DNA of 63,758 nt, filler included, from Kipferlia bialata (taxonomy: Eukaryota): NCBI GenBank assembly GCA_003568945.1. It is 5 parts of 5 records of this genome, joined end to end, with 100 filler letters (N's around TTAATTAATTAA, not from the genome) between each part and the next. Parts side by side here need not be neighbours in the genome. Positions count along the whole stretch, not along the records: positions 1 to 23,435 come from BDIP01000258.1; positions 23,536 to 46,967 come from BDIP01000259.1; positions 47,068 to 54,218 come from BDIP01000305.1; positions 54,319 to 59,109 come from BDIP01000309.1; positions 59,210 to 63,758 come from BDIP01000328.1. One strand, given 5' to 3'. The position numbers and the translations under genes are program-made. The notes below the pieces were generated by a model. That model saw only the letters and a list, made by a program, of their open reading frames with translations, had not been told where the DNA came from and made no database searches. Positions 1 to 63,758 of this stretch are shown here, in pieces; the first letter of the stretch is position 1, and each line of letters starts with the position of its first letter.

Positions 1-52
<52 letters not shown>

Positions 53-53
<1 letters not shown>

Positions 54-761
54 CTAGAGAGGGAGAAAGATGAAATCGAGGAAGAGAGACACGCATGCTC
101 CATGTGTACCTTGTTCTCGAAGGAGGCTGACCCGTCCTTGAGTGCATCGATGATGGATGCTGATCCTGACCCCTGCTTGGTCAGGGCCTCGGCGTCAACA
201 GTCTGACCGCCCTCACTCTTGAGGAGGGTGGAGGGAATGGCATCCCCTCCGTCAATCACATCCTCTGTGACCATATCCTCTAGGGGTGAGGGTATGAGAC
301 GAAGGGAGAAGAGCATTACGACGTATCTCCACTGAAAAGACTTTAGCTACCACTCCGGAGATAACGCGTACCTGGATTGCCACAGAGCCTTACACACTGC
401 TCCAGGACCTCATCGTACTCGTACCAGCACCCGTAGGTCAGTCCAATCAGGCACCGGCAGGGGACACGGAAGGAACTGACACCAACCTTCGACTTAGTAG
501 ATACAATATGGAGATGCTATGCCTAACACTCATGACTGAGACTCTGAAGCAGCCACCCACCTGTCCACCACCTGCCCGTGCCATGCTGAAGGACCCATCG
601 GGGCAACGCAGGGCAACGTGATCGTTCTTCCCTATTGTATTAGGGTTGGCCAGAGGGACAAGTGGCTCAACAGCCACGGGCTCTGTGGTCTCCGCGACAG
701 TTTCCACTGCCTTCACCGTCTCTACTACACAAGGCACATCAGCCCCTGTGTCTATCTCCAT
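53..761 (-). CDS. TRM6: tRNA m1A58 methyltransferase non-catalytic subunit TRM6/Gcd10-like, 5' part (multi-exon, runs off window into poly-G)
   Basis: ATG at 761; exons ~561-761, ~372-495, ~109-281 joined by GT-AG introns give MEIDTG...IGKNDHVALRCPDG...LIGLTYGCWYEY...GGQTVDAEALTKQGSGSASIIDALKDGSASFENK. This resembles the Gcd10 N-terminal pattern (Q.L..E.I..LK..G.SG..II..L..NS.TF..K). Recognised by eye. Confidence 0.65.
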
Positions 762-884
762 CCACGAGCAGATAGTGACTAAAGAGGTCTGGCTTCTGAG
801 CATCTTAGACATGTGAACCCCTTCGATTCTGTCGCAAACACGCAATCGAAGCTGACCAGCATCTTTCTTGGGAAGAATCGGCAA

Positions 885-2312
885 ATGGCAAAGCGTCAAG
901 CCGTGAAGCCTGTGGAGGAGGTGATGGACTCCGAGGAGACCTCAAGTACGATTGTAGAGGAGATGATGGACGATGAGTTCGCTTTCGGCTCTGGATCTGA
1001 GGGTGAGGAGGAGATCCTTCCTTTCGAGCGGAAGGCTGCTCTTAGGATTGCCCAGCAGGTGGCTGAGGCTGACGGTGCTGAGAAGGAGCTTGCTACAGCA
1101 GTTTCTGCCGACGAGGAGGGTAGATACGACTTCACCATGGATATGGGCAGTGATCTTGAGGCCGTCCACCAGAGGTTCCTCAAGATTGTTCACACACTGC
1201 AGGTGTTTAAGGACAGGAGGGCACTTCACCTGAAGCGTACTGACTACCTTAGCCAGCTAGCTCTGGACCTGAGTGTGTACTACGGGTACAGTGAGTGGCA
1301 CATCAGTATGCTGCTTGAGCTATTCCCACCTGTGGAGTTGATCGACTATCTGGAGGCCAACGAGAAGCCAAGACCTCTTGTTCTCCGTGCCAATGGACTG
1401 AAGACCAAGCGTGGAGAGCTTGCTCGTTCCCTCATTGCCAGAGGAGTTGACCTGGACCCTGTTGGGGACTGGACCAGAGAGGGTCTGCATGTGTACAAGT
1501 CCCAGGTGCCCCTGGGAGCCACCCCTGAGTACCTGCTGGGCCACTACCTCATTCAGGACGCTGCCTCTTTCCTGCCCGTGCTTGCTCTGGGAGCCAAGCC
1601 AGGCGAGAGGGTGCTGGATATGGCCGCTGCCCCAGGAGGCAAGACCACCCACATTGGCCAGTTCATGAAGAACGAGGGCACTCTGCTGGCCAACGATGTC
1701 AACGAGGACCGTATCCCATCCCTGCTGGCCAACATCCAGAGGCTGGGGATCTGCAACTGCGTGGTGACCAACTACGATGGACGCAACCTGACCAAGATCA
1801 TCGGGGCCACCCTCGACAGGGTGCTGCTGGATGCCCCCTGTACCGGTCTGGGCACTGTGTCCAGGGACCCCACCGCCAAGGTGTCCAAGGACGGCACCGA
1901 TGTGCTGCGCATGGCCCATCTGCAGAAGGAGCTGGCCCTGGCCGCCATCGACATGCTCAAGGTCGGGGGCTCCCTCGTGTACTCCACCTGTTCCATCACA
2001 GTGCCGGAGAACGAGGCCATTGTGGACTATCTGCTCAAGTACAGGCACGTCAAGATCCAGCCCCTGCCCGAGGCCATCCAGTTTGGAAGGCCCGGCCTGG
2101 TCAACTTCCGTGGCAAGAGGTTTGACGCCTCCATCAAGCATGCCCGCCGTGTGTACCCCCACACCCACAACATGCTGGGCTTCTTTGTGTGCCTGCTGGT
2201 TAAGACTGAGCCCGGCGTCAAGGGCAAGAGGCCCGACGGCTCCGGCCCACCCAAGGCCACTGTGCCCAAGATGAAGAGGAAGCCCAGGCCCATGCCCAAC
2301 AAGAGGATCTAA
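885..2312 (+). CDS. NOP2: 25S/28S rRNA (cytosine-C5) methyltransferase NOP2/NSUN1, intronless
   Basis: ATG at 885 (MAKRQAVK) within ORF 813-2312. Motifs GATPEYLLGHY, VLDMAAAPGGKT, DRVLLDAPCTGLG (motif IV Cys), LVYSTCS (motif VI Cys), RRVYPHTHNMLGFF; basic C-tail. Confidence 0.95.
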   Translation: MAKRQAVKPVEEVMDSEETSSTIVEEMMDDEFAFGSGSEGEEEILPFERKAALRIAQQVAEADGAEKELATAVSADEEGRYDFTMDMGSDLEAVHQRFLKIVHTLQVFKDRRALHLKRTDYLSQLALDLSVYYGYSEWHISMLLELFPPVELIDYLEANEKPRPLVLRANGLKTKRGELARSLIARGVDLDPVGDWTREGLHVYKSQVPLGATPEYLLGHYLIQDAASFLPVLALGAKPGERVLDMAAAPGGKTTHIGQFMKNEGTLLANDVNEDRIPSLLANIQRLGICNCVVTNYDGRNLTKIIGATLDRVLLDAPCTGLGTVSRDPTAKVSKDGTDVLRMAHLQKELALAAIDMLKVGGSLVYSTCSITVPENEAIVDYLLKYRHVKIQPLPEAIQFGRPGLVNFRGKRFDASIKHARRVYPHTHNMLGFFVCLLVKTEPGVKGKRPDGSGPPKATVPKMKRKPRPMPNKRI

Positions 2313-2526
2313 CGCGCCGTGTAGTGTCTGTTTGTGTTGTGTTTCGTGTACTCTTTCGTTAACTTGTTACTTACTATCCCGTAGACTAAATTGCGTGATG
2401 CAGTATGTGAGAGTAAGGACATATCATGATATGGCTAGTTGAATTGGTACGAAATCTACTTGGCAATCACACATCACCATAACACAAAGACACATCACAA
2501 AACATAGGGAACATCACCCCCGGAAC

Positions 2527-4164
2527 TCACAGGTCATCAGACACGCTGGACACATCACTCTCTGTGTCACTGTCTGTGGCAGGGCAGGGACTGTCCCCAG
2601 GGGCATCACCCTCAGAGGACTCAGCCTCAGACTGTACCTGGCCTTCTACCTCTCCCTCTGCCTCTGCCTCTGCCTCTGCCTCTGCCTCTGCCTCTGTCTC
2701 ACTCTCAGGCTCTGGTTCAAACTCGCTCTCGCTGTCACTCTCACTCTCACTCTCGGACTCTGTCTCCTCTGTCCCCATCTGGGACATCCGCTCTCTCAGC
2801 TGCTGGGCAAGCATGGACTGCAGATCACCCTCAATCACACCGGGGGACCGCTGGGCCAGGCGTGGTGTCCCACCTGGGCTCCTATCACCAACCGACCTCA
2901 GCTTGAAGCCCTGGCTTGCTGCCGACTTAATGGCAGCCACCATATCCAGCTGTGCCCTCCTGGGCGATATGACAGCGGAGCGGGAGAGAGAGGAGGCGCC
3001 CTTGGCCTGTCTGGGGGACCGGTACAGCCCTGCCCTGCCACTCTGGGGCGAGACGTGCCTCAGCCTCACAGACCCCAGCACGTCAGGGGTGAGCACCATA
3101 CGGTCACTGTCGGTGAGAGGCCGGGCCTGACCCTTGGGGGCGGGCGCATTTTTCGGGGTCTGCTTGGGAGTGGACATGAGGGGTGGAGGTGGGGGAGGGG
3201 GAGGGGGGGCACCGACACCGGGTGGGGGAGGGGGAGGGGGAGGAGGAGCGCCCCCCATGGGTACTGGTGGGGGTGGAGGGGGAGGTATGGCCCCACCCGG
3301 CACAGGGGGAGGGGGCAGGGAGGGCAGTCCCGGGGGGAGAGGGGCGGGGGGCATCAGCATTCTGATTCCCTGACATTAGTTGTCTGATTAGAGTCTACTA
3401 CTTACTGACTCAATTGTCTATGATATGGATAATAATCCCAGTCCATGTAATACTATACAAGCGTATACCTGTGGGGTGGCCACAAGGTCCCCTGGACACC
3501 CTGGCTCCTGTCCAGGCTTCAAGGCAGTGATTAGACCTCTCAGATACTCAGCCTCACCCCTAGTCTGCTTCAGCTCGGCCTGGACATCAGATTCTCATTA
3601 GAGACTCTCGTATAGGTGCATCATTGTATGTATATACAGAAGTAAGCAGTCGGATAAGAAACACAGCTGACCTGGAGATCACTGAGACTCTTCTCCATCT
3701 CGGACCTGGCAGCGGTCCGCTCCCGCATCGTAATGGCGGCCTTGCGCAGTGTCTTCTGGACCTTGGGGTAAGGTATCCTTAGGTATTTGTATATACAATG
3801 AACAATATTATGTCTGAGATCGTAGTATATATGGTATATACAAGTATATCTGATCTACCTTATGCACTGGGTTCCTCTTGTAGAGCAGACCCCTCTTGAC
3901 AGCACCCCTCTTGGTGCCATCGGGGTTGTACTGGCTGAGCTTAGATTGGTTACACATGTAATACACAGTATCTTCACGTACAGTCTCTTGAGAAGCTCCG
4001 GATCGCTGGCATACAACCGAGCAAGCTCTTCCATGGCTTTCTGGCAGTGAGCACACAACAATGATACGGACGAATATGTAAGGAATGTGTGAGTTGAGTC
4101 CCATACTTACCTGTGTCTCTACATTATCAGCCTGGTGCTTGCCGTCCTCTCGAAGATGTGCCAT
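2527..4164 (-). CDS. Coiled-coil + polyproline + WH2-like protein with acidic tail (about 6 exons)
   Basis: Exons MAHLREDGK..ETQ / KAMEELARLY / QYNPDG..VHK / VQKTLRKA..DLQ / AELKQTRG..PQ splice into the large last exon 2527-~3369. That exon has poly-Pro runs and WH2-like LTPDVLGSVRLRHV and LDMVAAIKSAASQGFKLRSV. Confidence 0.6.
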
Positions 4165-4407
4165 ACAGAGTATCTCGATCCACAGAAACTACGAGGTGTG
4201 GATATTTACTTCTGCAAGGATGTTGGAGAGAGTGCTGAGCCGGCAAACTGCAAAATTCAAAAATTATGAGACGGCATTTCGGAAAATGTCATTTCCTGTC
4301 ATACTTGTCACCATTGAGTTCCTCCGGTGACTATTCAGGAGGCCAACACCAAATCATGAATCGCTTGCAAAGACAGTACCCACTGAAGAGAATATATACA
4401 TACAGTT

Positions 4408-7312
4408 CTATTTCCTGCCTCGTGACGAGGAGAGCATCTCCTGGATCACCCTCAAGTCATCCACGTGCATCCTGGACGATATCCCCCCTCTGTGGGACCG
4501 GGACTGGGAGAGCCTCACGCGCTCCTCGTCAATCAGCGATGCCAGCTCCTCATCGAGGTGGGTGTGGTACAGGGGCTGCTGGTCCAGGCCACTCGACCTC
4601 AGGGGGGGAGGGGGTCTGGCGGTGACTGTGTCCCTCTCTCTGACACGCCTCTTCTCCCCCCTGTGTACATACTCATCATTAACCAGACTGGTCTGCGCCT
4701 TGCTCTGTATCTCTAGGGTAGCTCTCTCAAGCTCTCTTGCCGTCCTATCCAGCTCCTCCTCCTGCTCCTCCTGTCTCAGCGTAGACACCCGCAGCAGGTC
4801 CTTCAACCGACGGTGCTTGTCCCTCAGTCGCACCTGCTTCTCGCTGACCACCTCCAGACGTGTGAGGGCCTCCTTGAGATCCGCCTCCAATCTGAGACGC
4901 TGCCTACCCCACCGCCTCTCATCCGACCGGTGGCTCTCTAGGCTCTCGGCAAGACGTCTCTCTGCCTCCCTCACGACTGCTGCGGCGGCATCCGACGTGT
5001 CCAACTTCTCTCTCTCCTTGGCCGCCACCTCCTGCCGGGCCTCTCCCTCCATGGAACTCATCCTGGCACGGATCCCATGTAGCTCCGCAGCGTCCCTCTC
5101 GGCCCTGGCGACAGCCTTGCCGGCCTCCTCCCTCAGTGCCTCGATGGTGCCCTGCAGCCCCCTCTCCCGTCCTGCCACGTCTGCCAGCTGGCGCCTCAGG
5201 TCATCCGCTGCCCCCTGTGCCTTAGCCAGGTCCCCCCTTACCGTGTCGAGGGACGCACCGAACTGCTGGGCAAGGGCCTTGGCCTGGGTGGCACGGGCCT
5301 CTGCGCTGGTGGCCCTGACCTCTGCCTCTGCCGCATGGGTCTGGGCACAGGCGCACTCCTCCCTGAGCCGGGTTACAACGTCCAGCACGGTGTCCTCGCC
5401 CTCGCGGCACATGCCTCGCACCGCGTCTCTCATGTCCATGCACTCCTTCCGCCATGCTATGGCACTCTCCCGCTGCTCTGTGTACTGGTCCTTGAGTCTG
5501 GCCAGGGCAGCCCGGCACTCACTCAGCCTAGTGTCCAGATCATCTGCCGTGGCCTGCCTCGAGGCTGCTGTCTCCTGACAGGCAGTCAGCTGGGCCTGGA
5601 GGGAGGCGGCACGAGTAGTCTCCCTGTCCAGCCCTCCACTCAGCTCTGCCACCCGCCCCTCCAGCTGTGCCGCAGCGGCCTCTGCCTCAGACAGGCTCTG
5701 CTGTAGGGCGGCCTTCTCCGTGTCTGACCCGTGGGTGAGGTCGTCCACCCTCTGCTGCAGGTAGTCCCGCCTCTCAATCACCCCGGGTAGCTCAGTACTG
5801 TCACGCTCCAGCTCTGCTATCTGGGACCTGAGCTTAGCGATCAGTCGGTTGCTGGCCACGGTGGTGGATCGAGTGGTGTCCTCGGCAGCAGTGAGGCGGG
5901 ACAGGAGATCCTCACTTAGGGTAGCTGCGTCTGCGGCTGCCCCGGCCTGTCTACGCAAGGACTCCACCTCGGCTGCCGTCTCTGCGGCCTCCTGGGCTGC
6001 CTCAACTGTAGAGGCCTGGAGAGAGGCGAGGTCAGCACGGGCCTTGGCCAGGTCCTCCTCCAGCGTGGCACATCTACCTGCCAGCTCCACAGTGCGTGCC
6101 TCTGCAGTCTGTGTGCGAGACGCCAACTGCTCGTTTTGTCGGGAGAGTGCCACTACCTCAGCAGTGCTGGTCTGGTGGTCAGCAAGGAGACCCTCGTACC
6201 TGGGGTGAGTGCAGTCACGAGTACATATTTGGGAATTATGAATAGTAGTGGCGTCTGACTTCTACAGCACATACAAGACAAGCCCATACCTGACTGACAG
6301 GGCTGCGTGTGCTTCATCAGCCCGCTGGGCCCTGCCCTCCAGGTCGGTGGCCCTCAGAGCCATACTCTCCCTCTCAGACACCAGCCTGTCAGCCTTGGTC
6401 GACATCTCAGCCAGCTTCCTCTCAGCCTCTGCCCTGGCCGTATCCAGCCGGGTGCGCTGCAGCCCAGCAGCCTTCAGACTCTGCCGAAGCTCAGCTGCGA
6501 GTCGGGCATCCCCTTCCAGACGCCTGCAGGTCTCTTGGGCGGCCACCAGCTCTGCCTGGGCTGTGCGGTTGGTCTCACGCATGGACTCGTACCTAGGGGT
6601 CAAAAACGAGCGAAGGAACTACACAAGATATATATACAATTAAATATATATATGCATATATCTTAATAAGTCTGTCGCACCTTGCCTCCCACTCCTTGGC
6701 CTCGGCGAGTGCGGCAGAGAGGTCGGGGGACGGGGAGGTAGGGGACACGGAAGCATCCACGCTTCTGCTGCCCTCCCCCTCTCTCCCCCTCTCGCACTGT
6801 TGAGACACGGCCTGCAGCCTTGCCCTCTCCCGCACAAGCTCTGCACTCAGCCTGTCCCTCTCGGGCTCCACCTCCAACAGACGCTGGGACAGGGTGGCAA
6901 GCTGCTCCTCCAGGTCCACCACGTGCTGCCTGGATGTCACAGCCCCACTCTTGGCAGAGTCCAGCTTCTGTTGAAGGTCAGCGATCCTGAGTTAGGAGTG
7001 TATCCTGCGACACATATACAGACGACTATTGAATATATAATTGTGTCTTGTCAGGGTCAACTGCACCTGTGTGTCTGGTCGTCTCTGGCCTCCGTCTGTG
7101 CCGTGGACCCTCTGACCAACCCTTCGAGGGACTGCAGCAGCTCTCCCATGGTGTCCACACACATGCTGACATGGGGGGACAGGGCAACCTGGGCTGAGGG
7201 GTCCCCCAGGGAGGCCAGGCCCTTCTGCACCCCTACCAGGGCATCTGCGGCGTGTCTTGCTGTCTGCACTGCCTGCTTGAGGGGCTGGGCAGGGAGGGGC
7301 CCAATAGAGCCG
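4408..7312 (-). CDS. Long coiled-coil protein, 5'-incomplete (exons ~7066-7312, ~6670-6990, ~6290-6592, 4408-~6200)
   Basis: Ala/Glu/Arg/Leu heptad-rich ORFs 4408-6153, 6262-6603, 6593-6940 and 7057-7269 separated by GT-AG introns; the upstream acceptor runs into a poly-C(-)/poly-G(+) tract. Confidence 0.75.
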
Positions 7313-7354
7313 CTGAGGTGAGGGGGGGGGGGGGGGGGGGAGGGGGGGAGAAAA

Positions 7355-7398
<44 letters not shown>

Positions 7399-7411
7399 GA
7401 GAATTCACCTA

Positions 7412-8193
7412 CCGCTCTGATATGCTTCATGTTATGACTGTACCGTGCCCCCATCATCGGAAGTGGTCCCTCGTATATAGTCCAGGTGTCTGCATGGTAA
7501 GATAACGTTAGAGTCCAAAATGATACATATGCAGCAGACATATGGGAGGAGAGAAACATATATACAAGGCATGTACAATACGCTGTATATTGTCAATATA
7601 CACAAAGTTTGACTGAACACAACTTCTACATATACTGATATATAGAGGCAGGGGAGATACCTTCGTCAATGGTGTATATCCACAGGGTGGGTCGGATGAA
7701 GGAGAGGGCGTTTCTCTCTCCACATAACACGTACACCCTGCCCCTGACAGTGCATGCACAGAAGATCTTGGCGAACTCTCCAAGGCCGGGGAAGGGGGTA
7801 CACTCACTGTCAATATCACCGTAGAACCGACTGACGTATGGGAGGCGGCTGAAGAACTGGGCAGATCTGTCCGTATAGGCCAACACAAGATTATGACTAA
7901 CGTGACAGAGTCTGGAGTCAGCCATACAACAGCACCAATCACAGACAGAGATTAGCCAGTGCCACAGAACGATCCATTATATACACACATGCCCCTCACC
8001 AGTTGCATGTCCACTCCAGAGCGTGTCCACATATTATCTATATAAAACCTAACTATATCAGTGTCACATACCTTGTGCCATACTCAGACTGCCTGGGCCT
8101 GTCCAGCCACCTTGCCGGCCATGTCGATAGTAATGTCTCCTTCTCCCCTGTCACAGCATCCAGTCTCAGATAGGTAGGTTTCCCAGGGGGCAT
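7412..8193 (-). CDS. Kelch-like beta-propeller protein, 5' fragment
   Basis: Spliced peptide ...ACTVRGRVYVLCGE...TLWIYTIDE/DTWTIYEGPLPMMGARYSHNM has kelch-repeat spacing (VYVxxG...Y...xxW...P.....R..H). The 3' end is lost at the poly-G at 7321-7395. Confidence 0.45.
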
Positions 8194-8562
8194 TACTGCA
8201 TAAAGTGAATGGGTAGAGAGAGAGTCTTTTGACCCATGTTTTTTTGTTTCCAACACCCTTTCTCATCCTGATTCCGACCAAGCTTTACGCTCAATGCAAG
8301 TATATATTGTCACATGGCGGCTTAAAGCTGTCCCTTCCGAGAACAAATAGAAATACAACAGAAAACATCAAAACCCCTGTGACTCATCAGAGGTCATGCT
8401 TAGCCTAGCCTAAACCGATACCACCACATATCCCTAGTTGAGTCTCTTGTACAGTGTGTAGTAGTCGAGGGCTAGTCATCTACTAGAGTATACATATACC
8501 ACCACACTGATATATATATGCCTATGAGAGAGAGGCTACTCCCTCTCGCAAGTCTAGGCTCT

Positions 8563-11500
8563 CTAGTTGAGTCTCTTGTACAGTGCATAGTAGTCGAGGT
8601 CTGCATTGACAACGACGGGTGGGGTGTCGCCATTGAGCCTAGGGGGTAAGTATACTTCTGTATAGCCAAGAGTGGAAGTCACAACTTCCAATGAATACTC
8701 TCGTAGTGTATGTATATGTATATATATATACTCCTACCTGGCTATCTGGGCCTTGAGTGAGTCAATCTCGGCCTGTTTCTGCACATACACCCTCTGGGGC
8801 GGTGTCCAAAGACCACTGAACTGCATCCTGGCCAGTATGCCACACTGCACTGTGACCTGGTGTGACAAGGAACAGAGTAGGTAAGTGCACAATTGAGAGT
8901 GTTTGCCACACCTCCTTGTTGGCCTTGAATAGAGTGAGCTCCAGCTCTGGTGTTGTGCCCACATAGTCGATCTGGGCCTGGGTCTCCTCGGCCAGTCTCT
9001 TGAACCGAAGGTACCTCTTCCTAGGGTGTTACACACATACCTTGTTAAAGCATAGTATTGCCTAACATGTAGCTTATAATATACACCCACCTGTTTGATA
9101 TGTAGCTTATAGTATATACCCACCTGTTTGATATGAATGCGTCCCTCGATGCCTGTGCCACACCCACCGACATGTCAAGGCCACCACTGATGGGTGAGAC
9201 GCACATACTCATATATATGAATAATATAGCATTGACACATATATATGATATATCATCACGCGTGTTAATGTCAAGGCCACCCATGGGGGGTGAGACACGA
9301 AATAACAAGCATTGCAGGCAACGGTTATGAATTGTACTCTCACCCCCCCCTGTGCTGATAGTGTCGGTATCATAACAAATATTGTACTCAACACTCACCC
9401 TCTCCCCTGCACCTTGAGTAAGGACAGGGCACCCTCTGCCTCCTCCAGCTTGGCCTGGGAGTGGAAGGGGGGGTATATACATATAAACATGAATATATAT
9501 TGCGGAAGGGTGTATATAGACACAGATACGCCTCCGCCAGCTTGGCCTGGGGCAAGGGAGAGGATATATGCAATATCTGAATACATAAGATGCTGACTAC
9601 TAACTACTAAGCCTGGAATATCTGAAAACTCAGGAGTATAGTATATGGGTACCTTTAGCAGCTCTGACGATGCCCCGACCTCTCTGACCCTCCTCGCACC
9701 CTTCTTGGACCTGGAGGTGGGTGTATACACAAAGGCTATATACATATATACTGTGCCTGAGAAAATGCAATCGAAACAAGGCAGTGCGAATAATACAGCT
9801 ATGCCCACTCACTTAACCATTCGACACCGAGATTGAATACATATACATACAGAAGAGTATATTCAACCACATTCTTTTATAACACAGAGAGCTACTGGCA
9901 ATGGTGGGACAAAGACATACTCACTTAACCATCAGACACCGAGAACCGAACTCCAGAGAGCACCGGGTCTCCTAAGAGTCAGATAGGGAGAGTGAGATAG
10001 AATGATACTCTCTCCCTACATACTAATTAAGTACAAACCTCTGCATTGCGGCAGTGCTCATCCACGGCTATCAGGAATGCAGTCCTGGGGTCAGGATGGT
10101 GTGACACACCGGTTCACAACGTAGTTTCTACTAGTAGTACCAATCATAATAGACAATCAACCAAGGATGGGAATACCTCTCCACCTGCAACTCCCGCCCA
10201 GTCCTGTCTTCAACTGGGCATGTATATTATGTATATATATATACCCAATGTACCTGCTGTTCCCCCCTAGTCCATTCTTCAGCACCCGAGTGAGGGGACT
10301 GTCCCTGTATGGTATGAACTTGGAGTGCTTCCCAAGGGCCTGGACCACTCTGTTCAGCACAACTGAGGGGTCAGGGGCCATATGTATACATATATATATA
10401 AGGCACTAATATATATATATATATGTATATATGATATATTACGAATACTTAAGAGAGTCAAGTATACCGCATAGTGTAGCAATAGTACCTAGGGATGTGT
10501 TGATGCTCATGGCCTCCTTGGCCTTGACACCCGTGCTATTGGAGCGCTGGGGGTGAGATAAACAGTCATGGATTGTACATGGATACAGGTGATACCCACC
10601 TTGATCCTCTCACTGCCTGCCAGGTCGACAAAGAGGAACTTGGACGTCATGACCTGGCCTGGGGGGTGAGGAATGGTAACATAGTGAGGAATACCCTAGG
10701 TACATATATGAATATTGGGAGTGGGTGTACCACAGTACCTGCTGCGGTTGGCTGAGTGAGCACTGCAAACACCACACAGTGTGATCTAGAGGACCTGTGG
10801 TTCAGCGAGTGGCCCTTGGTGGAACGGGTGGCTGGGGTGAGGACACTAACAGGGACTGAAAGTATGGTACACCAATATGCTCTACTTCATACACACTATA
10901 TACAGTGTGAATGAATGCATATGTATATACATGCCACATATTACCTTCCACTGTCTTTGCCACCCTGATGACATCCTCTATCGACTGGACAGACACCTCC
11001 ATCTGAGGGGTCAGGGAGATATATATATAGAGAGAGAGGGGGGGGGGGGAGATGCCTAGAATACCTGCCCGCTGATCTCCAGCAGGGTGTCTGAGCTCTT
11101 CTGTCTCTTGGCCCTCTCTCTCTGCTTGGCCTTGGCCCTGCCCTCTCATGGTAAATAGGGGTGTAGGGGAGAGAAGAAAGCAGAGTACTCTAATACTGGA
11201 ATACAAGTACAGTAGTACTATATTATAGTGGACTGAGAAGAGATCTTTGAGCGCCTCCACATACCATCTGTGAGAGTCCCGAACTTGAACCTGTCACACG
11301 TGACTGGGCCACTGTCACCCCCAGAGATGCCTGACATTAGGTGAAAGAGATATGTGACAAGTCACATCAAACGGGTACAACATGCCATACCGACTGGGTT
11401 TCTCTTGTTGAGGAGGTCAAAGCAGCCCCCGAAGTATAACTCAACGGAGGAGAGAGTAAGGGTTGCGGGGGTGCCTAGTGATTAGATGTACATAGAGTAT

Positions 11501-13272
11501 AGTGTCTTGGCGGGGGTGCCTAGGGGTGAGAGAATAGTGCCACTACTAAGAAACTACTGGACCTCTGAAATACGTGAGTATGGAGCGTATTAAAAGAGTG
11601 AGAGTGACGTACCCTGTATTCTGTTCAGCACAGTCTGCATGGTACGGGGGAACATGCCCCACTCCTAGGGTGAGGGTATGAGAATTTCTACTAAGAAGTC
11701 AAAGTATGGGCTCCACATAAGAGTATATAGATAAGAGTATATACAAAGACATATTGAACAATGACAATATTGCGATGCCCTCACTCCAAATACAGAAGAC
11801 ATGAATATCACCGAAACTACAGTACATTGTTAGCACACAAATATCAATACCTGGTGCCCGTGTGTTTCGCCTAGGTACTGAGGGGGGCCAAACTGAGGGG
11901 TCAGGAAGGGGCTTGTTAGTACTCATACAACCCCAGTGCCTATACAATACACTACTGCACGTACTATGGTGTGTGTCTTGCCGCACCCTGTCTGGCCATA
12001 TGCCAGCACTGTGATGTCATACCCGCCCATGAAGCTGGGGTTAGAAGGTACTGACATAGCCCTTATATATGCACAGTACTAAAGATAAGTACTGCAATAA
12101 GAGTGTCATACAATGATGTCATACCCGCCCATGAAGCTGGGGTTAGAATATGATGCCACCGGCAACTACTCTTAATACATGATATAACAGAGATGTGCAG
12201 TAATAGGGGTGTCATACCCACCCATGAAGCTAGGGGTCAGGGTATATGTGACAATAACTATCGTACATAGATAGGGTATTACATGCACTGCACGAAATTA
12301 ACCAATAGCATTAATAATTATGGGATACATGCATAGTATTGGGGTATATAGACAGTATGTACCAACAGAGAATCGAGAGGTGGAAACAATTCGCGCAGTA
12401 TTTGAGTGCCCTATTGACGATTTACTACTACCACTGCACTTCACACATACCTATTGATTAGACTTGGTATACCGATAGAGTGAATGGGGATGTTGAAATA
12501 CACATAGGAGATATTTGAGAGCATATTTTCATTTATGTATCTACATACCTATCGATGAGACTGGGCATACCCAGTGACTCATACACTGCACCCTGGTCCT
12601 GGGGGGTGAGGAGAGAGATTAGAGAGGAAGAAGAAGAGAAAGTAAAGGCGGACGGAGAGAGAGATAGAGAGAGGGAGAGAACAAATGCCCACCTCCTCGG
12701 GTCCAAACACTGCCCCCCCTGGGAACCTGACATCGGTGGACTCGGCACTGAGGGGTGAGGGGTGATTGTTAAATGGGAAAGGGAAGGGGTGGCCCTAGAT
12801 AGACAGAGAGGACGACGTCTGAGTTAGGACTCAGTATTGGGGGGGGGGGGGATACAATGGAGGAGAGAGAGATAAAAGAATCAGTTGCGAGGTTGACTCA
12901 GTACTGGGGAGTGGGGGATAGAAATAGTGCCCTGAGATAGGTCTTAGAGGTGATCAGGATATAACTCAGACTCTCTCTTCGATGTTATGAGAGAGAGAGG
13001 CAGAGAGAGAGAAAGAGGACTGGAACAATAAGAACCTAAAGCTGGTGTACAAAGGAAGTAGGGGGGGGGGGGATACTTATATACTTATATAGTTGGTCTA
13101 TTCTTATAGGCTTGGCTGATCCAATACCAAATCCCACACACCGATGTGTATATGAATATACGATGTGTATATGAATACGACAATAGAACATGCACTGATA
13201 CCTGTCATCGAACTTGGGCTTGACCCTCACCGACACAGAGCATGCAAAGGACTTCTTGGGACGGGTGGGCAT
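8563..13272 (-). CDS. Kinesin motor protein (N-terminal motor, about 18 small exons, probably 5'-incomplete)
   Basis: Spliced exons give VSVRVKP, FMGGYDITVLAYGQTGCGKTHT (P-loop), LSSVELY, NHRSSRSH (switch I), FVDLAGSER (switch II), EAMSINTSL, IPYRDSPLTRVLKNGLGGNS, ETRCSLEFGSRC. Stop TAG at 8563-8565. The ATG at 13272 is directly preceded by a CCAG acceptor, so it may be an internal exon. Confidence 0.92.
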
Positions 13273-13375
13273 CTGGAGGGAAGAGGAGAGAGAGAGAGAG
13301 GAGGTTGGATTGAAGATTGGGAAGAGACAGGGGGGACAGGGGGGGGGGGGGGGGGGGGGGGAGAAGAAAAATATA

Positions 13376-13421
13376 NNNNNNNNNNNNNNNNNNNNNNNNN
13401 NNNNNNNNNNNNNNNNNNNNN
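13376..13421. other. Scaffold gap (46 N) flanked by poly-G
   Basis: N run between G homopolymers. Confidence 0.95.
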
Positions 13422-13454
<33 letters not shown>

Positions 13455-13535
13455 GGGGGGGGTATTACTATAAACACGAAGGACAAAGTCATTATATGCT
13501 TAGTATCAACATACAATAGTGACAACAATACATAC

Positions 13536-14250
13536 CTCATCGAGGAACACTATGTGGGGTGCCCCCAATAATGCAATGCACAGGGTGAGACTCTCCTTCT
13601 ATTTTGATCCAGTTCTATCGTCTCAGATGCTTTAGGGCTTGCTCTAACATGCCGATCTAAGTCATAAGACATGTTAGATGTCAATTATTGCAGTATAGGA
13701 AGCATATAACAACTTGTTATTAACAAGACATTGTATCAGGTCACCTGACAGGTGATTACTGGCCCCTTTTATGGAAAGAGCGCTTTTTGATTTCTTCAAC
13801 TTCGGTATTATCAAGTAATATGGTCAAATGGTAGATTCGTACTCTACTGACAGATACAGAGAATAGTTGTAGATAAACTCCACACACTCTTGGACAGAAA
13901 CAGCTAAAGAGTAACTAAAGAGTAACTGAAACAAAAGAGGCAATCCTACTAAAAGAAGGTATTTGGAAATCTACTAGAAGTAAGGGGCGGCAGTTGCCCA
14001 CTTTCAAGGCCTACCAAAAGGGCCCAGTATGCCAGGACTAGCGTGGGGGTTCTCCCTGAGGGTTATACATTGTCTCCTTGTGATTGAGATGTCTGTATGG
14101 GAAGCTCTTAAAGACAATGCATATCCTATATACAAGAATTGGATTACACTAGGGGTTGAGTGGAAGATATGGCCATCAGCAGATGTGAACTTGTGTAGAT
14201 TACCGTATTGGGAGGATATCAGATTGCCATTTACCAGAGTTCCGACCGTC
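13536..14250 (-). pseudogene. Degenerate ABC-transporter (ABCA-like) nucleotide-binding-domain relic
   Basis: Minus strand 13536-13600 reads NRRRVS-(frameshift)-LCIALLGAPHIVFLDE followed by a GT donor (ABCA-type Walker B region). About 470 nt upstream lies GILGPFGRP*K, a broken Walker A-like motif. Stops interrupt the region between. Confidence 0.45.
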
Positions 14251-15098
14251 TGTTCTCTCCCTCCATCCCTATATATCACAAAGTTCAGTGTGTATTGGGA
14301 ATGGATACTGATACTGGTTTGTTGTCCTCAGTACAGTCAATACACCGTCTTAGTTGCGTAAATATATCACAATACGGCATCCGACGTACAGGACCACCGG
14401 GTATGACAGATACGGTACTCTGTTGCAACACACACTGATACAGGTTCTCTGTTTCCAAACGGCAGATGTTCTGATTTCTGAGACAATATGATATTGTGGA
14501 GTGATGGGCTTGTGGTCGCTTCAGTGTGTCTAATGGGCATATCAGTGATTATAGCCACTTGGACTCATTCTGTCTATACCTATAGGTAATTAGTGGCTCT
14601 GACTGCTTCCGACGGTTGCAGTATGAACATCAGTATCAGTAAGTCCACATATGCTACAGTATGTAGTCCATGTGTTCATATAGCTAAGTGCTGTCACAGT
14701 CTATCTGATACCCTGTTGATCGTTCTGACCAGCCCATCTGGTAGCGGATACTGGAGCACTGCCATATATATCTGTCAGCATCATATGAATACCCTGTTGT
14801 TACAGGATACTCTGCCTCAAGAAGTATAGTCGCACAGATCAAGGCAAAAACATCTTGAGCATGATGGAATGCTGCTATGTCAAGACATCCGCTCTCATGT
14901 ACCCCCTACACTGCCTATCCACACACTGACCAAACAATATAAGACGCTTGACCCCTATGTTTCAAACGCTCGAGTTGGATTGTCTTCTAATTCACTGTCT
15001 CTATCAGCATCCCCGACACGCCACTGTTTCATTGGGACTAAGAACCCACTGGCCCGATAAGTTACTGTTTGGTATTGCGGTGGTCTTTCCGTTGTGTA

Positions 15099-17065
15099 AT
15101 GTCTGAGGGCAATGTTCTGCCTGTGAAGAAGCCAATGGCTCCCTCTGTGGCAGGGGCAAAGGCGCGGAAGGGACCAGAGGAGATGGCATGTAACACAGAG
15201 GACCTAATTATCCACGAGGTAGCAGTAAAGTCATATATAGTGTACCTTTCAACGCAAGTGTACCTCTCTGACATTATAGGCGGGAGGGGGGTTCCTGGAA
15301 TTCCAGTTTGAGGAGATCCGACTGAAGGACTACAACAACGAGTTCATGGACGGGTATGACCTGGGGCTGGATGCCACTCTCAATCTGGACGGGAACGACT
15401 CTCCTGTAGCCGAGCCCACCGTGATGACAAGGTATCGGCCTATTTAGACTGGCACTGACACCTTGTTGTCGATATTAGAATGCGTGGTATGTCTATGATG
15501 TGCTCACACTGATACTCCAGGTTTGCCATGGATGATATCATGGGAGTGCTCGCAGGGACCCCTTCTGTGTCACGGAGCCCCCAAAAGGTATATGTGTTCA
15601 AGTGGTTGCAGTGGTCTTTCAATCCAGCCCTTCTTGCCTCATCCTGACACTGATACTCCTATGTACCATCCGTCTGTATATAGTATATATCTCCTCCTCT
15701 ACCTGTCAGGGTCGTGCTCTGCCAGAGCTGGAGGACCAGCCCACAGCCAACTTCAGCGACAAGACCTTGGATTTGGCAGGTACTCTATTCAATATATATG
15801 TGCTGACCTTATACCGTAATGAATGCTAGTATAGGTCTGGATTCATGTCTGGCTACTGTATGTATACTTCTATATTTGTACTACGTATATACATGCTGGC
15901 TACATTGCTTATTCCTTTCTGATCACTGCTGTCTTGTGCAGCTTCAGTGGATATTTACACTGATATCCCCCCTCCAATGGACATCTAAATTTATTACTGA
16001 ATAGTGGTTGATATAATTTCTTTCTTGTGTGTATTCTTCCATGCTATTCCAGTGTACACTTCTCAGTCTGTTCTGGAATCAATACGGACCTGTGATACCC
16101 CCACCTATCGATTTGAGTGGTAGTTTTGCGTGTCTAATCTTCTGATACTGAGACTTATGCTGATGGGCAGGGATTGACCTGGGGCAGTATGGCTTTGGCG
16201 GGGAGTCTAGGTCAGAGAGAGAGAGACAGTCTAGGCAGGACGAGGGCCAGGACTCTGTCCCAGGGTTCGCAGGCATTGACCTGGGGGCCTCAGACTTCGA
16301 TAGTGCCTTTGACGGCGGGTTTGACCTGGGTGGCGACAACACAGCCGAGTTTCTGAATGAGCTGGATGATCTCGATGGGTTTGAGGTGGCCGAGGACACG
16401 ATGCAGTTCCCCTCCCACCCTCAGGCCGGGATCAACGCTGCCCTGACCCCATTCAACGCAGGTACAGTGCGTATCTATATATCTACATGTCTATATATGC
16501 ATATGCGACCCAATACAGCTGGCGGCATGTAGCGATGTGTCTAATCGTCTCTGTATATACCGTACTCCCACTGTGGTAGTGGGCTATGACTCCATGTGTG
16601 ATTATTGAATTCTTTTATATATGTATGTAATATTTTCTCCTCTCTCCCAACGAACAGTAAGAATGCACCATCTCTATTCATCATTCATGTTACATTGATA
16701 CTCCATCCTCACCCTGATTGTGATACGTGTGTATATGTATTTGTTCATTCTGACAGCTAACCTAAGGTAGGGCCGGGGCTGCTCTTGCTGGTTCCAAGGC
16801 CAGCCAGGCCCGTCCTGCTGTCACCCCAGGCCCTGCTGTCACCTTTGGTGCAGTGTCGGTGTCGGAGTACAGAGACAATGATAGGCACCAGTATGCAGAG
16901 AGGGACAGAGAGAACCTCGTCTCAGACTCCCCCCCTGGGGGTAGGCGCCGTGTGGCCTTCACCACCCCTGCTGCGAGTGGGGTCAGGGCCCCTCTCTCTG
17001 CCAGGCCTGTGCGCAAGATGACCAATGCAGAGATCATACAGAGAGAGCTGAGGGGTCACCAGTGA
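15099..17065 (+). CDS. Hypothetical acidic/disordered protein (about 6 exons)
   Basis: MSEGNVLPV..IHE / FEEIRLKDY.. / FAMDDIMG.. / GRALPELED.. / IDLGQYGFG..FNA / ..EIIQRELRGHQ* join with phase-compatible GT-AG introns. Confidence 0.6.
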
Positions 17066-17448
17066 TACTGGGGGGTGGCAATGAGACCGGCTGTGTATCA
17101 GTATCTCAGTGTGGCTCTGTATTTATATTGACCATTAGATACACTAAGTGTATGGGACACTCCCCCTTTCAGTGTAGCCTCAGTCATATTGTGTGTCGTA
17201 GTGCTCCTGATATCTACAACGACCTCTGATATTCTGACTGTATGCTCACGCTAAGTATTGTTCACCATATATAGAAATAGTACAGGCATACCCGAATGCC
17301 ATAAGACCTATCAGTAAAACCGATAATGTACATTTTATGGTACAGTGGTGCTGTGACCTAACCCCTCTAGACCCCTCTAGACAGATAGACCCCTCTATAG
17401 TATAGTATAGAGTCTAGACAGCCTAGGGCAGCATCAGAGGCATCAGCA

Positions 17449-19881
17449 TCAGAGGTTCCGTCTGTGTGCAAGGATAGGACTGAATATACTGGTCACGCGG
17501 CCAGTCAACTGATCCCTGGGGGTGAGACAGTGGAACAGTACAGGGGTATAACCATCCATATCAATAACTACATATACCTAACCAGTAGGGCACCGTCACA
17601 ATTAACCACACATATATGTATAACCACATATACCTGACCAATATTGCCCCCCCGCTCTGCACATCGTCGGGTGACCCGGAGTACTTGGAGGACACTATGC
17701 CACTCTCCCTCTCCCTCTCTCTCCTCTGAGTCCTACCCCTGCTGTCCAAATCTCTCTCTCTCTCCCTCTCTCTCTCTCCCACCCCCCTACTGACACTGGG
17801 TGAGTACACAGGGGTGGACACACCAATACCCACGTCCATGCCTCTGCCATCCCCATCCCCCAGTGACCCGTCTCTCTCTCCCTCCCTCGACAGCCTGCTT
17901 CTCTCCCTCCCATACACCCTCTCCGTGGCTACATCTCCTGAAGGTATGAGTATCATGTGCAGATACATGTGATACATGAGCAACTGATGGTACTGGTACT
18001 GACGATACTGATACCTGGTTGGGGGCTGGGAACCGACAACGGCGACAGGTGCAGGCCCCTCTCGACCACCCTCTCTCTCTCCCTCTCCCTCTCTTCCTGG
18101 GATACTGGGTTCACACCCACTGCCCCATGTGTGTGTGTGTGTGTGTGTGTGGTGTGCCTATTGACCCTGGACACCATGCCAGGTGGGGGTAGGGGGGTGG
18201 AGTGGGTGCTGCGAGATAGGATGGGGGACGACGTCACTACCTGGGGGTGAGGGTAGGTATATACACGGGTACATATATACGTAGGCCGACAATCGGGATG
18301 TAACTGTTACACCATATAGATGTAGATATATAGAGAGTATGTCGATTACCCTAATATCTATACAAACTCATAACTGCTAGCGTCGGCAGAGCACGGAGTT
18401 AGATACAGACAGAGAGGGTCAGTGCTACGCTGCTACACCTACCCTTATACGCATGTTGCATATACTCCAATACTCTGGAACACAATGTCAGAGCACAGTG
18501 TACGACACATATACATATATATACATAATATACTATCCACATTACTATTAGTATTACACCAACCTCAGTGGGGTGCCTGTTGGTGTGTAGTTCACTCAGC
18601 AGCACCTCGCTCTGCCCAATCTGACATATGAGGGGGGGGGGGGGGTATGATATACGGTATATCCACTACTACATAGACCATACCTTGCTATACGTATATA
18701 TTACATATACATACACCATACCTCTTGCTGCACCCTAGCTATCTGGTGGTGTATCTCGTTCTGGCTCCTGACCTTGTCCCTCTTGAGCGACTGCAGATAC
18801 CGCACACCATCCCTGAGAGTCAGTAGTATGTGTATACATCATCATATCAGATACTGAGACTGAGACTGAGACTGAGACTGCAGATTCCGCACACCAACCC
18901 TGGGGGTAGGTGTGGATGTATGGTTGGTATGTATGGACAGAGTATAGATCCATCGTGTGAGAGGAAAGACCTCAGCTCTATACACGTATACGCATACATA
19001 TACGTACTTGAAGCAGTCCCGTGTGTACTTGGCATACATGTTCTGTAGGATCTGCAGGTCCCCCTCGATCTCTGACACCTGGGGTCAGGGGATAAGTATG
19101 AATGGGTATATATACTCATGTGTATATATGGTTCCACCCTGGGGTCAAAGGCACACTGATACTGTATACAGGCATATGAATACCCAACCACCATTGGTCA
19201 CATCAGTACCAGTATTCATTCCCATTCATTTATGTACATACAGTACCAGAACAGTATCACTTCCGGTACCGGCGCCAATATACACATATATCACCGTATA
19301 CCACTCTACATGTACCTCCCGTACCACCAGAATCAGCACACACTCATATACTTGATTGTCCCTCTTGCTCCAAAAAACGGAACCGGTACCGGTACCGATA
19401 CCAACAATCAATATGACTATACACCAGGTGACACAATACCTCAGCCTCCAGTACCACCAGGTGTGGCTCCAGCCGGATGGCCACGCTGGAGGTGGTCACT
19501 GGGGTGAGGTCCAGCAACATCACGGGATGACAACCACTTATAGATGAGATTGATCCCAGTCAGATCAAGAATGCGAATTTCAGTACACAGGAAGACATCT
19601 CCCTACGATGTACCCTACTAGTAACCTGCTGAGAGTATATGCAAACGTACAAGACGACATAACCCACAGGTCCCTTGTCTCCTTGGTAGACAGACCAACT
19701 GATCCAGCTAAGGCAGTAGGAAAACCCTTTCGAAATGCACATTTTTGTCTCTGCGATATTGGCCCACAGTGGGCCCCACTCACCCACTCCCCTTCACTTG
19801 TTGTGATACCTTCCAATAGGGTCTTGGAATTGGGAGGCCTGGATAGTGGGTTACCAGCTCGAGGCGGATGCGTGAGATCAT
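17449..19881 (-). CDS. Hypothetical protein, multi-exon, short coiled coil followed by low-complexity RE-rich tail; 5' end uncertain
   Basis: Exon peptides TTSSVAIRLEPHLVVLEAE / VSEIEGDLQILQNMYAK / DGVRYLQSLKRDKVRSQNEIHHQIARVQQE / IGQSEVLLSELH are bounded by typical donors and acceptors. Confidence 0.45.
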
Positions 19882-19992
19882 CACCCCTAGAGGCCAGACA
19901 GATTCAGCGGTGAGAGACTAACCAATATGTACACTATCTGATACCCACCATCCCCAATGTGTACCTGTCGTCAAGGGACACATCTTGACCTA

Positions 19993-22900
19993 ATGCACAC
20001 CAGTCGCAGTGATCTTTCTTGGGTGATATCTCTGTGTATGTGATCATTATTTGGCATATAGTCCACGTCCAAATTTTCTCCATATTTATAGATCTGTCTG
20101 CCTATCCCTCTGTTGGTGCAGAATTCAGGAGTCACACACATACCCTTGTCGGTTATATCACTGTTCCACTGTTATATGACCTGCTCTCACCATCAGAAGC
20201 GTATCCGGCGACATGGCTTCCAGCTCCCCTACAACCCAGCCCAGCTGCTGGCCACCATTGTGATTGTGGTATGCCCCGTGGTGTGGGTGCTGTTTGTGAG
20301 GTATGTATATATATATATATATACAATTCAGTATCTGATTGTGTGGGTGGTAGGATCGGTACTCAGTATCAGTATCCCTTATACTGTGATAGTGACATGG
20401 GTCTTCTATTACTATTTTATCTATGTCGGGTGATGTGCAGTCACAAGTACCCATGCTGTACCTGCACTACCTACTGTATCTGACCCCATCCCATGCTCTG
20501 TGCTACACAAACCCTATACTATATATACATCTGTGTATGTGCCTGACCCCAGTCCTGCCTTCTCCCCCTCCATTAGATATCTGGTCGGTGGGGCTGCTGC
20601 ACTGCTGGGTGTGCTGTCCATGCTCTTTGCAGTGCTGACTATGCTCAGGGACCCAGCAGATGCAGTCTGCTACGCAAGGTATTGGTGATACTTGATAAAT
20701 ATCGATAGATATCTCAGGCAGTCAGTGTCCAGTAGATCAGTGTCGTTGTGCCTTGTCCCACTCGTCTCACATACTGTATATTTATGAAAATGAATGTATG
20801 AGCTCTGTTGATACCCCCCCCCGCCCACCCTCCACTTCTCTCTCCCCCCAGCCGTGCTGAGATGCCCGCTCTGTATGCCGATGAACCTGACAGGAGCTAC
20901 TACTGTGACACGTGTCTGATGCGAGTGGCCTCCAGTACCAAGCACTGCAGGGTGTGTAACAAGTGCGTGAAGGGGTTCGACCACCACTGCGTGTGGCTCA
21001 ACACGTGTGTAGGTATGACAGAGTGCACCAGTGTATACATTTATGATATTGTATGCACTAGCATACCCCCACCCCAGGCCAGGCCAACCACTCTCTGTTC
21101 TTTGTGTTCATCTCTGTGACTGTGGTGCTTCTGCTGCACCTGCTGATATGCACTGGGGTGGCCCTGTACGCATACTCCCAGGACAGCCTCCCCGACGCAT
21201 TCTCAGTCACAACAAGGTATTTATGTATACAAACACATTTATGTACATTCACACGGACGTGTCCACTCTCTGTGTAAGATGAATACGAGAGTGGGTGCAA
21301 TCATACCCCTCTCACCCCTCAGTGTGTTTCTGTGTGTGAGCATCGGGTCTCTAGTTGTAGACTTGGTGGCATTGGCACTGGTGGGACAGTTACTGTTGTT
21401 CCACATCAGACTGGCTGTGCTGCACGTGTCTACATACGAGTATGTCACTAGGGTCAAGGGAGGTCAGTGTGTGCTGATATACCCATACTCACTCATACTC
21501 AGTGGTATACAGGCAGTGTCATTAGACATATTCTGAATGGTGTGACACTAGTACACTCTCTCTCCTCTCTCTCACACATCTGATGCCCCAGAGACCAATG
21601 ATCTTCTGCTATATATTGTATATCATGTAGTATGCTCTATCCACCTCTCTGACCCTCTGACCCTCAGAGACCAAGGACCGCACCCACAAGCGGGCTGTGG
21701 CCAAGTACCCCTGTCTACCCCTGGGGGCAGCTGCCTGTCTGGTCACAACCGGGGACATCGTCAAGTGTATGTGGCCCTAGTCATATTGTGTGTATTGTAT
21801 CCTGTCTCCCTGCACCCCCCCCCCCTACCCCAGGCAAGGCCTGTGCGAAGACCACAACCGTAGAGGCAGTCGGAAGCGAGGAGGTCAGTTGTGTACATGT
21901 CTCAATCAGTCTCATACTGTACTGATTGACATCCCATTGTATATGTGTCTGACCCCCAGGTGAGGGTAGAGCTGCCTGAGGTTGTGCAGGAGAAGCAGAC
22001 CCAGCCCTCTTCCACCCTGAGTAGGAGGGACAGTGCCTCGGAGAGTGGCAGGGAGAGTGGGAGAGAGAGTGCTGGTGGTAGGCCCCGCTCCAATAGCAGA
22101 CTGTCCAAGCTCAGTGCCAGATTTGCCCCCAGGGGGAGTAGTGGGTCACTGGGGTCTCTGGGTGATTTCCAGGTATGCTCAGATTACTATACATATCTGT
22201 ATACTGTGGGGTCCCCTCGTATTGTAGTATGTGGACACATCTATGCATTGGTTGACCCCATTCAGGTTTAATTCACTTTAATATTTCTGTATACACACCT
22301 TCATGATATGTATTGTGATATATATAGGATTTTTGCATTGTGACTGACCCCAGGGCAGGCCCGGGAGCATGGACAGTATCGATGCCGTCACGGCCCAGTA
22401 CAACAGACGCACATCCATCCTGGTACGGACTGTGTGTAGTTGTGTATTTTCTAGGATATATCCATACTGGTGCTGTCAGGCTGTCATTGTGTAGTGTATA
22501 CCCCCATACCCCTCTGACCCAGGCTGGCAGGAGGGGCAGTCTGGCGAGACGGGGCTCCATGTCACATGCCAACATGTCCAATGGGTCTCTGGGGGCACTG
22601 TCTGGGTCATTTGGGGGGTCTGGGGTGCAGCTGCCACCAATTCAGGTATGTATAGTACAGCCCATATCTCTCTCTCTCTCTCTCTCTCTCTTCCCTTTCA
22701 CCCCAGGCCCCAGACTGGCTGACCCAGGCCAGTTCCAAGGCCATGCCCTCTACCACCAGTGCACTGGGCAGAGAGACACCGGCCTTTGTGGACCAGGTGG
22801 GTAGTGTGGGTGCTGTCCAGTAGATGGTATATATATATTGGGATTGGTGACATATAGTGTCATCGAGGGTTGCTTGGTGCATATCTGTCCTGCCCTCCTC

Positions 22901-23361
22901 TTGTCCTGATACTGATACTGCCACTGGTACACTGACCCCAGCTTGTGTCTGCCACAGATGTCGATGTGTAGGGGGTGCTATTATATGCGACTATATATAC
23001 ATAGATATACACTGCCACTATCTCTGACCCCCAGCTTGTGTCTGCCACCGATGTCGACCAAGGGGGTCAGGGTGCAGGGTCGGGGCTGCCCGACTTCTCC
23101 CATCCAGATGGAGTGGTTATGGCTAGCAGGGAGAACAGTGAGAGAAGTGACACAGAGTCATCGTCCTCGGATGAGGAGGGGGGTGTCTATGTGTACAACC
23201 CAGACCGCAGTGCTAGTGTGGACAGTGAGAGTGGGAGTGGGAGTGGGTCAGAGACAGAGACAGAGGACAGTGAGAGTTATACATATGCCACGGATGGGAC
23301 CACCACTGACTCAGAGGAGACACAAGGAGGTAGGGGGGCAGATACAGGACTCATTGTGTGA
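19993..23361 (+). CDS. DHHC-type protein S-palmitoyltransferase (ZDHHC1/11-like), multi-exon; start uncertain
   Basis: [13 protein letters not shown] + [61 protein letters not shown] (TTxE-like motif); long Ser/acidic C-tail ending at 23361. Confidence 0.92.
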
Positions 23362-23386
23362 TGAGTATATTGTGTGAGTATATATC

Positions 23387-23435
<49 letters not shown>

Positions 23436-23535
23436 NNNNNNNNNNNNNNNNNNNNNNNNNNNNNNNNNNNNNNNNNNNNTTAATTAATTAANNNNNNNNN
23501 NNNNNNNNNNNNNNNNNNNNNNNNNNNNNNNNNNN
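23436..23535. other. Artificial contig linker N44-TTAATTAATTAA-N44
   Basis: Exactly 100 bp with six-frame stops; identical at four places. Confidence 0.97.
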
Positions 23536-23960
23536 ATGAGGGCAGGGATCATGGCAAAGGACTGGTTCAGCAGGGGCTTCATGCCTGGGGGGTCAGAGAC
23601 AGAGAGAGAGAGAGAGACAGCTGCCTTCGTATATTGATATGAAGCTCTATATACATATGTTGTCTGCGTACCGGTGATGAGCTCCCACAGGATGGCCCCG
23701 TAGGACCAGACATCAGCCTTCTGGGTGAACCTGAGGAGGTGAGAACGGGAGAGAGATAGTGTGTGTGAGAGAGGAGGGGGAGGAGTGTACCCGTTGCTGA
23801 CGTGTATCCTTAAGGGTGTATAGAGAGAGAGAGTGAGAGAGTACCTGTAGCTCAGCTCGAACAGCTCAGGTGCACTGTAGATGGGTGTGCCTGCAAAGGT
23901 GGTGGAGGTGGAGGTCTTGAAGGCGTCGTGGGCCTACGGGTAAGAGGTCTATAGACACAC

Positions 23961-24003
<43 letters not shown>

Positions 24004-24389
24004 CTTGCTGAGGCCGAAGTCACTGATGCGGGACATGGTGCCCTCCTTGTTGAGCATGATGTTGGCAGGCTTGAGATCCCTACGCGGTAAGATGAGAGAG
24101 AGAAAGAGAGACAGACGGAATGTAAGTAAACCACACGATACTATACACACCTGTGCTCGACTGGGGGGTCACATGAGTAGAGGTACTCACATCCTCTGGC
24201 CACCTGGTAGGCCAGGGACAGCTTGCGGGACCAGGACATGGACCTAAGTGGTAAGAGAGAGGAATATATAGATACATATAGAGTATATATAGTATACACA
24301 CACACACATATATATATATATACGTGCGGGACCAGGACATGGACCTGAGAGGGTAAGAGAGAGAGGGAGAGATACAGATAGATAGACGG

Positions 24390-24434
<45 letters not shown>

Positions 24435-27400
24435 ACTCGTACCTTCCCTCCTTAGGGTTGTGGATAGCATCCTCAAGAGACCCTCCTCTCATGTAGAGCA
24501 TCATGAAGCCAACGCTGTCAGGGGAGACCACGAGGAACTGCACAGGCACAATGAACCTGGGGTTATACACGGAGAATAATCGTGTGGAAACACATCGCGT
24601 AGATACCTGCTGAACAGCTCGTGGCTCTGCTCGTACTCCTGAAGCACCCCTCTCAGCTGCTCCCTGCTCATGCTGTTTCTCTTGAAGAGCTTGACGGCAT
24701 AGTGGTCGGACCTCCACTTAACGAGCCACACCTGGGGTCAGCAGGCTTCCTATTACATATGTACAAACACCATACTGAGAGTGTGGTATATTAGTATACT
24801 ATTGTGAAGTACCTGTCCGAATGCGCCCTCTCCAAGGACCCTCTTCAGCTTGAGCTCCCTCATGGAGACGACGTCCTTCCTGCCCTTGAAGTTGGTGAAC
24901 TCACCCGTGAACGAGGAGAGGGCAAGGGCGGAGAGGACCTAGGGTGAGGGAGAGAGAGAGAGAGGACCCGAAGTGTGTGTGTGTATGAGAGAGATAGAGA
25001 GACTGAGTTACCTGCAGAGCGAGTGTGAGGTCAGCCACGCTCGAGTCCAGCCTCGACATGAGCTCCCCGAACTCTCTCTCAAACTTGGTCGACATGATGA
25101 ACTTCTTCATGTTGCTAGTGTCGATGAAGTAGGCCGTGACCTGTCACGTTAGAAGGGACAATTGACACAATACTACACGTTTGACACACCTCCTTATCAC
25201 AGTCCTGTAGGACCTCAGCAATGTGCTTCACTGACTCCAGACCGGGCTGCAGCTTCTCAGCAGCCATACTGGGATGAGCCAGAGAGAGAGAGAGGGAGAG
25301 GGAGAGAGAATCTGTACCTAGATGAGTCTGCCAGGGCGTGTGCCAGCTGCTCCAGAGGGGACTTGAGAGACACCATCCTCCTCAGGATGAGGGCAGCCTG
25401 GGGGGTGAGGGCATGTATGTACTCAGATACACATAGATACAGTAAGTGTACTAGATTCTTGTACTATACCTACTCCTGTGTCTCCTTCATGGTCCTCATC
25501 ATCTGTACTTCTCTCTCTCTCTGTCTCTCTCTCCAAATACCTTTATAGCCATCTATCTATCTATCTATCTATCCATACATACCTGCTCCTGTGTCTCCTT
25601 CATGGTCCTCATCATCTGGGCAGCCTTGGCCAGAATGGCAAAGCACACCCCAAACACCTCAACACCCCCAATGGAGCCTAGGGTGAGGGGGGTACAACAG
25701 TATAGGAGAGAATGTGTATGGAAGGAGTGATCTCCAAGGAACACGGCTGTATCAAACAGAGGAGATGTGAGGTAGGTTATAGGTAAAATAGAAACTACCA
25801 CTACGTACTGAGTGCATCCCCCAGTGTGGTCATGACGCTGCTGGATGAGCCCGAGGATGATAGACCGATGCTGCCTAGACTGGCACCCACACCCTGTACT
25901 GCTGAGGCGGCACCGTTGCTGATACCCTCGAGGGCTGCATTGAGTGGGGATGCGGCTAGCATGGCACCACCTGCCACTAGCACACCGTCTGGGACATTCT
26001 CTCCCACCATGGCAGCGGCCTGGGTATTAGAGAGAGAGAGAGAGAGAGAGAGAACCATGGCTGCGGCCTAGGTGTCAGAGGACAACGTAGAGGAAGTGAA
26101 AGAGAGAGAGAGGAAAAGAGAAATCTCTCAAGAAGTTTGAGAGAGAGAGATAGAGGGGGGGGGGGAGAGAGAGAGAGAGAGAAAGAGCACTTACATTGGC
26201 CACCATGATCTTGCCCTCGCTGAGGGGTGTGCCTGTCATCGAGAGTGGACTGTGGTAGTCATCCATGATAGAGGAGGCCTCTCCGTCACCAGGGGAGGGG
26301 GGGCGGAGACCACCGATACTTCCGGCACCTGGGTAAGCATCAGAGTCTATTTTGCTATCATAAGGCATGGTGTATGGTTATGACGTATGTTACCTGCTGT
26401 TGCCATGATCGGCTCTCCTCTCTTGTCTCCCTTCTTGCCCTTGTTCTTGGCCTTCCTCCTGCTGCAGCACCTGACACACGACACAAAGATACAGAGGAAT
26501 ACGAGACCCACGGCACCTGGGGGGTAAGAGTGGAAGGAAGGAGGAGAGAAAGGACGAGACAAAGCAATATCACCTGGGGTGATAAGAGATAGCCAGATGA
26601 AGAGGAAGAAAGAATTATAGAGAGAGAGAGGCACGTACCTGCGAGGATGTATGTCATGTATGCCTCGATGCCTGTGGCCACAGAAGTAGTAGTCACTGTG
26701 GCAAAGACCACCTCCCCAACAGAGTCGGTAGACCCATCCCATCCCACACTGACTGAGAGGGTGAGGTCACCAGCATCGTCTGGGGTGGTGATGGTGCCAG
26801 TGTACACGCCAGTGATGCCGTTGAGGGTGCATGCAGCGTACTCTGAGGAGGCAATGGTGGAAGAGTAACCCTCGGTGGTCTGGACGTTGATCCACACCTA
26901 GAGTGAGTCCGTCCGTGGCAAAGAGACAGAGATAGAGAGAGGGAGGGAGAGAGTGAGAGAGAGACACTACCAACCTCGGTGTCCGTCTCGTAGTTGATAT
27001 CCCCATTGGCACTCTTCAGAACAATAGAGATCTCGTAGTCTGTCTTGGTGTTGACCTGAGGTAAGAGGGAGAATCTATTTCGTCAAAATACTAACAGAAA
27101 TGAGTCCTGACAGGGACCGACGTATATATGCTGGTATATACAAACACACAAATATGAAATCATACATAAATACCAACACACCTGGGTCACTCCCTCTGGC
27201 AGTGACACGACAGTCTGGGCGGCATCTGGTCTGCCTGGTATTGTTAACAGGGTACATATACATGAGGTAGTGTAAGGATACCACATTGATATGTATTCAT
27301 GAGCATGGGTATACATATTTATATACCTGCGATCACCAGCACCGATGCGTTGATAGTCTGTGACACACTGTCGTCGTCTAGGTATGTGCACACCACGGTA

Positions 27401-28551
27401 CCAGACCCCACATCAGTAGGGGCGGTGAAGGTGACAGCATAGGAGCCTGGGGGGTAAGCATATACAGACAGAGAGAGAGAGACAGAGAGAGAGCGTACCA
27501 TCTGCGGTGTTGAAGGCGGGGCTCGACTGCCCTCCCCCTGTTCCGTACTCGATATACATGCTGTTGAGGTATGTCAGGTAGGGCTCACTGATGGTGGACC
27601 ACACAACCAGAGAGGCAGAGGTGGTCTCTCCCTGGAATGAGGGGCTAGAGAGAGAATAACGAAAAGGAAAGAGATAGAGATAGAGCGAGAGTATACCTGT
27701 CTGAACTCCGATGGCGACACCACCACGTATGAGGGTGCATCCAGGCTGAAGGAGACAAGAGTGTTGGGACCGACAGACGAAGTGGAGGCAATGATGAGAC
27801 CACCTAGAGTGAGAAGGGGTATATCAATGTGGAAGGAGAATGCTTGGATACATCTACATACCGTCCTAGTCCATTATTAGGACGCTTATATGATATAATA
27901 TACACAGACACTTCTGGTATACAACAGTTGTCACTATATGCACATACCGTCCTCGTCCATGGTGACCCCACTCCCAAACCCACTGTCTCCTGTGGACACT
28001 GTGGTCTCAGCCACAAAGATCATGTCCTCGATGCTCTCTGCAACAGAGGAGAAGACAGAGACAACTGGAGGGTGAGATATGTACAGTGTATGTATACATA
28101 CAGATAGGGAGAGAGAGAAATAGTGTCATCAGCCGCGTAGGAGAAGACAGACACAACTGGAGGGTGTGTGTGAGAGAGAGAGACATATGGAGAGAGAGAG
28201 AGAGAGGTTTCATATGCCACCCCCACCTGCTGCAGCTGCGTCTGTGACTGCAAGTACACTGTTCTTGACAAAGAGGCCTGGGGGTAAGGGGGTAGAGACA
28301 CATAGTACATAAAGAGAGAAAGAGAGAGAGAGAGCAAGTATACTGTTGTCTAGACAAAGAGACCTGGGGGTGAGAGGGGGTGTATTCACACACAAATATA
28401 CACATACATACGTAGATAGAGGGAGGAAGGGGGGGGAGAGAGAGATGTGTTGCACTCACTGAGGTTGAATGTGCTGCCCTTGGCCACAGAGGCTATGCCG
28501 GAGGAGGTGTCAGAGCCGGTGGTCACAGACTGGATCACAGACCAGCCTAGG

Positions 28552-28589
<38 letters not shown>

Positions 28590-29343
28590 GTGTTGGGTGG
28601 GTTGGAATACCTGCGTCTCCGCGTCCGTACACGTTGAACACTGAGCTACCACTGGCGGTGTCAGCTACAAAGGCCACGGAGGCGGCATCAGACTGGGAGA
28701 TGGCAGCTGAGCCACCGCCTGAGGGTTACTGTGTATAGAGAGAGAGAATGGAAATATCTACCACCGGGTTAGTGGGTAGAGAGCGAGAGAGAGAGCCTAC
28801 ATACCGATGTCGAGGGTAGCCTCCAGAGACCAAGTGAGGAGGGAGGTACTGCGCCTAGTGTCAGAGAGGGTATGTATACACATATAACGAATAGTAGGAG
28901 TACTAGCATAGATATAGTACCTGAATATGTATGTCTTGTTGCCCTCGCACCCCACGACGGCAGAGTCTGTGGATATGTCCACCACAGTGCCAAAGTGGAG
29001 GTCCACCTCTGATGTGGTGGGGGTGTATGTCTTGTCGAGGGTGCATGCACCGGTGACTGACTCGCACTCATAGAGAGAGACACTGCCCACATTGGACTCG
29101 GCATCAGGGGCACCCACAATGAGACGGCTGGTATAAGGGGGTAGAGGGAGAGAGAGAGAGAGAGTATGTGTGGATGTGCTGCTAAAATATATAGATATGT
29201 ATATACCTTACACCCTCTGAGTCGGTCTCTGTGCAGGACAGGGCCTTTCCGAATGCAGTCATGTATGTGCCGTAGAGTGTGTTCTTGTGCTGCCAGTCGG
29301 TGGAGTCGTCATCGGGCCTGGAGATGACATAGACCTAATGATC

Positions 29344-29374
<31 letters not shown>

Positions 29375-29398
29375 ATAGACCTGGGAAAGGGGGAAACC

Positions 29399-29442
<44 letters not shown>

Positions 29443-31112
29443 CTCACCGAGTCAGTACCAGGGGCACCGATGAAGCCGATAGTCTCCAGCAGACACACAC
29501 TGTATCCTAGGTACTCGTTCTCACTGGCATTGACAGCCTCGGGGAGCTCGAGACTGGGTAAGAGAGAGAGAAGAGAAGACGGAAACAAACAGTCATCTAT
29601 AGGGAGAGACTGCATGCTACATATACATATGTAGTCATGCATACGTACACAACATCCAGGGACCCTGTCTCTGTGTTCATGAGGTAGGCAGCACCGGCAT
29701 TGGTGAAGGCACTCACCTGAGGGTGAGAGGGTGAGAGATAGGGTGTGTAGAAGAGAGAGTGGCAGAGTATTTATATATTCATATATATATTCAGTCCATA
29801 CGCACCGTGGAGGTAGGTGCACCAACTAGCATGTACTCGTCATGCACAGACAGGGCATCTCCATAGCCATCACCCTGGACAACAGAGGTGGGGGCATCGA
29901 CAGACTCGCCTAGGGTAAGGGCATACAGAGAGAGACAGAGAGAGAGAGAGAGAGGTCTACCTGTGAGCACGACTGCCTCCACAACAGCGAGTGAGTGACT
30001 GTATGTGAAGTAGTCTGCGACAGTGACCTCGAGGGTGGTACCACCCGCAGAGGAGGGACCTGCTATGGTGGCAGTGTATGCAGAGGTGACACTGTCGTAG
30101 GTGAATGTGGCAGTGGTACCCTCCACGTTGCCTGTCACAGTGAAGGAGGAGGCGTCACCAACGTTGTCGCCGTTCTCATTGTAGAGCCTACGTGTAAGAG
30201 ACAAGGATAGTGTGTGAGAGAGACACAGACATAGCATTGAACAGTTGGGGTGAGAGAGAAGGGGTGTGTTGAGAGAGAGAGAGTGGAAGGGACTCACTTG
30301 ACGTAGAAGAGTGTGTCCTCTCCGACTGTGCACTTGGATGGGGACACGAGGGTGTGGGTGGAGGAGGGGCTGGGGTGAGAGACAACAAGAGAGTGAGAGA
30401 TACCTAGTACATATCCATACGCCTTGTACACAAGAAATTGCGATATATAATCCACAGTTTCACCCCCCTACCTTGTGTTGTACATATCGATGGCGCCGCT
30501 CAGCAGAAGCCCCCCGTCGACATACACGTACAGTGACTGGGCAGTGGGGTTACTGGCGTCGTATGCACCGAATGTGACTGTGCAGACCCAGCCAAGGGCA
30601 GTATCACTGTACACACAGTCTGTGCCGGAGGTGTCTGTGGACAGGATGGACATGGACACAGAGTGGGCAGTAGGGGTATTCAGTATCTGAAGTGAGAGAG
30701 AGAGAGAGAGAGAGAGAGAGGTGGATATGATGGACATGGACACAGAGTGGGCGGTGGGGGTGTTCAGAATCTGAAGTGTGAGAGAGAGAGAGAGAGACAT
30801 GGACACAGAGTGAGCGGTGGGGGTGTTGAGGATCTGAAGTGTGTGTGTGTGTGAGAGAGAGATAGAGAGAGAGACATGGAGACAGAGTGGGCGGTGGGGG
30901 TGTTCAGTATCTGAAGGTAAGAGAGAGAGAGAGAGAGAGAGAGATAGAGTGTACCTCCAAGCTGTCTACAGTCTTGAGCAGCACCGTGTAGCTGAGTGTC
31001 TTGCCATACACTCCGGTCAAGGGTGTGATGGAAGACATGCCGCTGTCTGGGGTGCCTCCTGACACTGCCACATTGACAGAGGGGAGGGTCATGTCATCGT
31101 ACTGACTGAGGT

Positions 31113-31149
<37 letters not shown>

Positions 31150-31933
31150 GATGTGAACTGCCAACCTGTAGAGAGCCACCACGTTCTTGTCCCCTGAGTA
31201 TATATATATGTGTGTGTGTGTATACATACAGAGAAAACAGAGATCTTGTCATACTGGCTGAGGTGTGTGTTCCCACCTGTACAGTGCAATCACGTTCTTG
31301 TCCCCTGAGTATGTGACAGTGCACATGTAGGAGACAGGGCTGGAGTTGCTGTCATAGGTACAGTCATTGTAGTTCGTCTGGAGGTGAGAGGGGTCCACAA
31401 CCACCATGTTCTCACGTGTTATTCTGGATATAGAGGGTATGGGGACGAACCTCATCGTCCACGGACACCTCGAGCTCCTCCCCCCCTACTGCGTTGCCGT
31501 ACTGGTCTGTGACATACACAGTGAGGGTGGCCTGCTCTCCAGAGACCAGGGCAGAGGTGGAGGAGGAGAGAGAGATGGCAGAGGCAGCACCTGAGGGGTG
31601 AGGAGGAGAGTGACTGAATACTCAAACTATTGGAGAGAGAGAGAGAGAGAGAGGTATACGCACCAGGTGTAACTGTGAATGTGTACTCGAGGTCTGTGGA
31701 CTCATCGAAGTCGGCATCCTCGTATGTGTAGGAGGCCACAAGTTGGTAGTCCTGTGCCTAGGGGGTGAGAACGAGAGATAGAGAGAGAAGGGTAAAAAGA
31801 ATGGAGAGAGGGAGGATGGGAGGAGGAAGAGAGAGAGAAAGAGAGACTTACCACTGTGGGGCATGTCATCTCGTATCCAAAGACACCAGAGGTACCGGTC
31901 TCAGTGTAGGCACCCTCATCCTGTTGTAAGGGG

Positions 31934-31973
<40 letters not shown>

Positions 31974-34900
31974 CTAACCTTGGTGGTCCATGCCATCCTG
32001 AGCTCCATGCTGTCACACCCGTTGTTACTCGCATCGAAGGCAGAGACAGAGAGCTGGGGTGAGGTGGATACGAACACCAAGAGGGAGAGAGAGAGGGAGA
32101 GAGAGAGAGACAGAGGTACTGGCGTCGAAGGCAGAGACAGAGAGCTAGGGTGAGAGAGAAGGAGCCAGTATGAGGAAATAGTATCCACAGCATCACATCC
32201 GTACAGTGATAGAGAGAATATGTGTATATGCAATACCTGCACGTCCTCCCCTGCCACTCCTGTCAGGGGTGACACAGAGTGTATATACAACTAACTATAT
32301 ATATATTTGCAAGTATACATACCTGCACGTCCTCCCCTGCCACCCCTGTCAGGGGTGACACAGAGGAGCTCTCAGCCACAGGGACACCGTTGTAGACAGC
32401 GACCTGAAGATAAGGCAGACATAGTGCGTACGTTCTGAGCCGTACTGGAGTATACTCTACTATATTCTACAATACCTTGAGGGTGAGTGCTGCTCCGTCC
32501 ACCATGAACACCACCTCGTTCTGTCCTTACAACACTACACGATAACAAACAATTATACACTATAGTATATAAAATACTACACGATACCTTGAGGGTGAGT
32601 GCTGTTCCATCTACCATGAACACCACCTCATACTCCCCAGTCATTGTCTCCTGCAGTGCTGTGGAGGCAAAGGCAAAGTGCGTATCAGACCAGGTGCAGT
32701 CAACTAGGGGTTAGACAGAGAGAGAGAGAGAGAGGTAAAGGAATAGTAAAGGTCAAACGAGAGATAATGACAGAGAGAGTATGTGCCTTCAGCCACGTAC
32801 ACTGTGTGTCTGCTGCGCTGCCCTTGTACGTGCCACTGACAGAGATGGATGCACTGTCCGACTCAGTCAGCTGGTTCCCATAGGCATCGCTGAGACCCAC
32901 CCCCAGGTAGAACTCATTGTCCACAGTCACGTACTCTGGGGAGGTGTCAACGTATCCCCCGTAGTTGTCGTTGTAGTATGTCTGGGTGTAGCCAACGTCG
33001 GCAGCACCTAGTGTGAGAAGGTGGGGAGGGAGAGACGTATATCTAGGTATATGTACACATGAGAAGGTGGGGAGGGAGAGAGAGAGGAGTATGTGTGAAT
33101 ACTTCCGTATACAAAACAATACCTGCCCCGACAGAGACTGTCCCAGTGTACACAGTGGTGGTGTGTGAGGTGTAGTCCACGTAGAGCGTGTAGGCGGTCT
33201 GTTCGTCACTGTAGAAGGTCACTGGGGGTAAGATAGAGAGAGAGAGAGATAGAAGGGAGTGACTGTGTGGAATGCATGTGGTGTCTGCATAAAAAATTAA
33301 TCGCACACATATATATGTATATATCTATACGTACTCTGGCAGAGGTATGTTCCACCGACATCATCACTCACAGAGCACTCTGTGTTGGTGTCTGTGCCAT
33401 CAAGGGTCACAGTGGAGTAGAGCTGAGATGAGGGGGGTAGACAGAGAGAGAGAGAGAGAGAGGCTCAGTGGAGTAGAGCTGAGATGAGGGAGAGGAAGGC
33501 AGAGAGTGAGGGGAGGGAGTGAGGGGGTGAGAGAGAGAAGCCACGTACCGCGTACTGTGTACCAGCAGCCGAGGAAGCACTGTCGTACAGAACAACGCTC
33601 TGAGTGATAGCAGTGCCTGGGGTGAGACAACACATATATAGAGGCACGTATCCATATTATGTCCTCCTCACCTGCTATAGCGTTGATGGGGTTGACATCC
33701 ACCGAGGTTGAGTCGGGGTCTGGCTTGCCAACGACTGTGATGGAAGAGGTGAGGTAGGCACCTGTCTCAGTCTCCAGAGTGACAGAGAGGGTGCCTGAGG
33801 ATGAGGGCAGGGGGAGAGAGAGAGTGATAAAGAGGGCACTTGAGTGTGAGGGCCGGCAGGGAGAGAGAGAGAGAGAGAGAGACCCACCTCCGTCGGTACA
33901 GTCAGAGTATGGCAGGGTGGCCACGTATGAGGATGCGTCAGTACTGTACCAAAGGTCAGATGCGGCAGAGACAGTGTCATCCGTCATGAAGATCTTGACA
34001 GTGCGCCTAAGGGGTCAGAGAGCCAAATCAAGAGAGAGAATAGGATAGAGAGAGAGAGAGAGAGAGAGGACGCACCCGTCATTGCCGATGATGCCGTCGT
34101 CCCCTGATAGGGTCACGTACACATCGAGTGTGCTAGGCACCCCACATGCATAGGGACCAACCGAGTTGGCAGAGATGGAGAAGGAGGTGGTGGGGGTGAG
34201 CACGCTGATGCCAGTGGGTGTGATCTCATACCCGCCATATGTGGCATAGACAGTGCAGGTGGAGGTGGCTGTCTCTGTCTCTGTGTATGTGACGGTGCAT
34301 GAGTAGTAGCCGGGTGCAGGGGTGGAGACGTAGGTGCAGGTCACCCAGGTGGTCTGGGGTGAGAGGCAGAGAGAGAGAGAGAGAGAGAGTAATGGACTGT
34401 ACCTCGTTGTCGACTGAGACCTTCAGCTCCTCCCCAGTCATCTCAGCCCCATACACGTCCTGGACCTGTATGACTAGGTCTGTCTCCTCTCCCACATAGA
34501 GAGTGGAGGGGGAGGTGACAGAGGCGGCGAGGCCCACGACAGTGATGGTGCTGGTGAGAGTGGCACCAGTCTCAGTCTGCATGGAGACAGAGAGGTCGCC
34601 TGGGGTGAGGAGAGTGACTGTATAGAGAGAAACAACCATACGAGAGAGAGTGTGTGTGCGTGCGTATATATTGCGTCCCCCTACCTCCAGTGACACAGCT
34701 GTTGTAGGCAAGAGCTGCCACCCAGGATGATACATCTGTGTTGTATGAGGCAGCGACAGTGTCGGAGGAACCGTCTGTCATGTAGACATAGACGCTGCGG
34801 CTGGGGGTTAGTACAGTATGAGGGTGCTGGAGAGAGAGAGACATGAGAAGGTGTGTGACGGGGTAGGGATGGGTTTTCGCACCCGTCGTTTCCGATCTGG

Positions 34901-35316
34901 CCGTTAGTGCCTGTGAGACTGAGGTAGACAGTAACACGGGATGCATCAACAGAGCACCCATACGCGGCATCAGGGTTGGCGTCTACTGTGAAGGAGGAGG
35001 TGGGGTCCACGGCACTCAGGGAGGTACCCTCGATGGAGGCACTGCTGTACCTGGAAGGGTCAGTATCAGTATACAAATATATAGTATACATATCTATATA
35101 GTATCTGTCTCAATATATACTGTCTTACCGTGCAGAGACAGTACATGTTGTGTCTGCCCCAGTGTATGTGACAGTGCAGGTGTAGGGATCCCCAGAGGAC
35201 ACAATGGTGCAGGTGACCCAGGTGGTCTGGGGTGAGTCGGTAACAGTGGCAAGAGAGAGAGAGTGGAGGGGGGGGGGGGGCGTACCTCTCCGTCGACTGA
35301 GACCTCCAGTGTCTCT
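23536..35316 (-). CDS. Giant receptor-like kinase: Ig/filamin-like repeats + FG-GAP propeller, TM, MLKL-N-like helical domain, TKL-type kinase (>40 exons; both ends missing)
   Basis: Kinase exons VLGEGAFGQ/VWLVKW..YAVK, EHR/DLKPANIML, ISDFGLSK, FAGTPIYSAPE, KADVWSYGAILWELITG (23540-24940). TM YILAG/AVGLVFLCIFV followed by RRKAKNK (~26400-26670). FG-GAP-like repeats GYGDALSV..MLVGAP, YLGYSVCL..GFIGAP, AFGKALS..LIVGAP, HFGTVVDI. Thr/Ser/Tyr-rich beta repeats. Confidence 0.85.
30640..30916 (-). repeat. Four stacked copies of acceptor + exon start (cttcag|ILNTPTAHSVSM)
   Basis: Four ~45-nt copies separated by (CT)n/(CA)n; representative of about 30 such families in the window. Confidence 0.9.
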
Positions 35317-35342
35317 CGTCTCTCTTTGACCCTCACCCCCAG

Positions 35343-36520
35343 ATACGCTGTGTTCCTGGAGAAGCTAGGAGATGTACCCGCTGCCCGTATTGTGTATGAG
35401 CGCTGGATGTCCTACCGTCCCCCCCAGCGTGGATACATGATGTATGTGTCCATGGAGATGCGTTACATCGCTCTCTCTAGGGAGACAGGTACACATGCAC
35501 CTACCCCATCTCTCTCTCTATCCATGGTGTATCTGACCCTAGGTGTGCAGCGTGTGAGGCGTGTGTACAGGCTGGCTTGCGAGACCCACCCCGGGTCCAA
35601 GATGTTCCTGAGATGGGCTGCCTTTGAGGAGAAGTTCATGAACACATCTGTGGCCAGGGGTGTGTACGAGGCAGCCCTCTCCATGCTCGGTACGCGTGGT
35701 GTATATATAGAGTGTGTTATTGTATGGATATTGACAGTGTATGTAAACCGACCCCCCCCCCCCCTTGACCCCAGGTGCCGATGTGGGCATATGGAGTATA
35801 TGCATATAGTGTGTGTTCATAAATATAGATTCTGACAGTGTATCTCTCTCTCTCTCTCCCTAACTCAATATAACACCAGGTGCCGATGTGGGCATAGGGC
35901 GTGTGTCTGCCGACACCCCCCTGGCAGAGTGTGTGGCCCAGATCGGGGACTGGCAGAAGCAGAAGGCAGCGGCCAAGGCAGTCTATGACTGCGAGGCTGT
36001 CATCCTGGCATGGGCCGCATTTGAGGTGGGTACTGTCTGTCATACATGTGTGTATTAGTGTTCGTGTGTCCTGTGCATGCCCTCACCCTTAGGAGAGGCA
36101 GGACGAGGTTGCCAGGGCCCGTGCCCTGCTGCAGAAGGGGTGCAAGGAGCTGCCCAAGCTGGAGGCATCCCTCCCAGACGCCGACAAGGTACAGGGATAC
36201 GTATCCAGTTCCATCGCTCACTTATCCCCCCTCTCACTGTCCAGGCTGACTCCTTTGACGTTGACTCTGCCTCTCTGTTCGGCAGCGCTAGGCTGCAGTC
36301 TGCCCTGACATCCATCGACAAGAGGTGGGTGCATATATATATATATAAATCTGTCTCCGTGTGCTATATATATATCTATATATGCCCCCTTGTCTGACCC
36401 CTAGGCACGGCAGTGCAGACACCCTGCGCCTCAATGCCACCATCAGAAGGAGGGCACTCTACAGGGAGGCAGTGAAGAGAAACAGCGCAGACATCGGTAT
36501 GTGCATATACTACTAGCATA

Positions 36521-36562
<42 letters not shown>

Positions 36563-37882
36563 GACCCCCCCAGATGCGTGGCTCAACCTGTGCACCCTGG
36601 AGGTGAGTGTGCTCAAGGGTGCCAAGGACGCAGAGAACCTGAGGAGGATCAGGGCCACCTTCGAGGAGGCCCTCTCCCACACACCCGACGAGGTGTTTGA
36701 CGAGGGTATGTGTAGTACCACTATACCCCATGTATCGTGTTTCCTCCTTACCCCCCAGGTCCTGAGGACAGGGTGAGGTGCCAGAACGACTGGAGGCGCT
36801 ACCTGTGGCTGTGGGTGTGGTTCGGAGCAGCAGAGGAGCTCTACGGAGACAAGGTGCGGCATCTTCTTGTATATAACAACCATATACCCCCCCCGTCCCC
36901 TACCCCCAGACCAAGGCCACCGAGCTGTACGAGACTGCTCTTGAGATGGTGCCTGTGAGGGAGGGCGTGGCCGTGGTTGAGTTCCCCCAGATCTGGTGCC
37001 AGGCCGCTCTGTTCCACGTGAGGCAGGGCGATGCCACCAAGGCCAGGGAGGTGTTTGAGAGGGCCGTGGATGTGTCCCCATGTGTCGAGGTGTTCAGGCA
37101 CTACTGCGACATGGAGACATCCCTGGGAGAGGCAGCTAGGGTGGGGTCCATCCTGGAGAGAGAGGTGGCTGCATTCGTCACAGACTCCACAGCGTGGCTC
37201 AGGCTGGGTACGTATACATGTGCACTGTATAGTGGTAGTATTTGTTTGTGCATCCCCATTCCACCCTCACCCCAGTCAACCTGTCCATTGAGCTCAAGGC
37301 ATACGACAAGGCCAGACGCACCCTGGACGAGGCCCTGCTCACTGAGGGGGTCGACTACCCAGAGGTATGGGCCTAGTGTCAGTATAGTATATCCATGCAA
37401 CCACCCCCCTCACCCCCTAGGTGCTGTGGGCCAGGTACCTGTCGATGGAGACAGACCTGGGCAACACCGAGCACGTGCGTGCCCTGTACGCCAGGGTTGC
37501 CGAGGCCTCCCCCCACTCCGGGTCGGTGCATGTGGCTAGGGCCCAGTTCGAGAGTGGCGAGGGCAACATCGACGGAGCCAGACACGCCCTGCGGGTGGGT
37601 GCGGGTGCCCTGGCCCAGGTGACCGCTGCTGTCGAGGGTCAGGCCGTGGACACCGAGGCCAGAGACGAGAGGGCGATGCTGCTTGGGGCCTGGCTGGAGC
37701 TGGAGGAGGCTGCCAATGGGGCAGGCATGGAGGACTGTCTAGAGGAGGTGCAGGGTCTGCAGCCCAGAAGGGACGACAAGGAGGAGGGGTGGGTGTTCCC
37801 AGAGGAGGAGGAGACGGGTGCCGGAGCCAGGCTCGCCCAGATGGCTGCCGAGTGGTCGGAGGACGAGGACGAGGACTACTAG
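35343..37882 (+). CDS. CRNKL1: Crooked neck-like (CLF1/SYF3) HAT-repeat splicing factor, 5'-truncated
   Basis: YAVFLEKLGDVPAARIVYERWMSYRP, HPGSKMFLRWAAFEEK, DAWLNL, IRATFEEALSHTP, WRRYLWLWVWFGAAEEL, and C-terminal WVFPEEE..GARLAQMAAEW match the crooked-neck motif order. Confidence 0.88.
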
Positions 37883-38234
37883 GCAGGGGGTGCAGTAGTG
37901 TATAGATAGACACCAGTCGTTGGCGGAGATGTGACTGTTTCCAATATTTTCACTTGACATTGATTTATTCCTGTCTATCGTGACAAGCGACTCAGTGTGA
38001 CACTCTATTCTTTTACACGTAATGCTATATATATACATACTGTTTTCTATAGGAAGAGTCAGATCAGTCAACCCTCGTCCACATAGAGAGATAGCGAGAG
38101 AGAAAGCCTTTCTCAGAAAGGCACACCCAGAACCCACAGATCACTGGGAGGGCCAGATGTTGTGTCCTTTCCCAAAGGAGCAGTTACTACTGAAACATGG
38201 ACATGCACTGTGTCTACACTCGTCGGATGCCAAT

Positions 38235-41226
38235 CTACTTCTGAGCATTCGCTGATACCTGTGTGATCTTGTCGCATAGGTCCTCGATGGTCTGCTTGAA
38301 TGTCTCCTTGTCCACTAGTGATGATTCTGAGATCTTCACTAAGCTGCTACCGATCGCACCGCCCACTGCAGGGTCAACCACCCTAAACCAACTGATGAGG
38401 GGCTGCATCACCTGGGTGTGAATGCACCCATTGGGGTCAAGTGCAGCACCCGTCAGGTGGTAGGCCCTGGCTGATGTGTCACACACTGTGTGGCCAGTGT
38501 CCATCCACCAGTCATTGGGGACCAGCATCTGGGAGGGGTCGTTAGGGGTGATCAGGCCATTGAGAGAGCCCAGCAGACACTGCACTGCTACAGATGAAGG
38601 GGGATCCGGCATAGTGAGTACCTGGACCATCGAAGACAGGTGCATCACATACACCTGACCTAGGTAGGCCAGCTCCGTCAGACATGGGTAGCAAGACCCA
38701 TAGGTATGCAGCGTGTAAGATAGGTGCCTACGTGCCTCATCGACAGCTGTTGGCCCTCCAAGCATGACAAACACCAATGTCATGTTGCGCATCTTGTCTA
38801 GCGTCGGAGTACCCAGGCAACTGTACCGTGACACATCCCTAGTACTCACAGCCCCTCCCATCCGGAAGACGTACCTCTCACAGGCGAGACATATTCTCTT
38901 CTCCACAGACCTCAGGTGGTCCTTGATGGTCTCTGGGCAGTACTCCTTCACGGCAATCGTCTCAGTGAAGAGATGGTTCCTTAGCAGGCGCTGTGACGTG
39001 TAGTCCCCTCTGAGGCAACCGACGTGCAAGGTGTCAGCCTCGTAGTTCTTGGGGGGTAAGGCAGGGACATCTAGCCATTCTGGGATGCTGGGGTGGGGGC
39101 TCTTGCCACGGCTCACAGGAAGCTGAATGGCATGAGCTATCCGGCCACTGCCAACAGTACAGAGAGGCCTGGTCAGGGTACATGAGTCTAAGGCGACCCA
39201 GCCGCCAATGTGTGTCTCCCTGGGTCCATGCCAGGTCATGATGGGGGGACCCTTGCCAGCAAGGTAGGATATGGTAGCTACCTGTACCTCTCCACTGGCT
39301 GGTGACCTCCTGTCCTTATGGTCCGAGAAGCACAGTACACAGAGCATGGTAGCTAGCCTCTCCACCGACGTGTTGTCGAATGCAGCTACAGAGCTAGGAT
39401 ACTCCTGTGCCGTGGGGGATGCAGCTTCTGTTTGTTTCTGGTTGGACACGTGAGGGTGCTCGGAAGAACATGACTGGCTGGAAGGGCCCTCAAGGTACTT
39501 GCCCTTCTCAGCAAAGGTATGTCTCTGATTGTCGTGGGCATCATCGACTTCCTTATACTGACGCGCGGCACCAGGCAGGCTGGCCTCAGGCTTCTGCCCC
39601 TTCACGTCCACAAGACCCATGCTCTTCTTGATACTAGAGTAGTACTGGCACACAAGATGTTCTGCCCTAGACTGTGGGTCGGACCTATCCCCCGGCATCT
39701 CACCAATCAACACGGTGTCAGCCATAAGAATGGACCTGTAGCAATCGATGAGTGCCGTTGGCCAGCCCTCACACCCTGTGGGGACACTGCCCGGCTCTGT
39801 CTCTAGCACACGCACAGCCAGCTGCAGCTTCTCATTGTACACAGCCATGCAGTCCTGGTGGTTGTGAGTGGGGTGGTCAACCCACGGGAGCTCTGCCCCA
39901 GCTGCCTCAGCGAAGGAGTATACAAGGGCTTCTAGGTCCTGATATGAGGGGTATTACGAGGGTTGTAGACTGTGAATGAGAATGTCACCTAAAAGAAGTA
40001 GCTGAGAGGGAGGGAGAGGTAGCAACCGACCTTTATGGGCCTGTCTCTCACGCCAAGGTGGGCATCGCGAGCACAGTACGTGTATACACCGTAGAAACAA
40101 GAATCAGCGTCGTGGAGCCCAGGGTAGTTGTCTCTGGGGTTCTTGAAGGCCCTCTTCGAGTCAATGTCGACACCATACTTGGCAGCCATTTTAGCCTTGG
40201 CATCTGCCAGCAGGGAGTGGCCAGGCACCACGTAGCACACCTCAAAGTCGATGAAGCACGGGAGGTACTCGCCACTCTCGTGTGGCATCACAAGAATATT
40301 GCCCCTGTGAATGTCGTTGTGCACGATCCCTTGGGAGTGGAGGGTACATAGGGAATGGAGACACCGATAGAAGAGGCGCATGAGTGAACCCTCGTCAAGG
40401 GCAAGTTTAGCCTCGGAGAAAGGGCCAACATCCCTGAGGACAAAGATACCAGCAAGGGTGGCTGGGTCTGGAAGGATGTGGGGAAACTCCACAGTGTAGC
40501 CGTTAGAGTGTTCTCTCACACTTGAGACAGGTGTGCAAGTAACTGGAATCCCGTCGAGCAGGGAGCGGATCAGTACATCACACAGGTCCCCTCTCTCCAC
40601 TCTAAAGACCTCTGGCTGGTGTTAGAATTGGGCTGCAACCTACCATACCACCGTGTGTAGCACTGAATTATTACCCGTTACACATACCTCACCCACCTCT
40701 CCGGTATTGCCACTCTGCCCCTCCTCTTCGTCCATGGACAGTTCTATAATACCGATAGGTTCTAAACTAGCGTGAGGAGTGGGATGGAGGGGGTGGGAAA
40801 GAGTTGACGGCATGAACAGTACACACAGATGGTAGAGAACAGAGGGGGGGATTGACCAGCTAGGCGTATTACTGTCGAGAATACGTTGCATCGGGATTGA
40901 TATACTAATTAGTGTACATGCCGGTGTATATATATACATGTCTGGCATAGAGAGTGGGTGTCTGCGTCCATTATAGCGATAGAGAGATTGAGATTGAGAG
41001 GACAGTGGCATACTTTCAGTCGACTGCGTACACCTCTTACAGATGTACAGGAGGATGAAGTACAGAGAGAATCGACGTTATCAAGGAGGGAGAGAGTTCT
41101 ATAAATAAATGTGTCAGTCACACATAGAGAGAGAGAGGTATATATTGGGTACACATCTTGCCACAGAAGGATCAAACACACCTGTCATGAGCCCTAAGCG
41201 GGGACGGAACTGGTAGGGTATATCCT
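38235..41226 (-). CDS. Atypical protein-kinase-fold domain fused to a ~540-aa unknown C-terminal region; intron-poor, 5' end unclear
   Basis: ORF 39989-40600 has LCTLHSQGIVHNDIHRGNILV and CFIDFE. It can splice to the long exon containing ORF 38235-39848; further upstream exons extend to ~41226. Confidence 0.55.
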
Positions 41227-41261
41227 AGAGTGAGACTCTGTGAAGAGGGTAGGGAGAGGAT

Positions 41262-41293
<32 letters not shown>

Positions 41294-41369
41294 AAAAGAC
41301 CCGGTGTGGCACCCAGTGTCTTTCCTTGTACCTAGTCAGCCATCGAACTCCTAGTGCCCCTCTTCCCTG

Positions 41370-43068
41370 AGCACACACTGTACTATGCCCCCGCCAAGGT
41401 AATCTCTCTCTCTCTCTCTGTCTCCCTCTCCCCCCCTCTCCCCCTCTTTCCCCCTCTCTCTCCATCTTGCTGTCAAATGAAGATATGGGACAACAGGCAG
41501 ACTCTTTCCTTATGATATCTTTCCCTGCCTCTCTCTCCCGCTTCCTCTCTCTGTCATTACCAATGATATCCCGATCTTCTCATCCCATTTCCCCTCTTGT
41601 TCTCACTCTCTCAGGCAGATGTCAGAGACCCATTGGTATATCCCCCTCTCTTCTCTTAGTCTCACTCCCACACTCTTCCTCCAATCTCTGCACATATATT
41701 CTCTCTTGTTCTCATTATCAGGCAGATGTCAGAGAGTGCCAACCCAAGACACTTCAGGTGATGCCTCTCGCCTATGTCTCTCTTAGCATCATGGGTGTCT
41801 ATTCCTATACCCTTATTGTCATGTAGGGGGTGACAGCTCTCTCTCTCTCTCTCCCCCATGTTTATACAGCATACATATAGATATATCCTCACCTCTAGAC
41901 AGGAGGTAGCAACCCATCTCTCTCTCTATCTATACATATCCAAGTAACTATAACAATACCCTCACCTCTAGACAGGAGGTGTCAGCACTCAAGAGAGATC
42001 AGCTCTTCTCTCGCTGTCTTCCTATTTCTCTCTCTATACACCTCCAATATATGTATTAATATATATATGTATCCTCACCTCTAGACAGGAGGTATCAGCA
42101 CTGAAGAGAGAGCTGGCCGCACTCAAGACAGAGTCCATGGCATCGGACAGCAGGTATATTAATACATGAGGTGTATGTGTATGTATAGATGTGTATACGT
42201 ATATAATACATTGGTGTATAATGATACTTTTTTGCATGTAGTGGCAGCACTCAAGACAGAGTCCGTGGCATCGGACAGCAGGTATATACCTTGAATAATT
42301 AGTAGAGTGTCAATAGTGTATATGTATTGTGAACAATACACATTGTATATGTACTATATGTGTATATTAGGCCACACCACTTCTTCTGCTCTCACTCCAG
42401 GCACCGCCACATGACTGTGTCACTCAACCATCAGGTATGGAGACACATTCTGTATACGTATGTTCATTTGCAACATATATCTAAATATATATACTATTTG
42501 TGTGTTTTGTGTATATATTATGTATACTTGCCCCTCTTCACCCACGATTCTAACCCGCCAGCTCCAGGCACTTCAGAAGCAGAACCATGACTTCCAGGAG
42601 GTATGAGACAACGCCCTCTATTTCTGTCAGAGACAACACCTTGTACTCTGTCACTACCTGCGTGTGTTCCTCATATACGTCCAATACCCAGTTTCCAGTC
42701 TGCTAATGTATTTCTTCAGATATATCTCGCGACAGCTTCCTCTACACCCGTATTCCAGACTGCCGAGCACCTCCAGTTTGTCATTGCCAATCTCTCTCTC
42801 TCCTTCCCTCTACACCCTTAAATCAGACTGCTGAGCCCCTCCAGTCTGTCATTGCCAACACCTCTCTCTCTCTCTCTCTCTCTCTACACTCTTATATCAG
42901 ACTGCTGAGCACCTCCAGTCTGTCATTGCCAACCTGAGGTCAAGGCTCAGGGAGACTCGGTACGACTCGTGTTTACAAACTAGAAACATTCTGTCTCTCT
43001 CACAGCCACTCTGCCAACGCCCTTATATCAGCAACGTGGCTGCTGCTGCCAAGGCCAGCTCTCTCTCT

Positions 43069-43106
<38 letters not shown>

Positions 43107-43150
43107 GTCTACACCCTTATTTCAGCAACGTGGCTGCTGCTGCCAAGGCC

Positions 43151-43188
<38 letters not shown>

Positions 43189-46100
43189 GTCTACACCCTT
43201 ATTTCAGCCACGTGGCTGCTGCTGCCAAGGCCAGCTCTCTCTCTCTCCCTATCCCCCTCCCTCCCTTTGTCTCTCTCCTTGCCTACACCCTTATATCAGC
43301 AACGTGGCTGCTGCTGCCAAGGCCAGGGCTGACACTGCAGAGTCCCTGGCAGAGAGGAGGAGGTGTGTATGTATGTATATATGTATATATGTGTAACACA
43401 ATAGATGTCTATATATATAGAATGAGAGAGAGGGCTGACACCGCAGAGACACTGGCAGAGAGGAGGAGGTATGGTTGTATATACACACATGTATATGTAT
43501 GTATATTTATGTGTCTATAGTAGAATGACATTATATATGACTATTCACCCCTTTCTGACTGTAGGCTGGCCCTGCAGGGTAACGGTATGTTTGTGAGTGT
43601 ACTTACACAGAGAAAGGCACATGACTTGGAAAGAGAGTAGTATCATTCGTTAAACTGTAAAGAGTTCACCCCAGGCTTGCACTGCAGGGGGAGAAGAACA
43701 ACGAGTCAGTGCGCAACCAGGCACATGGGTGAGTAGTATTGTAGATATGTATGTATAAACGTAATAGTATATATTCATATGTGAGGACCATATACTATTT
43801 TGTAGTTGTAACAACGAGTCAGTGCGCAACCATGCACATGAGTGAGTGATGTATTGTAATTCTTGGAACATTCTCTATGTATAAGAGTGTCTAGAGTAAA
43901 GTGATATTGAGGTTGTAACTAACCTCATCAACTCACCCTCTCAGCCGCTATGAGCAGGTCCTTGCCTCCCAGCTCAAGAAGGTGACCACAGAGAAGAAGG
44001 TAATATACACGGTGACTCATTCTCTGCCTCTCCATATATAGATATATGTATGTATATATATATATGTGTGTGTGTGTGCGTATGTGTGTGTGTGTGGGTG
44101 TGTCTGAGTTTAACTGATTGCAAGAAAAACTTCCGGTCAAGGCCCTTGCCCAGGAGTGCTCCTCCATGTCCACCCTTATTCTGCTTTTCTCTCTCTCTCA
44201 CTCTCTCTATCAGTCTCTCCCTACGTGTGTATAACATTCAGGCCCTTGCCCAGGAGTGCTCCTCCATGTCCACTGAGTGCTCACAGCTCAGAGCTGCACT
44301 GAAGGTATTGGGTCTACTTTAGTACATATATTCAACGTATACGTATATATCTTCTTATGTATAGGTAGCCCAGGCCGAGACCCACCGCACCAGACATCTC
44401 TCTCTCTCTCTCTCTCTNNGTAGCCCAGGCCGAGACCCACCGCACCAGACATCTCTCTCTCTCTCTCTCTCTCTTAACTGGTATATATATATATATTTAT
44501 ATATATATAAATATATATATATATTAATATCCAGGTAGCCCAGGCCGAGACCCACCGCACCAGACAGGAGATGCAGATGGAGAGGGCAAAGAGGATGGAG
44601 GCTAAGGTAATTGATTGATTGATTGATTGGCTATCATTGATTCTGTATACATATATACAGTACTATAAATACCGTACTATATATACATAATATACTACAT
44701 ATATATGTGGAAGGCAGGAGATGCAGATGGAGAGGGCAAAGAGGATAGTATAGAGGCAAAGATATAGTCAATTGATTGATTAGTTGGATCGTACTATTAT
44801 ATTATATTTATTATTAGGGTATGTAGTGTAAAATCAATTGATTGATTATATATAATTGATTATCAGGACGAGGCCCTCAGGAGAGGCCAGGCCCTGCACA
44901 CGGCATACAGGAACAGTGTGCTGGAGGCAGAGAGGGTATGTGTGTGGATACTGTTAGACACTTCAGTATACCCACTTAAAGGTTGTTGCTCGACGGTTGC
45001 AACAAATATATATATGCAACTACAGGCTGAGAGTGTAAGTGCCAATATAGTAATTCTGTTCAAATATAATAATGAGCTGTACATTCAAGATATAATTGTG
45101 TATGTATACTCATTCCTAGGCCAGATCTGACTACCGCAAGCTGGTCAGGACTCTTGTATGTTATACTGTATAGGATAGTACTTCTATATCCACTGTACTG
45201 TAGTATATATGAATGTGTGTATGTATACATCTCACCCTTTAGGCTCGGTCTGACCACCGCGAGCTGGTCAGAACACTCAACATACGGTCGATATATGTAT
45301 ATGTTTATATGTATCTATATATATATATGAGTGTAAATATATGTATGTATATATGTCTTCTCTATACACTCATGTTAGGCCAGGTCTGACCACCGCAAGC
45401 TGGTCAGGACACTCAACATGAGGGAGGACAAGATAGCAGAGCTCAAGGACCAGGTATAATCTATATAATATATATAATATATCTATATATATGTATGATC
45501 ACATCAGTCAACTACTTTACACTGCCTTAGAGTATAGGTTGTGATACAATGCCGTTATACATCTTACCCCCCAGCTTGCTGCCCAGGAGGTAGAGATGGG
45601 TGTGCTTCTGGCAAAGGTGAGTAATACTCTTTTACTCTTCTCACAGATTATTACAGATATACTCATATTTCTATACTATGGATACCTGCAGTGGAGATGG
45701 GAGTGCTTCTGGCTGAGTGAGTATATTGGTTCTGTGTCGGTTGCTTTCTGAATTATTGTCTTACCGCTAGGTGACTGCCCTCAGAGGAGAGCTCTCCGGC
45801 ATGTCAGGGTGAGTATCATTCTCTCTCTCTCTCTCGTTCTATTCATATATCCGTATGTGAATTTGTTTGCATTAGTCATAACACCCATATATATAGTACT
45901 CAGAGGAGAGCTTTTCCGGCATGTCAGGGTGAGTGTCATCTCTCTATTCTCTCTCTTGCTGTCCATGTATCCTCATGTGACTATGTTTGCCCAAGAAATT
46001 GCATATAGATTCATTGTGTCTCATCTTTCTCTCTGTCTCACTCTTCCTATAGGTTCAAACCCATTGTGTAATAATGCTACAAACTACAAGGAGACATGCT

Positions 46101-46408
46101 TCATATATGTGAGGACATTGATATATACTATTGTTATTGCTCACTACAAGGAGACATGCCGCTGTGGCAGCTGACCTGGCCTCCAGGGCAGCAGCTCTCA
46201 ACATCACACATCTACAGGCACCTGAGCCAGTACCCACAAAGGTATACACACGTGTTCTGTATTGATAAGTCAATTCATTGAGGCTTCTATCACATCTCCA
46301 TGTGGTCACCTATACATTACATGTACTGACCTCTAGGCACACCGTGACAGGATGGCCAGACTAGCATCCAGGGCAGCTGGTATCGGTGCAGTGGACAGGG
46401 AGCAGTGA
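41370..46408 (+). CDS. Coiled-coil protein built of about 20 micro-exons; 5' end missing
   Basis: Exon peptides QEVSALKRELAALKTE / LQALQKQNHDFQE / TAEHLQSVIANL / ALAQECSSMSTECSQLRAALK / VAQAETHRTRQEMQMERAK / ARSDHRKLVRTLNMREDKIAELKDQ / AHRDRMARLASRAAGIGAVDREQ* (TGA 46406-46408). Confidence 0.65.
43020..43326 (+). repeat. Four stacked copies of acceptor + exon start (ccttatwtcag|CAACGTGGCTGCTGCTGCCAAGGCCAG)
   Basis: Copies at ~43021, ~43115, ~43196 and ~43288; the first three run into (CT)n, and only the last continues as coding sequence. Confidence 0.9.
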
Positions 46409-46967
46409 GGCATACACTACTGATCCTGGATACACAGCAATAGACTCATTTCTATATTCGTCTCTGTCACATGGGGTATATTGAGAAATTTCTCTACTTT
46501 TGTGTTGGTATCGGCGCAGTGGACAGGGAGCAGTGAGGCATACATCAGACTAGTTTTGTTGCCCCTTATACTATACTGCAATGAAGCGATGAAGTACCAA
46601 TCGTCGTCATATTACTCTGGTGTTTGTATCGGTGCAGTGGACAGGGAGCAGTGAGGCATATACTACTGGTTCTGCCACAGCAATAGACTCATTTCTATGT
46701 TCCTTTTCGTCACAAATAGTCATTGTGGCTTTCGAGGTTCTTACTCTGATGTTGGCGCCACTATCAAAAGACAAACTGAGCCTCAGTCTGAGGTTGTGTT
46801 GAAATACGCTAGGTCTCTTTCAATTTTCTCTGTATTCACTGAAATTCAGTGAAATCCAGTCTGAATACTAATCAGCTGATTGCGTTAGTTGCCGTGTAAA
46901 CCGTGTCGGGAACATACATGGCAACTGCCATTCGTTTCATTCGCACCATTCGTAAGCGAATTCCATT

Positions 46968-47067
46968 NNNNNNNNNNNNNNNNNNNNNNNNNNNNNNNNN
47001 NNNNNNNNNNNTTAATTAATTAANNNNNNNNNNNNNNNNNNNNNNNNNNNNNNNNNNNNNNNNNNNN
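46968..47067. other. Artificial contig linker
   Basis: N44-TTAATTAATTAA-N44. Confidence 0.97.
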
Positions 47068-47214
47068 GGGGAAAGACAGGGGGGGGGGGGGGGGGGGGGG
47101 GGGGAGGAGGGGGTATGGCACTGATAGGTGGTAAGCGCTTGTCAGAACAACTATACAATAATTCGGTAACACATGAATCTGTACGAGAGAGACAGAGACC
47201 ACGTGTACACTTAC

Positions 47215-47349
47215 GTTGGGTAGCAGCAGCATTGGTTTCTCCTGCAACACCACATCCCCTCTCTTGAAGGCCTTAGCAGCTAAGATACGCTTCTCTCCTC
47301 CAGCCCCATCTTCAATGGTGATACAGGAGGGGTCAGAGAGGATGACCAT
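47215..47349 (-). CDS. First exon of a probable SET-domain (SMYD-like) protein; rest lost at contig end
   Basis: MVILSDPSCITIEDGAGGEKRILAAKAFKRGDVVLQEKPML resembles the SET N-terminal G.R.L.A...I..G.V...E.P pattern; GTAAG donor follows. Confidence 0.55.
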
Positions 47350-47672
47350 CCTTGACGGAGGGGTGAGTGTTCTAGAGAAAAAGAGTGCAAAGGAAGATCG
47401 ATATTATATTCCCGCTACACCCCTTTCGACTTGCAACACAGCGGAGCAATAGATCCTTTCGACTTGCAACACAGTAACAACTCGATTCTTCCTATTCTCA
47501 GCATCTACCTTGCATTCATCCATTCATAGAGTGTCAGAAAACATTCGACCAAGTGGCTCCTCGGTCATTGTAATAGATGCAACTGCTATCAGGCCAAACA
47601 CAGATATCTAGATAGATATCTATTGTCTTCTGTGGAATTCTTGTACATCATCATCATCGTCATCATCATCAT

Positions 47673-50344
47673 CTAGAGCACTGCGGCATTCTCTGCCTCC
47701 AGCCTCTGCTTCGAGTCTATGCCCTTCGTGTCTATGTCCTTGGAGGCCTTGGCAAAGGTGGAGTTGGCCAGTCTCTTGTGCCTCCTCCCCTTCTTGCCCC
47801 CTCTCCTCCTCGACACAGACCCGCCCTTGCGCCGCCTCTCCTCGGCCCCACTGAGGTAGTAGGCCCCCCCCACCAGCACTCCTATGGCTGTGAGGGTGGC
47901 CCCCCCAATGTAGTACCAGTCGGTGGTGGATGTGGTGTCGTCAGGGTCGTCTGGCTCATCGACTGGGTCAGTCCCCAGGGCACTGCTGGTGGACGAGAAG
48001 TAGGCAGTGAAGGTGGAGGATGGGGGGACCTCGCCTGGGGTGAGAGACGGCTATAGTGTATATACAGAGTGGGTCACTGAAAACAATATCCACATCGTAC
48101 CTAGCACCATTGCGTCGTATATGCACGATGTGAGTGCATCGTCCTCCAGCCCCGTTGCCTCACAGAGAGTGGTGGCCTCGTCCTCTGTGAGGGGTGTCAG
48201 GGTGGGTAGGGTGGATGTCGACAGGGTGGGGAGCATGGTGGAGGATGTGTCTAGCAGGGCACCCCCTGTCTGGACGGTGTCTGTCACATAGGCGGTGTCA
48301 GCATCCAGGGAGGTACACGTGCCAAAGCAGCCTGTGCACAGCCCCTGAGTTGAGGTGGGGGTGGGGGGGGGAGGTATTAGGTAGCACCAGACACACACAC
48401 ACACACACGTACAGCACCACCCCCTACCTGTGCATTGTCTAGGAATACAGTGGATGCCGCAGCCCCTGTGTCCAGATAGAGGATGCCACTGGTGGACCTA
48501 GGGTCAGAGGAGGAGGGGGATGAATTACATGACACACACATACAGTACATATACACACTATACACCCCACACACCTGTTGACGCTGATGTCTATGGTGAG
48601 GCCTGACACAGCCAGGGACAGATACAGCACTACAGTGGCAGTGGTGGTCTCGGAGTAGGTGTCTGGGGGTAAACGGCAGGTGTCTCTCAAGGTGTGGGTG
48701 TATAACTATATACTAATTATCTAACTATACATAGAACTATACACCACCACCCACCTGGGTCTGTGTACCCTGTGACGCCTAGCACGGCTGACCCCACCGT
48801 GTGTGAGGTGACATCCAGGTCAATGGTGTCTCCATTGTATGTGACGGTAGGGGACTCGCCCTGGGGGTAAGATGAACAAGTGGACAGTATCAGTATCACA
48901 ACCATACAGGACATACCCCCCATACACCATACCTGACAGTCCACAGCCACCACTGAGTCGTATGAGGCCATGCCCTCTATCGCTGCCAGGGCCATGGCTG
49001 TGTAGTCAGGACTATCCCACCCGATGGACACGGCGGTGCTGGGGTGAGAGGGGGGAGGGGGTATGAGCACACGTACACACAATCCACTCACATCCATACA
49101 CCCCTACCTGATGGTTGGCTCCACCTCCACTGCCTCTGTGGCCACTGCCCTCGCTCTCATCTCTACCCTCACCCTGTCACTGTCCCCCAGCGGTGCCTCC
49201 AGCAGCAGACTGTCCCCATCAGTGAAGTAGTCATAGTAGTGCCCCATCAGAGTCTGCAGGTGGGGGTCCCCCGAGGCCAGTGCTGTCTTGGCCGGTATGG
49301 AGGAGCAGAGGGTGGCGCCTGTCATGATGGGGGACAGGGTCAGGTCGTACACCCTGTATTGGGTCATGGCCCCATTGGACAGGGCGTGCACCTCTACCCC
49401 AGTCACATACGCAGCGTCGTTGTCAGGGGACACGCCTGGGGGTGGGTGAGAAGGAGATGTTTGAACATAGATGTGTGTGAATACACCCTCACCTGGGAGC
49501 AGCATACTGACGCAGTCACTGTCGAATGACTGTATCCACCCATAGGACCAGGTGTCATCGTTGTATCTGATGTCTGCATACAGGGCAAATGCCAGCACAC
49601 TGTCGACATAGTCCGCATGGATAACAGGCCAGTCGCCACAGGCACTGGGGGTAAGGGGTATGGTATACATGTATATATATCAATATACAGAGAGAGATAT
49701 GCCACTGCACTCACCGCAGCTCCAGCCCACATATATCAGCCCCGTCGTCTGTGTGTGTGATGTACACACTCTGCTGGATGCCGGACAGAGACACGTCTGT
49801 GGGTGTGATGAGCACACCATCCCCGGTGGCCCTCTCCAGCCATGCAGCCCCATAGACAGCGTAGGAGGAGGGGGTCTCAGTCTCTACATACCTGGGGCGT
49901 CAGAGAGAGTGGAGGTAGGGTATCAATCTCAATGAGTATACACATGTATATACATCCCGTACCAGTCATTGAAGTACGGGTCCTGTATGTAGTTGAGTGC
50001 TCCCATCGACACATCTGCCAACACAAACTGCACAGAGGGGTAGGTCACACCGTCCTCGGCCTGGGAGGGTGAGGCATGTACAGTGTATATACATAGAGGG
50101 AAGGGAGAGAGAGTACATACACTGTCCTATGCATGGAAGGAGAAACGAGGTGTATACACAACAGGGTAGTGTGTCACACTGACACCGATACCTCCATCGA
50201 GTACTCGAGATGCACCCAGAACTCGATGTCCCTGGTGCCCTCCTGGTACAGAGAGGGGTGCTGACACGGCACATCCACAGACCGGCACTGCCAGCCGTCA
50301 TACCCTGGGGGGAGAGGGGGGGAGGGTGTTCATGGAAATGTAGG

Positions 50345-50375
<31 letters not shown>

Positions 50376-53300
50376 CCACCTGGGTCGAATGCCGCTGCCA
50401 GCCCCCAGAGGTCCATGGCCGTCTCGTCCTGCTCTGTCTCTGTCTCGGCAGAGGGGTCGGTGTAGTTGGCGTCGATGTACAGAGAGAAGGTGTCGCTGGG
50501 GGTCAGGGGTATCCAGCTACTACTAATACAAACACTATGCATACATTCATACATATATACATCCACCACCCCACCCCACCTGTCTGTCAATGGCAGCCCT
50601 GTGTCCATGAGGCCATCCAGCAGGGCACAGGCCGTGATGGTGATGACCTAGGGGGTCAGGGTATACAGGTGTTTAGTAGTATATGTATCTACAAACATAT
50701 ATCATACACATCTAGCACACCCCACCTGCTCTGCGTAGTCTGCCACGTCCTCAGCTGCCACCCCCACCAAGTGGTACGCACCCTCGTCTGCCGTGCCCTC
50801 ATCAGGCTGTGCGTTGGTGGCTGTCAGTGCATACAGCACCGTATCTGCCTCATAGTCCACCCCCATGGCATCGTATATGGCCACCTTGTCAGCGTCTCCC
50901 ACCGTCTCCACAGCAGTGAACTCCTCTCCATCACTCTCTCTCCACCAGTTGTCGGTGTCGTCTGTCAACTCACCAAAGACAGACGCAGCTAGGGAGTCGG
51001 AGACATACGGCCTGGGGGTCAGGGTACATGTATATGTGTGGGTAACTATACATAGAGTCCCCCTCCATACACCCTTCTATCAGTGCTTTAATACCTGTAT
51101 ATGAGGACCCTTCCTGGACATGCACTCATGGAGTAACACACATCACCATCCGTGGCAGCCTGGGGGTGAGGGGGGGGGACGACAAATCAGTCTGGATTCT
51201 GGACTCCTGATGATATACATACACATACACTATGATAAGTAATCATACGAAAAAATATTACACCCACCTGCTCTGTGACGAGTAGTTCATCCTCTTCGGC
51301 ACATTCAATGCCCAGACCAGGCACATAGCCCTTGCCTGGGGATAAGACAGGAAGTGGTGTAAGACACAAGCATGAGCCCACATATACACCCTTGCACATA
51401 TACATGAATGCCCCACCTGCTGTGACTACACAGCCTGTTGGCATCTCTATGAGTCTGATAGCAGAGACTGAGGTGGAGTCATCTGGGGCCAGGGACCAGC
51501 CGCCTGACAGTGAGGGGGGATACTTCTACTATATATATATATATATATACATGAGTGGGGTATATTCTAATACCTGTTGTAGGCAGCCTGCCCTTAGCCC
51601 CCCAGCACCCACTGCTGTCCGATGACCACAGACTGGACCCGTCGAGTATGGCATACTCCCTGGCACCCACTATCACTGTGGAGGTGGGGGTGGCCATGGC
51701 AGAGCACTCCACGCCTGGGGTTGACACAGAGGGGGGACACATGGACAGTGTAGGTATAAACATAAACACGTCCTCCCCACCTATCTCCTCCTCGAAATCC
51801 TACATATACACAAATATACAAACACACACACATCCACCCTGTACCTGCCTCCTCCTCGACGTCCTCCAGGCCGTCCTCCCCCTCCCCTGCGTTGTCTGCC
51901 TCGTCGTCACCCCCAGTCAGCACGTCTTCCACACAGTCTGCTAGGAGGACATCCGTGTAGCCCATCTGCTCACACAGCAGGGTGGCAGCTGGGGTGGGGG
52001 GGGGGGGACCTGATACACACATATATATATATATATACATATCTATATCTCATACACACCCACCTGCCTCCTCTTCCGGGTCCTCGTCCGGGTCGTCCCC
52101 CTCATCATCAACGACCACCAGTTCCTCGGGGTCATAGCACCTGGGGTGAGGGACAGGGGGAGGAAATATATACATAGACAACCACATGCACCCATCCCCC
52201 CCACCTGTCGAGCTCTCTGTCTGCCCAGAAGATGGAGCAGTAGGGCTCACCGTCTGCTGCATAGTAGGAGCCCAGCTCACCTGGGGGTGAGGCACACATC
52301 AACTACTAATATATATACACACGTATTGAGAACACCCAATCTGCACCTGCGTATCTGTTGCTGGGTAGGGATGCCTCTGTCCCATCTGGGAGGGTGAGGT
52401 CTGAGTGGTCATCGCTGAACCTGCCGCACAGCCCATACATGCCATACACATCCTCCTGGAGGGACACATACACCTGCCAGTAGGACTGGAAGGACGACCT
52501 GAGGTGGGGGGGGGAGAGAGAGAGGGCATGTGCAAGTCCACCCACCTCCTGAGCTGTAGGGTGAGTGTGGCACCCCCGAATGTGAACACGTCATCCTGGG
52601 GCCCTAGGGAGTACTCGACGTAGGTACTCCCCTTCCACCACTTGGACACCTGGGGGGTGGGGGAGGGGATGGATATACATTTGTGTTTGCATGGATATGT
52701 GAACAGGAGAGGATAAAGACCGGGTGGGATTGTTTGTAACTACACAACCCATGCATACCTTTGTGAGTGCGAGTGTACTACCACATGTAGTACCCTCCAG
52801 TAGGTCAGGGAAGTCTGCGCTGCTCTTTCCCACCCCGTCCTCATTCACTATGACAGTGGGGTCACCCCAGTAGGTGGACGGGGCGTGGACCTGGGGTCAG
52901 GCAGGGTGGGTATATATATAGTCTGCTGTACTGCAGAGGGATATACACACCCAATACACTTGCAGATATATATATAATACTGGGGGGGGGGGGGGTGATG
53001 TATATACATAGAGTACACACACCTCGATTGTGCAGTCGTCCCCGTTGTCCTGGAACACCCTCATGGCAGCCTGTGCGTTGACGGTGGGGCTGCCAGAGTA
53101 GTTCTTCCACTTCGACATGTACGTCTGGATGGCCATGCCTGGGTGAGGGGGAGGTATATATTGAGAGAGAGAGTGTGTGTGTATGTATATCTCACATATC
53201 CATACCGTAGCTGGTGTATATGTTGTCGTCGGGGTCGATGTACCCCATCATGTGGGGGCCAGCACCGTAGTAGTTGTATCTCAGGCCCTTGTACGAACGG

Positions 53301-53852
53301 TAGTGGGGGTCGCCTGAGGGTCAGATATGCACATATAATTCATAGTGTAGGGATAAACTCACTATACCCCACCTGTTGCCTTACACACTGCTGTCCGGGG
53401 GCTGCTCTTGACCAGCAGGACCCTGGCATACCCATGCCCAGCACAGTACGCATACTTGTTGTGGTGGGGGTCCCACCGCTTGACAGCATGGTGCCTGGGG
53501 TGGGGTGGGGTATATACATATAGACCTACATATGCATAGATAGAGAGAGAGACACACACCCTGACAGCATGGTGCCTGGGGTGGGTGATATATTATGTAT
53601 GTGTAAACAATCATATACACACAACAGGACAAACACACATCGACCCTACACCGCCCCACCTGCTGCCTGTGCACTTAGAGCTTGAGTACGGCACCCTGCC
53701 CCCACCCCCACTGCCACACAGACACTGGCCTGGGGTGAGAGGGACACGGGTGTATATATATATATATATGAATGCACAAGTACCATGTCACACAGACACT
53801 GGCCTGGGGTAAGGGGGGCAGAGGTATATACCCACATATACATAAGTGGTGA

Positions 53853-53889
<37 letters not shown>

Positions 53890-54157
53890 AGTACCATGTC
53901 ACACAGACACTGGCCTGGGGTAAGGGGGACACGGGTAGAGACATGCATATACATATATGCACAAGTACTATGTGCACACAGAAAATGGCCAGTGGAAGGG
54001 GGTGATGAATGAATATGCCAAGTGATACACATGCATCCACTAGGGTATGTTGGCCCAATGTACCTCCGAATGCGTACTGCTGGGCACACGCCACAAAGGA
54101 CGGGTGGTCCTCATCGGCTAGTACCCACCCGTCTGGCAGGTAGAAGGGGCGGGACCT
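47673..54157 (-). CDS. Type I membrane protein with two von Willebrand factor type D (VWD)-like domains, about 28 exons, 5'-incomplete
   Basis: GDPHYRSYKGLRYNY (~53300)...MYGLCGRFSDDHSD (~52420)...TLLCEQMG..ADCVEDV. Second copy SGDPHLQTLMGHYYDY (~49260)...GLCTGC..TTLCEATG..SCIYDAM. TM WYYIGGATLTAIGVLVGGAYYL, then a basic tail; stop at 47673. Confidence 0.78.
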
Positions 54158-54218
54158 GGGGGGAGGGGGGGGGGGGGTGATGGGGGTATACACATATACA
54201 ACAAACACAATGTCCCTC

Positions 54219-54318
54219 NNNNNNNNNNNNNNNNNNNNNNNNNNNNNNNNNNNNNNNNNNNNTTAATTAATTAANNNNNNNNNNNNNNNNNNNNNNNNNN
54301 NNNNNNNNNNNNNNNNNN
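54219..54318. other. Artificial contig linker
   Basis: N44-TTAATTAATTAA-N44. Confidence 0.97.
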
Positions 54319-54368
<50 letters not shown>

Positions 54369-54726
54369 TATATCGTGTGGTATTACAGCTAATAACTTCG
54401 ACCGAACACATATAGAGACCTACACAGACTGTATGCGGCCATACTAATACACTATCAACAAGAAGGAAACCACTACCTGAGTCTCTATCTCTCGTGATAC
54501 TGCCTGGGTGTCAATACCGAGTATCAGGCTCTCCTCAGAGAGGTCTGACAACTCGGGTATGGACATTGCCCCAGTATTGGGCACCGTATCAGTGCTCAGG
54601 TATATAAATAGAGAGGCAGCAGAGGCATGTGCCAGGCCAGAGTATTTGCTCAATATGAGAAAAACACATAAGGGTGCAGCACCATGAGATATTGTGGAGA
54701 CCCTCCCTCTCTGACTCCATACTCCA

Positions 54727-57700
54727 ATGGAGCTTGGGCACACCTTAGATGGTGCTGGCTATAGTGGCACCAGCGGTGTCACCTTTGAAGACACTCAGGG
54801 GTACCCCGTGTCGCTTGCCGATGGTGTGTTTGTGCCCCCTCCCTCTGTGTCTAGGATGCACGTCCTAGGATATGCCGCAAACACAGTGTATCTCTTCGAG
54901 GCTGACACTGGCATGTGTGTCTGGGAGACAGACCTGAGTCCCTACTACAGCCAGGTGGTTGAGGCCGGCCGTATCCGCCGTCTGGTGCGTGCCAAGGCAG
55001 GTCAGCTGCACAGGGTGGTGTGGACTAGGTGTGGTGTGGTGGTTGGTGTGCAGAGCGCCAAGGGAGCCTTTGTGATGGTGCTCGACACCCTCTCTGGCAT
55101 CCCCCGCTGCGCCATGAACCTAGTTGTCCCTTCTGCCGTCACCTGTGCCTGTGTGGGTACCAGTGGCAACACTGTTATGGTGGGCACTGAGAGTGGGGAT
55201 GTCCTGGAGATACCCGGCTTCCCAGAGGACGCAGAGGAGCCCGAGGAGCAGGGCATGGTGGTGCTGGACCCCGTGCACTACCCGTCCCGTGTGCACCTGC
55301 CTGCCCCCATCTCTCTGCTATGCCCCACTGTGCTAGGGTGTGCTGGGGCTGTGCGCTCCCTATCGGCTGAGGTGTCGCCCCTCCACCTCTCCATCCTCCC
55401 CACGGATATACCCATTGCCTATGCCCCCCTCCCCTCCCCCTGTGTGCTTGTGACCACCCCTACCGAGGGCCACATGGCTGTGTCTAGAGAGGGAAGGGTG
55501 CCCATATCGAGGTCCCCACTCTCTGCCCACCTCATGTCTCTTGCCTATGAGCTAGATGGGTCTGACGTGCATGGCGCCATGTTCTCTGTAGGAGGTGTAT
55601 CCAGCCCTGTCCCCTCTGTCTCTGCCGATGCCAAGAAGGCTAGACACGAGGCCACATTCCCAGTGGCCGTGCTGCTCTCTGACACACACTCACCCCTATC
55701 CATGGTACCTGCCCAGAGGGATGGACACAGGGGCGTCATATGTGCCGGTGTGGCCGAGGAAGTGGTGGTTAGACACCGTGTGGGCATAGATGATGTGGGT
55801 ATGGACCAGGCCATGGGTGCAGACACAGAGGGAGACCTCTCCATGTCCACAGTGCTGCAGTGCCTGGCACCCCTGGACGACCTGCCCCTCGCTGTGTCCT
55901 GCCACTGCCCCGTGCTGCACAGGTATTAATAATGTAATACGGATAGTATAGTACACATTGCTCTCTATACATATGTGTGTCGTGTCATTGAAACCACCTC
56001 TCACTCCCAGGTCTGGTGTCTCCCGCCAGTGCCTGCTCTCCCCTGATGCCGCCATGCTCCAGTCCCTGGCCTCCCCCTCCACCTCTCCCTCTCTGCCCCC
56101 CCTCGTGTCCCTCCCTGGCGTTCTGTCCCAGGCTGGCCTCATGACCCTGGAGCCTCTTAGAAGGGGCCATGCCAGCACCCACCCCGAGGACTGGGAGGGG
56201 GATGCCTTTGCTGTAGGTGTGGCATGTATGCTGCTGTGTGGTGGAGACGGGGGGGAGGCCGGACAGGGCAGGGCTCTCTTGTCTAGACTGGTCTCTGGTA
56301 GGGACAGGGACGGAGCCTTCTCCTGCCCCAACATCAGGCCCCTACACCGTGCCCTAAGGACTCTGCTGCAGTGCCTGACATCCTGGGTGCAGCAGGGGGG
56401 ACTGGACACCCTGGCCGGCACAGATGTTGACGCCCCCTGCCCCCACCTCTCTCTGGCAGTGTCCGCTGGCTGGCTGGTGTCCATGCTGATAGAGGAGAGG
56501 GAGAGCGCATCCACCTCCCTGCACACTCTGAGGAGTCGCTTTGAGTGCCTTGCCATGTCCATCCACACCCTGAGGGCAGAGGGTGCCCAGGCCTCCCTCC
56601 CGCTCCATGCCTCTGAGGCTGTGGCTGAGGTGGTCAGGGGGTGGTGTGCATGCTCAGACCCTTCTACACTGGCCCCCTGCCCTCCCCCCTCAGACATACC
56701 AGACACACTCCCATCGGTCGAGGCCTGCATAGCCTCCCTGGCATCCTGCTCCCTGCCCCCCACCCAGGCATCGGTATCCCTCTCTGCCCTAGCCAGAGGG
56801 GCTGCCCTCGACAGAAGGGGCCTGGTCCCTGTGCCCCTGGCCCTCCTCCTGTGCTGCGGGGTGTCCCACTCCCATGCCGCCTCACTAGTGGCCAGGGTGG
56901 GACTGCCGAGCAGAGAGGCAGAGGCTGTGCTGCAGTGGGCAGGCATAGTCAGACTGGCAGAGGGAAGAGGGGAGGAGGTGAGTGACGATGACGTGGTTGT
57001 GCCCACCCTCCTGCCCCCCCTGCCTAACGCTGCTGACAGGGCACCCTTGGTATGTGCTGTTGCTGTCAGTCTACTGGCCAGGGGCATGCCCACAGCTGCC
57101 AACGCCACTCTCCGCCTCCTGTCTGACTCCCGCACTGCCACTCCCTCCTCCGATGTGAGTCTGGGTGTATGGGCGGCACTTCCATGCTGGTCTGTGACAG
57201 AGCTCAGGGTGAGACTGCTGCAGGCTGCTCACCGCCTGCCTGAGGCCCTAGCCGTCTGCAGGGAGTGGGTGAACACCGCCCTGCACCCCTATGGAGATGC
57301 CTCCCCTGATGTGAGAGAGGTGGGCCGTGCCCTCTCTGTCTACTTTGCAGTGGGACTGGACGGACCAGAGGCCAGGCGCCTCTTCACCTCCTGCCTCTCT
57401 GCCTCCCATGCTGGTGTCCTGCCCCTGTACTGTGTGGCCAGACCCAGGGTGTGCCACGTGCCATGTGTCACGGCCATGTGCAGAGGCGACATCCCCAGGG
57501 CAGTGGCACTATACAGATACGCTGTGCAGGGCCTGGCCGACAGACGCCTCCCCACCCCCACCCCCCTCGCCAGGACAGGCACCCTGGTGTCAGCAAGGCT
57601 GGCCTCTGTGCCTGCCCTAGGGGGTGTGTGGGCCAGGTCTGAGGTGACGCAGGGTGTGTGTGTGGAGTCGGTGGATGCATACATCGCCGAGGAGTGCGAG

Positions 57701-58615
57701 AGAGAGGTGGAGACCAAGGGCATGTGGGACAGTGACACCCAGACAGAGGGTGTGACCGACAGTGTGACTCAGTCACAGATGGATAGGACTGCTAGGCACA
57801 CAGACAGGGTGAGGCAGAGTGGCAGAGTGGGTGCCCCCACACCCTCTGTGAGACCCACCCACATGTCCTTTGCGGCACAGGCTGCCATAGCCACCACCCA
57901 CAAGCTCAACACCCCCGCTGCCGGTCTGGCCTATGCCGCCATGAGGGGTCTCCAGACACCCGGTGTCATGCTGTGCACACCCTGTCTGGGAGGTCTTGCT
58001 GGTGCCAGGGGGGGTATGGGGCACTCTAGGATGCTGACTGCCGCCCGTACCATGGAGCTGACTGCATCCCAGTCCTGCTCTGACTGGGACGGGGCCAACA
58101 GTGACACCACACCTGAGGTGACAGAGGCAACAGAGCTCACAGAGAGTGTGACTGATGTGGGCAGGACTGTGACCTGGGGGGCCACACCCCGTCCCTTCGG
58201 TGCCTCTGCCACTGGTGCCTCCCATGCCTATGGGGCATCGACCATGGGGGCAGTGTCCACACCTGTCTCTGTGGCAGCTGGGGTCCCAGTGCACAGGCCC
58301 ACCCCAGGCAGCACGTACGGTGCCTCAGCCCCTACTAGCGATGGTGGGGAGGGTATGGGTAGCATGGCCCAGGCACCCCCAGGGGGCATGCCCTTCATGA
58401 CACCCTTCACATTCAACAACGCCTCTCCCTTGCCGGCTGTCTCTCCCTTTGCCACCTCCCCTGTGCTGCCCCCCATACCCAGGATGGGCATGACATCACC
58501 CTCGGTGGCACCTCCCACCATGCCCCCCGCGGCACAGACGCAGTCCCTAAAGAGACCTGGGTCCAACCTGCCAGGCAGGAGAAGTAGCCTCAGGTCCAGC
58601 TACATGGTGGAGTAG
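54727..58615 (+). CDS. Large two-exon protein (intron 55923-56010): beta-rich N-terminus, helical middle, disordered TP-rich tail; ELYS/HOS1-like candidate
   Basis: ORFs 54727-55929 and 55958-58615 join in phase 2 (CAC AG|gtatta...ctcccag|G TCT). The ELYS assignment rests on architecture and helical motifs only. Confidence 0.7.
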
Positions 58616-58822
58616 TGATCGGAATATATAAATAGATTTCATTTATTCAGGCATATCTTGAAGTAACTTCCCCTCAGGACCTTGAAGGATGTGGGATGTG
58701 ATATATAGTACTTGGGTTAGAGATGCTAGCAAATCGAGTAGATTACTGGGGCGGAAAAACGACGGCACCCTTTTGTCACCCCTCGACACAGGAAGTGACT
58801 ACCTTCCTTGTGACCTTACTGT

Positions 58823-58993
58823 ATGCGTGAGATCATCACGGTACAGCTTGGCAATGCCGCCAACCACGTTGGTTCCCACTTCTGGAACATGCAGTACGCT
58901 GAGTTTCTGTCTGGGTCTGTCAACTACCACTTTGACCACGACACTGTGTTCCACTCAGCCGAGACAGGGGGGAGGGCCATGCTCTACCCAAGG
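58823..58993 (+). CDS. MSTO1: Misato/DML1 tubulin-like protein, first exon
   Basis: MREIITVQLGNAANHVGSHFWNMQ...DHDTVFHS..YPR is the Misato segment-II pattern (HFWNxQ rather than tubulin GNQIG..FWE); GTGAG donor, then contig end. Confidence 0.8.
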
Positions 58994-59109
58994 GTGAGGG
59001 AGGAGTGGTATATTCCTATGCATGTACATGCTTCGATATGGTAGAGGAGTGTTGTAGGGGGGGGGGGGGGGGCTGAGAGGGGAGAGGATGTACAATGGGC
59101 TGACTGAAG

Positions 59110-59209
59110 NNNNNNNNNNNNNNNNNNNNNNNNNNNNNNNNNNNNNNNNNNNNTTAATTAATTAANNNNNNNNNNNNNNNNNNNNNNNNNNNNNNNNNNN
59201 NNNNNNNNN
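59110..59209. other. Artificial contig linker
   Basis: N44-TTAATTAATTAA-N44. Confidence 0.97.
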
Positions 59210-59256
59210 GGGGGGGGCGAGTGGGGGGGGGGGGGGGGGGTGCAGCATGACCCGTA

Positions 59257-59643
59257 CCACAGACAGAGCTCAGAGGGAAGTCATCGCCGAAGAAGTGTCT
59301 CAGACAGTCAGTGGCCTAGAGGTCAGAATTCAGATAGGCCTTCGGAGTGATGGATACATACAGTGCAGCAGGGTAGGCTCAAACTGAGCATACACTTGCA
59401 ATATCAGTAGAGAGTCATAGCACCGTCTGCATAGCCAAGATACATATCCAAAGAGGTGGTGGGGAATGTGTATAACCTGCACTCTAACTAAAAATAGTCT
59501 CTGCACATACGTTCCAGAGTCGCACTCTATATGACATTAGAAACGCCCACAACCCATACCTCCTGGAGAGAGAGTGTTCCATCTCCATCTGTGTCGATGG
59601 CATCGAACTTCTTGGCAAGCGAGGTCTTTGTAACCACAACCAT
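59257..59643 (-). CDS. EF-hand protein, first two exons
   Basis: MVVVTKTSLAKKFDAIDTDGDGTLSLQE contains a canonical DxDxDG..S..E loop; spliced to ATDCLRHFFGDDF. Confidence 0.7.
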
Positions 59644-59798
59644 TTCGAGAGAGTGAGTAGAGAGACGATGATCGTCGAAACGAGAGATGGACATGTTTTT
59701 TATTAACCCTTTAGTCAGCGTATTGAACACGCCAGTTGTCTGCTCCTAGACTACTCTATGAGGCTCTGTCCTTAACGCAGATGCTCCACCCGGTATTC

Positions 59799-61233
59799 TT
59801 ACGCCCTATCATCTGCCACGTCCATCACGGGACCCCCGCTGACTGTGCTGTCGGAGGGGGGGAGGGGAAGGTCACCTGGGGTCAGTTATGCTGCATATGC
59901 CTGCTGTACTAGAGGAGACATGCATAGATATCTAAGAGAGTGGGTAATGGCAGCCATATGTGTGTATAAGGTACCCTACCTGGTGCAGATAGGGTGGTGC
60001 GCACTGTCTCGGACTCGCCAGCTCTACCTGGCGGTGAGGGGTATAGAAAGTGAAAGACATGACACAGTGAGAATGAGATACTCATTCAGAGGAGACACTC
60101 CCTCACCTGTGAGGTAGTACCCGTCAGTACTGACTGGAGAGGGGGAGGGAGGGGGAGGGGTCTCGTCACCACGGATCTCGTGTCTGAGTTAGATGTGTGA
60201 TATTATTGTCGAGCACTGTTGATATCCCCTCACGCTTCTCACCTGCACTTCCATACTATGACCCCCAAGTATATGTACAACAGTTATGCATAATGGTACC
60301 GAATGTTTTCCTACTCCCCTCTCACCTGTACTTCCAGGCTATGAACACCACCAGCACCCCCAACAGCACAGCGGCAACGATGCCCAGAATGGGGAACAGA
60401 ATGGCAATCCAGTTCTGGAGGTGAGTGAGGGTAGGGTGCAAGGTCATTAAATGGATGTAAAGAGCTAGTAGAGACCCCGGTTGATAGAATGCATATACAT
60501 ATATATACATATACACTCACATCTGCCAGGTCGAACTCTGCCATGATGAACCCCCAGAGTAGTGCAATGATCATGGGGAAGGCAGTGGCCCTGACCACGT
60601 TGGGGATCAGAATGACAGGCCTGGGGTGAAAGGTGAATATCTATAGCATATATATATATACATATATTTACAATTGTACCTGATCATGGGCAGTGTCTCA
60701 CTGACCGTTGCCTTGAGTTCAGACACAGCCTCGGTGGCAAGAAGATACCCAAACAGGGCATTGATGGTGCCTGGGGTTGGACACACAACATATATTCACA
60801 GTATACATATATATATATATATACATTATACATATCTATATGTATGTGAGTAAGTCAGATACCCAAACAGGGCATTGATGGTGCCTGGGGTATAATATTG
60901 CATATACACCGTATATATATATATATATATATATACTACTCCTCCACATACATATATGTCAGTCAGTCAGATACCCAAACAGGGCATTGATGGTGCCTGG
61001 GGGTTAGATATCAAATCAAGAGTGAATCACAGAGTCAACTGATAGACAGTCATCATCAGAGAATAAGTGTACATACACACACGTACAGTTGTATGCCGTG
61101 ACTGATATCACACAGACACACACACACATATATATATATACATATACTTCTATATATAGCAATGAGTACGTACAGTTGTATGCCGTGACTGATGCTATGA
61201 CTATGTTGAGGATGGGCACGGCATAGGCCTGGG

Positions 61234-61272
<39 letters not shown>

Positions 61273-61977
61273 GGCACGGCATAAGCCTGGAGGGAGGAAG
61301 GGAGAGAGAGAGAGAGAGAGAGAGAGGATGGGCACGGCATAGGCCTGGAGGGAGGAAGAGAGAGAGAGAGAGAGAGAGAGGAGAAAGAGATATGGGGGAG
61401 AGAGGGAGAGAGAGACTTGAGGATGGGACGGGAACGGCATGGGCCTGGGGTGAGAGAGAGGGGAGGGGGGAGAGATAGAGGGGGGAAAGGGAGTATGGAG
61501 AGACTACTAACCTACGGTATAGGAGATGGATGTATGACGTAGCGAGAGAGAGAGAGAGGGTCGTACCACCAGCCCCTCGTTGGTCTCTCCTGTGAAGAAG
61601 AACTCTCTCAGACCCACATAGCCTAAAAGATGAGAGAATGATAGAGGCTACAACAGATATTTAGAGTACATAGTGTATATGGATGCTGGTGTCTGTGATA
61701 ATGTAGCGACAATATACTATACCTAGCACAAACAGAGCAGCTGCGTTGAGCAGGTTGTCGATCCTGGAGATGAGGGCAATCTCCTGGGGTTAGAAGAGAT
61801 GGAGATCGTCCTATATGAATACACATAATTCATACTGCCCGCACCTGGTGCTCTGCCCTCTCAACTTGGTAGAAGGCAAAAGCTTAGATATACATATACT
61901 GATACATGTACAAGATGAGACAATCTCCATACCTGGTGCTCTGCCCTCTCAATCTTCCATCTCGCACTCTCACTCAT
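59799..61977 (-). CDS. Hypothetical multi-pass membrane protein (about 4 TM, about 10 exons); start uncertain
   Basis: Phase-compatible exons MSESARWKIERAEHQ / EIALISRIDNLLNAAALFVLG / YVGLREFF / AYAVPILNIVIASVTAYN / TINALFGYLLA / PVILIP..IIALLWGFIMA / NWIAILFPILGIVAAVLLGVLVVFIAWKY / ..DVADDRA*. Confidence 0.65.
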
Positions 61978-62534
61978 CGCAAGTGAGGTCTAGTGTAGTG
62001 GATATGCAGTCTGTGTGTGGCACTCTAGGTATCAGGGTCACTATAGAGCCACTGTCATCCATGGACCATGGGACACCATCTCCTGGCCTAGGAATGGGCG
62101 CACTCTCTACAGTAAACTGAGGGCCAAATTAAATTAATACAATCGGCATCAGCATCATATTCAATGCCTCCGGTGAGACTGTAGAGAGGCTAAGGTCATT
62201 ACTGTTGAGCTTCATCTTGAGGCAACGATACGCGAAATAGGGGTCTAGGTATGTGTTTTGGTTGTTCTGGTCATTTCATCACTTGTGGGATGAGATCAAG
62301 GCTTTCTATTCTTCCCATGCAATCATCGAATGACAGAGAAGCCTTAGCTGTTGGTGATAGTCATATAAGCCGGGGTAACGCTCAATAATATGATATATGG
62401 CTATCCATAGACTCTAACCCTTTAGTTTCAGTTGTGTTTGGCATCCCTTTATTGTCAACTGTTCAAATAGACTCATCCTCTTCTGGAGACCCACTGACAG
62501 ATACCATTTGACGCAAGAGTAAAGCACATCTACA

Positions 62535-63491
62535 ATGCGCCGCGCTGTATTTGTTCTGTGTGTTCTTGCCGCCCTGGCCTGTGTTTGCGCTGGCTCTGCC
62601 ACTGAGCTGTGTTCCGACCCCACGACCTGTGTGATTGACAGTGCCGTTGACGTTAGTGAGGCAGTCACCGCCACCTCTGCCTCTGTCACCATCAGTGCCA
62701 GCATCAGCGCAGCCTCTCTGACTGTGTCTGCCACCACTCTGACTGTGAGTGCGGGTGTTGACCTGATCACACCCCTCTCTGGATCTGTCCTGGTCAGCAT
62801 TGGCACAGGGGGGTCAGTCGATATCGACAGTGACACCTTCATCAGAAGTGGCGCCTTCTACCTTGTGGATAGTGACGGTGCTGTCTCTGCCTCTGTACAG
62901 GGCCTGTCCTCCAAGACCGTCTCCTTCAATGTGTACTGTGCCTCTGCCTCTGGGTCAGTCTCCATCCTGGGCCCAGAGACTCCCATATCCAACCAGACGG
63001 CACAGGCCATCAGTGCCAGTGGCACTAGTGTCACATACACCCTGCCCGTGTCTGTGTCTGGGGCCCTGACCCTCTCTGCCTCTGCCTCTCTCTCTGCCTC
63101 TCTGACAGACGTCTCTGCTGCCTCAGTCTCTCTGAGCAGGGGGTCTGACACAGTATCAGTGACAGCACTCACAGAGGCCACGGCATGCACATACTCCCTC
63201 ACTGCCACCGGTGTGAGTGGGGACTGCTCCACACTCACTGCCACCTCTCTCTCTGCCTCCTCCTCCTTGGATGTGTCACTGGTGCAGAGGGGGGAGCTCT
63301 ACATCACCACGGGTGACCTCTCCCTCACTGGGGAGGCTGTCACTCTGACCCTGGTTAATACATCATCTAGCACAGTGGATGTACTGGAGATTGGGGGGAA
63401 GTTGATGGTGGTGGCTGGGAACGGGCTGGACCTGGAGGCAGAGGGGGTCACAGTCAAGGTGGATACAGTAGACCCGCACTTAATATACATA

Positions 63492-63531
<40 letters not shown>

Positions 63532-63705
63532 TAGTGGGCTGGACCTGTAAGTATTATATTGTAATACATCACTCTCTAATTTCCCTCATGCCAGGTCTCC
63601 TCGTCCACCACCAGTGCCGCCCTAGTTGATGGGTCAGCACTCACAGTCAGCATGGACTCGGCACTCACAGTCAGGGTGGGTCAAGTGTCTGTGACCTAAC
63701 TACAC

Positions 63706-63740
<35 letters not shown>

Positions 63741-63758
63741 ACCCCCCCCCCCCCCCCC
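62535..63758 (+). CDS. Secreted/surface protein, Ser/Thr/Ala/Val-rich beta architecture, 3'-incomplete
   Basis: Signal-peptide-like MRRAVFVLCVLAALACVCA; long first exon to ~63459, intron, further exon from ~63595. Confidence 0.7.

What the first reader, a model, noticed from the sequence alone, without database searches (positions are those of the whole stretch)
8434..61955. Pervasive 'exon-edge echoes': splice site + exon edge copied into adjacent introns with strict polarity
SEEN: about 30 families of 15-50-nt direct repeats, 2-4 copies each, ~60-130 nt apart, in at least 8 unrelated genes on four of the five contigs. Approximate examples: 9806/9919, 11463/11508, 12014/12114/12209, 18790/18878, 22932/23024, 24224/24325, 25468/25579, 28048/28140, 30640 x4, 32234/32320, 32473/32585, 35771/35876, 42755/42822/42897, 43021 x4, 44138/44238, 44362/44420/44532, 45117/45240/45376, 45780/45899, 53715/53790/53900, 60745/60857/60968, 61208 x4, 61843/61930. 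Nearly every unit is an acceptor plus the exon's first bases, or the exon's last bases plus the donor. The complete exon is the last copy for acceptors and the first copy for donors. Intron sequence between copies is mostly unalignable. INFERENCE: a systematic process acting at coding/non-coding boundaries, such as out-of-register recombination or repair between divergent alleles. It would leave near-perfect decoy splice sites that the spliceosome must skip or remove recursively, and could be a route to intron expansion or gain. I know of no description at this density but cannot search the literature.
Basis: partly seen in the sequence, partly recalled or inferred. Interest (0 to 1): 0.88.

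Follow-up and report, generated by a model that had tools for sequence, protein, structure and literature searches.

The report
Exon-edge echoes fill a protist's introns
In the single-celled flagellate Kipferlia bialata, about one intron in four in this stretch carries a short extra copy of the neighbouring exon's edge and splice signal; the messenger RNA skips the copies wherever it could be checked, and their mostly silent differences suggest they were likely pasted in from other working versions of the same gene during misaligned DNA repair.

Summary
In 10 curated Kipferlia bialata gene models, 41 of 161 introns hold 57 copies of the adjacent exon edge plus splice site (period median 92 nt), with no far-edge or mid-exon copies. 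DNA-run contigs cross six echo families at single-copy depth, so those are not assembly artefacts; one copy elsewhere (44420) is. RNA contig offsets fit, to the base, a model in which all echoes in one gene region are spliced out. The polarity is a logical consequence of duplicating one junction, and I found no sign of recursive splicing or intron gain. The closest known thing is the amphioxus 'mirage'; this scan has noted mirages many times in marine invertebrates. New here: a protist; the density (35 of 46 introns of 140 nt or more carry echoes); an echo ending at a stop codon; and echo-versus-exon differences that are mostly synonymous (pN/pS 0.28, CI 0.17-0.47), even among changes private to one echo (16 of 24). 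That points to copying from diverged working alleles, not neutral decay. The mechanism is inferred, since no second allele was seen. Verdict: new variant of a known kind.

The parts
8434..8599 (-). Kinesin gene: last 12 codons including the stop codon, echoed 129 nt downstream; similarity ends at the stop
9067..9296 (-). Kinesin: 33-nt-unit donor echo (echo donor 9090) and acceptor echo (9282 vs real 9186)
9438..9551 (-). Kinesin acceptor echo (9546 vs real 9454)
9807..9944 (-). Kinesin donor echo
10185..10282 (-). Diverged kinesin donor echo; its translation still resembles the real motor-domain segment
11463..11531 (-). Kinesin acceptor echo (11519 vs real 11474)
12012..12571 (-). Kinesin 514-nt intron with two acceptor echoes (12136, 12229; real 12034) and a donor echo (12450)
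18789..18902 (-). Acceptor echo (18899 vs real 18812) in an unnamed gene
22936..23057 (+). DHHC palmitoyltransferase KIPB_001743: acceptor echo 22942, real acceptor 23035
24224..28378 (-). Large membrane kinase gene, lower part: echoes at 24344, 25469, 26067, 27861, 28156, 28363
29321..29382 (-). Acceptor echo 29380, skipped in RNA contig 9
30637..30916 (-). Four-copy acceptor array (real 30686; echoes 30770, 30833, 30910). All four read the same 13 amino acids and differ only at silent sites over them; RNA matches the last copy in transcript order
31164..33490 (-). Echoes 31165, 32144, 32236, 32475, 33478, all inside introns of RNA contig 10; two pairs are crossed by DNA contig 3
35771..35896 (+). 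HAT-repeat gene KIPB_001745: acceptor echo 35775, real acceptor 35880; crossed by DNA contig 6
41611..46100 (+). KIPB_001747: echoes in 12 of 16 introns, including arrays at 42759/42827, 43032/43126/43208 and 45120/45243; DNA contig 8 crosses the first three families
46378..46702 (+). Three copies of the annotated end of KIPB_001747 (stop codon, or possibly a donor); flanks 1 and 3 align, flank 2 is unrelated (A-B-A')
51780..53973 (-). Gene on contig 3: donor echo 51780; acceptor echoes 53575, 53803, 53914
60242..61952 (-). Gene on contig 5: echoes 60242, 60884, 60996, 61086, 61286, 61344, 61444, 61844

Best explanation
These are genomic, mirage-type head-to-tail duplications of one exon edge with its splice site, skipped in the mRNA where tested, and likely made or refreshed by out-of-register homologous repair between diverged alleles of the same gene. 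SHOWN: the copies are in the DNA reads; the outermost splice sites are used in the tested gene; echoes differ from the working exon mainly at silent sites while the intron side diverges much faster; similarity can stop at a stop codon. INFERRED: allelic exons stay similar while microsatellite-rich introns do not. A break within about 50 nt of an exon edge is repaired from the other allele; synthesis runs into that allele's different intron; the 10-50 nt of exon homology is too short to re-anneal; and the ends are joined by microhomology, often at a (CT)n tract. The result is [edge + most of an intron + edge]. Unequal exchange then multiplies the units. Selection keeps only single-junction duplications that are skipped, which forces the polarity. 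CONTEXT FROM PAPERS: metamonads lack NHEJ, and the fornicates examined lost Rad51A and keep Dmc1 paralogs (PMC8516963); human DMC1 tolerates mismatches (PMC7809202).
For: Synonymous bias: 45 synonymous vs 40 non-synonymous unique differences, pN/pS 0.28, family bootstrap CI 0.17-0.47. Simple duplication with a neutral echo predicts >=0.5. With the empirical mutation spectrum, 42/75 synonymous vs a bound of 0.42, p=0.011. Changes private to one echo: 16/24 synonymous (13/19 after trimming ends) vs 0.25 expected, p<1e-4; vs the strict bound p=0.019. The four 30640-array copies encode the same 13 residues. Exon side 93.5% identical over 1406 nt; intron side 82/68/65/55% in 10-nt bins vs 68/55/56/51% for random introns. 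A-B-A' flanks at 46378-46702, scores 27.5 vs 6 and 7. Stop-codon echo. Dinucleotide repeat at the far end in 23/57 vs 23% background, p=0.0025. No near-identical paralog appeared for the three retrieved proteins.
Against: No second allele was observed. One search lists no sequence differences in 27800-43440, although contigs drop variants. No close relative was found in two metagenome scans. Against the strict bound the test weakens to p=0.05-0.08 at transition bias 4-6. Without the large kinase gene the ratio is 0.34 and private changes are 8 of 14. Four echoes carry nonsense changes, so neutral decay also occurs. Copies within several arrays end at the same junction and some units are 92-98% identical throughout, which is ordinary tandem expansion. 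The intron-side divergence looks larger than pS (0.17-0.19) alone would give. Seven of ten gene models rest wholly or partly on my reading-frame curation.
Confidence: 0.5

Rival explanations
1. Classic mirage: same-allele slippage or unequal sister exchange duplicates about 90 nt across a junction. The copy decays neutrally, microsatellite turnover erases the intron part quickly, and the silent differences arose in the working exon.
For: 23/53 flanks keep detectable homology and some units are nearly identical. Shared junctions within arrays. Microsatellites at far ends. A unit near 92 nt cannot fit inside a typical 80-nt intron, so junction-spanning copies would be the main survivable class (inference).
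Against: Predicts pN/pS >=0.5 (observed CI 0.17-0.47) and about 25% synonymous private changes (observed 16/24). 19/57 echoes are perfect on the exon side, some beside unrelated flanks, e.g. 44142 at z=-1.9. A-B-A' flanks.
Confidence: 0.3
2. Same repair mechanism, but the donor was a paralog or a lost homeolog from an old hybrid or genome doubling, not a segregating allele.
For: Gives the same silent-site bias. The large kinase gene has internal repeats.
Against: P0123, P0124 and P0125 are single-member clusters and no near-identical paralog was returned (weak, word-limited searches). Echoes occur in 8 unrelated genes.
Confidence: 0.08
3. The echoes are, or were, translated micro-exons or alternative splice sites under coding constraint.
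For: Silent-site bias; 10/57 echo sites would give an open in-frame insertion.
Against: 47/57 would frameshift or stop; four carry nonsense codons; RNA offsets fit complete skipping.
Confidence: 0.05
4. A splicing-coupled process (R-loops or reverse splicing) targets splice sites specifically and leaves recursive splice points.
For: Near-exclusive location at junctions.
Against: Stop-codon echo with no donor nearby; no AG|GT enrichment; echoes carry intron-side splice signals, not exon-exon joins.
Confidence: 0.05
5. Assembly or amplification artefact: concatenated alleles.
For: One copy (44420) is a gap-overlap artefact. Run X1 may be the source of this DNA.
Against: X1 contigs cross six families with 0 mismatches and 0 gaps at depth 409-507, vs 518 for an echo-free control. 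The longest exact repeat inside them is 21-25 nt, below the 31-letter word size, so a graph collapse cannot make them.
Confidence: 0.02

Closest known systems
Amphioxus 'mirages' (Adh3, globins BflGb6/BflGb9, troponin C, PGBD5): PMC3087553 passages of section 16; PMC3902484 one passage; Canestro 2002 not held
   Same: Tandem duplicates spanning an exon-intron boundary, at both 5' and 3' edges, with cryptic AG/GT, and normal splicing. Unit lengths overlap (10-160 bp there, 33-170 here).
   Different: There: a handful of loci, units 81-100% identical (BflGb6), mechanism stated as unclear. Here: a protist with roughly 80-nt introns, 41/161 introns affected, mostly two copies, exon part conserved while the intron part is near background, silent-site bias, and an echo at a stop codon.
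Human F7 IVS7 37-bp VNTR (PMC1557585, abstract)
   Same: Repeated donor pseudo-sites that are functional but silent; the most upstream donor is used.
   Different: One homogeneous VNTR, donor side only. Here 40 of 57 copies are acceptors, where the last site is used.
[quoted passage not shown]
   Same: Local duplication involving splice motifs.
   Different: That duplicates exon-internal AG|GY and creates a new intron. Here existing junctions are duplicated and existing introns lengthen; no new intron was seen.
[quoted passage not shown]
   Same: A repair-made insertion with flanking repeats is proposed.
   Different: Here the insertions sit at existing junctions, the repeat is 9-50 nt of exon, and the insert is often homologous to the local intron.

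Membership tests
Mirage minisatellites | Tandem copies span an exon-intron boundary | tested here: met
   57 copies in 45 families; controls near zero
Mirage minisatellites | Copies retain cryptic splice signals | tested here: met
   AG 38/40, GT 16/17; scores close to real sites. Detection partly favoured intact sites.
Mirage minisatellites | Normal mRNA splicing is unaffected | tested here: met
   RNA contig offsets fit complete skipping in one gene; minor isoforms are not visible in contigs
Mirage minisatellites | Whole repeat unit is homologous (minisatellite-like, about 81-100%) | tested here: inconclusive
   True for some arrays, but 30 of 53 flanks are no better than random introns; intron side 55-82% vs 51-68% background
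Mirage minisatellites | Copy-number instability between haplotypes or cells | not testable with these tools
   One sample, contigs only
Recursive splicing (ratchet points) | Internal AG|GT sites that regenerate a donor | tested here: not met
   No enrichment of GT exon starts or AG exon ends; intermediates not testable
Intron gain by tandem duplication | The duplicate yields a new intron between two used sites | tested here: not met
   Echo sites unused in the RNA-tested region and in three database proteins
Introner-like mobile introns (features recalled) | Inserted sequences similar to each other across loci | not tested
   No cross-locus spacer family stood out by eye or, but no all-against-all spacer test was run

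The most novel reading that the evidence does not exclude
In a lineage without NHEJ or Rad51, mismatch-tolerant repair from the homologous chromosome routinely pastes pieces of other working alleles at every border between conserved coding and divergent non-coding DNA. Kipferlia's long introns would then be a fossil record of past alleles, and the same allele-divergence mechanism would explain mirages in highly polymorphic animals.
Probability: 0.33. Interest if true: 0.82.

Novelty: new variant of a known kind. Interest (0 to 1): 0.62.

Why it matters
The origin of mirages is described as unclear (PMC3087553). This genome offers what may be tens of thousands of cases (extrapolating 25% to the 124,912 introns reported for the species in PMC5874029), and a codon-level signature that makes the mechanism directly testable. 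In this window echoes account for most long introns, so they are a main route of intron growth in the intron-rich relative of Giardia. They also give natural pairs of near-identical competing splice sites for asking how a reduced spliceosome (87 of 174 proteins, PMC6679479) ignores a strong upstream acceptor.

Tried and rejected
No whole genome was held, so nothing is genome-wide. The ab initio gene finder over-split, treating echoes as micro-exons, and was replaced by curation. Generic repeat finder was swamped by microsatellites. Two metagenome scans found no close relative: 0 loci for P0123; 37 loci at 33-59% identity for Nop2, unused. The representative-protein search never ran. No holder is on record as RNA; X2 is treated as RNA because its contigs skip introns. 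My 'echo splice sites beat random mutation' test is not used as evidence: it ignores indels, and detection favours intact sites. Hand-picked held-out echoes (8 synonymous, 8 non-synonymous, two of the latter from a row in the wrong frame) are illustrative only. Start-codon echoes: 0 of 10; coding-end echoes: 2 of 12 (one end probe and one start probe were off register). Contig depth was not used to rank expression. Nonsense-mediated decay status in Kipferlia: nothing relevant in the 10 papers listed. Reads could be laid only on 27800-43440, so echoes elsewhere, including most of KIPB_001747, lack read support.
Full report
ORGANISM AND GENES. The window is five contigs joined by N linkers. Exon queries retrieved proteins named Kipferlia bialata: KIPB_001745 (HAT repeats), KIPB_001743 (DHHC) and KIPB_001747. 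Each maps exactly to the window as a spliced gene with GT-AG introns (551/551, 560/560 and 314/314 residues). I curated seven more models by open frame and splice motif, including a 22-exon kinesin with intact motor motifs (Pfam PF00225 on two exons) and a 53-exon membrane kinase. Total: 161 introns; those without echoes have a median length of 80 nt. The three database proteins are gene predictions and my own models were built to keep frames open, so neither independently proves skipping. The RNA test below does, for one gene.

IS IT THERE, AND BEYOND CHANCE? Yes. At a score reached by 0.17% of 4074 null comparisons, 18/161 donor edges and 24/161 acceptor edges recur in the adjacent intron. 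Far edges (0/98, 0/99), mid-exon probes (0/45, 0/48) and reverse complements (1/161, 0/161) do not. An anchored scan gave 58 copies; I dropped 44420, a 53-nt exact duplicate beside an NN gap. That leaves 57 copies (40 acceptor, 17 donor) in 45 families and 41/161 introns, unevenly spread from 12/16 in KIPB_001747 to 0/5 and 0/3. Echoes occupy 35/46 introns of 140 nt or more, 5/29 of 100-139 nt and 1/86 under 100 nt.

IS IT GENOMIC? Only 27800-43440 was laid. Contigs of DNA run X1 match with no mismatch or gap across 32124-32706, 35752-36514 and 41463-42853, at depths 507, 494 and 409; the echo-free control 36572-41249 has 518. They cross six echo families, and their longest exact internal repeats are 21-25 nt. 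That is shorter than the 31-letter words, so a collapsed graph cannot have produced them. X1 may be the window's own source and depth is one figure per contig, so this excludes assembly error but is not an independent sample.

WHICH SITE IS USED? X2 contigs skip introns and behave as RNA. Contig 10 (4379 nt) places 34353 at position 2571. Summing 15 exons with every echo left in its intron predicts an end at exactly 4379, at donor 30955. Contig 9 then fits all its anchors, including 951 at 29127, and the joined frame is open for 978 codons. Of 15,680 alternative combinations for contig 10, 6 give the same length: the all-skip model and five that need compensating micro-exons (frames not checked). 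Contig 9 matches the last copy of the four-copy array with no differences. So the first donor and the last acceptor are used. Contigs show only the main path, and 47/57 echo sites would frameshift or stop if used, so decay of mis-spliced RNA could contribute. The two contigs break exactly at the donor before the four-copy array, a weak hint of retention there.

POLARITY AND RECURSION. Any head-to-tail duplication across one junction leaves the whole exon on the last acceptor or the first donor, so the polarity is forced (logic). Echoed exons are not enriched for GT starts (4/28 vs 36/133) or AG ends (12/17 vs 105/144), so there is no sign of ratchet points.

THE INFORMATIVE ANOMALY. The exon side is 93.5% identical over 1406 nt. 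The intron side is 82, 68, 65 and 55% in successive 10-nt bins, against 68, 55, 56 and 51% for random introns; 23/53 flanks beat random at p<0.05. A dead copy should mutate without regard to codons. Instead 47 of 85 differences are at third positions and 45 are synonymous (pN/pS 0.28), CI 0.17-0.47, or 0.15-0.43 after trimming ends. If the echo is neutral and only the working exon is constrained, the ratio cannot fall below 0.5. That bound is rejected at p=0.011 with the empirical spectrum on trimmed data, but only at p=0.017-0.079 under transition biases of 2-6 on untrimmed data. Changes private to one echo in multi-copy families are 16/24 synonymous vs 25% expected; five of them come from one array, whose four copies all encode the same 13 residues. 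Excluding that gene gives a ratio of 0.34 and 8/14 private changes synonymous. Four echoes have nonsense changes, so they also decay. The kinesin's last 12 codons are echoed with similarity ending at the stop and no donor nearby. At 46378-46702 the first and third flanks align while the middle one is unrelated.

MECHANISM. The reading that fits these together is copying from diverged working alleles: repair from the homologue starts in conserved exon, runs into a different intron, fails to re-anneal on 50 nt or less of homology, and is closed by microhomology joining, often at dinucleotide tracts (23/57 far ends vs 23% background). Arrays then grow by unequal exchange. These steps are inferred. 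PMC8516963 (section 8 read) reports no NHEJ in metamonads and loss of Rad51A with two Dmc1 paralogs in the fornicates examined; PMC7809202 (abstract) describes human DMC1 as mismatch tolerant; PMC5874029 (parts 1-2 of 6 and passages) suggests diploidy from k-mers. Against: no second allele appears, and no relative was found. Simple same-allele duplication with fast intron turnover stays at about 0.3 and clearly describes the youngest arrays.

WHAT IS KNOWN. Amphioxus mirages match the anatomy and the lack of effect on mRNA (PMC3087553 passages; PMC3902484 passage). The human F7 VNTR covers the donor side (PMC1557585 abstract). Also seen: PMC2891723 (passages), 10.1101/051292 (part 1 of 2), PMC6679479 (passages), PMC13041844 (one passage). 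The original mirage paper was not held, and no supplements were read. Ten literature searches showed no report of this in Kipferlia or another protist, nor of a synonymous bias in mirages; the library lacks most subscription papers. Earlier notes of this scan list 76 findings with these words in at least 11 genomes; the eight shown were invertebrates (sea urchin, annelid, abalone, clam, one unnamed), all unchecked, and there were none for this genome. That amphioxus and such marine invertebrates are highly polymorphic is recalled, not tested; it would fit the allele model.

VERDICT. Real, genomic where tested, spliced out where tested, and a new variant of a known kind. Interest 0.62: the kind is known and recurs in this scan, but the density, the lineage and a testable signature of origin are new.

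Noticed in passing
window 35280-35345: The minus-strand kinase gene abuts the plus-strand HAT-repeat gene with no promoter space. A DNA contig ends at 35280, and RNA contig 10 holds 2570 nt upstream of 34353 while the window offers only about 600 nt of exon there: likely a misjoin or rearrangement breakpoint.
   Followed up: partly
   Followed up: yes
window 30687-30954: RNA contigs 9 and 10 break exactly at the donor of the intron holding the four-copy array, hinting at intron retention.
   Followed up: partly
window 37419-40615: One RNA contig (record 11) runs from the HAT-repeat gene through the opposite-strand gene at 38235-40734 with that gene's 39938-40029 intron removed: overlapping 3' ends of convergent genes.
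   Followed up: no
window 28363, 27861, 25469, 51780: All four nonsense changes in echoes create TAG, from AAG, GAG or CAG.
   Followed up: no
window 21463-21667, 12748-13201, 19079-19439: Long introns below the echo threshold contain extra acceptor-like or very short edge copies (seen by eye), probably older decayed echoes.
   Followed up: no
window 23537-35330: Large single-pass membrane protein with repeated extracellular domains and a C-terminal kinase, at least 53 exons; not retrieved from the protein database, where the search was limited to 2000 aa.
   Followed up: partly
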